From Octopus sinensis (taxonomy: Eukaryota), in NCBI RefSeq assembly GCF_006345805.1, contig NW_021836179.1, positions 1-64,000 of the forward strand: a stretch of 64,000 nucleotides of DNA. The letters run 5' to 3'. The translations under genes were made by a program, and so were the position numbers. Of this stretch, positions 1 through 64,000 are shown piece after piece (within the stretch, counting starts at the first letter, position 1; every line of letters starts with the position of its first letter). The notes beneath the pieces were generated by a model. That model did no database searches, was not told where the DNA came from, and worked only from the letters and a program-made list of their open reading frames with translations.

Positions 1-538
1 TATTTGAAAAAATTGGCGATCCTTCGGTATAGGTACACACGTGACTTGTTTACATTTCTGAAGAACCAGAACCCTTTTCTCCCACCCCTAACCCCAATTA
101 CATTATAATATATATATATGATATATAAAAGAACAACACTTTCTTGAAATGTATCCGGTACATATACCGAAGGTTTGCCAAAAAAAAAAAATATTTAAAA
201 ATCGTATAAATTGGTGAAATTTAAAAATTGGCGATCTTCGGTATAGGTACACACGTGACTTTGTTTACATTTCTGAAGAAACCAGAAACCCTTTTCTCCC
301 ACCCCTAACCCCACATATATATATATATATATATACATATATAAAAGAACAACACTTTCTTGAAATGTATCGGTGACATATACCGAAGTTTCGCCAAAAA
401 AAAAAAAAAATATTAAAAAAATCGCAAAAATTGGTGTAATTTAAAAATTGGCGATCCTTCGGTATAGGTACACACGTGACTTTGTTTACATTTCTGAAGA
501 AAACAGAAACCCTTTTCTCCCACCCCTAAAAAATAACC

Positions 539-604
<66 letters not shown>

Positions 605-760
605 TCATATATATAGAGGAGAGAGAGAGATGAGAGAGAGATGAGAGAGGAGAGAGAGAGAGAAACAAACACTTCCTTGAAATGTGTATCCGGTACATAT
701 ACCGAAGGTTCGCCCCCAAGAAACGCCCACCCCCAAAAAACTCGCATAAATTGGTGTAAA
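1..760. repeat. Tandem array (about 215-220 bp period, 3 units) of a MITE-like element plus flank
   Basis: TGGCGATC(C)TTCGGTATAGGTACACACGTGAC recurs at about 14, 229 and 449. Each unit ends in an imperfect inverted copy (TATACCGAAGGTTTGCCA about 163-180; TATACCGAAGTTTCGCCA about 380-397). The internal (TA)n/(GA)n tract varies in length. Confidence 0.7.
541..662. repeat. Compound (TA)n-(GA)n microsatellite
   Basis: Seen directly; it accounts for the spurious YIYI/SLSL ORFs. Confidence 0.95.
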
Positions 761-897
761 TTTCAAAGGATTTATTTCAAGAATTTCAGTTCAAACAAAA
801 CTCATTCCTTTTATTGCTACTCCACAAATTTTATAAGGTTTCAGAACAGCTCCGTCAAAACATTTAAGATTCATTCATTTTTATTATTTATTTCTAT

Positions 898-1290
898 ACT
901 AGCAGTATCGCCCGGCGTTGCTCGGGTTTGTAAAGGAAATAACTATATAAACATTTTTAGAGAGTTATAGCCAAAAAGTAGCAAAAAAGTGCATTAAAAA
1001 TGGAAGAAAAATGATGGTAAATCTTTTTAAAGATCGTTGACTCATCGCAGACATTTTTAGAGAGTTACTTCCCTTTAAAAAAATGCATTAAATGGAAAAA
1101 AAATGGTAAATTATTTTTAAATCGTAGACTCATCGTAGACGCGCGCTAATACCCAGAAGGGCTCGATATTGAATCACGACTATAAGATACCCGAATTGGT
1201 TAAACTGCACCGCAAAATGTGGAGTAGTTAGGAATCTAGATCAGAGTAGACAGACACACAACTTCACTTTTATATATAAGATATATATAG
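898..1290 (+). mobile_element. Non-autonomous Helitron-like (DINE-1/Lep1-type) element
   Basis: Starts ACTAGCAGTATCGCCCGGCGTTGCTCGGG (CCCG/CGGG stem) and ends ...AGACAGACACACAACTTCACTTTTATATAT. A relative with similar ends lies at 5300. The family call rests on this terminal architecture only. Confidence 0.55.
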
Positions 1291-1428
1291 AGATAAAAGG
1301 GATTGTGTTGCGTACATTTCGCGATTCTTCTGATTCCAAGAGGTGAAGGTGCACAGCCTCTCTAGAAATGGTTTAAGAAATACGTAATGATCAGTCGGTT
1401 TTGTAAAAAAAAAAATAATTGATGTTAC

Positions 1429-1454
1429 GGCGATCTTGAAAACGAAAGATCGCC
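1429..1454. mobile_element. 26-bp collapsed MITE remnant with 8-bp target-site duplication
   Basis: GGCGATCTTGAAAACGAAAGATCGCC flanked by GATGTTAC (1421-1428) and GATGTTAT (1455-1462). Its termini match those of the MITE at 43364-43783. Confidence 0.65.
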
Positions 1455-1604
1455 GATGTTATTTGAATTCTGTTTGTTTAGGCATGATTTTCCATGTTGC
1501 GGGGAACTTTTTTAATTACAGTAATCCATCGCCATACCACGGTTTATTATTTAAGCTTACAACGATTGCTCTGTGTGTGTGTTTTGCATCTATAATAAAA
1601 TTCT

Positions 1605-1780
1605 GGAGTGGCTGTGTGGTAAGTAGCTTGCTTACTAACCACACACGTTCCGGGTTCAGTCCCACTGCGTGGCACCTTGGGCAAGTGTCTCTACTATAGC
1701 CTCGGGCCGACCAATGCCTTGTGAGTGGATTGGTAGACGGAAACTGAAAGAAGCTCGTCGTATATATATACATATATATA
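1605..1780 (+). mobile_element. tRNA-derived CORE-type SINE, 5' half (head duplication)
   Basis: GGAGTGGCTGTGTGGTAAG...CCTTGGGCAAGTGTC...GAAAGAAGC, immediately upstream of a full copy. Confidence 0.8.
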
Positions 1781-1942
1781 GGCGCAGGAGTGGCTGTGTG
1801 GTAAGTAGCTTGCTTACCAACCACATGGTTCCGGGTTCAGTCCCACTGCGTGGCACCTTGGGCAAGAGTCTTCTACTATAGCCTCGGGCCGACCAATGCC
1901 TTGTGAGTGGATTTGGTAGACGGAAACTGAAAGAAGCCTGTC

Positions 1943-1984
<42 letters not shown>

Positions 1985-2183
1985 TGTGTGTTGTGTTTGT
2001 TCCCCTAGCATTGCTTGACAACCGATGTGGTGTGGTTTACGTCCCCGTCACTTAGCGGTTCAGCAAAAAGAGACCGATAGAATAAGTACTGGGCTTACAA
2101 AGATAAGTCTTGGGGTCAATTTGCTCGACTAAAGGTGGTGCTCCAGCATGGCCACAGTCACATGACTGAAACAAGTAAAAGAG
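1781..2183 (+). mobile_element. tRNA-derived CORE-type SINE, full length
   Basis: A-box TGGCTGTGTGG, B-box GGTTCAGTCC, CORE-like CCTTGGGCAAG, central (TA)n, 3' end TGACTGAAACAAGTAAAAGAG. Several copies occur in the window. Confidence 0.85.
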
Positions 2184-2237
2184 TATATATATATAGATAT
2201 AAATATATACAAATTATCCTTGGGTGCTCGGTTGCTT

Positions 2238-3798
<1,561 letters not shown>

Positions 3799-3932
3799 AT
3801 TAATTCTTGAAGAATTCTTCGAAAGCTGACGAAAGTCTGAGGTGATCTAAAACAGTCCAGTTTGCCTCGGGTATTACAGATCTCTGTTTACATGTGTGGA
3901 ACGGATGTAATGTAAATATACTTTCTACTTAC

Positions 3933-4026
3933 CAGTAGAATGTTTGTATAGGGTCCAAATGAAAAGTGAAGAAATGTGAGGAATATCCATTGATTTGTCT
4001 TCGATTAAAAGGCATTTCCCCCTGTC
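3933..4026 (-). other. Putative non-coding 5'-UTR exon of the 2.2-3.8 kb ZNF gene
   Basis: Acceptor CCCCATTTTACAG|GACAGGGG and donor ATTCTACTG|GTAAGT. Homologous to the exon repeated in the array (CCCTATTTTACAG|GAAAGGGG ... ATTCTAATG|GTAAGT). Confidence 0.6.
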
Positions 4027-4361
4027 CTGTAAAATGGGGAAAACCAATTAACGAAGTAAAGCTGTGATCAAATGAAATATTTAATCATGAAGGCGAGGGA
4101 ACAATCGACCCTCAAACCTGTAGGTTGCCCTGTCTTATCCTCAAATACCAACGATCTCCTTGACATGAGATAATTACTAGATATGATATAATTAGAGTCA
4201 GCTCGTGAAATTGATGAAACCAAGTGCGTGGTATAATTAACAATTGTCTCCCCCTGTTTGAAAACACCGGTGGTGTCATAGAGAAAAGTCCTTGATGTAA
4301 TTTAAAACATTGAAAAACATCATCTTAGGTGACAATTTCACGGCCTCCTGAGATACGCATA

Positions 4362-4920
4362 TGTTTCTTATTACCACAAGGGGCTAAACACAGAGGGGAC
4401 AAACAAGGATAGACAAACGAATTTAAGTCGATTACATCGACCCCAATGCGTAACTGGTACTTAATTTATCGACCCCGAAAGGATGAAAGACAAAGTCGAC
4501 CTCGGCGGAATTTGAACTCACAACGTAACGGCAGACGAAATCCCCTATTCTTTATCACTCACAAGGGGCTAAACACACAGAGGGGACAAACAAGGACAAA
4601 AAAACGAATTTAAGTCGATTACATCGACCCCAATGCGTCGAACTGGTACTTAATTTATTTATCGACCCGAAAGGATGAAAGGCAAAGTCGACCTCGGCGG
4701 AATTTGAACTCACAACGTAACGGCAGACGAAATCCCCATTTCTTTATTACTTACAAGGGGCTAAACACAGAGGGGACAAACAAGGACAGACAAACTAATT
4801 TAAGTCGATTAAATCGACGCCAGTGCGTAACTGGTACTTATTTATCGACCCCGAAAGGATGATGAAAGACAAAGTCGACCTCGGCGGAATTTGAACTCAC
4901 AACGTAGCAGCAGACGAAAT
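4362..4920 (-). mobile_element. Three head-to-tail copies (about 185-190 bp) of a 5'-truncated Deu/Nin-domain-like SINE
   Basis: The reverse strand reads GAGTTCAAATTCCGCCGAGGTCGACTTTGCCTTTCATCCTTTCGGG..GATAAA..AAGTACCAG, resembling the Deu/Nin SINE core, three times. Confidence 0.7.
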
Positions 4921-4931
4921 ACGGCTACGCA

Positions 4932-5010
4932 TGGCGATCCTTCGGTATAGGTACACACGCGACTTTGTTTACATTTCTGAAGATAACAGAAAACCCTTTT
5001 GTCCCACCCC
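4932..5010 (+). mobile_element. Left end (about 78 bp) of the MITE-like element arrayed at 1-760
   Basis: TGGCGATCCTTCGGTATAGGTACACACGCGACTTTGTTTACATTTCTGAAG...CCCACCCC matches the unit start. Confidence 0.7.
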
Positions 5011-5029
5011 CTGACGTTGATACTTTGTT

Positions 5030-5278
5030 CTCATTGGCTGATATGAAAAGCGGACGTGACGTCATCAGACAAAGCGAGAACCTGCTTGATTAGTGTGAGA
5101 CACTTTAAAAGGAAGAGAAATTAGTGGAAAACGAAGCCTGTTCGATTGTTGCTTCTTCTGTGGTGAACAGAAAGCCATTGCCTGTTTATTTGAGTAGTAA
5201 ATAGGTTCTGTCAATTCTCTTCTTCTTCGTCGACGTCATGACACAACGTGGGAGAGGCAGAAGGAGTTACTATCCATG
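5030..5278 (+). promoter_or_regulatory. Candidate bidirectional promoter and first exon
   Basis: Inverted CCAAT (ATTGG 5033-5037), perfect CRE TGACGTCA (5057-5064), a second GACGTCA at 5232, and donor ATG|GTAAGA at 5278/5279. It lies between divergent ZNF genes. Confidence 0.5.
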
Positions 5279-5299
5279 GTAAGACCAAAATATTGAAAT

Positions 5300-5681
5300 A
5301 CTAGCAGAATCGCCCGGCCTTGCTCGGGTTTCTTTCGACCCTTTAGAATTGGAATTTTTGAAAAGTAAAAATTTTGCATTATGTAGCTTGTTATTCTCTT
5401 TAAGTGAACATTTTTCTGGTTGAAATACACCGAAAAATGTCGAAACAGTAGTAAATAAATCGTAAAAAATAGGAATTTTCATAGAAAAAAGCACCTTTTT
5501 GATGTAAATAATTTCTGGTGTTAACGTGGTTCGATTTGAATTTTTTCTTCTACAGAAGGAAGAGCAAGCCTTCTTCTATCATACTCTCAATTTTGGTCAA
5601 CTTGCACCGCAGGGTTTCGGAGGAGATAGTGTTAGTTGAAGGCTACCACACATACACACACACAGACAACTTCAGCTTTAT
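5300..5681 (+). mobile_element. Non-autonomous Helitron-like element
   Basis: ACTAGCAGAATCGCCCGGCCTTGCTCGGG start and ACACACAGACAACTTCAGCTTTATT end; similar termini to 898-1290. Confidence 0.55.
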
Positions 5682-5857
5682 TTCGCTCAACACTCATTTC
5701 CGCCCGCAAATTACTTGTGTCACTTTTCTGTGAGTCTACTTCCACCACAAAATCTCCGTATTTTTATATGTGGCTTACAAAAAAAAGTTTCGAAAGAAAT
5801 GTTAAAAATTAAGAAATAGGGGTGGGTGGGGATTTAAGAGTTTGAGAGTGAGATCTC

Positions 5858-6130
5858 TCTTTTACTTGTTTCAGTCATTTGACTGCGGCCATGCTGGAGT
5901 ACCGCCTTTAATCGAGCAACTCGACCCCGGGACTTATTCTTTTTTGTAAGCCCAGTACTTATTCTATCGGTCTCTTTTTGCCGAACCGCTAAGTAACGGG
6001 GACGTAAACACACCAGCATCGGTTGTCAAGCAATGCTAGGGAGACAAACACATACACACATATACATATATACGACGGGCTTCTTTCAGTTTCCGTCTAC
6101 CAAATCCACTCACAAGGCATTGGTCGGCCT
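5858..6130 (-). mobile_element. CORE-type SINE, 3' two-thirds
   Basis: Reverse complement of the family at 1781-2183. Confidence 0.85.
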
Positions 6131-6253
6131 TGATCGTATTTTCCTGTACTGAAAACATAGGAATCTACAAAGATTTTGAAAAAAAAAAGCATCCGAAATG
6201 TGTGCTATGCATGTGCTTTACTTTTGCTGAAAATGCATTGAGTTGTTCCCATT

Positions 6254-6605
6254 ATCATCATCATCGTTTAACGTCCGTTTTCCATGCTAGCATGGGTTGG
6301 AAGGTTCAACTGGGGTCTGGAAAGGCAGGAGGCTGCACCAGTCTCCAATCTGATCTGGCAATGTTTCCTAACGCCAACCAATCCGTGAGTGTAGTGGGTG
6401 CTTTGTACGTGCCACTGGCACAGGTGTCAGACGAGGCTGGCAAACGGCCACAATTGGATGGTGCATTTTACATGCCACCAGCACGGGGGCCAGACGAGGC
6501 TGGCAACGGCCATGATCGGATGGTGCATTTTACGTGCCACCAGCACTGGTATCACAGCTACAATTTCCATTGATGTTGATTGATTTCGATTTTCATTTTC
6601 ATTTT
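6254..6605 (-). mobile_element. 5'-truncated RTE LINE 3' UTR with (GAT)n tail
   Basis: Reverse complement matches the 3' UTR of the RTE at 23.3-26.0 kb, including about 2-3 minisatellite units and the CGTTAAACGATGATG tail. Confidence 0.8.
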
Positions 6606-6728
6606 TTCCCATGTGCGTATACAAGCAATGTATCGTGTGGGGTCAGTGTGACCAACAGCCACTGGACAGTCAATAACGGCGTGATTGCTTTCCAGTGTCT
6701 GAATAACACCTGAAATCATTCTCTTCAG

Positions 6729-6866
6729 ATTTCCGCCCGTCCAGCTGGGCCGAAGTGGTCATCTGTATTCTTCTACTGCCAGCTTCTAAAGGGCAGAGGA
6801 ATGCAGCCCCAGTCTGCTGCTACACTGGGCCAAAATATTTCAACTACCCAGCTACAGATTAACAGA
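6729..6866 (+). other. Putative 5'-UTR exon
   Basis: Acceptor TCATTCTCTTCAG|ATTTCC and donor AGA|GTAAGT, upstream of the terminal-exon acceptor at 7073/7074. Confidence 0.4.
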
Positions 6867-7353
6867 GTAAGTACATGACCTAAGAAACAAAGTACTAGTG
6901 TTGGTTTTTGCATCTAAACCCTGCCATACTGTATTCCAGCATGGCCACAGCCCAGTACCTGAAACAAGTAAAAGATAATATATATCTTTCACATAATCAT
7001 AATTAGAACCTGTACAATCTTCCACTCTGTAATCTCATTTTCTGTAATGTCTACTGTTTCTCTCTTATTTCAGATTACTGGATAACATTGGATTAAAGGA
7101 TTTATCATTTTTGAAAGATTAAACAAAGCTGTGACACAGAACAAAGAGATCCCTGTTTATAGAAAGAAGGTAAATTTTGTGTGAAATATTTCTTGCGACT
7201 GCAGCAATATTTCTTCTTCAATGAGGATTTTGCATTCCTATTAACCTTGGATTACAAAAGAGCTGGCAGCTTCTGCAGATATTGACCAAGATAAGAAATT
7301 TTATAGGAATGAAGTGTGTAAACATCTGCATATTGTGGTGAGAAAATATAATT

Positions 7354-8705
7354 ATGGAAAGTGAATTGCGTGAGGACAATGTGAAATGTAAAATGCTGAC
7401 GGAAAGTCTTGACTTTATTGAGGAGGTGCCAAAAGATAGAGGAAAAACATCTCACAACTGTGATATCTGTAAAAAGTCATTTACTCGGAAAGAAAGCCTC
7501 ACGATTCACAGACGTATTCATACAGGAGAGAAACCATACCACTGTGATATCTGTGGAAAATCATTCTCTCAAAGTCACCACTTAACTAAACACAAGCGTG
7601 TTCATACAGGGGAGAAACCATATCGCTGTGACATTTGTGGTCAGTCATTCTCTGTTGGAAGTACCCTGACTAAACACAAACACATTCACACTGGTGAGAA
7701 GCCATTTCATTGTGATGTGTGTGGTCACGCATTCTCTATACAAATAATTTAACAAAACACAAACACATTCATACAAGAGAGAGGCCTTATCAGTGTGATT
7801 TCTGCTGTAAATCATTCTCTAAAATTTCTATGTTAACTAAACACAAGCGAATTCATACTGGAGGGAAACCGTATCAGTGTGATTTCTGTGGAAAATCATT
7901 CTCTAAAAATTCTACCTTAACTAAACACAGGCGTATTCATACTCGAGAGAGACCTTATCGGTGTATTACCTGTGGTCAATCATTTTCCTCAGGAAGTTCC
8001 TTAACTAAGCACAAACGTGTTCACACTGGAGAGAAACCATTCCATTGTGATTTATGTGACAGGTCATTCTCTGGACGATTTTCCTTAACCACACACCGAC
8101 GCATTCATACAGGGGAGAGACCTTATCGGTGTGATATCTGTGGTAAATCATTCTGTCGAAATGACCACTTGACTGCACACAGGCGAATTCATACTGGAGA
8201 GAGACCGTATCAGTGTGATATCTGTGGCCAGTCTTTTTCTGTACGGAGTTCCTTAAATAAACACAAACGCACTCACACAGGGGAGAGGCCTTATCAATGT
8301 GCCATCTGTGGTCAGTTGTTCTCTGAAGGAAGTTCCTTAACTAAGCACAAGCGCATTCACACTGGGGAGAAACCATTTTGTTGTGACATCTGTGGACTCT
8401 CATTCTCTTCAGGATTTCTTTTGACTACACACAAACGCACTCACACGGGAGAGAAACCTTTTCGGTGTGACACGTGTGGTAAATCATTCTCTCGAAATCA
8501 ACACTTAACGAGACACAAACGAGTTCACACAGGTGAGAAGCCGATTCATTGTGATATCTGTGGCCAGTCATTTTCTGTTGGAAGTAGTTTAACTAACCAC
8601 AAACGAATCCATACGGGAGAGAGACCTTATCGGTGTGACACATGTGGGAAATCATTCTCTCGAAATGATTGCTTAAATGAACACAAACGCATTCATAAAA
8701 GATAA
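7354..8705 (+). pseudogene. C2H2 zinc-finger gene, 15 fingers if repaired; 1-nt deletion in finger 4 (about 7740)
   Basis: ORFs 7354-7752 and 7719-8705 join with 5 nt instead of 6 between the codons for F-S and N-N-L. It has a 33-aa MESEL... leader and no KRAB/BTB/ZAD domain. True pseudogene versus sequence error is unresolved. Confidence 0.8.
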
Positions 8706-9772
8706 AAAGCATTTCACTTTGGTAAATCATTCTCTGATAATGATTTTTGACTGAAACAAATGCATTCAAGGAGTGGAGGAACCGTATCACTGTGATATTT
8801 GTGGTAAATCATTCTCTCAAAAACACAATTACACTTAATTGCATTCAAACTGGAGAGGAATCATATCAGTGTGTTAATCTGTGGCCAGTTGTTCTTTGAT
8901 GGAAGTACATCAACTAAACACCTCGGCATTCATATAGAGAGGTTGATTCCATTCTTTATCATGGTCTTAAGAATGGAATCAACCTTTCTGTCTGTATATC
9001 TACCTTCTTTATAATGTTGGCAAACGAAATGGAGATAAGAATATGTATTGTCTGTTTGATGGAAGACTTCTATAAATGGCTGAAGATTGCTCAACATTTT
9101 AAAACTGATGTAATTACTCACAGTGTTTAATAAAATGAAGTAGCATGAAACGATTGTACCAAATTACCTAAGATATTCTTGTTGCTTATTTTGATTATAA
9201 TCACCCCATAGATTTATATGGATAATACCGTACAAAATTCTGGTGCCTCTGACTTAAGTACCATATTCATTTGAATCTAAATTTTGCTGAACCTATATAT
9301 ATATATATTGAAGGCTAGACCCTTCAATGCTGTGCTCCAGTATGGCCACAGTCCAGTACCTGAAACAAGTGAAAGATGAAAAAAATATCTTCCCATAGTC
9401 ATGAATATAACATGTAAAATCTTCCACTGTGTAGTCTCTGTTGTTTTATCAAGTATCCTCTGTAATTTCTGTTGTTTCTCTCTTATTTCAGATTACGGGA
9501 TAACATTGGATTAAAGGATTTATCATTATTGAAAGATTAAACAAAGCTGTGACACAGAACAAAGAGATCCCTGTTTATAGAAAGAAGGTAAATTTTGTGT
9601 GAAATATTTCTTGCGACTGCAGCAATATTTCTTCTTCAATGAGGATTTTGCATTCCTATTAACCTTGGATTACAAAAGAGCTGGCAGCTTCTGCAGATAT
9701 TGACCAAGATAAGAAATTTTATAGGAATGAAGTGTGTAAACATCTGCATATTGTGGTGAGAAAATATAAATT

Positions 9773-11065
9773 ATGGAAAGTGAATTGCGTGAGGACAATG
9801 TGAAATGTAAAATGCTGACGGAAAGTCTTGACTTTATTGAGGAGGTGCCAAAAGATAGAGGAAAAACATCTCACAACTGTGATATCTGTAAAAAGTCATT
9901 TACTCGGAGAGAAAGCCTCACGGTTCACAAACGTAGTCATACAGGAGAGAAACCATATCGCTGTGATATCTGTGGAAAATCATTCTCTCAAAGTTACCAC
10001 TTAACTAAACACAAGCGCATTCATACGGGAGTTAAACCATATCACTGTGATATCTGTGGTAAATCATTCTGTCAAAGCATTCATTTAACTAAACACAAGC
10101 GTATTCACACAGGGGAAAAACCATATCACTGTGATATCTGTGGTAAATCATTCTCTGTAAGTAGTGAGTTAACTAGACACAAACGAATCCATACAGGAGA
10201 GAAACCTTATCAATGTGATATCTGTGGTAAATCATTCTCTAAAAATTTTGTCTTAACTAATCACAAACGCATTCATACAGGAGAGAAACCGTACCAGTGT
10301 GGTATCTGTGGTCAATCATTTTCTGCAGGAGGTTCCTTACATAAGCACAAGCGCATTCATACAGGGGAGAAACCATATCGCTGTGATATCTGTGGGAAAT
10401 CATTCTCTCAAAATGATAAATTAACTAACCACAGGCGCGTTCATACAGGAGAGAAACCTTATGAGTGTGATATCTGTGGTAAATTATTCTCTCAAAATTC
10501 TGCCTTGACTGAACACAAACGCATTCATACAGGAGAGAAACCATATCAGTGTGAAATCTGTGGCCAGTCTTTCGCTGCAGGAGGGTCTTTACATAAGCAC
10601 AAACGCATTCACACAGGGGAGAAACCTTACCAATGTGATATCTGTGGTGAATCATTCTCCATAAATGATCAATTAACTAAACACAAACACATTCACACAG
10701 GAGAGGAGCCATTTCAGTGTGATGTATGTGGTCAGTCGTACTCTACTGCAGGTTCCTTGAGTACACACAAACGTATCCATACAGGTGAGAAGCCTTTTCG
10801 TTGTGATATCTGTGGTAAATCGTTCTGTCAAAATCAACAGGTAATTTCACATAAACGGGTTCACACAGGTGAGAGGCCCTACCACTGCGATATCTGTGGC
10901 CAGTCGTTTTCTGAAAGTAGTAGCTTAACTAAACACAAACGCATTCATACGGGAGAGAGACCTTATCGGTGTGACACCTGTGGTAAATCATTCTCTCGAA
11001 ACGATCACTTAAATAAACACAAATGCATTCATAGAAGAGAATCGTTGTCTGATAACCATTTCTGA
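9773..11065 (+). CDS. C2H2 zinc-finger protein, 14 fingers (430 aa)
   Basis: Intact ORF: 33-aa leader plus 14 CxxC-x12-HxxxH repeats with TGEKP-type linkers. Acceptor TTATTTCAG at 9491/9492. Confidence 0.92.
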
Positions 11066-11597
11066 ATGAAACACAAATCTTTTCAAACAGTGGAGGAAAC
11101 ATATCACTGATATCTGTTGTAAATTGTTTTCCCAAAACTCAACTTAATAATACAGGTGTGCATTCATACAGGTGAGAAACCATATCATTTTGATAACTTT
11201 GGTCAACTATTTAATCAAATGGCTAATTTGATTTAAAATAAAGATATTTATACAAGGAATGTTCTATACTTACGAGACATGGACCTGCATATCTGGATTC
11301 TGTTAATTTCATAACATTCCGTTACATTTTCTTTTATTGCCAGTCCATATGTTCTTGTTTCATTTTGGCTGCTATTTCTAGCGGGGCAAATTGTAAATAT
11401 TTCACTCTTTCTTTTGAATTTCCATTTTTTATTTAAATAAAAAAAAATCCCTTTTGTTTGCATCATTTGCGTTCTTAAATTCTTTTTCTTTCTTTTTTTT
11501 TAATAGCAATAAACGTCTTGACACAACAAAGAAGATTTCACAGGGTCTCTTATTAACTCTATACATGACTAAAAGCATAGCTACACTAATGCCTGTC

Positions 11598-11790
11598 TTT
11601 CCATGCTGGCATGGGTTGGACAGTTCAACCGGGGTCTGGGAAGCCAGAAGGCTGCACCGGGATTCATTTGATCTGGCAAAGTTTCTACGGCTGGATGCCC
11701 TTCCTTACGCCAACCACACCGTGAGTGTCGTGGGTGCTTTTTACGTGCCACCGGCACAGGTGCCAGACGAGGCTAGCATGATGATGATGA
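11598..11790 (-). mobile_element. RTE LINE 3'-end fragment
   Basis: TTTCCATGCTGGCATGGGTTGGACAG...GGATGCCCTTCC...GTGCCACCGGCAC matches the RTE 3' UTR. Confidence 0.75.
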
Positions 11791-11834
11791 TGATATATAT
11801 GTATATATGTTCATTTAAGAAACCTCATCATATA

Positions 11835-12213
11835 GGCGCAGGAGTGGCTGTGTGGTAAGTTGCTTGTTTACCAACCACATGGTTCCGGGTTCAGTCCCAC
11901 TGTGTTGCACCTTGGGCAAGTGTTCTACTATAGCCTCGGGCCGACCAAAGCCTTCTGAGTGGATTTGGTAGACGGAAACTGAAAAGAAGCCCGTCGTATA
12001 TATGTATATGTATATATGCATTTGTGTGTCTGTTTGTCCCCCCAACATCCGATGCTGGTGTGTTTACGTCCCCATTACTTAGCGGTTCGGCAAAAAGAGA
12101 CCGATAGAATAAGTACTGGGCTTACAAAAGAATAAGTCCCAGGGTCGAGTTGCTCGATTAAAGGTGGTGCTCCAGCATGGCCGCAGTCAAATGACTGAAA
12201 CAAGTAAAAGAGT
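11835..12213 (+). mobile_element. CORE-type SINE, full length
   Basis: GGCGCAGGAGTGGCTGTGTGGTAAG through TGACTGAAACAAGTAAAAGAG. Confidence 0.88.
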
Positions 12214-12341
12214 ATAACCATGTTGCCAGCTTTAAGACAATCCAATGTTTGGATGGTCCTTTTTACATACCACTGACACGGAGAGAGAGTCAGGCAGCAT
12301 GGTGCTTATTGCATGCCACCAGCAACATATATATGTATATA

Positions 12342-12710
12342 GGAGGCGCAATGGCCCAGTGGTTAGGGCAGCGGACTCGCGGTTTCGATTCCCAGACCGG
12401 GCGTTGTGAGTGTTTATTGAGCGAAAACACCTAAAAGCTCCACGAGGCTCTGGCAGGGGATGGTGGTGATCCCTTCTGTACTCTTTCGCCACAACTTTCT
12501 CTCTCACTCTTACTTCCTGTTTCTGTTGTACCTGTATTTCAAAGGGCCGGCCTTGTCACTCTCTGTGTCACGCTGAATATCCCCGAGAACTACGTTAAGG
12601 GTACACGTGTCTGTGGAGTGCTCAGCCACTTACACGTTAATTTCATGAGCAGGCAGTTCCGTTGATCGGATCAACCGGAACCCTCGTCGTCGTAACTGAC
12701 GGAGTGCTTC
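12342..12710 (+). mobile_element. Second tRNA-derived SINE family
   Basis: Head GGAGGCGCAATGGCCCAGTGGTTAGG (A-box) and GGTTTCGATTCC (B-box); an inverted relative lies at 13046-13345. Confidence 0.75.
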
Positions 12711-13045
12711 CTCTCTCTAATATATGTATATATCTATAGGTGTGTGTGTGTGTGTGCGTGTTACCCCTCCACAAAATATCCCAAATTTTATTTAATTTGT
12801 TTTGCGGGAAGGACTGTTTCAACGGAGTCGTGTCTTGGCCTTACCTTCAAAACGCGGATTAGACAAAACAGGGGCAACTGAAGAAGGGGAATATTCCTTG
12901 TGTTGTATGTCTTCTACTCTGTTTTTTTGTTGTTTGAAAAAAATCCGTTTACATGTTTTTGTTTCTCATTCTGTTCTACATTTTTTTTGTGTCCTGTACC
13001 CATATATGCATGTGTATATACATATAGATGTAGGTATGCACATAT

Positions 13046-13345
13046 CACCGTGACCTACCAGGCTATCGGATGTTGCTACACATCGCTGGTCACAATGCAT
13101 TTTGCATTGTTTTAGCCTTTAAATGACGCCACCCCGCTGGCTAAGCGAGCAGGCCAACAGAAGAAAGAGTGAGAGAAAGTTGTGGCGAAAGAGTAGAGCA
13201 GGGATCGCCACCACCCCCTGCCGGAGCCTCGTGGAGCTTTAGGTGTTTTCGCTCAATAAACACTCACAGCGCCCGGTCTGGGAATCGAAACCGCGATCCT
13301 ACGACCGCGCATCCGCTGCCCTAACCACTGGGCCATTGCGCCTCC
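13046..13345 (-). mobile_element. Second tRNA-derived SINE family, different 3' tail
   Basis: The reverse complement shares the first about 170 bp with 12342. A further copy of its tail lies at about 13828-13940. Confidence 0.75.
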
Positions 13346-13401
13346 ACAGGTATGCACATATATGTATGTATATATGCATATGTTGTATTTATTATATATA
13401 T

Positions 13402-13810
13402 ACTCTTTTACTTGTTTCAGTCATTTGACTGCGGCCATGCTGGAGCACCGCCTTTAGTCGAGCAAATCGACCCAGGGACTTATTCTTTGTAAGCCCAGTG
13501 CTTATTCTATCGGTCTCTTTTGCTGAACCGCTAAGTGATGGGGATGTAAACACACCAGCATCGGTTGTCAAGCAATGCTAGGGGGACAAACACAGACAAA
13601 CAAACATATACATGCACATACATATATATATATATATACGTATATACGACAGGCTTCTTTCAGTTTCCGTCTACCAAATCCACTCACAAGGCATTGGTCG
13701 GCCTGGGGCTATAGCAGAAGACACTTGCCCAAGATGCCACGCAGTGGGACTGAACCCGGAACCATGTGGTTGGTAAGCAAGCTACTTACCACACAGCCAC
13801 TCCTGTGCCT
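13402..13810 (-). mobile_element. CORE-type SINE, full length
   Basis: Reverse complement of the family consensus; nearly identical to 14798-15208, including the internal microsatellite. Confidence 0.88.
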
Positions 13811-14293
13811 CATATATATATATATCAATCACCGTGACCAACCAGGCTATCAGATGTTGCTACACATCACTGGTTACAATACGCTTCACGTTGTTTTAGC
13901 CTACAAATGATGCCACCTCGCTGGCTAAGCGAGCAGGCCAATATATATATATATTTATTGAAAAGACCCTTGTCCTCACGTCCTGCTTTTGTTGTTATCC
14001 TTACCATTATTGTTTTTACGTATTTTGGTATTTTTATTCGTGTAACATCGTCCTTTTTCCGTCCCTGTGTTGTATACATTCGAGGCTTTCTTCCAAGGAA
14101 TCTAATGCGCTTGGCTTAGATTTCCCTTGGGGGCTGCCCAGATCGGAGCAATCTCAAGATTAATCAGCCGAAATTGCGAAGATGATCCAGTTCTTGACTG
14201 ATGATTGAGGGCTTCGAATGTCCCGTCCGTGTTTTTTGTGTCGTCTTCTAAATGTTTCACGTTCTTGTCCCAGTTTGTATATTTTTTTACTTT

Positions 14294-14328
<35 letters not shown>

Positions 14329-14797
14329 TTGTTATGTTTTTTGATAACATGATAAGTTAGATAGAATGATGTATATATCATTCAACCATGGTGGTGGTTG
14401 AATATATTCTTAAGTCCACCATTCCGTCAATCACAGCAGCTTCCAGGCTTCACCACTAATTCAGTTCTCAACTAAATTGCCAACTGTGAACAGTCTTAGC
14501 ACCAGCTTATTTCACTCTTTCTCACAGAACCCTAGGGCTCTGGGGAACCCTGGTTGAGAAACGCTGACATAGGAGGATAAAAAAAACCCCAACATATTTC
14601 AAGGCCAGATGAAACGAATCAACCCACTGCCTTGTGTGTTCCAAAGTTCTCTGTTCTCTGTATCAGAAATGGCCTGGTTCTCTCTCAGCTACAATGGTGA
14701 GTGTTGCAGTTGATTCGATCAATGGAACAACCTGTTTGTGAAACTAACTGGCTGTTCCATTTATCGAATCAACAGCAACACTCTGTTTATTCTTTTT

Positions 14798-15208
14798 ACT
14801 CTTTTACTTGTTTCAGTCATTTTGACTGTGGCCATGCTGGAGCACCGCCTTTAAACAAGCAACTCGACCCCGGGACTTATTCTTTTTGTAAGCCCAGTAC
14901 TTATTCTATCGGTCTCTTTTGCCGAACCGCTAAGTAACAGGGACGTAAACACACCAGCATCGGTTGTCAAGCAATGCTAGGGGGACAAACACAGACAAAC
15001 AAACATATACACGCACATACATATATATATATATATACGTATATACGACAGGCTTCTTTCAGTTTCCGTCTACCAAATCCACTCACAAGGCATTGGTCGG
15101 CCCAGGGCTATAGCAGAAGGCACTTGCCCAAGATGCCACGCAGTGGGACTGAACCCGGAACCATGTGGTTGGTTAGCAAGCTACTTACCACACAGCCACT
15201 CCTGCGCC
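14798..15208 (-). mobile_element. CORE-type SINE, full length
   Basis: Reverse complement of the family consensus. Confidence 0.88.
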
Positions 15209-15745
15209 TTTGTAGTTTCAAAATGCCTTATTGTACGACTATGAGATGTATTATTATTGTCATGATTTTATCTTATTACAATCAACAACAAACACATTTC
15301 GTCAATATAAAAGTCTTTATTAGATTAAAAATAACATTATCAAAATACTTTGTTTTCTTCCAAACACGCCAGTAGGGAGCGAAAGAGCAAGGAACGCAGA
15401 GTGCTGACAAGAAAGAAAGGATAAAGATATCAGTGATATCTTCTGTAGGAATATATTTCTGTTCAATTAATTTAGCCTTTGATTCAATGATTTATCACAC
15501 CTGTCACAACATGGCTTCCCTGCAAGGTGAATCTGTTTATGTTTGGTTGAGGTACATCCTGTAGAGAATGGCTAACCACAGGTAAGATCTCTCACCTGTA
15601 AGTATACACCTGTGTCCAGTTAAGTGGTGATTTTAAGAGAATAAGTTACCACAAATATCACACTGATATGGTTTCTCTCCTCAATGAATGCACTTGTGTG
15701 TAGTTAACTGGTGTTTGTGAGAGAATGATTTATCACAAATATAAG

Positions 15746-15883
15746 GGTTGGCGTCAGGAAGGGCATCCAGCCGTAGAAGCATTGCCAGGTCAGACTGGGC
15801 CTGGTGCAGCTTTCTGGCTTCCCAGACCCCAGTTGAACCGTCCAACCCATGCTAGCATGGAAAGCGGACGATAACTGATGATG
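15746..15883 (+). mobile_element. RTE 3'-end fragment inserted in a decayed zinc finger
   Basis: GGTTGGCGTCAGGAAGGGCATCCAGC...CTGATGATG flanked by ATAAG on both sides (15741-15745, 15884-15888). Confidence 0.75.
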
Positions 15884-15929
15884 ATAAGTGATATGCTTTC
15901 TCTCCTGTTTGAATACCTTTGTGTTTGGT

Positions 15930-17075
15930 TCATCCATCATTATCAGAGAATGAATTATCATGGTGATATGCCTTCTCTCTTGTGGAAGTACATTTGTGCT
16001 TATTTAATTGATCATTTTGAGAGAATGACTGACCACAGGTGTCACACTGATAAGGCTCCTCTCCCGTATGAATACGTTTATGCTTAGCTAAGGTCCCTCC
16101 TACAGCGAATGACTGACCACAGATTTCACACTGATAGGGTTTCTCCCCAGTATGAATGCGCTTGTGTACAGTCAAATGTGTATTTTCAGAGAATGATTTA
16201 CCACAGATATCACACCGATAAGGTTTCTCTCCCGTATGAATACGTTTGTGTGTACTCAGGGTACTTGCTGTAGAGTACGACTGGCCACAGGTAACGCATA
16301 GATATGGTCTCTTTCCTGTATGAATGCGTTTGTGGTTATTTAAGACATTATTTTGAGAGAATGATTTACCACAGACATCACATTGAAATGGCTTCTCTCC
16401 CGTATGAATGCGTTTGTGTGTACTCAAGATACTTAACGTAGAGTATGACTGACCACAGATAACACACTGATAAGGTCTCTTTCCTGTATGAATGCGTTTG
16501 TGATTAGTTAAGACATGACTCTGAGAGAATGATTTACCACAGACATCACAGTGATATGGCCTCCCTCCTGTATGAATGCGTTTGTGCCTGGTCAAACTGC
16601 TTCCTTCAGAGAAGGACTGGCTGCAGACGTCACAACGAAATGGCTTCTCTCCTGTGTGAACGCGTTTATGTTTAGTTAGTGTACCAACTTCAGAGAACGA
16701 CTGACCACAGCAATCACACCGATAAGGTTTCTCTCCCGTATGAACGCGTTTGTGCTTAGTTAAGGTTCCTCCTTCAGAGAATGACTGACCACAGATATTG
16801 CAGCGGTACGGCCTCTCCCCAGTATGAATACGTTTGTGATTAGTTAACGCATATTTTTGATAGAATGATTTTCCACAGATATCACAGTGGTGGGGTTTCT
16901 CTCCTGTATGAATACGTTTGTGAGTAGCGAGGCTTTCTTTCCGAGCAAATGATTTTTTACAGATATCACAGTTGTGAGATGTTTTTCCTCTATCTTTTGG
17001 CACCTCCTCAATAAAGTCAAGACTTTCCGTCAGCATTTTACATTTCACATTGTCCTCACACAATTCACTTTCCAT
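15930..17075 (-). CDS. C2H2 zinc-finger protein, 11 intact plus 1 degenerate finger (381 aa)
   Basis: Intact ORF with the MESEL... leader. Acceptor at 17357/17356 and candidate donor CAG|GTAAGA at 18979/18978. Confidence 0.92.
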
Positions 17076-17442
17076 AATCTATATTTTCTCACCACAATAT
17101 GCAGATGTTTACACACTTCATTCCTATAAAATTTCTTATCTTGGTCAATATCTGCAGAAGCTGCCAGCTCTTTTGTAATCCAAGGTTAATAGGAATGCAA
17201 AATCCTCATTGAAGAAGAAATATTGCTGCAGTCGCAAGAAATATTTCACACAAAATTTACCTTCTTTCTATAAACAGGGATCTCTTTGTTCTGTGTCACA
17301 GCTCTGTTTAATCTTTCAAAAATGATAAATCCTTTAATCCAATGTTATCCCGTAATCTGAAATAAGAGAGAAACTGCAGAAATTAGAGGATACTTCATAA
17401 AACAACAGAGATTACACAGATTTTACATGTTATATTCATGAT

Positions 17443-17725
17443 TCATCATCATCATCATAGGTTAATGTTTGCTTTCCATGCAAGCATGAGTGAGACAGCT
17501 TCACAAGAGCCAGCCAGGCAGAAGCCTGCACCAGACTTCTGTAACTGTTTTGGCAAGATTTTTACTGCTGGATGCCCCTCCTAACACCAACCACTCAGCA
17601 GAGTGGTCTTAGTGCTTTTTACAAGAACAGGCATGTTCAGTTTTGGCAAGGGTTTTGCAGCTGGGTGCCCTTCCAAACACCAAGCGCTTTACAGTGTGGA
17701 ATGGGTGCTTTTAAGTGCACTAACC
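17443..17725 (-). mobile_element. Diverged RTE-related 3'-end fragment with (GAT)n tail
   Basis: (CAT)n followed by TTTCCATGCAAGCATG...CCTGCACCAG...GGATGCCCCTCCTAACACCAACCACTC. Confidence 0.65.
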
Positions 17726-18075
17726 GGGTCACCAAGTACTTGCAAGAAAAAAGGAATTTCAAGGGGGGAGGGGACATTGTAGGAGATGATCGTATGTCAG
17801 ATGATGAAAGGTTAAAGGGAGACAGGGGGACAGAAAGTCTTGCTGTAGAGGAAGTACAAGGTTACCTGGCTGCAGGGAGAGATATCAGGAATGAGGACAG
17901 AAACAGGTGTGCTGCCGCAAAGGAAATACATGTTTACCCAACCTGAGGGAAGTGCGGGAAAAAGAGAGAGAGAGAGAGTGGGAGAGAGCAGGATGGAGAT
18001 GGTGGCAAAGTGCCAGGCATACTCACAAGGGACAGGGATCAGAATATGAATGGGATGGTTGAATATAGGAAGTGA

Positions 18076-18683
18076 GAGATATATATTTCTTTACTACCCA
18101 CAAGGGTCTAAACATAGAAGGGACAAACAAGGACAGACAAAGGGATTAAGTCGATTACATCGACCCCAGTGCGTAACTGGTACTTATTTAATTGACCTGA
18201 CATACATAACAGTCAAATACCTATCACCCCTCCACACCCTGACACAGAGATATACTTCTTTACTACCCACAAGGGGCTAAACACAGAGGGGACAAACAAG
18301 GACAGACAATGGGATTAAGTCGATTATATCGACCCCAGTGCGTAACTGGTACTTATTTAATCGACCTGACATACATAACAGTCAAATACCTATCACCCCT
18401 CCACCCCCTGACACAGAGATATACTTCTTTACTACCCACAAGGGGCTAAACACAGAGGGGACAAACAAGGACAGACAAAGGGATTAAGTCGATTATATCG
18501 ACCCCAGTGCGTAACTGGTACTTATTTAATCGACCTGACATACATAACAGTCAAATACCTATCACCCCTCCACACCCTGACACAGAGTTATACTTCTTTA
18601 CTACCCAAAAGGGGCTAAACACAGAGGGGACAAACAAGGACAGACAAAGGGATTAAGTCGATTATATCGACCCCAGTGCGTAA
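18076..18683. repeat. 169-bp tandem repeat (about 3.5 copies) built from a Deu/Nin-like SINE tail plus flank
   Basis: TTCTTTACTACCC recurs at about 18087, 18256, 18425 and 18594; the units are nearly identical. Confidence 0.9.
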
Positions 18684-18776
18684 ATTCCATTCCAAAATAT
18701 ATTTTAGTTAAGTCTCTTGCTAGTTTCAGGGAAGTTACGACCAAAGAAATTAAGAGACTTGTACATGCATAATACA

Positions 18777-18885
18777 TATCGGTACTACTAGCAAAGACCG
18801 GACCCGGTGCGCGAGGTCGCGCGTCCGCGCAAGCTAGTCGTAAATAGTCGATCCTACAACGACTTGAGCGTATGCAAATGAGTTG
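18777..18885 (+). mobile_element. Small GC-rich hairpin element carrying an octamer motif
   Basis: ACTAGC..GGACCCGGTGCGCGAGGTCGCGC..CTAGT followed by TATGCAAATGAG. A diverged relative sits inside units 2-6 at a different site. Confidence 0.5.
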
Positions 18886-18978
18886 ACTTTACATATAATT
18901 GAGTATCCAGGGATTCCTAGAAGCAGAATAAGAGGTCTGCCTACTGTGTATATAGATAAATATGTATTTATATCTTAC

Positions 18979-19130
18979 CTGTTACGATATACAAATCAGT
19001 ATTTGGTGTGGAAATAGATTTGATTTCACCAAAACTCCGTCAAAAGGAGAGCAAAACGAATTATTTGTCTTCTTTGCCATCGACAAAGCTTGCAGCGGAA
19101 GCGGAAGTCCATATCGTCAGGGGAAAGAAT
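18979..19130. promoter_or_regulatory. Candidate bidirectional promoter and first exon of the minus-strand ZNF
   Basis: Tandem ETS-like GCGGAAGCGGAAGT (19095-19108) and a minus-strand donor CAG|GTAAGA at 18979. It lies between divergent ZNF genes. Confidence 0.5.
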
Positions 19131-19424
19131 TGCAGTTCTACCAAGACTAGAATTGTTACCATTTCGCTTTGAGAAACGAATTTTCATAATTATTATGGAT
19201 TACCAAGTGATTTAATGGTGTTGTGATTTATTTCTTTACGGGAATAATTATCAACAGCTTCTACACGTGCTTCTAATTAAGACGAATCTAATTATATCAG
19301 ATGTAGTAATACCTCGTGTTCAGGTGAACGTTGATCTCTATGAATAACACGAAGCGACTTACATGATTTGTGATTTAATATTTCTCTTGATCACAGCTTT
19401 AGTTGGTTGATCCCTATTTTACAG

Positions 19425-19620
19425 GAAAGGGGGCAAAAAGCTTTGAATCGAGGAACTTTGCTCGCCCTTCTTCATATTTCATTTGTACCTTAGATCGAAA
19501 GCACGAATTGTTTGTATGCCCCTTTGTAGCAAATATTGTGCGCATTTCTACTATCCATGGTGGGAAAAACAAAGTGGATTTCAAGAAAGGATCCTGGTCA
19601 GATCAACAAGTATTCTAATG
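19425..19620 (+). other. 196-nt putative non-coding exon, one per unit
   Basis: TTTTACAG|G...AATG|GTAAGT. Copies at 27120-27315, 36179-36374, 42538-42733, 49369-49564, 56191-56386 and 63681-63876. Confidence 0.65.
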
Positions 19621-20655
19621 GTAAGTGAAAAAATATATCTACATAGCATTTGTTGTACACTTGTTAACGGAGGTGTGTGATATCTAAGACAAGAAACTGA
19701 ACCATAGGAGGTTAGTCTATATCTACAGACATTTGTCAGCTTTTTAAGTATTCCTGAAGACAAGCAGGAAGACCTCCCTCACAACGGCTTTCCTTTTGGT
19801 AAACGATATTTCCCCTTTTGACACCCGATTTGTGTAATTTTCTTTTGAGTCCTTTAATCGTTAATAATGTATATTTTGCCAGTAAATTTAGGGCATAACT
19901 ACAGAAATGCGGGATCCTTTCGGTTTGGGGAGTTACCAAAATTGAAATTGCAAAAATGTTTATATCATTGTTCTGTGACCCTAACCACATCTTTTCAAGG
20001 AGTTCTCAAAAATGAAGCCCCCAAAAATCAAAATATTATTCCCCGCCTAACCTGAACTCATCATATATATATATATATAGATAGATAGATAGAGATATGT
20101 ATATATGTGCGTGCATGAGTAATGTTACACAATGTTAAAGAGTAGTTGTAGTTTACAAATTCTTACATTTCACCCAATGTTATATGATGTCATTTGTTAA
20201 TTAATAAAGAAATATTGTAACATTTCTCTTTTGATCTCTCCTCTCTATCTAATTCTGTTTCTTTATTATTTCAGATTTACGGATGACATTGGCATCAAAG
20301 AAATGTTCTTTTATAATGAATACAATTTCAACATTTTTCATCTTTTAAAGTCTTGAGGAAAAGTTTACACAGAACGCATCTAAGCCTATTTCTATAAATC
20401 TTAGGTAGAAATTCAATGAAATGTTTGCTCTGAACTGAGATTAATAGCAACATTTTTCTATTTCATTAGCTGATGCTTTGCATTCTCATTACTCTTTGAT
20501 GACTTTCTAAATTTATAGCATCTTTAGATATCAGTGAAGTTTGCAGTGGAAATGTTTGTAAGGAATAAACTATAAAAAGAAGGATAAAGATAGGAGTAAA
20601 AGTTTAATGTGGTGAGAAAGGCCAAGGATTGGATCTATTTTGATTCCTCAGAGAA

Positions 20656-22275
20656 ATGCTGAAAAATATGCGAAAATCATTGTATCATTATGATATCTTT
20701 GATAAATCAGCCTCAAGAAGTGATGACTTAGAAAGACACAAGCGTACTCACACAGGAGAAGAACCGCTTGACTGTGATATCTGTGGTAAATTATTCACTA
20801 CAAGCAGTACTCTAACTACACACAGACACATTCACACAGGTGATAAATTGTTTCCCTGTGATGTCTGTGGTAAATTATTCACTGCAAGTAGTGCCTTAAT
20901 TATACACAAATGTGTTCATACAGGAGATAAACCGTATCCCTGTGATATCTGTGGTAAATCATTCACTACAATTAGTAGTGTGACTAGACACAGACGTATT
21001 CACACAGGAGAGAAACCATTTCACTGTAATATCTGTGGTAAAACATTTTCTGACGGAAGTGCCTTAATTGTACACAAACGTGTTCATACAGGAGAGACAC
21101 CATTTCACTGTAATATCTGTGGTAAATCATTCTCTGACAGAAGTGCCTTCATTGTACACAAACGTGTTCATACAGGAGAGAAACCATATCATTGTTATAT
21201 TTGTGGTAAATCTTTCACTCAGAGCACTTGCTTAGCTAAACACCGATGTTTTTATACAAGAGAGAAGCTATTTCATTGTGATACATGTGGCAAATCATTC
21301 TCTAGGAGCAATAACCTAACTAGCCACAGACATATTCATACAGGAGAGAAGCCATTTCATTGTGATGTCTGTGGTAAATCATTCTCTACAAGTGGTAACC
21401 TGTCTACACACAAACGCATTCACACAGGCGAAAATCTATTTCCGTGTGATATCTGTGGTAAATCATTCCCTCAAAGCAATCACTTAACTAGACACATACG
21501 TATTCATACAGGTGAGAAACCATATGAGTGTGATGTCTGTGGGAAATCATTCTCTGAAAGAAGTACCTTAATTAGTCACAAACGTAATCACACAGGAGAT
21601 AAGCCATTTCCGTGTGATATCTGTGGTAAATCATTCCCTACAAACAGTCATTTAACTAAACACAGACGTATTCACACAGGAGAGAAACCATTTCAATGTG
21701 ATATCTGTGGTAAATCATTTTCTAGAAACTGTGCTTTAACTTCTCACAAACGTGTTCATACAGGAGAGAAACCATTTCAATGTGATATCTGTGGTAAATC
21801 ATTCTCTGAAAGTACTACATTAATGAAACACGGACGTATTCACACAGGAGAGAAGCCATTTCACTGTGATATCTGTGGTAAATCATTCTCTCAAAATTGT
21901 CATTTAACTTCTCACAAACGTATTCATACAGGTGAGAGGCCATTTTGCTGTGATTTCTGTGGTAAGTCATTCTCTGACAGAAGTGCATTAATTATACATA
22001 AACGTGTTCATACAGGAGAGAAACCATATCACTGTGATGTCTGCAGTAAATCATTCTCTGAAAGTGCTACATTAAATAAACACAGGTGTATTCATACAGG
22101 AGAGAAACCATTTCACTGTGATATCTGTGGTAAATCATTCTCTCAAAATTGTCATTTAACATCTCACAAACGTATTCATACAGGAGAGAGGCCTTTTTGC
22201 TGTGATTTCTGTGGTAAATCATTCTCTCAGAAACGTTACTTAACTGCACACGTATCTATCCATACAAGAATTTGA
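20656..22275 (+). CDS. C2H2 zinc-finger protein, 19 finger repeats (539 aa), unit 1
   Basis: Intact ORF. Finger 1 lacks both Cys and finger 7 lacks the last His. Acceptor at 20274/20275. Confidence 0.93.
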
Positions 22276-23330
22276 CTGTATTATTTATCAAATGTCTTTG
22301 CAGCACACAGCAACCGACATTTTAAAACCCTTTCTCCTTGTGGGCATTGTCAGTAACTGATGAACCCTTGGTAACATTCATAATCATCAGGGTTCCTTTT
22401 TGAGGTATTGTTTATGATGCCAACCCTTTTTGTAAGCACTTACCTGGGATACACATAGTTATGCTGGGCACAGGTATTTGTTAGAATTGTGTGTAGAAAA
22501 TAATTTGTATAACCATAAATATTGCCACTTTAGAAGCACTAGATTAGACAATTGTGAGGAGTGGAAACAGTGATGTGCAGATAAATATAGTTGTGTGTGT
22601 AGCAGAATGTAGCAGACACGAGAGGCCCCTTGATATTAAAGCTGAAATCTAAAAGAGGAGAAACGTGTGAGGCAGTGCAGCATCATGAGAGCAGATGGTG
22701 GAGAAATCCAGGTGAACATCTTTTAGAGTAACTGGGTTTTTAGCAAGACACAATTTCTTGCATACTGAAAATATATACTCCATGAAGAAGATTGTGAAAT
22801 CATGTGGAGGTGACGTGGTTAAATAAATATGTCTTCAACACTGAAACTTGCTGACTTGGTTTTTATATGTACCTAAATATGTATGTTTGATTGCTTCTCG
22901 TTTATTAATTGCATCCAAGGTCTTTGTTGATGCTGGGCTTTGATCTTTGTTTGCTTGTTATTTCAGCTTGCTTCTTATTCCTCTGTGTCAATTTGCTTCT
23001 GATGAAGCAATTAGATGAACAAAGCTGCTCTTCTTTGTGTTTCTCTAGGCTGTGGGTTCGTTTAGTATCTCAGATAAAAAGTTGAATACATCGTTAGAGC
23101 ACATCCAACCCTACGCTTAATAAATTGAATGGGAAAAGCAGGCTCTTCATCCAGCTCCCCTTATTCTCCTCACCATTCCCATCACAGCCTGCATCACCTC
23201 CTGAACCCCACCCGACTCTCACTTTGGGCAGCTTCTATTTTATAATTTTATGCATGCGTGAAACATTAATAGAAGAAAACACTTTCATTTCATTTCTTAT
23301 TATGGGTCAGGGGAGGAGGTGGGGTTTTTT

Positions 23331-26030
23331 GAATGGGAGGAGGAGAGCCTTCCAAATGTTGACCCAGTAGAGGGACCAGCTACCCGAATAGACAGCTCCC
23401 TTGTAGTTAAGGCAATTAAGGATATGAAACCAGGTAAAGCCCCCGGCCCATCCGGAATCACTGCTGAGATGCTTAAAACAGCTGGCTATGTGGGCTATGG
23501 CCTAGTCACCCGCATTGTAAACCAGGTAGTTCTGAATGGAGTCATACCCATTGACTGGCGTAGCAGCACCATAGTCAACTGCTACAAGGGTAAAGGTGAT
23601 GCTCTAGATAGAAATAACTACAGGGGTATTAAACTGTTGGATCAGGTGATGAAGGTCACAGAGAGGGTCATAACCCTTCTCATTAGGGAGAGAATTTGCT
23701 TAGATGAGATGCAGTTCGGTTTTGTGCCAGGTAGAAGCACCACTGATGCTATATTCCTGGTCCGACAACTGCAGGAGAAGTACCTAGCTAAAGATAAACC
23801 CCTCTACATAGCTTTTGTGGACTTGGAGAAAGCCTTTGACAGGGTTCCTCGATCCCTTATCTGGTGGTCGATGCGGAAACTGGAGATTGACGAATGGCTA
23901 ATAAGGGCTGTACAGGCTCTATACAGAGAGGCTGTCAGCAAGGCTAGGATTGGCAAAGAATATAGTGAAGAACTCCGGGTAGAAGTAGGTGTACACCAAG
24001 GCTCAGCCCTAAGTCCCCTTTTATTCATGATAGTCCTCCAGGCAATAACAGAGGAATTCAAAACAGAATGCCCCTGGGAGCTCCTCTAAGCTGATGACCT
24101 GGCCCTCATAGCAGAATCACTACCGGAACTAGAAAAGAAATTTCGAGTGTGGAAGCAAGGGTTAGAATCAAAGGGCCTTAGAGTAAATGTAGCAAAGACC
24201 AAAGTTATAGTAAGCAGAAAGGCGAACTCATCACACACTCCCTCGGGCAGGTGGCCCTGCTCGATCTGAAGGAAAGGTGTAAGTAGAAACTCCATAAGAT
24301 GCACCCAATGTAAGCTATGGACGCATAAGAGGTGCAGCAACATCAAAGGGAAACTAACTGATAAGATAGCTTTCATGTGCGGCAGATGCACAGGGACAGT
24401 AGACATCACAGACACTCAGAAAACAGATTCCATCACACTCCAGGGAGAGAAACGAGAAGTAGTTGATAGTTTCCGCTACCTGGGTGACCAAGTTAGTAGT
24501 GGGGGTGGATACTCAGAGAGTATCACCACTAGAATACGAATAGCCTGGGCAAAGTTCAGAGAGCTCCTACCCCTACTGGCGACAAAGGGTCTCTCACTCA
24601 GAGCGAAAGGTAGATTGTATGATGCATGTGTGCGAACTGCCATGCTTCACGGTAGTGAAACATGGGCTGTGACTGCAGGGGATATGCGTAGACTTGAAAG
24701 AAATGAAGCTAGCATGATCCGCTGGATGTGTAATGTCAGTGTGCATGCACGACAGAGTGTAAGCACCCTGAGAGAAATGTTGGACATAAGAAGCATCAGA
24801 TGTGGTGTGCAAGAGCGACGCTTGCGATGGTATGGTAATGTGCTGCGGATGGATGAGGAGAGATGTGTGAAGATGTTCCACTCCCAAACAGTTGAAGGTA
24901 ACAGGGGGAGAGGTAGACCCAGGAAGACATGGGATGAGGTAGTCAAGCATGACCTCAGAGCGCTGGGCCTCACTGAGGCAATGGCGAAGGACCGAGACCT
25001 CTGGAGATATGCTGTGACTGCAAAGACCCGGGCTGCTTCCTGCGCCAGTTCCGCATAGCCCCTGCTCATTGAACGTACACTGGATCCCAGAATGTCCCGC
25101 TATGCTTGAGGAGACCCGTTGAGTCAAGCACATGAACATGAACATTGAAATAAATATCAATGGAAATAGTAGTTGTGATACCTGTTCCGGTGGCACATAA
25201 AAAGCATCATCCAAACGTGGCCGTAGCCAGCACCGCCTCGACTGGCTTCTGTGCCGGTGGCACATAAAAAGCACCATCCAAATGTGGCCGTAGCCAGCAC
25301 CTCCTCGACTGGCTTTTGTGCCGGTGGCACATAAAATGCACCATCCGAACGTGGCCGTAGCCAGCACCGTCTCGACTGGCTTCTGTGCCGGTGGCACATA
25401 AAAAGCACCATCCGAATGTGGCCATAGCCAGCACCTCCTCGACTGGCTTTTGTGCCGGTGGCACATAAAATGCACCATCCGAACGTGGCCATAGCCTGCA
25501 CCGCCTCGACTGGCTTCTGTGCCGGTGGCACATAAAAAGCACCATCCCAACGTGGCCGATGCTAGCACTGCATTGACTGGCTTCTGTGCCGGTAGCACAT
25601 AAAAAGTACCATCAAAACGTGGCCGTAGCCAGCACCGCCTCGAGTGGTTTCTGTGCCGGTGGCACATAAAAACACCATCCCAACGTGGCCGTAGCCAGCG
25701 CCGCCTCGACTGGCTTCTGTGCCAGTGGCACATAAAAAGCACCATCCGAACGTGGCTGTTGCCAGCGCCGCCTTGGCTGGCTTCCGTGCCGGTGGCACGT
25801 TAAAAGCTCCAACTGATCGTGGCCAATGCCGGACCGCCCCCCTGGCACCTGTGCGGGTGGCATGTAAAAAGCACCCACTACACTTGCGGAGTGGTTGGCA
25901 TTAGGAAGGACATCCAGCTGTAGAAACTGTGCCAGATCAGACTGGAGCCGGGTGCAGCCCCTAGCTTCCCAGACCCCGGTCGAACCGTCCAACGATGATG
26001 ATGATGGTGATGATGATGATGATGATGATG
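23331..26030 (+). mobile_element. 5'-truncated, inactivated RTE-clade LINE (RT, 3' UTR and (GAT)n tail)
   Basis: RT motifs KAPGPSG, NYRGIKLL, QFGF, FVDLEKAFDRV, GVHQGS.LSPLLF, (Y>stop)ADD and FRYLG. Stops at 24087 and 24267. No APE domain. About 80-bp direct repeats at 23250-23330 and 26028-26108. Confidence 0.93.
25189..25830 (+). repeat. 67-bp minisatellite in the RTE 3' UTR (10 unit starts)
   Basis: GGTGGCACATAAAAAGCACCATCCGAACGTGGCC... starts at 25189, 25256, 25323 ... 25791. Confidence 0.95.
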
Positions 26031-27682
26031 CATGCGAGAAACATTAATAGAAGAAAACACTTTCATTTCATTTCTTGTTATGGGTCAGGGGAGGAGATGG
26101 GGTTTTTTTTTTGTTTTTATTTTGTATATTTTGAAAAATTAGAATTTACATTTTTTTTTTGTTTTTTTCAGAATCGTAATCTCCTTATTTTTCTACAAAT
26201 TTCACCAGAAAAATTTTGTTTATAGTAGAAAATTTAAGAAATTGCGTGGGAAGATTAAAAATTTTTTAATGCAGATTGTTTTTGCAGGTTTGGAATCTCC
26301 GCACTCGATATCGTGGGTTCCTGTAAAAACAAAACCCAAAAAACATCGGAAAGAGGGTGCGGTCCATTGTCTTTCCCCACGCCGTAAACGGAACCCTTCC
26401 CCCTTTATTTCAGGATAAAGTAAAAAAACGAAGGAAAGGGATATGGGACTGAGATTTTGATGTTGGGGTTGTTGAAAGAATCTTTTCCAGAATCGAAATT
26501 TCCATGGCCTAAAAACATGGGATTCCGGAGAGAAAAAAAACAAAAAGGAATTTGAAAGCCGGGAAGGGCTCCGTTTCGATCTTCGCTATAGTTGAGGGTC
26601 GATGGTGGAAAAAGTTTGTCGACCCCTGTTAAAGGGTAGGGAACAGCACCTGCTGTGTTTCTAATCATATGTCCGTTTAATGAACAAACATACGATTATA
26701 TGCATTCTAATGCTAAGATGTAATGATGTCAGAAATATTTGGCTGCTATTTTTAGCAGGTTCAGTGACCATGCGCAGACACTCTTGTTGAGACGTAATTA
26801 CTATTTAGCTGGATGAGGTTTTTATCATTTACCTTGGCTGAGATGCAATTAAAGGTGTGAATTAATATAATTTTAACGTCTCTTCGTGTTATATTGGGGA
26901 CTTTTAATATATGTCACCGGTGTCGTTCAACCGCGGGAATAATTATCAACAGCTTCTACACGTGCTTCTAATTAAGACGAATCTAATTATATCAGATGTA
27001 GTAATACCTCGTGTTGAGGTGAACGTTGATCTCTATGAATAACACGAAGCGACTTACATAATTTGTGATTTAATATTTCTCTTGATCACAGCTTTAGTTG
27101 GTTGATCCCTATTTTACAGGAAAGGGGGCAAAAAGCTTTGAATCGAGGAACTTTGCTCGCCCTTCTTCATATTTCATTTGGACCTTAGATCGAAAGCACG
27201 AATTGTTTGTATGCCCCTTTGTAGCAAATATTGTGCGCATTTCTACTATCCATGGTGGGAAAAACAAACTGGATTTCAAGAAAGGATCCTGGTCAGATCA
27301 ACAAGTATTCTAATGGTAAGTGAAAAAATATATCTACATAGCATTTGTTGTACACTTGTTAACGGAGGTGTGTGATATCTAAGACAAGAAACTGAACCAT
27401 AGGAGGTTAGTCTATATCTACAGACATTTGTCAGCTTTTTAAGTATTCCTGAAGACAAGCAGGAAGACCTCCCTCACAACGGCTTTCCTTTTGGTAAACG
27501 ATATTTCCCCTTTTGACACCCGATTTGTGTAATTTTCTTTTGAGTCCTTTAATCGTTTAATAATGTATATTTTGCCAGTAAATTTAGGGCATAACTACAG
27601 AAATGCGGGATCCTTTCGGTTTGGGGAGTTACCAAAATTGAAATTGCAAAAATGTTTATATCATTGTTCTGTGACCCTAACC

Positions 27683-27883
27683 GTATCTTGGTACTAGTCT
27701 TGGAGACTGGACCCGGTGCGCGCAGATGCGCATCCGCGCTTGCGAGTCGTAAGTTGTCGATTCTACAGCGACTTGCGTATGCAAATGAGCTGATTGGCGC
27801 AACACTGCAAAAACTAACTTAATAGCGAGCCCCTACTGGAGCTTAAGAAATATTTTTCAACGATATACGGTGTATATTATTCA
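27683..27883 (+). mobile_element. 201-bp intronic insert (octamer/hairpin element) between 21-bp direct repeats
   Basis: CATTGTTCTGTGACCCTAACC on both sides. The same insert is at 36742-36942; a longer form starts at 43101, 49923 and 56745; it is absent from unit 1. Confidence 0.7.
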
Positions 27884-28586
27884 CATTGTTCTGTGACCCT
27901 AACCACATCTTTTCAGGGAGTTCTCAAAAATGAAGCCCCCAAAAATCAAAATATTATTCCCTTCCAAACCTGATCTCATCATATATAAATTTATATATAT
28001 ATATGTGTATATAGATAGATATAGATATGTATATATGTGCGTGCATGAGTAATGTTACACAATGTTAAAGAGTAGTTGTAGTTTACAAATTTTTACATTT
28101 CACCCAATGTTATATGATGTCATTTGTTAATTAATAAAGAAATATTGTAACATTTCTCTTTTGATCTCTCCTCTCTATCTAAATACTGTTTCTTTATTAT
28201 TTCAGATTTACGGATGACAATGGCATCAAAGAAATTTTCTTTTATAATGAATACATCTTCAACATTTTTCATCTTTTAAAGTCTTGAGGAAAAGTTTACA
28301 CAGAACGCATCTAAGCCTATTTCTATAAATCTTAGGTAGAAATTCAATGAAATGTTTGCTCTGAACTGAGATTAATAGCAACATTTTTCTATTTCATTAG
28401 CTGATGCTTTGCATTCTCGTTACTCTTTGATGACTTTCTAAATTTATAGCATCTTTAGATATCAGTGAAGTTTGCAGTGGAAACATTTGTAAGGAATAAA
28501 CTATAAAAAGAAGGATAAAGATAGGAGTAAAAGTTTAATGTGGTGAGAAAGGCCAAGGATTGGGTCTATTTTGATTCCTCAAAGAA

Positions 28587-29867
28587 ATGCTGAAAAATTG
28601 TCGAAAATCATTGTATCGTTGTGATATCTGTGGTAAATCAACCACTAGAAGTGCTGCCTTAGATAGACACAAGCGTACTCACACAGGAGAGAAACCATAT
28701 CACTGTGATATTTGTGGTAAATCTTTCACTCAAAGCAATAACTTAACTATACACAAACTTGTTCATACAGGAGAGAAACCATATCACTGTGATATTTGTG
28801 GTAAATCATTCTCTCACAGAAGTGCCTTAACTAAACACAAACTTGTTCATACAGGAGAGAAGCCATTTCGCTGTGATATTTGTGGTAAATCCTTCACTAA
28901 AAGCAATGACTTAACTAAACACATACGTGTTCATACAGGAGAGAAGCAATTTCACTGTGATATCTGTGGTAAATCCTTCACTCAGAGTAATAGTTTAACT
29001 AGACACAGGCGTATTCACACAGGAGAAAAACCATTTCCCTGTGATGCCTGTGGTAAATCATTCTCTGACAAAAGTGCCTTAATTGTACATAAACGTGTTC
29101 ATACAGGGGAGAAACCATTTCGCTGTGATGTTTGTGGCAAATCATTCACTGCGAGTGGTGACTTAAATATACACAGACGTATTCACACAGGAGAGAATCC
29201 GTTTCACTGTAATATCTGTGGTAAATCATTCTCTCAAAGCAATCACTTAACTAATCACAAACTTGTTCATACAGGAGAGAAACCATACCACTGTGATATC
29301 TGTGGTAAATCATTCTCTCAAAATTGTCAATTAACTTATCACAAACGCATTCATACAGGAGAGAAACCATACCACTGTGATATCTGTGGTGAATCATTCT
29401 CTCAAAGCAATCACTTAACTAAACACAGACGTATTCACACAGGAGAGAAACCATTTCACTGTGATATCTGTGGTAAATCATTCTCTCAAAATTATCATTT
29501 AACTTCTCACAAACGGGTTCATACAGGAGAGAAACCATACCACTGTGATATCTGTGGTAAATCATTCTCTCAAAATTATCATTTAACTTCTCACAAACGG
29601 GTTCATACAGGAGAGAAACCATACCACTGTGATATCTGTGGTGAATCATTCTCTCAAAGTGATACTTTAAATAAACACAGGCGTATTCATACAGGAGAAA
29701 AGCCGTATCACTGTGATATCTGTGGTAAATCATTCTCACAAAATTGTCAATTAACTTCTCACAAACGTATTCATACAGGGGAAAAGCCATTTCACTGTGA
29801 TGTCTGTGGTAAATCATTCTCTCAAAATTGTCGTTTAACTTCTCACAAACATATTCATACAGGATAG
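28587..29867 (+). CDS. C2H2 zinc-finger protein type 1, 15 fingers (426 aa), unit 2
   Basis: Intact ORF ending HTG-TAG; fingers 11 and 12 are near-exact 84-bp duplicates. Confidence 0.93.
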
Positions 29868-31244
29868 AGGCCTTTTTGCTGTGATTTCTGTGGTAAATCA
29901 TTCTCTGAGAAACGTTACTTAATTGCACACGTATCTATCCATACAAGAATTTGACTGTATTATTTATGAAATGTCTTTACAGCACACAGCAACAGACATT
30001 TTAAAACCCTTTCTCCTTGTGGGCATTGTCAGTAAGTGATGAACCCTTGGTAACATTCATAATCATGCCAACCCTTTTTGTAAGCACTTACCTGGGATAC
30101 ACGTAGTTTTGCTGGGCACAGGTATTTGTTAGAATTGTGTGTAGAAAATAATTTGTATAACCATAAATATTGCCACTTTAGGAAGCACTAGATTAGACAA
30201 TTGTGAGGAGTGGAAACAGTGATGTGCAGATAAATATAGTTGTGTGTGTAGCAGACACGAGAGGCCCATTGATATTAAAGCTGAAATCTAAAAGAGGAGA
30301 AACGTGTGAGGCAGTGCAGCATCATGAGAGCAGATGGTGGAGAAATCCAGGTGAACATCTTTTAGAGTAACTGGGTTTTTAGCAAGACACAATTTCTTGC
30401 ATACTGAAAATATATACTCCATGAAGAAGATTGTGAAATCGTGTGGAGGTGACGTGGTTAAATAAATATGTCTTCAACACTGAAACTTGCTGACTTGGTT
30501 TTTATATGTACCTAAATATGTATGTTTGATTGCTTCTCGTTTATTAATTGCATCCAAGGTCTTTGTTGATGCTGGGCTTTGATCTTTGTTTGCTTGTTTA
30601 TTTCAGCTTGCTTCTTATTCCTCTGTGTCAATTTGCTTCTGATGAAGCAATTAGATGAACAAAGCTGCTCTTCTTTGTGTTTCTCTAGGCTGTGGGTTCG
30701 TTTAGTATCTCAGATATAAAGTTGAATACATCGTTAGAGCACATCCAACCCTACGCTTAATAAATCTTTCTGGTTTTGTGTCGAGATATTGAAAAGCTGT
30801 GGGCCCTGGAAATCCTAAACCGTTGCAGTATTGGATTCTTACCCAAGATGGAAAGTAGAAGGTGTTTGGTACGATGTAGTGGCGTTCAGTTGAGCTGTTT
30901 GTATAGATTTCATTACCAAATTTAGGGGTAGACCTTAAAAACAGTATATATGTATATACAACGTGCTTCTTACACTTTGCGTCATCCAAATCCACTCACA
31001 AGGCTTCAGCTGGCCCGAGGCTATAGTAGAAGAAACTTACCCAAGGTGCCAAGCAGTGGAACTGACCCGGGGAACTGTGTGATTGATAAGCAAGCGACTT
31101 ACCACACAATTTTATTTTTAAATGCTTGAAATTGTGTAGATTACAATTATATAGGAATTTGTTTGGGGTAAACACTACCTGGAGTAGGGGTGGGCAATTC
31201 AGAGACTTTGTGAAAACGTATGAGGAAATAAAGATGTGTGAATT

Positions 31245-31650
31245 AGCCAAAACTCCTGTCCCCTCATCCTGAAAATGTTCCTCACAAGTGGTAGAAATAG
31301 ACCAGATGGTCTTGTCATCTGTGCCTGGGTTAGAGGTAAGGTGCCTCATTTGGGATGCCACACTCTGCTACTCCTTTGCTCCTTCTCACATCCTGGATGC
31401 TGCAGTTAATGGCAGGGTCACTGCTTCCGTAGCCAAATGGAAGAAAACCCTGAGGTATCGGGACGTGACAGTGAACTATCTCTTCCACCTTGTGGTGTTT
31501 GAGACATTCAGAGGGACTAGGCCATTATCCATGAAGTTCTTGTCAACATTGGCAGGTGATGCCCGTGTGGGTGCATGGTTTTTCTTAACACCTGAGCCTC
31601 GCTGTCACCTGTAGTAATACTGTGAGGATGCTGGATTGCTTCAGTAGGTT
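31245..31650 (+). mobile_element. Degenerate restriction-like endonuclease region of a CRE-like non-LTR retrotransposon
   Basis: Across frameshifts it reads GRNRPDGLVICAWVRGK / CLIWDAT..SFAPSH..KKTLRY..FHLVVFETF / HLSLAV, resembling the RPDG..W..G..L.WD.T..K..KY..F.P...ET pattern. Confidence 0.6.
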
Positions 31651-31704
31651 CTATCAAACCTTGTGGCGTGCAACCAGCTGCTGTGATAAAAGAAATACCT
31701 CCAA

Positions 31705-32275
31705 ATATGCTGCAAATCCCTTATTTTGGTTTGGAAAAGTGGGAGGACACCCCCATCTTGGAATCGTTGGAAATTTATTTTTTTCATTGAATGAATTCCT
31801 CTGACCTAATATGCTACAAAACCTTTTTTGGGGTCCGAAAAACGGGATGGAGGGAGCTGGAAGCCTTGGAATGTTCGCCCCAATCGCCATTGATCTTTTT
31901 ATCCACAAAGTTTTCAGTAAGGAAAAAAAATTGGATTTTTTGCGTGGAATCAAGTACCCTGACCTCCTAATATGCTGCAAATCCCTTATTGTAGTTAACA
32001 AAAAATTGGGGGACTTCCCCACTTTTTTCATGCAGGTGAAAAGATTAGTGGGGTTATGGGCAATATTTCTGAGGCTTCCACCTCACCCCACCCCGTTTTA
32101 CGGACCCCAAAAAGAGTTTTGTAGCATATTAGGTCACAGGAATTCATTCAAGAAAAAAAACCCCACAAAAATATCCAATGATTCCGAAATGGGAAGGGGT
32201 GACCCTATCCTCTTGTTTTTCAAACCAATATAAGGGACGTGAAGCATCTTATTAGGTCAGGGTACTTGATTCCAC
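31705..32275. mobile_element. Foldback/MITE-like element with modular long inverted repeats
   Basis: About 31715-31850 is the reverse complement of about 32090-32240. Also at 40679-41250 and 61821-62392; shortened at 47791-48096 and 54610-54915. Confidence 0.65.
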
Positions 32276-32532
32276 CCCAAAAATCCAAGTTTTGTCTTTT
32301 TTCTCTTAGTGAAAATCATGCGGTTGTTAATATTGGAATTGAATGGGAAAAGCAGGCTCTTCATCCAGCTCCCCTTATTCTCCTCACCATTCCCATCACA
32401 GCCTGCACCCCACCCGACTCTCACTTTGGGCAGCTTCTATTTTATAATTTTATGCATGCGTGAAACATTAATAGAAGAAAACACTTTCATTTCATTTCTT
32501 ATTATGGGTCAGGGGAGGAGGTGGGGTTTTTT

Positions 32533-35041
32533 GAATGGGAGGAGGAGAGCCTTCCAAATGTTGACCCAGTAGAGGGACCAGCTACCCGAATAGACAGCTC
32601 CCTTGTAGTTAAGGCAATTAAGGATATGAAACCAGGTAAAGCCCCAGGCCCATCAGGAATCACTGCTGAGATGCTTAAAACAGCTGGCTATGTGGGCTAT
32701 GGCCTAGTCACCTGCATTGTAAACCAGGTAGTTCTTAATGGAGTCATACCCATTGACTGGCGTAGCAGCACCATAGTCAACTGCTACAAGGGTAAAGGTG
32801 ATGCTCTAGATAGAAATAACTACAGGGGTATTAAACTGTTGGATCAGGTGATGAAGGTCACAGAGAGGGTCATAACCCTTCTCATTAGGGAGAGAATTTG
32901 CTTAGATGAGATGCAGTTCGGTTTTGTGCCAGGTAGAAGCACCACCACTAATGCTATATTCCTGGTCCGACAACTGCAGGAGAAGTACCTAGCTAAAGAT
33001 AAACCCCTCTACATAGCTTTTGTGGACTTGGAGAAAGCTTTTGACAGGGTTCCTCGATCCCTTATCTGGTGGTCGATGCGGAAACTGGAGATTGACGAAT
33101 GGCTAATAAGGGCTGTACAGGCTCTATACAGAGAGGCTGTCAGCAAGGTTAGGATTGGCAAAGAATATAGTGAAGAACTCCGGGTAGAAGTAGGTGTACA
33201 CCAAGGCTCCACCCTCAGTCCCCTTTTATTCATCATAGTCCTCCAGGCAATAACAGAGGAATTCAAAACAGAATGCCCCTGGGAGCTCCTCTATGCTGAT
33301 GACCTGGCCCTCATAGCAGAATCACTACCGGAACTAGAAAAGAAATTTCGAGTGTGGAAGCAAGGGTTAGAATCAAAGGGCCTTAGAGTAAATGTAGCAA
33401 AGTCCAAAGTTATAGTAAGCAGAAAGGCGAACTCATCACACACTCCCTCGGGCAGGTGGCCCTGCTCGATCTGAAGGAAAGGTATAAGTAGAAACTCCAT
33501 AAGATGCACCCAATGTAAGCTATGGACGCATAAGAGGTGCAGCAACATCAAAGGGAAATTAACTGATAAGATAGCTTTCATGTGCGGCAGATGCACAGGG
33601 ACAGTAGACATCACAGACACTCAGAAAACAGATTCCATCACACTCCAGGGAGAGAAACGAGAAGTAGTTGATAGTTTCGCTACCTGGGTGACCAAGTTAG
33701 TAGTGGGGGTGGATACTCAGAGAGTATCACCACTAGAATACGAATAGCCTGGGCAAAGTTCAGAGAGCTCCTACCCCTACTGGCGACAAAGGGTCTCTCA
33801 CTCAGAGCGAAAGGTAGATTGTATGATGCATGTGTGCGAACTGCCATGCTTCACGGTAGTGAAACATGGGCTGTGACTGCAGGGGATATGCGTAGACTTG
33901 AAAGAAATGAAGCTAGCATGATCCGCTGGATGTGTAATGTCAGTGTGCATGCACGACAGAGTGTAAGCACCCTGAGAGAAATGCTGGACATAAGAAGCAT
34001 CAGATGTGGTGTGCAAGAGCGACGCTTGCGATGGTATGGTAATGTGCTGCGGATGGATGAGGAGAGATGTGTGAAGAAGTTCCACTCCCAAACAGTTGAA
34101 GGTAACAGGGGGAGAGGTAGACCCAGGAAGACATGGGATGAGGTAGTCAAGCATGACCTCAGAGCGCTGGGCCTCACTGAGGCAATGGCGAAGGACCGAG
34201 ACCTCTGGAGATATGCTGTGACTGCAAAGACCCGGGCTGCTTCCTGCGCCAGTTCCGCATAGCCCCTGCTCATTGAACGTACACTGGATCCCAGAATGTC
34301 CGGCTATGCTTGAGGAGACCCGTTGAGTCAAGCACATGAACATGAACATTGAAATAAATATCAATGGAAATAGTAGTTGTGATACCTGTTCCGGTGGCAC
34401 ATAAAAAGCACCAACCGAATGTGGCCGTAGCCAGCACCTCCTCGACTGGCTTTTGTGCCGGTGGCACATAAAATGCACCATCCGAACGTGGCCGTAGCCT
34501 GCACCGCCTCGACTGGCGTAAAAAGCACCATCCCAACGTGGCCGATGCTAGCACTGCCTTGACTGGCTTCTGTGCCGGTGGCACATAAAAAGTAACATCA
34601 AAACGTGGCCGTAGCCAGCACCGCCTCGAGTGGTTTCTGTGCCGGTGGCACATAAAAACACCATCCCAACGTGGCCGTAGCCAGCACCGCCTCGACTGGC
34701 TTCTGTGCCGGTGGAACATAAAAAGCACCATCCGAACGTGGCTGTTGCCAGCGCCGCCTTGGCTGGCTTCCGTGCCGGTGGCACGTTAAAAGCTCCAACT
34801 GATCGTGGCCAATGCCGGACCCCCCCCCCTGGCACCTGTGCGGGTGGTATGTAAAAAGCACCCACTACACTTGCGGAGTGGTTGGCATTAGGAAGGGCAT
34901 CCAGCTGTAGAAACTATGCCAGATCAGACTGGAGCCGGGTGCAGCCCCTAGCTTCCCAGACCCCGGTCGAACCGTCCAACCCGTGCTGGCGCGGAAAACG
35001 GACGTTAAACGATGATGATGATGGTGATGATGATGATGATG
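32533..35041 (+). mobile_element. Duplicate of the truncated RTE LINE
   Basis: Same 5' truncation point and target duplication. YADD is intact; it shares the TGA at 33472 and has an extra frameshift at about 33676. Confidence 0.93.
34393..34815 (+). repeat. 67-bp minisatellite in the RTE 3' UTR (about 7 units, one partly deleted)
   Basis: Starts at 34393, 34460, (partial), 34577, 34644, 34710 and 34777. Confidence 0.9.
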
Positions 35042-37644
35042 CACGCAGGAAACATTAATAGAAGAAAACACTTTCATTTCATATCTTGTTATGGGTCAGG
35101 GGAGGAGGTGGGGTTTTTGTTTTTATTTTGTATAGTTTGAAGAATTAAAATTTACAATTTTTTGGGTTTTTTTTTTGTTTTGTATATTTTGAAAAATTAG
35201 AATTTACAGTTTTTTTGATTTTTTTTTCAAAATCGTAATCTCCTTATTTTTCTACAAATTTCACCAGAAAAATTTTGTTTATAGTAGAAAATTTAAGAAA
35301 TTGCGTGGGAAGATTAAAAATTTTTTAATGCAGATTGTTTTTGCAGATTTGGAATCTCGAACTCGATATCGTGGGTTCCTGTAAAAACAAAACCCAAAAA
35401 ACATCGGAAAGAGGGTGCGGTCCATTGTCTTTCCCCACGCCGTAAACGGAACCCTTCCCCCTTTATTTCAGGATAAAGTAAAAAACGAAGGAAAGGGATA
35501 TGGGACTGAGATTTTGATGTTGGGGTTGTTGAAAAAATCTTTTCCAGAATCGAAATTTCCATGGCCTAAAAACATGGGATTCCGGAGAAAAAGAAAACAA
35601 AAAAGGAATTTGAAAACCGGGAAGGGCTCCGTTTCGATCTTCGCTATAGTTGAGGGTCGATGGTGGAAAAAGTTTGGCGACCCCTGATAAAGGCGTAGGG
35701 AACAGCACCTGCTGTGTTTCTAATCATATGTCCGTTTAATGAACAAACATACGGTTATATGCATTCTAAGGCTAAGATGTAATGATGTCAGAAATATTTG
35801 GCTGCTATTTTTAGCAGGTTCAGTGACCATGCGCAGACACTCTTGTTGAGACGTAATTACTATTTAGCTGGATGAGGTTTTTATCATTTACCTTGGCTGA
35901 GATGCAATTAAAGGTGTGAATTAATATAATTTTAACATCTCTTCGTGTTATATTGGGGACTTTTAATATATGACACCGGTGTCGTTCAACCGCGGGAATA
36001 ATTATCAACAGCTTCTACACGTGCTTCTAATTAAGACGAATCTAATTATATCAGATGTAGTAATACCTCGTGTTCAGGTGAACGTTGATCTCTATGAATA
36101 ACACGAAGCGACTTACATGATTTGTGATTTAATATTTCTCTTGATCACAGCTTTAGTTGGTTGATCCCTATTTTACAGGAAAGGGGGCAAAAAGCTTTGA
36201 ATCGAGGAACTTTGCTCGCCCTTCTTCATATTTCATTTGGACCTTAGATCGAAAGCACGAATTGTTTGTATGCCCCTTTGTAGCAAATATTGTGCGCATT
36301 TCTACTATCCATGGTGGGAAAAACAAACTGGATTTCAAGAAAGGATCCTGGTCAGATCAACAAGTATTCTAATGGTAAGTGAAAAAATATATCTACATAG
36401 CATTTGTTGTACACTTGTTAACGGAGGTGTGTGATATCTAAGACAAGAAACTGAACCATAGGAGGTTAGTCTATATCTACAGACATTTGTCAGCTTTTTA
36501 AGTATTCCTGAAGACAAGCAGGAAGACCTCCCTCACAACGGCTTTCCTTTTGGTAAACGATATTTCCCCTTTTGACACCCGATTTGTGTAATTTTCTTTT
36601 GAGTCCTTTAATCGTTTAATAATGTATATTTTGCCAGTAAATTTAGGGCATAACTACAGAAATGCGGGATCCTTTCGGTTTGGGGAGTTACCAAAATTGA
36701 AATTGCAAAAATGTTTATATCATTGTTCTGTGACCCTAACCGTATCTTGGTACTAGTCTTGGAGACTGGACCCGGTGCGCGCAGATGCGCATCCGCGCTT
36801 GCGAGTCGTAGGTTGTCGATTCTACAGCGACTTGCGTATGCAAATGAGCTGATTGGCGCAACACTGCAAAAACTAACTTAATAGCGAGCCCCTACTGGAG
36901 CTTAAGAAATATTTTTCAACGATATACAGTGTATATTATTCACATTGTTCTGTGACCCTAACCACATCTTTTCAGGGAGTTCTCAAAAATGAAGCCCCCA
37001 AAAATCAAAATATTATTCCCTTCCAAACCTGATCTCATCATATATAAATTTATATATATATATGTGTATATAGATAGATATAGATATGTATATATGTGCG
37101 TGCATGAGTAATGTTACACAATGTTAAAGAGTAGTTGTAGTTTACAAATTTTTACATTTCACCCAATGTTATATGATGTCATTTGTTAATTAATAAAGAA
37201 ATGTTGTAACATTTCTCTTTTGATCTCTCCTCTCTATCTAATTCTGTTTCTTTATTATTTCAGATTTACGGATGACAATGGCATCAAAGAAATGTTCTTT
37301 TATAATGAATACATCTTCAACATTTTTCATCTTTTAAAGTCTTGAGGAAAAGTTTACACAGAACGCATCTAAGCCTATTTCTATAAATCTTTGGTAGAAA
37401 TTCTATGAAATGTTTGCTCTGAACTGAGATTAATAGCAACATTTTTCTATTTCATTAGCTGATGCTTTGCATTCTCGTTACTCTTTGATGACTTTCTAAA
37501 TTTATAGCATCTTTAGATATCAGTGAAGTTTGCAGTGGAAACATTTGTAAGGAATAAACTATAAAAAGAAGGATAAAGATAGGAGTAAAAGTTTAATGTG
37601 GTGACAAAGGCCAAGGATTGGGTCTATTTTGATTCCTCAAAGAA

Positions 37645-38841
37645 ATGCTGAAAAATAGTCGAAAATCATTGTATCGTTGTGATATCTGTGGTAAATCAAC
37701 CACTAGAAGTGCTGCCTTAGATAGACACAAGCGTACTCACACAGGAGAGAAACCATATCACTGTGATATTTGTGGTAAATCTTTCACTCAAAGCAATAAC
37801 TTAACTATACACAAACTTGTTCATACAGGAGAGAAACCATATCATTGTGATATTTGTGGTAAATCATTCTCTCACAGAAGTGCCTTAACTAAACACAAAC
37901 TTGTTCATACAGGAGAGAAGCCATTTCGCTGTGATATTTGTGGTAAATCCTTCACTAAAAGCAATGACTTAACTAAACACATACGTGTTCATACAGGAGA
38001 GAAGCAATTTCACTGTGATATCTGTGGTAAATCCTTCACTCAGAGTAATAGTTTAACTAGACACAGGCGTATTCACACAGGAGAAAAACCATTTCCCTGT
38101 GATGCCTGTGGTAAATCATTCTCTGACAAAAGTGCCTTAATTGTACATAAACGTGTTCATACAGGGGAGAAACCATTTCGCTGTGATGTTTGTGGCAAAT
38201 CATTCACTGCAAGTGGTGACTTAAATATACACAGACGTATTCACACAGGAGAGAATCCGTTTCACTGTAATATCTGTGGTAAATCATTCTCTCAAAGCAA
38301 TCACTTAACTAATCACAAACTTGTTCATACAGGAGAGAAACCATACCACTGTGATATCTGTGGTAAATCATTCTCTCAAAATTGTCAATTAACTTATCAC
38401 AAACGCATTCATACAGGAGAGAAACCATACCACTGTGATATCTGTGGTGAATCATTCTCTCAAAGCAATCACTTAACTAAACACAGACGAATTCACACAG
38501 GAGAGAAACCATACCACTGTGATATCTGTGGTAAATCATTCTCTCAAAATTATCATTTAACTTCTCACAAACGGGTTCATACAGGAGAGAAACCATACCA
38601 CTGTGATATCTGTGGTGAATCATTCTCTCAAAGTGATACTTTAAATAAACACAGGCGTATTCATACAGGAGAAAAGCCGTATCACTGTGATATCTGTGGT
38701 AAATCATTCTCACAAAATTGTCAATTAACTTCTCACAAACGTATTCATACAGGGGAAAAGCCATTTCACTGTGATGTCTGTGGTAAATCATTCTCTCAAA
38801 ATTGTCGTTTAACTTCTCACAAACGTATTCATACAGGATAG
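37645..38841 (+). CDS. C2H2 zinc-finger protein type 1, 14 fingers (398 aa), unit 3
   Basis: Intact ORF; same as unit 2 minus one QNYHLTS finger; ends HTG-TAG. Confidence 0.93.
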
Positions 38842-40218
38842 AGGCCTTTTTGCTGTGATTTCTGTGGTAAATCATTCTCTGAGAAACGTTACTTAATTGC
38901 ACACGTATCTATCCATACAAGAATTTGACTGTATTATTTATGAAATGTCTTTACAGCACACAGCAACAGACATTTTAAAACCCTTTCTCCTTGTGGGCAT
39001 TGTCAGTAAGTGATGAACCCTTGGTAACATTCATAATCATGCCAACCCTTTTTGTAAGCACTTACCTGGGATACACATAGTTTTGCTGGGCACAGGTATT
39101 TGTTAGAATTGTGTGTAGAAAATAATTTGTATAACCATAAATATTGCCACTTTAGGAAGCACTAGATTAGACAATTGTGAGGAGTGGAAACAGTGATGTG
39201 CAGATAAATATAGTTGTGTGTGTAGCAGACACGAGAGGCCCATTGATATTAAAGCTGAAATCTAAAAGAGGAGAAACGTGTGAGGCAGTGCAGCATCATG
39301 AGAGCAGATGGTGGAGAAATCCAGGTGAACATCTTTTAGAGTAACTGGGTTTTTAGCAAGACACAATTTCTTGCATACTGAAAATATATCCTCCATGAAG
39401 AAGATTGTGAAATCGTGTGGAGGTGACGTGGTTAAATAAATATGTCTTCAACACTGAAACTTGCTGACTTGGTTTTTATATGTACCTAAATATGTATGTT
39501 TGATTGCTTCTCATTTATTAATTGCATCCAAGGTCTTTGTTGATGCTGGGCTTTGATCTTTGTTTGCTTGTTTATTTCAGCTTGCTTCTTATTCCTCTGT
39601 GTCAATTTGCTTCTGATGAAGCAATTAGATGAACAAAGCTGCTCTTCTTTGTGTTTCTCTAGGCTGTGGGTTCGTTTAGTATCTCAGATATAAAGTTGAA
39701 TACATCGTTAGAGCACATCCAACCCTACGCTTAATAAATCTTTCTGGTTTTGTGTCGAGATATTGAAAAGCTGTGGGCCCTGGAAACTCTAAACCGTTGC
39801 AGTATTGGATTCTTACCCAAGATGGAAAGTCCAAGGTGTTTGGTACGATGTAGTGGCGTTCAGTCCAGGTGTTACTATAGGTTTCATTACCAAATTTAGG
39901 GGTAGACCATAAAAGCTGTATATATCTATATACAACGGGCTTCTTACAGTTTCCGTCATCCAAATCCACTCACAAGGCTTCGGCTGGCCAGAGGCTATAG
40001 TAGATGAAACTTCCCCAAGGTGCCAAGCATTGGAACTGAACCAGAGAACCATGTGATTGATAAGCAAGCTACTTACCACACAATTTTCTTTTTAAATGCT
40101 TCAAATTGTGTAGATTACAATTATATAGGAATTTGTTTGGGGTAAACACTACCTGGAGTAGGGGTGGGCAATTCAGAGACTTTGTGAAAACGTATGAGGA
40201 AATAAAGATGTGTGAATT

Positions 40219-40624
40219 AGCCAAAACTCCTGTCCCCTCATCCTGAAAATGTTCCTCACAAGTGGTAGAAATAGACGAGATGGTCTTGTCATCTGTGTCT
40301 GGGTTAGAGGTAAGGTGCCTCATTTGGGATGCCACACTCTGCTACTCCTTTGCTCCTTCTCACATCCTGGATGCTGCAGTTAATGGCAGGGTCACTGCTT
40401 CCGTAGCCAAATGGAAGAAAACCCTGAGGTATCGGGACGTGACAGTGAACTATCACTTCCACCTTGTGGTGTTTGAGACATTCAGAGGGACTAGGCCATT
40501 ATCCATGAAGTTCTTGTCAACATTGGCAGGTGATGCCCGTGTGGGTGCATGGTTTTTCTTAACACCTGAGCCTCGCTGTCACCTGTAGTAATACTGGGCG
40601 GATGCTGGATTGCTTTAGTAGGTT
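40219..40624 (+). mobile_element. CRE-like endonuclease fragment (unit 3 copy)
   Basis: Paralog of 31245-31650. Confidence 0.55.
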
Positions 40625-43363
40625 CTATCAAACCTTGTGGGGTGCAACCAGCTGCTGTGATAAAAGAAATACCTCCAAATATGCTGCAAATCCCTTATTT
40701 TGGTTTGGAAAAGTGGGAGGACACCCCCATCTTGGAATCGTTGGAAAATTATTTTTTTCATTGAATTAATTCCTCTGACCTAATATGCTACAAAACCTTT
40801 TTTTGGCGTCGGAAAAACGGGATGGAGGGAGCTGGAAGACTTGGAATGTTCACCCCCACTACCATTGATCTTTTTATCCACAAAGTTTTCAGTAAGGAAA
40901 AAAAATTGGATTTTTTTGCGTGGAATCAAGTACCCTGACCTCCTAATATGCTGCAAATCCCTTATTGTAGTTAACAAAAAATTGGGGGACTTCCCCACTT
41001 TTTCATGCAGGTGAAAAGATTAGTGGGGTTATGGGCAATATTTCTGAGGCTTCCACCTCACCCCACCCCGTTTTACGGACCCCAAAAAGAGTTTTGTAGC
41101 ATATTAGGTCACAGGAATTCATTCAAGAAAAAAAACCCCACAAAAATATCCAATGATTCCGAAATGGGAAGGGGTGACCCTATCCTCTTGTTTTCCAAAC
41201 CAATATAAGGGACGTGAAGCATCTTATTAGGTCAGGGTACTTGATTCCACCCCAAAAATCCAAGTTTTGTCTTTTTTCTCTTAGTGAAAATCATGCGGTT
41301 GTTAATATTGGAATTGAATGGAAAAAGCAGGCTCTTCATCCAGCTCCCCTCTCTACCTCCCCTTATTCTCCTCACCATTCCCATCACAGCCTGCATCACC
41401 TCCTGCACCCCACCCGACTCTCACTTTGTGCAGCTTCTATTTTATAATTTTATGCATGCCTGAAACATTAATAGAAGAAAACACTTTCATTTCATTTCTT
41501 ATTATGGGTCGGGGGAGGAGGTGGGGTTTTTGTTTTTGTTTTGTATATTTTGAAAAATTAGAATTTACAGTTTTTTAGGTTTTTTTCAAAATCGTAATCT
41601 CCTTATTTTTCTACAAATTTCACCAGAAAAATTTTGTTTATAGTAGAAAATTTAAGAAATTGCGTTGGAGATTAAAACATTTTTCATGCAGATTGTTTTT
41701 GCAGATTTGGAATCTCCGCACTCGATATCGTGGGTTCCTGTAAAAACAAAACCCAATTAACATCGGAAAGAGGGTGCGGTCCATCGTCTTTACCCCCGCC
41801 GTAAACGGAACCCTTCCCCCTTTATTTCAGGGAAAAGTAAAAGAACGAAGGAAAGGGATATGGGACTGAGATTTTAATGTTGGGATTGTTGAAAAAATCT
41901 TTTCCAGAATCGAAATTTCCATGGCCTAAAAACATGGGATTCCGGAGAAAAGAAAAACAAAAAGGAATTTGAAAACCGGGAAGGGCTCCGCTTCGATCTT
42001 TGCTATAGTTGAGGGTCGATGGTGGAAAAAGTTTGGCGACCCCTGATAAAGACGTAGCGAACAGCACCTGCTGTGTTTCTAATCATATGTCCGTTTAATG
42101 AACAAACATACGATTATATGCATTCTAATGCTAAGATGTAATGATGTCAGAAATATTTGGCTGCTATTTTTAGCAGGTTCAGTGACCATGCGCAGACACT
42201 CTTGTTGAGACGTAATTACTATTTAGCTGGATGAGGTTTTTATCATTTACCTTGGCTGAGATGCAATTAAAGGTGTGAATTAATATAATTTTAACATCTC
42301 TTCGTGTTATATTGGGGACTTTTAATATATGACACCGGTGTCGTTCAACCGCGGGAATAATTATCAACAGCTTCTACACGTGCTTCTAATTAAGACGAAT
42401 CTAATTATATCAGATGTAGTAATACCTCGTGTTCAGGTGAACGTTGATCTCTATGAATAACACGAAGCGACTTACATGATTTGTGATTTAATATTTCTCT
42501 TGATCACAGCTTTAGTTGGTTGATCCCTATTTTACAGGAAAGGGGGCAAAAAACTTTGAATCGAGGAACTTTGCTCGCCCTTCTTCATATTTCATTTGTA
42601 CCTTAGATCGAAAGCACGAATTGTTTGTATGCCCCTTTGTAGCAAATATTGTGCGCATTTCTACTATCCATGGTGGGAAAAACAAACTGGATTTCAAGAA
42701 AGGATCCTGGTCAGATCAACAAGTATTCTAATGGTAAGTGAAAAAATATATCTACATAGCATTTGTTGTACACTTGTTAACGGAGGTGTGTGATATCTAA
42801 GACAAGAAACTGAACCATAGGAGGTTAGTCTATATCTACAGACATTTGTCAGCTTTTTAAGTATTCCTGAAGACAAGCAGGAAGACCTCCCTCACAACGG
42901 CTTTCCTTTTGGTAAACGATATTTCCCCTTTTGACACCCGATTTGTGTAATTTTCTTTTGAGTCCTTTAATCGTTTAATAATGTATATTTTGTGAGTAAA
43001 TTTAGGGCATAACTACAGAAATGCGGGATCCTTTCGGTTTGGGGAGTTACCAAAATTGAAATTGCAAAAATGTTTATATCATTGTTCTGTGACCCTAACC
43101 GTATCTCGGTACTAGTCTTGGAGACTGGACCCGGTGCGCGCAGATGCGCATCCGCGCTTGCGAGTCGTGGGTTGTCGATTCTACAGCGACTTGCGTATGC
43201 AAATGAGCTGATTGGCGCAACACTGCAAAAACTAACTTAATAGCGAGCCCCTACTGGAGCTTAGGAAATATTTTCCAACGATATACGGTGTATATTATTT
43301 TAAAGACAAATGCGTTTTTTTTTTTCGTTAGAAAACAATTAGAAGCATTGAAAAACATTTTTT

Positions 43364-43783
43364 TGGCGATCTTTCATCTCTAGTAGACCTTTTCGTCGAT
43401 TTCTGTAAAAAAATCTTTTTTTTTACACATGGGCTTGCGGGAACTTTTGAAGTAATATACATACATATACACATACACCGAGTAAAAAATTTCAGTTATC
43501 TCTCTCTTTCACACATTACTCTCTCTGTCTCTTCACACACACTAACAGAAGCACTTCACTTACACAACATACTGCCTGTCTCCCACACCACATTAAACAC
43601 ACATATACATCAATGCTTGCCATGCACGGTAACTTCAAAAGAACTTCCCTCGTCATACAATCGCTTTCTCTTAGTCTCTTTCGCTCTCATTACTTCAAAA
43701 GTTCCCGCAAGCCCATATGTAAAAGAAAAAAAAAAATTTTACGGAAATCGACGGAAAGGTCTACTAGAGACGAAAGATCGCCA
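43364..43783. mobile_element. 420-bp MITE with about 90-bp terminal inverted repeats
   Basis: TGGCGATCTTTCATCTCTAGTAGACC...GGGAACTTTTGAAGTAAT versus ATTACTTCAAAAGTTCCC...GGTCTACTAGAGACGAAAGATCGCCA. Confidence 0.85.
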
Positions 43784-44634
43784 TTTCCCCTTTTGACACC
43801 CGATTTGTGTAATTTTCTCTTGAGTCCTTTAATCGTTTAATAATGTATATTTTGTGAGTAAATTTAGGGCATAACTACAGAAATGCGGGATCCTTTCGGT
43901 TTGGGGAGTTACCAAAATTGAAATTGCAAAAATGTTTATATCATTGTTCTGTGACCCTAACCACATCTTTTCAGGGAGTTCTCAAAAATGAAGCCCCAAA
44001 AATCAAAATATTATTCCCCGCCTAACCTGAACTCATCATATATATATATATAGAGAGAGAGAGATAGATAGAGATATGTATATATGTGCGTGCATGAGTA
44101 ATGTTACACAATGTTAAAGAGTAGTTGTAGTTTACAAATTTTTACATTTCACCCAATGTTATATGATGTCATTTGTTAATTAATAAAGAAATATTGTAAC
44201 ATTTCTCTTTTGATCTCTCCTCTCTATCTAATTCTGTTTCTTTATTATTTCAGATTTACGGATGACAATGGCATCAAAGAAATTTTCTTTTATAATGAAT
44301 ACATCTTCAACATTTTTCATCTTTTAAAGTCTTGAGGAAAAGTTTACACAGAACGCATCTAAGCCTATTTCTATAAATCTTTGGTAGAAATTCTATGAAA
44401 TGTTTGCTCAGAACTGAGATTAATAGCAACATTTTTCTATTTCATTAGCTGATGCTTTGCATTCTCGTTACTCTTTGATGACTTTCTAAATTTATAGCAT
44501 CTTTAGATATCAGTGAAGTTTGCAGTGGAAATATTTGTAAGGAATAAACTATAAAAAGAAGGATAAAGATAGGAGTAAAAGTTTAACGTGGTGAGAAAGG
44601 CCAAGGATTGGGTCTATTTTGATTCCTCAGAGAA

Positions 44635-45915
44635 ATGCTGAAAAATATGCGAAAATCATTGTATCGTTGTGATATCTGTGGTAAATCAACCACTAGAAGT
44701 GATTTCTTAGATAGACACAAGCGTACTCACACAGGAGAAAAACCATATCACTGTGATATCTGTGGTAAATCATACACTCAAAGCTATGACTTAACTAAAC
44801 ACAAATGTATTCATTCCAGAGAGAAGCCATTTCGCTGTGATATTTGTGGTAAATCCTTCACACAAAGCAATAACTTAACTAATCACAAACGTGTTCATAC
44901 AGGAGAGAAGCCATTTCACTGTGATATTTGTGGTAAATCCTTCACTCAAAGCGGTGGCTTAACTAATCACAAACGTGTTCATACAGGAGAAAAACCGTTT
45001 CAGTGTGATATCTGTGGTAAATCATTCTCTCAAAATTGTGTGTTAACTACTCACAAGCGTCTTCACACAGGAGAGAAACCATATCACTGTGATATTTGTG
45101 GTAAATCATTCTCTAAAAATTGTCATTTAACTCCTCACAAACGTATTCATACAGGAGAGAAACCATATCACTGTGATGTCTGTGGTAAATCATTCTCTCA
45201 CAGAAGTGCCTTAATTATACACAAACGTGTTCATACAGGAGAGAAGCCATTTTGCTGTGATATTTGTGGTAAATCCTTCACTCAGGGCAATGACTTAACT
45301 AAACACAAACGTGTTCATACAGGAGAGAAGCCATCTCGCTGTGATATTTGTGGTACATCATTCTCTCACAGAAGTGCCTTAATTATACACAAACGTGTTC
45401 ATACAGGAGAGAAGCCATTTCGCTGTGATATTTGTGGTAAATCCTTCACTCAAAGCGGTGGCTTAACTTCTCACAAACGTGTTCATACCGGGGAGAAACC
45501 ATATCACTGTGATATCTGTGGTAAATCATTCTCTAAAAACAGTAGCCTAACTACACACAAACGCATTCACACAGGGGAAAAACCATTTCACTGTGATGTC
45601 TGTGGGAAATCATTCTCTGTAAGCAGTAGTTTAATTGGACACAAACGAATTCATACAGGAGAAAAGCCTTATCACTGTGATATCTGTGATAAATCATTCT
45701 CTCGAAGCAATCACTTAGCTAAACACATATGTATTCATACAGGAGTGAAACCATATCAGTGTGATGTCTGTGGGAAAACATTCTCTGATAGAAGTGCCTT
45801 AACTAGACACAGACGTATTCATACAGGAGAGAAACCATTTCACTGTGATATCTGTGGTAAATCATTCTCTCGAAATTATCGATTAACTTCTCACAAACGT
45901 ATTCATACAGGATAG
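44635..45915 (+). CDS. C2H2 zinc-finger protein type 2, 15 fingers (426 aa), unit 4
   Basis: Intact ORF; recognition helices differ from type 1; ends HTG-TAG. Confidence 0.93.
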
Positions 45916-47330
45916 AGGCCTTTTCGCTGTGATTTCTGTGGTAAATCATTCTCTAGGAAACGTTACTTAACTGGACATGTATCTATCCATACAAGAATTT
46001 GACTGTATTATTTATCAAATGCCTTTGCAGCACACAGCAACAGACATTTTAAAACCCTTTCTCCTTGTGGGCATTGTCAGTAACTGATGAACCCTTGGTA
46101 ACATTCATAATCATCAGGGTTCCTTTTTGAGGTATTGTTAATGATGCCAACCCTTTTTGTAAGCACTTACCTGGGATACACATAGTTATGCTGGGCACAG
46201 GTATTTGTTAGAATTGTGTGTAGAAAATAATTTGTATAACCATAAATATTGCCACTTTAGGAAGCACTAGATTAGACAATTGTGAGGAGTGGAAACAGTG
46301 ATGTGCAGATATATATAGTTGTGTGTGTAGCAGAATGTAGCAGACACGAGAGGCCCATTGATATTAAAGCTGAAATCTAAAAGAGGAGAAACGTGTGAGG
46401 CAGTGCAGCATCATGAGAGCAGATGGTGGAGAAATCCAGGTGAACATCTTTTAGAGTAACTGGGTTTTTAGCAAGACACAATTTCTTGCATACTGAAAAT
46501 ATATACTCCATGAAGAAGATTGTGAAATCGTGTGGAGGTGACGTGGTTAAATAAATATGTCTTCAACACTGAAACTTGCTGACTTGGTTTTTATATGTAC
46601 CTAAATATGTATGTTTGATTGCTTCTCGTTTATTAATTGCATCCAAGGTCTTTGTTGATGCTGGGCTTTGATCTTTGTTTGCTTGTTTATTTCAGCTTGC
46701 TTCTTATTCCTCTGTGTCAATTTGCTTCTGATGAAGCAATTAGATGAACAAAGCTGCTCTTCTTTGTGTTTCTCTAGGCTGTGGGTTCGTTTAGTATCTC
46801 AGATAAAAAGTTGAATACGTCATTAGAGCACATCCAACCCTAAGCTTAATAAATCTTTCTGGTTTTGTGTCGAGATATTGAAAAGCTGAGGGCCCTGGAA
46901 ACCCTAAACCGTTGCAGTATTGGATTCTTACCCAAGATGGAAAGTCCAAGGTGTTTGGTATGATGTAGTGGCGTTCAGTCCAGGTGTTACTATAGGTTTC
47001 ATTATCAAAGTTAGGGGTAGACCTTAAAAACTGTATATATCTATATACAGCGGGCTTCTTACAGTTTCCGTCATCCAAATCCACAGACAAGGCTTCGGCT
47101 GGCCCGAGGCTATAGTAGAAGCTTACCCAAGGTGCCAAGCAGTGGAACTGAACCGGGGAACCATGTGATTGATAAGCAAGCTACTTACCACACAATTTTT
47201 TTATTAAATGCTTCAAATTGTGTAGATAACAATTATATAGGAATTTGTTGGGGTAAAACACAACCTGGAGTAGGGGTGGGCAATTCACAGATTTTGTGAA
47301 AACGTATGAGGAAATAAAGATGTGTGAATT

Positions 47331-47736
47331 AGCCAAAACTCCTGTCCCCTCATCCTGAAAATGTTTCTCACAAGTGGTAGAAATAGACGAGATGGTCTTG
47401 TCATCTGTGCCTGGGTTAGAGGTAAGGTGCCTCATTTGGGATGCCACACTCTGCTACTCCTTTGCTCCTTCTCACATCCTGGATGCTGCAGTTAATGGCA
47501 GGGTCACTGCTTCCGTAGCCGAATGGAAGAAAACCCTGAGGTATCGGGACCTGACAGTGAACTATCTCTTCCACCTTGTGGTGTTTGAGACATTCAGAGG
47601 GACTAGGCCATTATCCATGAAGTTCTTGTCAACATTGGCAGGCGATGCCCTTGTGGGTGCATGGTTTTTCTTAACACCTTAGCCTCGCTGTCACCTGTAG
47701 TAATACTGGGAGGATGCTGGATTGCTTTAGTAGGTT
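47331..47736 (+). mobile_element. CRE-like endonuclease fragment (unit 4 copy)
   Basis: Paralog of 31245-31650. Confidence 0.55.
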
Positions 47737-50184
47737 CTATCAAACCTTGTGGCGTGCAACCAGCTGCTGTGATAAAATAAATACCTCCAAATATGCTGCA
47801 AATCCCTTATTTTGGTTAACAAAAATCTGGGTAAGTTCCCCCCTTTTTTTCATGCAGGTGAAAAGATCAGAGAGGGTTGGGTGAGATTTCTGAGGCTTCC
47901 ACCTCACTCCACTCCGTTTTACGGACCCCAAAAAGAGTTTTGTAGCATATTAGGTCACAGGAATTCATTCAAGAAAAAAAACCCCACAAAAATATCCAAT
48001 GATTCCGAAATGGGAAGGGGTGACCCTATCTTCTTGTTTTCCAAACCAATATAAGGGACGTGGAGCATCTTATTAGGTCAGGGTACTTGATTCCACCCCA
48101 AAAATCCAAGTTTTGTCTTTTTTCTCTTAGTGAAAATCATGCGGTTGTTAATCTTGGAATTGAATGGGAAAAGCAGGCTCTTCATCCAGTTCCCCTCTCT
48201 ACCTCCCCTTATTCTCCTCACCATTCCCATCACCTCCTGCACCCCACCCGACTCTCACTTTGTCCAGCTTCTATTTTGTAATTTTATGAATGCATAAAAC
48301 ATTAATAGAAGAAAACACTTTCATTTCATTTCTTGTTATGGGTCGGGGGAGGAGGTGGGGTTTTTGTTTTTGTTTTGTATATTTTGAAAAATTAGAATTT
48401 ACATTTTTTTTTGTTTTTTTCAGAATCGTAATCTCCTTATTTTTCTACAAATTTCACCAGAAAAATTTTGTTCTTGTAGAAAATTCAAGAAATTGCGTTG
48501 GGAGATGAAAAAATTTTTAATGCAGATTGTTTTTGCAGATTTGGAATCAACGAACTCGATATCGTGGGTTCCTGTAAAAACAAAACCCAAAAAACATCGG
48601 AAAGAGGGTGCGGTCCATTGTCTTTCCCCACGCCGTAAACGGAACCCTTCCCCCTTTATTTCAGGGAAAAGTAAAAGAACGAAGGAAAGGGATATGGGAC
48701 TGAAATTTTGATGTTGGGATTGTTGAAAGAATCTTTTCCAGAATCGAAATTTCCATGGCCTAAAAACATGGGATTCCGGAGAAAAGAAAAACAAAAAGGA
48801 ATTTGAAAGCCGGGAAGGGCTCCGTTTCGATCTTTGCTATAGTTGAGGGTCGATGGTGGAAAAAGTTTGTCGACCCCTGATAAAGGGTAGGGAACAGCAC
48901 CTGCTGTGTTTCTAATCATATGTCCGTTTAATGAACAAACATACGATTATATGCATTCTAATGCTAAGATGTAATGATGTCAGAAATATTTGGCTGCTAT
49001 TTTTAGCAGGTTCAGTGACCATGCGCAGACACTCTTGTTGAGACGTAATTACTATTTAGCTGGATGCGGTTTTTATCATTTACCTTGGGTGAGATGCAAT
49101 TAAAGGTGTGAATTAATATAATTTTAACGTCTCTTCGTGTTATATTGGGGACTTAATATATGTCACCGGTGTCGTTCAACCGCGGGAATAATTATCAACA
49201 GCTTCTACACGTGCTTCTAATTAAGACGAATCTAATTATATCAGATGTAGTAATACCTCGTGTTCAGGTGAACGTTGATCTCTATGAATAACACGAAGCG
49301 ACTTACATGATTTGTGATTTAATATTTCTCTTGATCACAGCTTTAGTTGGTTGATCCCTATTTTACAGGAAAGGGGGCAAAAAACTTTGAATCGAGGAAC
49401 TTTGCTCGCCCTTCTTCATATTTCATTTGTACCTTAGATCGAAAGCACGAATTGTTTGTATGCCCCTTTGTAGCAAATATTGTGCGCATTTCTACTATCC
49501 ATGGTGGGAAAAACAAACTGGATTTCAAGAAAGGATCCTGGTCAGATCAACAAGTATTCTAATGGTAAGTGAAAAAATATATCTACATAGCATTTGTTGT
49601 ACACTTGTTAACGGAGGTGTGTGATATCTAAGACAAGAAACTGAACCATAGGAGGTTAGTCTATATCTACAGACATTTGTCAGCTTTTTAAGTATTCCTG
49701 AAGACAAGCAGGAAGACCTCCCTCACAACGGCTTTCCTTTTGGTAAACGATATTTCCCCTTTTGACACCCGATTTTCTTTTGAGTCCTTTAATCGTTTAA
49801 TAATGTATATTTTGTGAGTAAATTTAGGGCATAACTACAGAAATGCGGGATCCTTTCGGTTTGGGGAGTTACCAAAATTGAAATTGCAAAAATGTTTATA
49901 TCATTGTTCTGTGACCCTAACCGTATCTCGGTACTAGTCTTGGAGACTGGACCCGGTGCGCGCAGATGCGCATCCGCGCTTGCGAGTCGTAGGTTGTCGA
50001 TTCTACAGCGACTTGCGTATGCAAATGAGCTGATTGGCGCAACACTGCAAAAACTAACTTAATAGCGAGCCCCTACTGGAGCTTAGGAAATATTTTCCAA
50101 CGATATACGGTGTATATTATTTTAAAGACAAATGCGTTTTTTTTTTCGTTAGAAAACAATTAGAAGCATTGAAAAACATTTTTT

Positions 50185-50603
50185 TGGCGATCTTTCATCT
50201 CTAGTAGACCTTTTCGTCGATTTCTGTAAAAAAATCTTTTTTTTTACACATGGGCTTGCGGGAACTTTTGAAGTAATATACATACATATACACATACACC
50301 GAGTAAAAAATTTCAGTTATCTCTCTCTTTCACACATTACTCTCACTGTCTCTTCACACACACTAACAGAAGCACTTCACTTACACAACATACTGCCTGT
50401 CTCCCACACCACATTAAACATACATATACATCAATGCTTGCCATGCACGGTAACTTCAAAAGAACTTCCCTCGTCATACAATCGCTTTCTCTTAGTCTCT
50501 TTCGCTCTCATTACTTCAAAAGTTCCCGCAAGCCCATATGTAAAAGAAAAAAAAAATTTTACGGAAATCGACGGAAAGGTCTACTAGAGACGAAAGATCG
50601 CCA
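50185..50603. mobile_element. MITE (unit 5 copy)
   Basis: Same terminal inverted repeats as 43364-43783. Confidence 0.85.
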
Positions 50604-51453
50604 TTTCCCCTTTTGACACCCGATTTGTGTAATTTTCTCTTGAGTCCTTTAATCGTTTAATAATGTATATTTTGTGAGTAAATTTAGGGCATAACTACAG
50701 AAATGCGGGATCCTTTCGGTTTGGGGAGTTACCAAAATTGAAATTGCAAAAATGTTTATATCATTGTTCTGTGACCCTAACCACATCTTTTCAGGGAGTT
50801 CTCAAAAATGAAGCCCCAAAAATCAAAATATTATTCCCCGCCTAACCTGAACTCATCATATATATATATATAGAGAGAGAGAGATAGATAGAGATATGTA
50901 TATATGTGCGTGCATGAGTAATGTTACACAATGTTAAAGAGTAGTTGTAGTTTACAAATTTTTACATTTCACCCAATGTTATATGATGTCATTTGTTAAT
51001 TAATAAAGAAATATTGTAACATTTCTCTTTTGATCTCTCCTCTCTATCTAATTCTGTTTCTTTATTATTTCAGATTTACGGATGACATGGCATCAAAGAA
51101 ATTTTCTTTTATAATGAATACATCTTCAACATTTTTCATCTTTTAAAGTCTTGAGGAAAAGTTTACACAGAACGCATCTAAGCCTATTTCTATAAATCTT
51201 TGGTAGAAATTCTATGAAATGTTTGCTCAGAACTGAGATTAATAGCAACATTTTTCTATTTCATTAGCTGATGCTTTGCATTCTCGTTACTCTTTGATGA
51301 CTTTCTAAATTTATAGCATCTTTAGATATCAGTGAAGTTTGCAGTGGAAATATTTGTAAGGAATAAACTATAAAAAGAAGGATAAAGATAGGAGTAAAAT
51401 TTTAACGTGGTGAGAAAGGCCAAGGATTGGGTCTATTTTGATTCCTCAGAGAA

Positions 51454-52734
51454 ATGCTGAAAAATATGCGAAGATCATTGTATCGTTGTGATATCTATGG
51501 TAAATCAACCACTAGAAGTGATTTCTTAGATAGACACAAGCGTACTCACACAGGAGAAAAACCATATCACTGTGATATCTGTGGTAAATCATACACTCAA
51601 AGCTATGACTTAACTAAACACAAATGTATTCATTCCAGAGAGAAGCCATTTCGCTGTGATATTTGTGGTAAATCCTTCACACAAAGCAATAACTTAACTA
51701 ATCACAAACGTGTTCATACAGGAGAGAAGCCATTTCACTGTGATATTTGTGGTAAATCCTTCACTCAAAGCGGTGGCTTAACTAATCACAAACGTGTTCA
51801 TACAGGAGAAAAACCGTTTCAGTGTGATATCTGTGGTAAATCATTCTCTCAAAATTGTGTGTTAACTACTCACAAGCGTCTTCACACAGGAGAGAAACCA
51901 TATCACTGTGATATTTGTGGTAAATCATTCTCTAAAAATTGTCATTTAACTCCTCACAAACGTATTCATACAGGAGAGAAACCATATCACTGTGATGTCT
52001 GTGGTAAATCATTCTCTCACAGAAGTGCCTTAATTATACACAAACGTGTTCATACAGGAGAGAAGCCATTTTGCTGTGATATTTGTGGTAAATCCTTCAC
52101 TCAGGGCAATGACTTAACTAAACACAAACGTGTTCATACAGGAGAGAAGCCATCTCGCTGTGATATTTGTGGTACATCATTCTCTCACAGAAGTGCCTTA
52201 ATTATACACAAACGTGTTCATACAGGAGAGAAGCCATTTCGCTGTGATATTTGTGGTAAATCCTTCACTCAAAGCGGTGGCTTAACTTCTCACAAACGTG
52301 TTCATACCGGGGAGAAACCATATCACTGTGATATCTGTGGTAAATCATTCTCTAAAAACAGTAGCCTAACTACACACAAACGCATTCACACAGGGGAAAA
52401 ACCATTTCACTGTGATGTCTGTGGGAAATCATTCTCTGTAAGCAGTAGTTTAATTGGACACAAACGAATTCATACAGGAGAAAAGCCTTATCACTGTGAT
52501 ATCTGTGATAAATCATTCTCTCGAAGCAATCACTTAGCTAAACACATATGTATTCATACAGGAGTGAAACCATATCAGTGTGATGTCTGTGGGAAAACAT
52601 TCTCTGATAGAAGTGCCTTAACTAGACACAGACGTATTCATACAGGAGAGAAACCATTTCACTGTGATATCTGTGGTAAATCATTCTCTCGAAATTATCG
52701 ATTAACTTCTCACAAACGTATTCATACAGGATAG
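51454..52734 (+). CDS. C2H2 zinc-finger protein type 2, 15 finger repeats (426 aa), unit 5
   Basis: Intact ORF; differs from unit 4 by K7R and by C>Y in finger 1. Confidence 0.93.
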
Positions 52735-54149
52735 AGGCCTTTTCGCTGTGATTTCTGTGGTAAATCATTCTCTAGGAAACGTTACTTAACTGGACATGTA
52801 TCTATCCATACAAGAATTTGACTGTATTATTTATCAAATGCCTTTGCAGCACACAGCAACAGACATTTTAAAACCCTTTCTCCTTGTGGGCATTGTCAGT
52901 AACTGATGAACCCTTGGTAACATTCATAATCATCAGGGTTCCTTTTTGAGGTATTGTTAATGATGCCAACCCTTTTTGTAAGCACTTACCTGGGATACAC
53001 ATAGTTATGCTGGGCACAGGTATTTGTTAGAATTGTGTGTAGAAAATAATTTGTATAACCATAAATATTGCCACTTTAGGAAGCACTAGATTAGACAATT
53101 GTGAGGAGTGGAAACAGTGATGTGCAGATATATATAGTTGTGTGTGTAGCAGAATGTAGCAGACACGAGAGGCCCATTGATATTAAAGCTGAAATCTAAA
53201 AGAGGAGAAACGTGTGAGGCAGTGCAGCATCATGAGAGCAGATGGTGGAGAAATCCAGGTGAACATCTTTTAGAGTAACTGGGTTTTTAGCAAGACACAA
53301 TTTCTTGCATACTGAAAATATATACTCCATGAAGAAGATTGTGAAATCATGTGGAGGTGACGTGGTTAAATAAATATGTCTTCAACACTGAAACTTGCTG
53401 ACTTGGTTTTTATATGTACCTAAATATGTATGTTTGATTGCTTCTCGTTTATTAATTGCATCCAAGGTCTTTGTTGATGCTGGGCTTTGATCTTTGTTTG
53501 CTTGTTTATTTCAGCTTGCTTCTTATTCCTCTGTGTCAATTTGCTTCTGATGAAGCAATTAGATGAACAAAGCTGCTCTTCTTTGTGTTTCTCTAGGCTG
53601 TGGGTTCGTTTAGTATCTCAGATAAAAAGTTGAATACGTCATTAGAGCACATCCAACCCTAAGCTTAATAAATCTTTCTGGTTTTGTGTCGAGATATTGA
53701 AAAGCTGAGGGCCCTGGAAACCCTAAACCGTTGCAGTATTGGATTCTTACCCAAGATGGAAAGTCCAAGGTGTTTGGTATGATGTAGTGGCGTTCAGTCC
53801 AGGTGTTACTATAGGTTTCATTATCAAAGTTAGGGGTAGACCTTAAAAACTGTATATATCTATATACAGCGGGCTTCTTACAGTTTCCGTCATCCAAATC
53901 CACAGACAAGGCTTCGGCTGGCCCGAGGCTATAGTAGAAGCTTACCCAAGGTGCCAAGCAGTGGAACTGAACCGGGGAACCATGTGATTGATAAGCAAGC
54001 TACTTACCACACAATTTTTTTATTAAATGCTTCAAATTGTGTAGATAACAATTATATAGGAATTTGTTGGGGTAAAACACAACCTGGAGTAGGGGTGGGC
54101 AATTCACAGATTTTGTGAAAACGTATGAGGAAATAAAGATGTGTGAATT

Positions 54150-54555
54150 AGCCAAAACTCCTGTCCCCTCATCCTGAAAATGTTTCTCACAAGTGGTAGA
54201 AATAGACGAGATGGTCTTGTCATCTGTGCCTGGGTTAGAGGTAAGGTGCCTCATTTGGGATGCCACACTCTGCTACTCCTTTGCTCCTTCTCACATCCTG
54301 GATGCTGCAGTTAATGGCAGGGTCACTGCTTCCGTAGCCGAATGGAAGAAAACCCTGAGGTATCGGGACCTGACAGTGAACTATCTCTTCCACCTTGTGG
54401 TGTTTGAGACATTCAGAGGGACTAGGCCATTATCCATGAAGTTCTTGTCAACATTGGCAGGCGATGCCCTTGTGGGTGCATGGTTTTTCTTAACACCTTA
54501 GCCTCGCTGTCACCTGTAGTAATACTGGGAGGATGCTGGATTGCTTTAGTAGGTT
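54150..54555 (+). mobile_element. CRE-like endonuclease fragment (unit 5 copy)
   Basis: Paralog of 31245-31650. Confidence 0.55.
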
Positions 54556-57007
54556 CTATCAAACCTTGTGGCGTGCAACCAGCTGCTGTGATAAAATAAA
54601 TACCTCCAAATATGCTGCAAATCCCTTATTTTGGTTAACAAAAATCTGGGTAAGTTCCCCCCTTTTTTTCATGCAGGTGAAAAGATCAGAGAGGGTTGGG
54701 TGAGATTTCTGAGGCTTCCACCTCACTCCACTCCGTTTTACGGACCCCAAAAAGAGTTTTGTAGCATATTAGGTCACAGGAATTCATTCAAGAAAAAAAA
54801 CCCCACAAAAATATCCAATGATTCCGAAATGGGAAGGGGTGACCCTATCTTCTTGTTTTCCAAACCAATATAAGGGACGTGGAGCATCTTATTAGGTCAG
54901 GGTACTTGATTCCACCCCAAAAATCCAAGTTTTGTCTTTTTTCTCTTAGTGAAAATCATGCGGTTGTTAATCTTGGAATTGAATGGGAAAAGCAGGCTCT
55001 TCATCCAGTTCCCCTCTCTACCTCCCCTTATTCTCCTCACCATTCCCATCACCTCCTGCACCCCACCCGACTCTCACTTTGTCCAGCTTCTATTTTGTAA
55101 TTTTATGAATGCATAAAACATTAATAGAAGAAAACACTTTCATTTCATTTCTTGTTATGGGTCGGGGGAGGAGGTGGGGTTTTTGTTTTTGTTTTGTATA
55201 TTTTGAAAAATTAGAATTTACATTTTTTTTTGTTTTTTTCAGAATCGTAATCTCCTTATTTTTCTACAAATTTCACCAGAAAAATTTTGTTCTTGGTAGA
55301 AAATTCAAGAAATTGCGTTGGGAGATGAAAAAATTTTTAATGCAGATTGTTTTTGCAGATTTGGAATCAACGAACTCGATATCGTGGGTTCCTGTAAAAA
55401 CAAAACCCAAAAAACATCGGAAAGAGGGTGCGGTCCATTGTCTTTCCCCACGCCGTAAACGGAACCCTTCCCCCTTTATTTCAGGGAAAAGTAAAAGAAC
55501 GAAGGAAAGGGATATGGGACTGAAATTTTGATGTTGGGATTGTTGAAAGAATCTTTTCCAGAATCGAAATTTCCATGGCCTAAAAACATGGGATTCCGGA
55601 GAAAAGAAAAACAAAAAGGAATTTGAAAGCCGGGAAGGGCTCCGTTTCGATCTTTGCTATAGTTGAGGGTCGATGGTGGAAAAAGTTTGTCGACCCCTGT
55701 TAAAGGGTAGGGAACAGCACCTGCTGTGTTTCTAATCATATGTCCGTTTAATGAACAAACATACGATTATATGCATTCTAATGCTAAGATGTAATGATGT
55801 CAGAAATATTTGGCTGCTATTTTTAGCAGGTTCAGTGACCATGCGCAGACACTCTTGTTGAGACGTAATTACTATTTAGCTGGATGCGGTTTTTATCATT
55901 TACCTTGGGTGAGATGCAATTAAAGGTGTGAATTAATATAATTTTAACGTCTCTTCGTGTTATATTGGGGACTTTTAATATATGTCACCGGTGTCGTTCA
56001 ACCGCGGGAATAATTATCAACAGCTTCTACACGTGCTTCTAATTAAGACGAATCTAATTATATCAGATGTAGTAATACCTCGTGTTCAGGTGAACGTTGA
56101 TCTCTATGAATAACACGAAGCGACTTACATGATTTGTGATTTAATATTTCTCTTGATCACAGCTTTAGTTGGTTGATCCCTATTTTACAGGAAAGGGGGC
56201 AAAAAACTTTGAATCGAGGAACTTTGCTCGCCCTTCTTCATATTTCATTTGTACCTTAGATCGAAAGCACGAATTGTTTGTATGCCCCTTTGTCGCAAAT
56301 ATTGTGCGCATTTCTACTATCCATGGTGGGAAAAACAAACTGGATTTCAAGAAAGGATCCTGGTCAGATCAACAAGTATTCTAATGGTAAGTGAAAAAAT
56401 ATATCTACATAGCATTTGTTGTACACTTGTTAACGGAGGTGTGTGATATCTAAGACAAGAAACTGAACCATAGGAGGTTAGTCTATATCTACAGACATTT
56501 GTCAGCTTTTTAAGTATTCCTGAAGACAAGCAGGAAGACCTCCCTCACAACGGCTTTCCTTTTGGTAAACGATATTTCCCCTTTTGACACCCGATTTTCT
56601 TTTGAGTCCTTTAATCGTTTAATAATGTATATTTTGTGAGTAAATTTAGGGCATAACTACAGAAATGCGGGATCCTTTCGGTTTGGGGAGTTACCAAAAT
56701 TGAAATTGCAAAAATGTTTATATCATTGTTCTGTGACCCTAACCGTATCTCGGTACTAGTCTTGGAGACTGGACCCGGTGCGCGCAGATGCGCATCCGCG
56801 CTTGCGAGTCGTAGGTTGTCGATTCTACAGCGACTTGCGTATGCAAATGAGCTGATTGGCGCAACACTGCAAAAACTAACTTAATAGCGAGCCCCTACTG
56901 GAGCTTAGGAAATATTTTCCAACGATATACGGTGTATATTATTTTAAAGACAAATGCGTTTTTTTTTTTCGTTAGAAAACAATTAGAAGCATTGAAAAAC
57001 ATTTTTT

Positions 57008-57426
57008 TGGCGATCTTTCATCTCTAGTAGACCTTTTGTCGATTTCTGTAAAAAAATCTTTTTTTTTACACATGGGCTTGCGGGAACTTTTGAAGTAATA
57101 TACATACATATACACATACACCGAGTAAAAAATTTCAGTTATCTCTCTCTTTCACACATTACTCTCTCTGTCACTTCACACACACTAACAGAAGCACTTC
57201 ACTTACACAACATACTGCCTGTCTCCCACACCACATTAAACACACATATACATCAATGCTTGCCATGCACGGTAACTTCAAAAGAACTTCCCTCATCATA
57301 CAATCGCTTTCTCTTAGTCTCTTTCGCTCTCATTACTTCAAAAGTTCCCGCAAGCCTATATGTAAAAAAAAAAAAAAAATTTTACGGAAATCGACGGAAA
57401 GGTCTACTAGAGACGAAAGATCGCCA
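57008..57426. mobile_element. MITE (unit 6 copy)
   Basis: Same terminal inverted repeats as 43364-43783. Confidence 0.85.
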
Positions 57427-58283
57427 TTTCCCCTTTTGACACCCGATTTGTGTAATTTTGTTTTGAGTCCTTTAATCGTTTAATAATGTATATTTTGTCA
57501 GTAAATTTAGGGCATAACTACAGAAATGCGGGATCCTTTCGGTTTGGGGAGTTACCAAAATTGAAATTGCAAAAATGTTTATATCATTGTTCTGTGACCC
57601 TAACCACATCTTTTCAGGGAGTTCTCAAAAATGAAGCCCCCAAAAATCAAAATATTATTCCCTTCCAACCTGAACTCATCATATATAAATTTATATATAT
57701 ATGTGTATATAGATAGATATAGATATGTATATATGTGCATGCATGAGTAATGTTACACAATGTTAAAGAGTAGTTGTAGTTTACAAATTCTTACATTTCA
57801 CCCAATGTTATATGATGTCATTTGTTAATTAATAAAGAAATATTGTAACATTTCTCTTTTGATCTCTCCTCTCTATCTAATTCTGTTTCTTTATTATTTC
57901 AGATTTACGGATGACATTGGCATCAAAGAAATTTTCTTTTATAATGAATACAATTTCAACATTTTTCATGTTTTAAAGTCTTGAGGAAAAGTTTACACAG
58001 AACGCATTGAAGCCTATTTCTATAAATCTTTGGTAGAACTTCAATGAAATGTTTGCTCTGAACTGAGATTAATAGCAACATTTTTCTATTTCATTAGCTG
58101 ATGCTTTGCATTCTCGTTACTCTTTGATGACTTTCTAAATTTATAGCATCTTTAGATATCAGTGAAGTTTGCAGTGGAAACATTTGTAAGGAATAAACTA
58201 TAAAAAGAAGGATAAAGATAGGAGTAAAAGTTTAATGTGGTGAGAAAGGCCAAGGATTGGGTCTATTTTGATTCCTCAAAGAA

Positions 58284-59983
58284 ATGCTGAAAAATACTCG
58301 AAAATCATTGTATCGTTGTGATATCTGTGGTAAATCAACCACTAGAAGTGCTGCCTTAGATAGACACAAGCGTACTCACACAGGAGAGAAACCATATCAC
58401 TGTGATATTTGTGGTAAATCTTTCACTCAAAGCAATAACTTAACTATACACAAACTTGTTCATACAGGAGAGAAACCATATCACTGTGATATTTGTGGTA
58501 AATCATTCTCTCACAGAAGTGCCTTAACTAAACACAAACTTGTTCATACAGGAGAGAAGCCATTTCGCTGTGATATTTGTGGTAAATCCTTCACTAAAAG
58601 CAATGACTTAACTAAACACATACGTGTTCATACAGGAGAGAAGCAATTTCACTGTGATATCTGTGGTAAATCCTTCACTCAGAGTAATAGTTTAACTAGA
58701 CACAGGCGTATTCACACAGGAGAAAAACCATTTCCCTGTGATGTCTGTGGTAAATCATTCTCTGACAAAAGTGCCTTAATTGTACATAAACGTGTTCATA
58801 CAGGGGGAAACCATTTCGCTGTGATGTTTGTGGCAAATCATTCATTGCAAGTGGTGACTTAAATATACACAGACGTATTCACACAGGAGAGAATCCGTTT
58901 CACTGTGATATCTGTGGTAAATCATTCTCTCGAAGCAATCACTTAACTAATCACAAACTTGTTCATACAGGAGAGAAACCATACCACTGTGATATCTGTG
59001 GTAAATCATTCTCTCAAAATTGTCAATTAACTTATCACAAACGCATTCATACAGGAGAGAAACCATACCACTGTGATATCTGTGGTGAATCATTCTCTCA
59101 AAGCAATCACTTAACTAAACACAGACGTATTCACACAGGAGAGAAACCATTTCACTGTGATATCTGTGGTAAATCATTCTCTCAAAATTATCATTTAACT
59201 TCTCACAAACGGGTTCATACAGGAGAGAAACCATACCACTGTGATATCTGTGGTGAATCATTCTCTCAAAGTGATACTTTAAATAAACACAGGCGTATTC
59301 ATACAGGAGAAAAGCCGTATCACTGTGATATCTGTGGTAAATCATTCTCACAAAATTGTCAATTAACTTCTCACAAACGTATTCATACAGGGGAAAAGCC
59401 ATTTTGCTGTGATGTCTGTGGTAAATCATTCTCTCGAAGCAATCACTTAACTAATCACAAACTTGTTCATACAGGAGAGAAACCATACCACTGTGATATC
59501 TGTAGTAAATCATTCTCTCAAAATTGTCAATTAACTTATCACAAACGCATTCATACAGGAGAGAAACCATACCACTGTGATATCTGTGGTGAATCATTCT
59601 CTCAAAGCAATCACTTAACTAAACACAGACGTATTCACACAGGAGAGAAACCATTTCACTGTGATATCTGTGGTAAATCATTCTCTCAAAATTATCATTT
59701 AACTTCTCACAAACGGGTTCATACAGGAGAGAAACCATACCACTGTGATATCTGTGGTGAATCATTCTCTCAAAGTGATACTTTAAATAAACACAGGCGT
59801 ATTCATACAGGAGAAAAGCCGTATCACTGTGATATCTGTGGTAAATCATTCTCACAAAATTGTCAATTAACTTCTCACAAACGTATTCATACAGGGGAAA
59901 AGCCATTTTGCTGTGATGTCTGTGGTAAATCATTCTCTCAAAATTGTCGTTTAACTTCTCACAAACGTATTCATACAGAATAG
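58284..59983 (+). pseudogene. C2H2 zinc-finger gene type 1, 20 fingers if repaired (566 aa); 1-nt deletion at about 58806, unit 6
   Basis: ACAGGGGGAAACCA versus ACAGGGGAGAAACCA in units 2 and 3. As written it yields 192 aa with 6 fingers; the shifted frame stays open to TAG 59981-59983. Confidence 0.82.
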
Positions 59984-61360
59984 AGGCCTTTTTGCTGTGA
60001 TTTCTGTGGTAAATCATTCTCTGAGAAACGTTACTTAATTGCACACGTATCTATCCATACAAGAATTTGACTGTATTATTTATGAAATGTCTTTACAGCA
60101 CACAGCAACAGACATTTTAAAACCCTTTCTCCTTGTGGGCATTGTCAGTAAGTGATGAACCCTTGGTAACATTCATAATCATGCCAACCCTTTTTGTAAG
60201 CACTTACCTGGGATACACGTAGTTTTGCTGGGCACAGGTATTTGTTAGAATTGTGTGTAGAAAATAATTTGTATAACCATAAATATTGCCACTTTAGGAA
60301 GCACTAGATTAGACAATTGTGAGGAGTGGAAACAGTGATGTGCAGATAAATATAGTTGTGTGTGTAGCAGACACAAGAGGCCCATTGATATTAAAGCTGA
60401 AATCTAAAAGAGGAGAAACGTGTGAGGCAGTGCAGCATCATGAGAGCAGATGGTGGAGAAATCCAGGTGAACATCTTTTAGAGTAACTGGGTTTTTAGCA
60501 AGACACAATTTCTTGCATACTGAAAATATATACTCCATGAAGAAGATTGTGAAATCGTGTGGAGGTGACGTGGTTAAATAAATATGTCTTCAACACTGAA
60601 ACTTGCTGACTTGGTTTTTATATGTACCTAAATATGTATGTTTGATTGCTTCTCGTTTATTAATTGCATCCAAGGTCTTTGTTGATGCTGGGCTTTGATC
60701 TTTGTTTGCTTGTTTATTTCAGCTTGCTTCTTATTCCTCTGTGTCAATTTGCTTCTGATGAAGCAATTAGATGAACAAAGCTGCTCTTCTTTGTGTTTCT
60801 CTAGGCTGTGGGTTCGTTTAGTATCTCAGATATAAAGTTGAATACATCGTTAGAGCACATCCAACCCTACGCTTAATAAATCTTTCTGGTTTTGTGTCGA
60901 GATATTGAAAAGCTGTGGGCCCTGGAAACCCTAAACCGTTGCAGTATTGGATTCTTACCCAAGATGGAAAGTCCAAGGTGTTTGGTACGATGTAGTGGCG
61001 TTCAGTCCAGGTGTTACTATAGGTTTCATTACCAAATTTAGGGGTAGACCATAAAAGCTGTATATATCTATATACAGCGGGCTTCTTACAGTTTCCGTCA
61101 TCCAAATCCACTCACAAGGCTTCAGCTGGCCAGAGGCTATAGTAGATGAAACTTCCCCAAGGTGCCAAGCATTGGAACTGAACCGGGGAACCATGTGATT
61201 GATAAGCAAGCTACGTACCACACAATTTTCTTTTTAAATGCTTCAAATTGTGTAGATTATAATTATATAGGAATTTGCTGGGGGTAAACACTACCTGGAG
61301 TAGGGGTGGGCAATTCAGAGACTTTGTGAAAACGTATGAGGAAATAAAGATGTGTGAATT

Positions 61361-61766
61361 AGCCAAAACTCCTGTCCCCTCATCCTGAAAATGTTTCTCA
61401 CAAGTGGTAGAAATAGACCAGATGGTCTTGTCATCTGTGCCTGGGTTAGAGGTAAGGTGCCTCATTTGGGATGCCACACTCTGCTACTCCTTTGCTCCTT
61501 CTCACATCCTGGATGCTGCAGTTAATGGCAGGGTCACTGCTTCCGTAGCCAAATGGAAGAAAACCCTGAGGTATCGGGACGTGACAGTGAACTATCACTT
61601 CCACCTTGTGGTGTTTGAGACATTCAGAGGGACTAGGCCATTATCCATGAAGTTCTTGTCAACATTGGCAGGTGATGCCCGTGTGGGTGCATGGTTTTTC
61701 TTAACACCTGAGCCTCGCTGTCACCTGTAGTAATACTGGGAGGATGCTGGATTGCTTCAGTAGGTT
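61361..61766 (+). mobile_element. CRE-like endonuclease fragment (unit 6 copy)
   Basis: Paralog of 31245-31650. Confidence 0.55.
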
Positions 61767-64000
61767 CTATCAAACCTTGTGGGGTGCAACCAGCTGCTGT
61801 GATAAAAGAAATACCTCCAAATATGCTGCAAATCCCTTATTTTGGTTTGGAAAAGTGGGAGGACACCCCCATCTTGGAATCGTTGGAAAATTATTTTTTT
61901 CATTGAATTAATTCCTCTGACCTAATATGCTACAAAACCTTTTTTTGGGGTCGGAAAAACGGGATGGAGGGAGCTGGAAGACTTGGAATGTTCACCCCCA
62001 CTACCATTGATCTTTTTATCCACAAAGTTTTCAGTAAGGAAAAAAAATTGGATTTTTTTGCGTGGAATCAAGTACCCTGACCTCCTAATATGCTGCAAAT
62101 CCCTTATTGTAGTTAACAAAAAATTGGGGGCCTTCCCCACTTTTTCATGCAGGTGAAAAGATTAGTGGGGTTATGGGCAATATTTCTGAGGCTTCCACCT
62201 CACTCCACCCCGTTTTACGGACCCCAAAAAGAGTTTTGTAGCATATTAGGTCACAGGAATTCATTCAAGAAAAAAAACCCCACAAAAATATCCAATGATT
62301 CCGAAATGGGAAGGGGTGACCCTATCCTCTTGTTTTCCAAACCAATATAAGGGACGTGAAGCATCTTATTAGGTCAGGGTACTTGATTCCACCCCAAAAA
62401 TCCAAGTTTTGTCTTTTTTCTCTTAGTGAAAATCATGCGGTTGTTAATATTGGAATTGAATGGAAAAAGCAGGCTCTTCATCCAGCTCCCCTCTCTACCT
62501 CCCCTTATTCTCCTCACCATTCCCATCACAGCCTGCATCACCTCCTGCACCCCACCCGACTCTCACGTTGTCCAGCTTCTATTTTATAATTTTATGCATG
62601 CCTGAAACATTAATAGAAGAAAACACTTTCATTTCATTTCTTGCTATGGGTCGGGGGAGGAGGTGGGGTTTTTGTTTTTGTTTTGTATATTTTGAAAAAT
62701 TAGAATTTACATTTTTTTTTTGTTTTTTTCAGAATCGTAATCTCCTTATTTTTCTACAAATTTCACCAGAAAAATTTTGTTCTTAGTAGAAAATTTAAGA
62801 AATTGCGTTGGAGATTAAAAAATTTTTAATGCAGATTGTTTTTGCAGATTTGGAATCTCCGCACTCGATATCGTGGGTTCCTGTAAAAACAAAACCCAAA
62901 AAACATCAGAAAGAGGGTGCGGTCCATTGTCTTTCCCCACGCCGTAAACGGAACTCTTCCCCCTTTATTTCAGGGAAAAGTAAAAGAACGAAGGAAAGGG
63001 ATATGGGACTGAAATTTTGATGTTGGGATTGTTGAAAGAATCTTTTCCAGAATCGAAATTTCCATGGCCTAAAAACATGGGATTCCGGAGAAAAGAAAAA
63101 CAAAAAGGAATTTGAAAACCGGGAAGGGCTCCGCGTCGATCTTTGCTATAGTTGAGGGTCGATGGTGGAAAAAGTTTGGCGACCCCTGATAAAGACGTAG
63201 GGAACAGCACCTGCTGTGTTTCTAATCATATGTCCGTTTAATGAACAAACATACGATTATATGCATTCTAATGCTAAGATGTAATTATGTCAGAAATATT
63301 TGGCTGCTATTTTTAGCAGGTTCAGTGACCATGCGCAGACACTCTTGTTGAGACGTAATTACTATTTAGCTGGATGCGGTTTTTATCATTTACCTTGGCT
63401 GAGATGCAATTAAAGGTGTGAATTAATATAATTTTAACGTCTCTTCGTGTTATATTGGGGACTTTTAATATATGTCACCGGTGTCGTTCAACCGCGGGAA
63501 TAATTATCAACAGCTTCTACACGTGCTTCTAATTAAGACGAATCTAATTATATCAGATGTAGTAATACCTCGTGTTCAGGTGAACGTTGATCTCTATGAA
63601 TAACACGAAGCGACTTACATGATTTGTGATTTAATATTTCTCTTGATCACAGCTTTAGTTGGTTGATCCCTATTTTACAGGAAAGGGGGCAAAAAACTTT
63701 GAATCGAGGAACTTTGCTCGCCCTTCTTCATATTTCATTTGTACCTTAGATCGAAAGCACGAATTGTTTGTATGCCCCTTTGTAGCAAATATTGTGCGCA
63801 TTTCTACTATCCATGGTGGGAAAAACAAACTGGATTTCAAGAAAGGATCCTGGTCAGATCAACAAGTATTCTAATGGTAAGTGAAAAAATATATCTACAT
63901 AGCATTTGTTGTACACTTGTTAACGGAGGTGTGTGATATCTAAGACAAGAAACAGAACCATAGGAGGTTAGTCTATATCTACAGACATTTGTCAGCTTTT

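Follow-up and report, generated by a model that had tools for sequence, protein, structure and literature searches.

The window analysed here, the whole 64,000-nt stretch at positions 1-64000 of Octopus sinensis contig VCDQ01005994.1, contains three C2H2 zinc-finger (ZNF) genes, denoted A, B and C (family 1), of which A and B lie on the plus strand and C on the minus strand. Gene B is an open reading frame (ORF) of 430 amino acids with 14 C2H2 fingers (9773-11065; the Pfam zf-C2H2 model matches in 14 stretches, E = 6.5e-80), gene C encodes 381 amino acids with 12 fingers (15930-17075), and the coding region of gene A, with 15 fingers, spans positions 7354-8705. The ORF of gene A (7354-7752) is broken in finger 4 by a 1-bp deletion in a run of A residues at about position 7745; the frame resumes at 7719 and continues to 8705, with every later finger intact. 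The tandem fingers of the form C-x2-C-x12-H-x3-H, joined by TGEKPY-type linkers, place the products of these genes among the poly-zinc-finger proteins, and the 84-bp finger repeat unit constitutes a coding minisatellite. The start codons are located at 7354 (A), 9773 (B) and 17075 (C), and 35 codons precede the first cysteine. Upstream of the start codon is a non-coding leader of 280 nt in gene A and 281 nt in genes B and C, which has stops in all three frames and contains two upstream ATGs common to the three genes. A GGTAAAT site, a candidate splice donor, also lies within the leader.

Six further ZNF genes in the window (family 2) possess a homologous leader at the equivalent acceptor, exemplified by the 381-nt leader at 20275-20655 on the plus strand, with the other copies at 28206-28586, 37264-37644, 44254-44634, 51074-51453 and 57903-58283. 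No homologue of the leader could be detected for a further ZNF gene, located on the minus strand at 2309-3648.

No KRAB, SCAN or other effector domain was detected in the gene B protein with Pfam. An exhaustive phmmer search with the 35-residue N-terminus found no credible relative among 1.84 billion representative proteins, apart from a single match, regarded as chance, to a repetitive protein that is unrelated (E = 5.5e-6 as the sum over 6 repeats), and a 43-residue N-terminal query produced no candidate in a set of 5.8 billion proteins. When the full B protein was used as the query, the matches listed were generic vertebrate ZNFs only and included no cephalopod relative. In an exact cluster look-up, none of six proteins from the window was present in the collection; exact look-up traced B and C to VCDQ01005994.1 only and gave no record for the A fragment and one family-2 protein. 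Literature searches yielded no description of this leader or of cephalopod ZNF exon structure.

The 5′ parts of genes A, B and C are nearly identical over 420 bp that comprise the untranslated leader, the 35 N-terminal codons and finger 1 up to codon 6. An earlier note on this DNA had claimed such a three-gene island of near identity, which is borne out by blastn together with a three-way MAFFT alignment. With 7074-7490 as the query against the window, blastn detects exactly three copies, at 7074-7490, 9492-9908 (99.3%) and 17356-16939 on the minus strand (98.6%), all the remaining matches being zinc-finger matches of at most 52 nt. In the alignment, which is numbered relative to the predicted exon start, the island extends from -18 to +402 and corresponds to positions 7056-7475 in gene A (plus strand; an 18-nt polypyrimidine tract with the CAG, the 280-nt leader, 35 N-terminal codons and codons 1-6 of finger 1), 9474-9894 in gene B (plus strand; the same content with a 281-nt leader) and 16954-17374 in gene C (minus strand, that is, in inverted orientation). 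Only 5 of the 421 columns are variable, all of them singletons (+6, +37, +53, an indel at +277, and +296), so that the pattern within the island is star-like; the pairwise differences number 3, 4 and 4 (0.7-1.0% residual difference), and the 223 non-coding nucleotides from +54 to +276 are invariant across the three genes. The N-terminus shows 0 synonymous differences at approximately 19 synonymous sites (35 codons), and synonymous, non-coding and coding sites are all homogenised alike. An overlapping antisense gene was considered and rejected, there being no ATG-started antisense ORF in the block, and a scan for sigma-70 promoters and terminators, which are irrelevant to a eukaryote, gave background counts only.

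On both sides of the island, the homology continues at a far greater divergence. The upstream intron segments of gene A (6914-7055, plus strand) and gene B (9315-9473, plus strand), the last ~80 nt of the latter being homologous also to 17375-17441 of gene C, represent an old-divergence flank in which A and B differ by 21.5%, with indels; this amounts to about 1 in 4.6 bases, more than the 1 in 6-7 previously estimated. Across the upstream flank (-160 to -19), the differences are 31/144 for A-B, 57/130 for A-C and 52/144 for B-C, and across the downstream flank (+403 to +553; 7476-7626 on the plus strand in gene A, which covers the remainder of finger 1 and then finger 2) they are 14, 24 and 31 of 151 sites each, or 9%, 16% and 21%, respectively. 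Thus, the flanks are 21-44% different upstream and 9-21% different downstream, and the contrast between the island and either flank is highly significant (Fisher tests, p from 1.6e-6 to 2e-15). None of 20000 permutations, whose longest runs were 94-161 nt, reached the longest identical runs observed (224-240 nt). The uneven divergence described in the earlier note is seen in the MAFFT alignment as an island between diverged flanks.

The two edges of the island are of different kinds. The 5′ edge is sharp and common to the three copies, its position (-18 to -20) varying by no more than ~2-3 nt from pair to pair; the 20 nt directly upstream are ~40% different, and indels of 14-16 nt and 6 nt follow. 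The identity had been thought to begin at the splice acceptor, whereas it actually starts 18 nt upstream of the CAG, within the polypyrimidine tract. The 3′ edge is graded and pair-specific, and dS increases along it: the N-terminus has a value of 0, finger 1 of 0.06-0.28 and finger 2 of 0.25-0.97. The flanks also differ in the relationships that they imply: upstream, B is closest to C, with B and C set against A at most variable sites, and downstream, A is closest to B, with A and B set against C, although this incongruence, resting on three sequences and no outgroup, is a weak test.

Beyond the island, positional orthology is kept only by the first and last fingers, and the interior of the arrays is reshuffled. 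The best-matched fingers show dS of 0.4-0.6, dN of ~0.1 and dN/dS of ~0.2. At the helix positions, dN/dS is ~1.2, compared to ~0.15 in the scaffold. Given these values of dS and dN, the contrast between the island and the fingers reflects genealogical depth rather than accelerated protein evolution, and a recent duplication followed by such acceleration is rejected on the grounds of the high finger dS and the dN/dS of ~0.2.

The explanation that we favor, with a probability of roughly 0.7, is recurrent interlocus gene conversion restricted to the 5′ part of the exon. Under this scenario, A, B and C would be old paralogues in an O. sinensis C2H2 zinc-finger cluster, with a neutral divergence of roughly at least 0.25 as judged from the intron and the finger dS, and recent non-reciprocal transfer between the copies would have homogenised the 5′ part of a single large exon, namely the polypyrimidine tract, the acceptor, the 280-nt leader, the 35-codon N-terminus and the start of finger 1. 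Recurrence is probable, with tracts anchored at a common 5′ limit and ending variably in fingers 1-2, which would make the 5′ edge sharp and common to the copies and the 3′ edge graded and pair-specific; the stepwise rise of dS across the 3′ edge is what is expected of overlapping tracts of differing length. The downstream fingers would have remained different, being shuffled, gained and lost while their helix positions evolved roughly neutrally or faster. The island has several of the features by which conversion tracts are recognised: the high identity is bounded, neutral sites are homogenised, flanks and tract are incongruent (a weak test, with three sequences), and intrinsic constraint of the segment does not account for the identity. 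The coincidence of the 5′ edges is unlike the outcome of independent, random-ended tracts, so that an extra assumption is needed, be it a barrier, a hotspot or selection. The 5′ limit could be a heterology barrier, in view of the ~40% difference over the adjacent 20 nt and the indels beyond, or else a fixed initiation site with a polarity gradient.

It is unlikely that, instead, one or two discrete structural events, such as a partial duplication with template switching or an unequal exchange followed by a second exchange, set the 5′ exon segment of one gene before existing, different finger arrays. A similar pattern would result if the 5′ ends had been replaced in a single template switch or partial duplication, the star-like and equally low differences fit a near-simultaneous origin, a common 5′ breakpoint is easier to obtain from one kind of event, and family 2 indicates that segmental duplication has occurred in the cluster at comparable divergence (0.4-3.4%). 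However, homology and collinearity persist at the old divergence on both sides, in the upstream intron as in the downstream fingers; hence the patch replaced a homologous segment in place, which is to say by gene conversion. In addition, the pair-specific, stepwise increase of dS in fingers 1 and 2 suggests more than one tract length.

Another possibility, which we consider quite unlikely, is that strong purifying selection on an element in the leader (an RNA structure, translational control involving the two upstream ORFs, or a target of a small RNA or a protein) froze all 420 bp while the flanks drifted. The identity does start at the polypyrimidine tract and covers exactly the 5′ part of the predicted exon, A, B and C have the two upstream ATGs in common, and the acceptor and short blocks of the leader (such as ACACAGAAC and TTTGCATTC) are conserved from one family to the other, in contrast to the intron, which cannot be aligned. 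Family 2 nevertheless serves as an internal control that argues against this explanation. The leaders of the two families are only 59% identical, with many indels (106 gap columns), and within family 2 the mean pairwise difference is 2.2% in the leader compared to 3.4% in the intron next to it, 1.1% in the 3′ flank and 0.4% far upstream; with a divergence close to that of the intron, the leader thus has no intrinsic invariance. The selective explanation would require a 30-80 fold rate ratio against the ~1.5 fold seen in family 2, and would also have to account for the freezing of the N-terminal synonymous sites and for the alignment of family-1 codons 1-24 to non-coding sequence in family 2. 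Nor is there thermodynamic, covariation or Rfam support: folding of the leader, proposed earlier as a check, shows it to be no more stable than shuffled sequence (z = +0.51), the consensus structure from alifold is negligible (-4.19 kcal/mol over 381 columns, consisting of short AU-rich helices only, with no covariation support), and the leader has no match in Rfam at the gathering score. A search of metagenome contigs for an invariant 41-nt stretch of the leader gave no match.

The earlier note had offered focal gene conversion or constraint on an RNA element as the cause of the island; the conversion half fits every test run, and the RNA-constraint half, in light of the family-2 divergence and the fold and Rfam results, is not supported. 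Likewise, the proposed architecture of a constant leader with a variable array describes family 1 and does not carry over to family 2, in which the unit of 6.8-9 kb is near-identical throughout and the interior of the finger array is the only variable part, the leader having no special status. The leader is not free of constraint, as the conserved blocks and a polypyrimidine tract with 15/18 positions identical between the families indicate, so that selection may help to retain converted tracts. A mobile element or recent insertion was also considered as the source of the leader and rejected, given that the window contains only three copies and that family 2 has the homologue at the equivalent place.

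The coincidence of the island with a predicted exon boundary raises further possibilities at the RNA level. The predicted acceptor, GTTTCTCTCTTATTTCAG followed by ATTAC at the exon start, is common to A, B and C, the 18-nt polypyrimidine tract is invariant in 6/6 family-2 copies, and a branch-point-like CT(N)TAAT motif is located ~25-30 nt upstream. The exon-bounded identity might mean that the leader acts at the RNA level, either because a common set of upstream exons is joined to the ZNF exons as alternative 3′ cassettes, every one of which would depend on the same acceptor-leader module to be spliced or translationally controlled, or through homogenisation templated by spliced RNA; we regard this as improbable. 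The specific mechanism of RNA-templated (cDNA-mediated) conversion, in which the spliced transcript of a paralogue would serve as the repair template and the transfer would stop at the 5′ end of the exon, is very improbable. It would account for the three coincident edges by an exon-start boundary, the block of recent coalescence could start anywhere from -18 to +6, and the identity of the polypyrimidine tract could be attributed to splice-site selection, in keeping with its conservation between the families and within family 2. The acceptor, however, is a predicted one, and a heterology barrier gives the same edge without a rare mechanism. Finally, an artefact of assembly or polishing that made the three leaders look alike is exceedingly improbable: although the assembly was built from PacBio reads and the deletion in the A-run of gene A may be a sequencing error, each copy retains private differences, the three copies occupy 10.3 kb and are embedded in flanks that are unique and diverged, long reads greatly exceed a 420-bp repeat, which is thus unlikely to have been collapsed, and polishing should be unable to remove a divergence of ~20% from 420 bp and to halt three times at an identical base.

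Classical cases of interlocus conversion and concerted evolution include the duplicated gamma- and alpha-globin genes of primates and the arms of the Y-chromosome palindromes, and conversion tracts of a few hundred bp are typical. As in these cases, the octopus patch lies inside older duplicated sequence, with all site classes homogenised, between copies that are separated by a few kb and arranged in both direct and inverted orientation, and the tract is a few hundred bp long. Unlike in these cases, the 5′ edge is the same in three octopus copies, give or take 2-3 nt, and falls at a predicted exon start; moreover, the tract consists mainly of untranslated leader, stopping on entry to the 84-bp finger minisatellite. 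Conotoxin precursors and snake PLA2 genes combine a conserved leader with a hypervariable body, the variable part having dN above dS and low dS. The resemblance of the octopus genes, with their constant 5′ segment and a functional part that is highly variable among paralogues, is by analogy only: dS in the octopus fingers is high, and the contrast therefore stems from mosaic ancestry and not from accelerated protein evolution as in the conotoxin and PLA2 genes.

Among poly-zinc-finger genes of other animals, gene conversion between paralogues has been detected with GENECONV, and the vertebrate clusters (KRAB-ZNF and similar) are lineage-specific and evolve as fingers are gained and lost, with positive selection on the residues that contact DNA and with conversion on occasion (PMC2604467). 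The octopus genes resemble these clusters in their tandem C2H2 arrays, reshuffled interior and elevated helix dN/dS. They differ from the vertebrate KRAB-ZNF genes in lacking an effector domain, the non-finger part being a 35-residue orphan peptide, and in that the conserved module is a non-coding leader rather than an effector exon. For the protocadherin clusters of cephalopods, lineage-specific duplication and homogenisation by gene conversion have been proposed (PMC9068888). Here, the animal group, the large tandem expansion and the proposed homogenising process are the same; unlike that proposal, which concerns species-specific clades of whole genes, the octopus ZNF tract is defined at the sub-genic scale. 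Read in this way, the island is a case of a known mechanism, gene conversion in tandem families, in a new family, and reveals no new mechanism.

The locus provides a clean example of sub-genic concerted evolution within the large octopus C2H2 expansion, in which the 5′ limit of the tract is resolved, at a predicted exon start, and a polarity-like gradient extends towards the fingers. Depending on the part of the gene that is used, paralogue trees will disagree, a point of importance whenever cephalopod ZNF expansions are dated or positive selection is tested. In both families, every ZNF exon in the window (9/9) begins with the same strong predicted acceptor and a long AUG-containing non-coding leader, a uniformity that is compatible with a 3′-cassette or RNA-templated organisation and does not by itself show either. 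The architecture common to at least two families consists of the acceptor, a leader of 280-380 nt, a short or absent N-terminus and the fingers, and the position of the start codon has shifted from one family to the other.

By exact look-ups of the B and C proteins described below, the window corresponds to positions 1-64000 of contig VCDQ01005994.1 in the Octopus sinensis assembly GCA_006345805.1, which was made with PacBio and Hi-C data. Two families of genes encoding C2H2 poly-zinc-finger proteins are present in the window. Family 1 consists of gene A (plus strand, ATG at 7354, 15 fingers, with the reading frame split by a 1-bp deletion in finger 4), gene B (9773-11065, plus strand, 430 aa, 14 fingers) and gene C (17075-15930, minus strand, 381 aa, 12 fingers); Pfam confirmed the C2H2 fingers of this family and detected no other domain in it. 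The six genes of family 2 (plus strand, ATGs at 20656, 28587, 37645, 44635, 51454 and 58284) are embedded in a tandem series of segmental duplications, each 6.8-9 kb long. In gene A, the finger at 7711-7793 is 83 nt long, not 84, owing to the 1-bp deletion within an A-rich stretch, and a stop results at 7750-7752; given that the 11 downstream fingers are intact, the lesion is either very recent or a long-read error. A consensus donor, ACAGA/GTAAGT, located at 6860-6872, 208 nt 5' of the gene A acceptor and beyond the B-homologous region, could mark an upstream exon of this gene.

The three family-1 genes share a near-identical 5' island that spans the leader, i.e., the stretch between the predicted splice acceptor and the ATG, and the N-terminus, as the earlier note had claimed. 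A 417-bp query has exactly three copies in the window (100, 99.3 and 98.6% identity in blastn), all remaining matches being short finger matches. From the list of all variable columns, the island extends from -18 to +402, counted from the predicted exon start (7056-7475 in A and 9474-9894 in B, plus strand; 17374-16954 in C, minus strand); the identity, which had been proposed to begin at the splice acceptor, does start near it, with the actual limit at -18. Only 5 of the 421 columns are variable, each change being private to a single copy, and 223 consecutive nucleotides are invariant across the three genes. In the global three-way alignment, 50-column windows between the exon start and about +400 are 96-100% identical, compared to 16-84% upstream and, with the exception of windows containing one-finger indels, 54-94% downstream. 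Between the island and the homologous flanks, the difference is highly significant (Fisher p of 1.6e-6 to 2e-15). Identical runs of 224-240 nt were reached in none of 20000 permutations. The leader is non-coding because it contains stops in every frame and an indel immediately 5' of the ATG.

Upstream of the island, A and B are alignable over approximately 160 nt, with 21.5% difference and a 14-16-nt indel, and B and C over approximately 80 nt; no homology was detected further upstream in either pair. The majority of the variable sites group B with C upstream of the island and A with B downstream of it. The three pairs share one 5' edge, their differences ending at -18 to -20, and the 3' edge is pair-dependent: C diverges from +403, and A and B remain about 91% identical through finger 2 (14 of 151 sites differ). 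The dS values increase stepwise, from 0 in the N-terminus to 0.06-0.28 in finger 1 and 0.25-0.97 in finger 2, and are 0.4-0.6 in the best-matched later fingers, with dN at about 0.1 throughout. Positional orthology is retained only by fingers 1-2 and by the final one or two fingers, the array interior being reshuffled; in the matchable A-B finger pairs, dN/dS is about 1.2 at helix positions and about 0.15 at scaffold positions. Thus, the family-1 fingers are genuinely old or mosaic; amino-acid selection has not simply driven them apart.

Family 2 provides an internal control. All six genes possess an acceptor of the type ttatttcag/ATTTACGGATGACA and a non-coding leader of 381 nt that is collinear with the family-1 leader in the alignment, and a profile of the nine leaders matches just those nine in the window. 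The leaders of the two families share 59% identity (229 identical positions among 388 aligned, with 106 gap columns), and the few conserved blocks are the polypyrimidine tract (15/18), ACACAGAAC, TTTGCATTC and AGATAT; the intron is unalignable between the families. Pairs of family-2 copies differ on average by 2.2% in the leader, 3.4% in the adjacent intron, 0.4% far upstream, 1.1% in the 3' flank and 16% in the array interior; the leader thus evolves at an approximately neutral rate in this family. The leader has changed more among these young duplicates than among the old family-1 genes. The family-2 unit is near-identical throughout except for the divergent, reshuffled array interior, in which the best finger matches (92-95%) occupy non-collinear positions. 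Across 19239-64000, the duplications are 95-100% identical in intron, leader and flanks, and 70-85% identical solely within the finger arrays; 14 fingers are identical in two copies (44752-45927 and 51571-52746).

The family-1 ATG and first 24 codons (7354-7425) align to the non-coding leader of family 2 (28490-28586), with ATA in place of ATG, and the ATG of family 2 lies opposite codon 25 of family 1 (GTG). Thus, the start codon has shifted between the families, and the family-1 N-terminal peptide is under little long-term constraint; no credible relative of this peptide was found among 1.84 billion representative proteins.

The island carries the hallmarks of interlocus gene conversion involving A, B and the inverted C, one of the two readings offered in the earlier note: it is an internal patch within older homology in which all site classes are equally homogenised, its flanks are incongruent, the variation inside is very low and star-like, and the homologous leader evolves neutrally elsewhere. 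That the 3' edge is graded and varies by pair suggests several conversion tracts of differing length. The shared 5' edge requires an extra assumption, for which we infer three candidates, not separable here. In the 20 nt directly 5' of the island, about 40% of the sites differ, and indels follow, so that heteroduplex extension would be blocked; such a heterology barrier would be self-reinforcing once established. Alternatively, conversion could initiate at a fixed site and show a polarity gradient, or an RNA template or selection might impose the limit at the exon start.

The acceptor and the short leader motifs are likely to be under some selection, which is insufficient to explain a 30-80-fold rate difference. 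The other reading of the earlier note, strong constraint on an RNA element, is not supported: the predicted fold of the 404-nt block is no more stable than that of shuffled sequence (z = +0.51), a consensus structure computed from seven leaders reaches -4.2 kcal/mol over 381 columns with short AU-rich helices only, the entire window lacks Rfam matches, and the block is free of overlapping antisense ORFs that begin with ATG. An assembly artefact behind the island seems unlikely.

Vertebrate poly-zinc-finger clusters are known to undergo gene conversion, gain and loss of fingers, and adaptive change of contact residues (PMC2604467), and conversion has been put forward as a homogenising process in cephalopod protocadherins (PMC9068888). 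The searchable literature on cephalopod C2H2 expansions contains no account of the exon structure, the leaders or conversion for the present genes. The island is a new, well-resolved example of an already known process.

Several other features of the window deserve mention. The leader contains sites at 7166-7172 (AAGGTAAAT) and 7295-7306 (TTTTATAGGAAT), with family-2 examples close to positions 28331 and 28460; both families retain a 5' splice site of near-consensus type within the leader (GGTAAA, GGTAGA), with a possible acceptor downstream, and the leader may thus harbour a small intron or undergo alternative splicing.

In five family-2 genes, the linker preceding the last finger contains an in-frame TAG (29865-29867, 38839-38841, 45913-45915, 52732-52734 and 59981-59983), in place of which the sixth gene has GAG (22186-22188); the ORF of the five therefore stops one finger early, with the last finger intact downstream. 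The TAG is an inherited nonsense change. Given the heavy A-to-I editing in this animal, the UAG might in principle be read as UGG. The gene with the ATG at 58284 has an 83-nt finger spacing (58737-58820), which shifts the frame, and an ORF that terminates at 58862; in the gene with the ATG at 51454, a Cys of the first finger (51487-51570) is replaced by Tyr.

Among the family-1 genes, an interspersed repeat approximately 420-450 bp in length, probably a SINE, with a tRNA-like GGTTCAGTCCCACTGCG motif, is present at 1766-2206, 5857-6129 (minus strand), 11830-12216, 13378-13825 (minus strand) and 14786-15209, the copies being 86-94% identical. Two reverse-transcriptase (RVT_1) ORFs, at 23319-24089 (E = 4e-20) and 32521-33474 (E = 2.5e-28), are retroelement fragments within longer family-2 units, and a 67-bp tandem repeat (25182-25875) adjoins one of them. 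Related tandem repeats with units of 187 bp (4368-4920, 2.9 copies) and 169 bp (18077-18683, 3.6 copies) are located upstream of the minus-strand zinc-finger gene at 2309-3648 and of gene C.

Follow-up and report, generated by a model that had tools for sequence, protein, structure and literature searches.

How can tandem copies of a gene share almost the same leaders and flanks, yet encode different sets of DNA-recognition helices? The question is raised by a 64,000-nucleotide stretch of Octopus sinensis DNA (GCF_006345805.1 NW_021836179.1:1-64000; hereafter, the window), in which a sequence-only reading had seen a recombination-driven diversification system: flanks and scaffold kept uniform, helices turning over as the array expands, possibly tracking the transposable elements (TEs) around it. 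We asked what changes between the copies, and on which time-scale.

Structure of the array and its products

Self-BLAST confirmed the proposed tandem array: it is head-to-tail, with its left edge exactly at 19239, the same left junction in seven copies, and a right side extending past the window end (Table 1). The window sequence contains no Ns. The array consists of six units (U1-U6) of 6.4-9.1 kb, each with one large finger exon, and 506 bp of a seventh; the units differ in length because of large indels, as mapped in the MAFFT alignment. The probable plan of a unit is a short, conserved block at the 5' end holding a putative promoter and small first exon, an intron, the finger exon and a spacer. 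The putative intron measures 1-1.7 kb and is followed by a large exon of 14-19 fingers and a spacer with transposon debris. Block P1, the start of the unit, holds a candidate first exon of 64 nt (ATG...AATG, followed directly by GTAAGT), which would splice in frame to a conserved AG acceptor located 2 nt 5' of the ORF ATG.

Table 1. Coordinates of the array, its units and neighbouring genes within the window.
Feature	Position	Strand	Details
Tandem array	19239..64000	+	Self-BLAST >=88% identity, MAFFT of units, indel map
Left junction CGGGAATAATT...	19239, 26934, 35993, 42352, 49183, 56005, 63495		Identical in 7/7 copies
U1	19239-26933		7695 bp
U2	26934-35992		9059 bp
U3	35993-42351		6359 bp
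U4	42352-49182		6831 bp
U5	49183-56004		6822 bp
U6	56005-63494		7490 bp
Seventh unit	63495-64000		First 506 bp
Block P1	19239..19964	+	Most uniform part of unit, 0-1% divergence, seven copies
Candidate first exon, U1-U4	19557-19620, 27252-27315, 36311-36374, 42670-42733
Candidate first exon, U5, U6, seventh copy	49501-49564, 56323-56386, 63813-63876
U1 finger exon	20656..22275	+	539-codon ORF, 19 repeats; Pfam zf-C2H2 E=2e-98; fingers 1 and 7 degenerate
U2 finger exon, type 1	28587..29954	+	ORF 28587-29867, 15 fingers, then TAG; vestigial 16th finger 29874-29954, 3' of TAG
U3 finger exon, type 1	37645..38928	+	ORF 37645-38841, 14 fingers, TAG, vestigial last finger; Pfam match
U4 finger exon, type 2	44635..46002	+	ORF 44635-45915, 15 fingers, TAG, vestigial 16th finger; Pfam zf-C2H2 E=6.5e-86
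U5 finger exon, type 2	51454..52821	+	Finger region one base off U4; leader Lys to Arg, 51473; finger 1 Cys to Tyr at zinc ligand, 51497
U6 finger exon, type 1	58284..60070	+	21 repeats
640-bp extra segment, putative intron, U4	43301..43940	+
Other copies of extra segment	U5 50123-50760; U6 56945-57583		Absent from U1-U3
5'-truncated retroelement fragment, U1 spacer	23326..26108	+	Pfam RVT_1 E=2.5e-28; reverse transcriptase, then 67-bp tandem repeats
Same retroelement insertion, U2 spacer	32528..35166	+	1.6% diverged from U1 copy
Gene A leader block	7056..7475	+	Neighbouring subfamily, outside main array
Gene A	7354-8705	+	Frameshifted in finger 4
Gene B	9773-11065	+	Leader block 9474-9894
Gene C	17075-15930	-	Leader block 17374-16955, inverted

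The finger exons encode tandem Krüppel-type C-X2-C-X12-H-X3-H fingers, with 14-17 stretches matching Pfam zf-C2H2 (E=6.5e-86 to 2e-98) and a zf-H2C2_2 match of E=1e-124. Fingers follow each other at a strict 84-nt spacing (TRF: period 84, 14-20 copies), and 38-44 of 45 fingers agree with the HTGEKP consensus of the H/C link. Counted in DNA, U1 to U6 hold 19, 16, 15, 16, 16 and 21 finger repeats, which corrects the earlier figure of 14-20; the proposed division into three finger sets, namely U1 alone, U2/U3/U6 (type 1) and U4/U5 (type 2), was upheld. The locus thus presents as a lineage-specific tandem ZNF expansion: close paralogs in tandem, each with 15-21 finger repeats, in differing numbers.

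No KRAB domain (PF01352) was detected in the ORFs or in the U4 open frames of at least 55 aa on both strands, a search that short or distant exons could escape. PR/SET (PF00856/PF21549) had no match in the ORFs or open frames of the unit, where KRAB, SCAN, BTB and SET were likewise absent from every open frame, and neither database search nor exact look-up returned a close protein relative. The encoded proteins most likely bind DNA in a sequence-specific manner and have no recognisable effector domain.

Recent copies keep their helices and change in finger number

The youngest copies were compared within each set. Over their 6.8 kb, U4 and U5 are separated by 13 substitutions and a few indels (about 0.2%), and U2, U3 and U6 are 0.4-1% apart. 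Inside one finger set we counted 5-12 base differences, only one of them at a contact codon, and the other variation consists of whole-finger duplications; contact changes among recent copies thus amount to one in about 60 finger comparisons, with otherwise identical helices. Copies less than 1% apart differ instead by in-register whole-finger duplications and disabling mutations. U2 has one QNYHL finger more than U3, and U6 carries an internal 6-finger (504-bp) duplication, with fingers 8-13 repeated as 14-19. On the recent time-scale, recognition helices are therefore copied unchanged while finger number changes, which contradicts the proposed helix turnover during expansion.

Broken copies stand among intact ones. 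Five of the six units have intact ORFs of 398-539 codons. In U2-U6, a TAG replaces the Glu codon of an HTGERP linker and cuts off the last finger, which is translated only in U1, where the ORF reads through. A 1-bp deletion near 58806 in U6 (GGGGAGAAACC to GGGGGAAACC) shifts the frame, so that the ORF ends at 58862, after six fingers; U6 is probably a pseudogene, or else the deletion is a sequencing error. U3 and U6 differ by about nine nonsynonymous and two synonymous changes. The zinc-ligand mutation in U5 and the frameshift in gene A add to this damage.

Flanks are mosaics

Leaders and flanks differ by 0-5% between units, in agreement with the few percent initially noted, and the nearest neighbour varies by segment along the unit. 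Among 81 informative flank sites we found 829 incompatible pairs, corresponding to a four-gamete minimum of 19 exchanges. In the quartet U3/U6/U4/U2, ten consecutive sites pair U6 with U4 in 56206-57674, after which U6 pairs with U2/U3. U6 is a chimera of a U4/U5-like 5' part and a U2/U3-like remainder, with the switch near 57680-58040. Together with the in-register finger duplications, these mosaic flanks and the chimeric unit bear out the idea that recombination shapes the array.

Two additional segments were traced through the units. The extra intron segment of U4-U6 ends in 158 bp that repeat the end of block P1, and its presence marks U6 as chimeric. The retroelement copies in U1 and U2 have the same 5' junction, carry a long target duplication and are absent from U3-U6; their closest reverse-transcriptase relatives are marine sequences of 55-77% identity. 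TEs within the array travelled with the units when these were copied and are not independent insertions, so they are uninformative on TE targeting.

A neighbouring subfamily of three genes shows a related picture. The 420-bp leader of genes A, B and C is 99-100% identical, with six variable sites in the three genes, whereas their finger arrays are only about 72% identical (range ~70-78%) and upstream of the leader no alignment is possible. As gene C is inverted, its near-identical leader excludes unequal crossover and implies gene conversion.

Inner fingers are more diverged than their surroundings

Between sets, low, flank-like divergence (~2.5%) is limited to three fingers, the first and the final two, hereafter the arm fingers. 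Compared position by position, the first finger is 95% identical and the final two are 93% and 95% identical, but identity falls to 85% or less once finger 2 is reached and, coming from the other end, to 76% at the third-last finger and beyond. Inner fingers lack collinearity between sets, with best matches of 82-93% identity; orthology was assigned here by reciprocal best matches of 84-nt units, a small sample. Exact matches have a median length of 13-42 nt in the arrays versus about 120 nt in the flanks. Scaffold positions differ at 18/252 in the best inner pairs versus 42/1665 in the flanks (p=6e-4), and at 4/189 in the arm fingers, the same level as the flanks. Scaffold dS is correspondingly about 0.2 in inner and 0.05 in arm fingers, and silent divergence between the best-matching inner fingers is about 4-7 times that of the flanks. 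The inner arrays of the three sets are neither rearrangements of one another nor mosaics of fingers found within the window. Their silent and scaffold sites are several-fold more diverged than the flanks, so the inner sets must either predate the flanks or have been imported.

Related helices do recur at differing array positions, as the sequence-only reading had noted: HRSAL, QSNNL, xxNDL, QNCxL and DxSAL do so with 87-94% nucleotide identity. The claim in that reading of a homogenised scaffold and linkers holds for protein only: in DNA, identity at scaffold codons is 81-84% within an array and no different (82-84%) between arrays. Silent sites differ by about 0.32 among fingers, mean pairwise finger identity is 74-79%, and only 2-3% of pairs within an array reach 90%. 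The exception is U6 (15/210 pairs), owing to its recent 6-finger duplication.

Contact residues

Entropy peaks at helix positions -1, +2, +3 and +6, with a contact pN of 0.55 compared with a scaffold pS of 0.32 and pN of 0.12. The anticipated excess of change at contact positions was found in the arm fingers, where orthology is clear: contact codons differ at 9/36 nt versus 5/216 elsewhere (p=1e-5), about 10-fold, and at 6/24 versus 2/144 when only translated fingers are counted. Reciprocal-best type 1/type 2 pairs gave a contact dN of 0.30 against a scaffold dS of 0.13, again in small samples, and scaffold dN/dS is 0.25-0.5 across sets. The excess in a few arm fingers is what diversifying selection for DNA-binding specificity could produce. 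However, the last finger, untranslated 3' of the common TAG, likewise has helix-biased differences between sets, a poor fit to simple selection on the present proteins.

Which history explains the array?

The array is real, yet a fairly ordinary tandem cluster of multi-zinc-finger genes. We regard it as reasonably probable that it arose by birth-and-death evolution, with leaders and flanks exchanged around older finger cassettes by gene conversion or unequal crossover. Unequal homologous exchange copies and reshuffles whole units, as shown by the near-identity within U4/U5 and U2/U3/U6, the U6 chimera and the retroelement in the first two spacers only. On this recent time-scale helices are carried over intact, with finger number shifting by in-register 84-bp slippage or exchange (+1 in U2, +6 in U6) and occasional breakage (the U6 frameshift, Cys to Tyr in U5). 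The genealogy of the finger sets differs from that of the surrounding DNA and is older: the leader and flanks, together with the arm fingers, coalesce at about 2.5%, whereas inner best matches are 7-18% different. The likeliest cause would be that conversion or unequal crossover homogenises the leaders and flanks of old paralogs and halts where the arrays become too different; alternatively, conversion tracts may have replaced the inner cassettes. The A/B/C subfamily gives the same pattern, only sharper. Contacts -1, +2, +3 and +6, judged from few fingers, gain amino-acid changes roughly 10-fold faster than adjacent DNA.

Import of cassettes into young duplicates leaves the same pattern within the window as homogenised flanks around old cassettes. 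The units would then be young (~2.5%), and the inner blocks of two of the three sets would have been converted from zinc-finger genes outside the window, with the leader and first finger on one side and the last two fingers and 3' flank on the other acting as homology arms. The sharp identity drop on the inner side of finger 1 and of the penultimate finger fits such arms, as does their flank-like scaffold divergence; the inner fingers, being no mosaic of window fingers, would place the donor elsewhere, and conversion is clearly active in the A/B/C leaders. However, a donor was not found, the other zinc-finger genes in the window being only 72-83% identical, and at least two long conversions (~1.1 kb) across poorly matched repeats are needed. 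As its predictions equal those of flank homogenisation, present data do not favour import, which we consider unlikely. That cassettes are swapped through homology arms to yield new DNA-binding specificities, in at least two subfamilies (the main array and A/B/C) and loosely like antigenic-variation cassettes, is more doubtful still. Recent neutral duplicates decaying into pseudogenes, with helix differences that are historical rather than functional, would account for the U6 frameshift, the lost U5 zinc ligand, the premature TAG of U2-U6, the two degenerate fingers of U1, the nonsynonymous bias between U3 and U6 and the broken gene A; this is improbable given the scaffold dN/dS, the ORFs intact in five of six units and a contact-codon excess unlike neutral decay. 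PRDM9-like diversification in place, by finger shuffling and contact replacement during expansion with scaffold and flanks kept uniform, draws on the in-register gains in U2 and U6, the related helices at differing positions and the contact enrichment in arm fingers. We hold it to be very unlikely, since helices are identical in young copies, scaffold DNA is equally diverged within and between arrays, unlike in mouse Prdm9, best inner fingers exceed the flanks several-fold in silent divergence and no inner array is a rearrangement of another. Finally, U4/U5, possibly with more units, could be haplotypes or a mis-expanded repeat: their differences are at a level typical of alleles, and assemblies are prone to error in tandem repeats of 6-9 kb. 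The gap-free sequence, the 1-5% distances, large unit-specific indels and TE insertion that set the other units apart from alleles of one unit, and a near-identity that continues into the start of U6, as expected of real serial duplication, make a partial assembly artefact highly improbable.

The pattern is therefore that of ordinary unequal crossover and gene conversion in a multigene family, rather than of a dedicated diversification system. As it stands, the locus adds one case to a well-described phenomenon, albeit a small and clean one, in which three usually blurred time-scales of zinc-finger cluster growth are separated: very recent unit copying with unchanged helices, recent finger-number change and decay, and set divergence that is older or imported. 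Near-identical leaders and flanks around divergent arrays do not equate to young duplicates that diverged fast, which bears on the dating of ZNF expansions and on dN/dS tests assuming one genealogy per gene. Cassette exchange, if true genome-wide, would be an added mechanism for new binding specificities.

Comparison with known systems

In multigene families such as MHC and immunoglobulin V genes, concerted evolution keeps the binding region diverse while conversion homogenises flanks and framework; the array here has no immune function, and its recognition segment is an internal tandem repeat. Mammalian KRAB-ZNF clusters (Emerson & Thomas 2009, PMC2604467; Tadepally et al. 2008, PMC2443715) are likewise tandemly duplicated, with 28-residue fingers and TGEKP linkers, and share the finger-number variation, helix-contact changes, some gene conversion and broken copies among intact ones; it is established that recent poly-ZF paralogs change in finger number and are under selection at contact residues (PMC2604467). 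In contrast, no open frame of a unit here gave a KRAB, SCAN, BTB or SET match, the leader is only about 10-35 residues, and the opposition of near-identical leader and flank to divergent arrays is unusually sharp. PRDM9 (Oliver et al. 2009, PMC2779102) also has 84-bp repeats, in-register finger gain and loss and a contact excess. In mouse Prdm9, all finger pairs are more than 90% identical in DNA and differ almost only at contact codons (PMC2779102); with an average of 74-79%, the fingers here fall below that threshold, and the suggested analogy fails for want of this defining nucleotide-level homogenisation of repeats. The octopus gene is, moreover, multi-copy and without PR/SET, not a single hypervariable locus. 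Zebrafish FiNZ-ZNF genes form hundreds of tandem paralogs, some clades of which are under positive selection at contacts (Wells et al. 2023, PMC10547256), and similarly join a conserved N-terminal leader to variable finger arrays. The genes here have no FiNZ domain, and their conserved part reaches into non-coding DNA at 99-100% identity, a sign of gene conversion and not of constraint on the protein. Octopus ZNFs are predicted to bind TEs (Wells et al. 2023, PMC10547256), TE targeting being a proposal. Cephalopod C2H2 expansions are large, recent, lineage-specific multi-finger families in a repeat-rich genome (Holzinger et al. 2025, PMC12513265); the cephalopod papers cover family trees and expression, whereas the mosaic structure of each unit is described here.

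Organization of the tandem array

The locus is a genuine and well-resolved cluster of tandem zinc-finger genes whose history is mosaic. The window, with a GC content of ~0.39 and 0 Ns, is AT-rich and contains many C2H2 zinc-finger ORFs. Self-comparison at a cut-off of at least 88% identity revealed a head-to-tail array that starts exactly at 19239 and continues past the window end. The same junction, followed by CGGGAATAATTATCAACAGC, is common to seven sites (the unit starts in the table), which therefore delimit six complete units, U1-U6, and 506 bp of a seventh. Multiple alignment attributed the variation in unit length to a few large indels, listed together with the other features of the window.

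Coordinates and properties of features in the window (indel segments from the multiple alignment of units)
Feature	Position	Strand	Size	Remarks
U1	19239-26933		7695 bp	19 finger repeats; finger set in U1 only
U2	26934-35992		9059 bp	16 finger repeats; type 1
U3	35993-42351		6359 bp	15 finger repeats; type 1
U4	42352-49182		6831 bp	16 finger repeats; type 2
U5	49183-56004		6822 bp	16 finger repeats; type 2
U6	56005-63494		7490 bp	21 finger repeats; type 1
Seventh unit	from 63495		506 bp	partial
Candidate first exon	19557-19620 and homologous position per unit		64 nt	ATG…AATG, then canonical donor GTAAGT
Last finger (xKRYL helix) 3' of TAG	U2 29868-29954; U3 38842-38928; U4 45916-46002; U5 52735-52821; U6 59984-60070			
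Indel segment			222 bp	missing in U1
Indel segment			640 bp	U4-U6 only; final 158 bp duplicate the end of the block before it
Inverted repeat pair in 640-bp segment	43364-43456; 43689-43783		~95 bp each	89% identity, ~230 bp between; MITE-like
Indel segment			31 bp	in U1, U4, U5
Indel segment			1.57 kb	missing in U1
Indel segment			267 bp	in U2, U3, U6
Retroelement fragment			2.6-2.8 kb	U1 and U2 only
GC-rich tandem repeats, 3' part of retroelement	25182-25875 (U1); 34387-34860 (U2)		67-bp period	10.4 copies in U1, fewer in U2
Gene A	7354-8705	+		second zinc-finger subfamily, upstream of array
Gene B	9773-11065	+		second zinc-finger subfamily, upstream of array
Gene C	17075-15930	-		second zinc-finger subfamily, upstream of array
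Leader block of genes A, B, C	7056-7475; 9474-9894; 17374-16955 (inverted)		420 bp	99-100% identical
Zinc-finger gene, CEICGK.F fingers	2247-3648	-		different type; fingers across three reading frames
SINE-like repeat	1605-2206; 11830-12216; 13378-13825; 14786-15209; fragment 30945-31108		~180-440 bp	80-94% identity; tandem dimer at 1605-1963
Satellite-like tandem repeat	18077-18683		169-bp period	just upstream of array; 3.6 copies, 97% matches
Repeat related to satellite-like repeat	4368-4920		187 bp	~76% identity to it

Each unit carries one long plus-strand exon of 84-bp finger repeats (TRF period 84; Pfam zf-C2H2, E=1e-84 to 1e-98). Finger comparison bore out the three finger sets named by the sequence-only reading, namely that of U1, type 1 (U2, U3 and U6) and type 2 (U4 and U5). 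While its description was largely right, it had missed several features of the ORFs: a 1-bp deletion near 58806 stops the U6 ORF after six fingers; a TAG replaces the linker Glu codon before the last finger in U2-U6, cutting that finger off and leaving U1 as the only unit that reads through it; a zinc ligand of finger 1 in U5 is changed from Cys to Tyr; and two fingers are degenerate in U1.

The unit is most uniform in its first 726 bp (0-1% divergence across seven copies), which include the candidate first exon; this exon would encode MVGKT[K/N]WISRKDPGQINKYSN. A single AG acceptor, 2 nt 5' of the ATG of the ORF, is conserved across all units, and the candidate exon would splice to it in frame, ahead of the finger ORF. 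Neither the ORFs nor the open frames of at least 55 aa in a TE-free unit encode a KRAB, SCAN, BTB or SET domain, and an effector domain elsewhere in the unit was rejected for want of a match. Vertebrate ZNFs dominated the matches to a full-length ZNF protein query, with a best identity of ~52-60%; nine window proteins had no exact database match, and scanning the window for tRNAs and Rfam families returned no RNA gene.

Repeats within and around the array

The retroelement fragment of U1 and U2 consists of a reverse transcriptase (Pfam RVT_1, E=2.5e-28), whose ORF has its best database matches at 55-77% in marine sequences, followed by the 67-bp tandem repeats. U1 and U2 share exactly the same 5' junction, and the insertion has a long target duplication. 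The element was inserted once and then duplicated together with its unit; the TEs of the array are not independent young insertions. The GC-rich repeats also give long, spurious minus-strand ORFs. ARAGORN and Rfam detected no tRNA in the copies of the SINE-like repeat; the repeat at 1605-2206 is tRNA-SINE-like and may resemble octopod SINEs. The three-frame spread of the CEICGK.F gene suggests introns or decay.

Recombination and recent copying

Divergence per segment revealed that the nearest neighbour of a unit shifts along its length: U4, U5 and U6 cluster in the first 1.6 kb, U2, U3 and U6 in the leader, array and proximal 3' flank, U3 and U6 farther 3', and U1 and U2 around the common retroelement. 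Ten consecutive informative sites at 56206-57674 unite U6 with U4, and 3' of 57674 U6 tracks U2/U3 in both pairwise divergence and shared indels. U6 is thus a recombinant, its 5' sites joining U4 and its later part following U2/U3. In a four-gamete test, 829 pairs failed among 81 informative flank sites, which requires at least 19 exchanges or recurrent mutations. Recombination among the units is therefore well supported.

Over 6.8 kb, 13 substitutions and a few indels separate U4 from U5, a near-identity that extends into the start of U6; the finger regions of U4 and U5 differ by one base. The fingers of U2, U3 and U6 differ at 5-12 bases across ~1.26 kb, of which a single one falls in a contact codon (position -1 of U6 finger 8, Gln to Arg). 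The remaining variation concerns whole fingers, with one extra QNYHL finger in U2 and an internal six-finger duplication (504 bp) in U6, the two copies of which differ at 3 codons (4 nt). Given so few contact changes among recent copies, recognition helices were copied faithfully during visible array growth; finger number changes and some copies break. Helix turnover during array expansion, and with it in-place, PRDM9-like turnover as a diversification 'system', is therefore not borne out.

Origin of the divergent finger sets

Comparison of type 1 (U3) with type 2 (U4) by position gave nucleotide identities of 95% for the first finger and of 93% and 95% for the final two (together, the arm fingers). 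Towards the interior of the array, identity drops to 85% or less, beginning at finger 2, and to 76%, beginning at the third-last finger. The inner fingers between the arms have best matches in another set that are only 82-93% identical and non-collinear, with U3 fingers 3, 4 and 9 pairing with U4 fingers 7, 3 and 6, respectively. The possibility that type-2 fingers are mosaics recently assembled from type-1 or U1 fingers was rejected, since the median maximal exact match is 13-42 nt between sets versus ~120 nt in the flanks. Scaffold (non-helix) positions differ at 18/252 in the best inner pairs versus 42/1665 in the leader and 3' flank (p=6e-4), while arm-finger scaffolds (4/189) are at flank level; scaffold dS is ~0.2 in inner pairs and 0.05 in the arms. 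As the differences are spread along the whole inner finger, helix-only micro-conversion was rejected as their origin. The contrast between inner fingers and arms or flanks shows that the inner arrays differ in genealogy from the surrounding DNA, the finger sets being the older. Two possibilities would account for this. Gene conversion, or unequal crossover on repeated occasions, may have homogenized leaders, arms and flanks among old paralogs, exchange ending where the arrays diverge; alternatively, paralogs beyond the window may have donated inner cassettes by conversion.

A similar arrangement is seen in genes A, B and C. Their leader block starts at a polypyrimidine/AG site, spans ~300 bp of non-coding leader and extends into the first codons; only six of its positions vary among the three genes. 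Identity between their finger arrays is 63-83% in 100-bp alignment windows (typically ~70-78%), and the DNA farther upstream is unalignable. Purifying selection was rejected as the cause of the leader identity, the blocks being mostly non-coding and lying beside arrays saturated at silent sites. Unequal crossover cannot explain this identity because gene C is inverted; gene conversion restricted to the leader is implied by the sequence arrangement. The leader of the main array is distantly homologous to the block (58%), and the 56-aa leader of the A/B/C subfamily yielded no homologue candidate in a protein search. Gene A has three fingers in frame before finger 4 is interrupted by a stop (near 7745), and from 7719 its array proceeds in another frame; it is either a frameshifted copy or affected by a sequencing error. 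Identical leaders versus divergent arrays, sharp in two subfamilies, are the one feature worth genome-wide pursuit.

Contact residues and comparison with known systems

The sequence-only reading had proposed a check for nonsynonymous excess at contact positions, and an excess is seen. In the arm fingers, a small sample with clear orthology, types 1 and 2 differ at 9/36 nt of the contact codons (-1, +2, +3, +6) versus 5/216 elsewhere (p=1e-5), or at 6/24 versus 2/144 (p=1e-4) without the untranslated last finger. Reciprocal-best pairs, again a small sample, gave a contact dN of 0.30, a scaffold dS of 0.13 and a scaffold dN of 0.033. Amino-acid entropy over 45 distinct fingers is highest at the same four positions (2.6-3.1 bits), with a contact pN of 0.55, a scaffold pS of 0.32 and a scaffold pN of 0.12. 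Such a pattern, here from small samples, is what diversifying selection usually leaves in poly-ZF paralogs (PMC2604467; PMC10547256).

Beyond the TAG, the last finger of U2-U6 still looks intact, and its between-set differences fall mainly in the helix. This might be explained if conversion carried the TAG from unit to unit only after the helix had changed, or if some isoform still includes the finger in its translation; chance could also account for the helix bias.

Scaffold codon identity is 81-84% within arrays versus 82-84% between arrays; the homogenized scaffold of the sequence-only reading thus holds for the protein, which is conserved, and not for the DNA. The cephalopod C2H2 literature (PMC12513265; PMC10547256) provides context rather than evidence on this locus. 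In mouse Prdm9, every finger is >90% identical to the others in its array (PMC2779102), whereas here only 2-3% of finger pairs within an array reach at least 90% identity. The proposed analogy with PRDM9 dynamics therefore fails on its defining feature, because finger DNA is not homogenized here.
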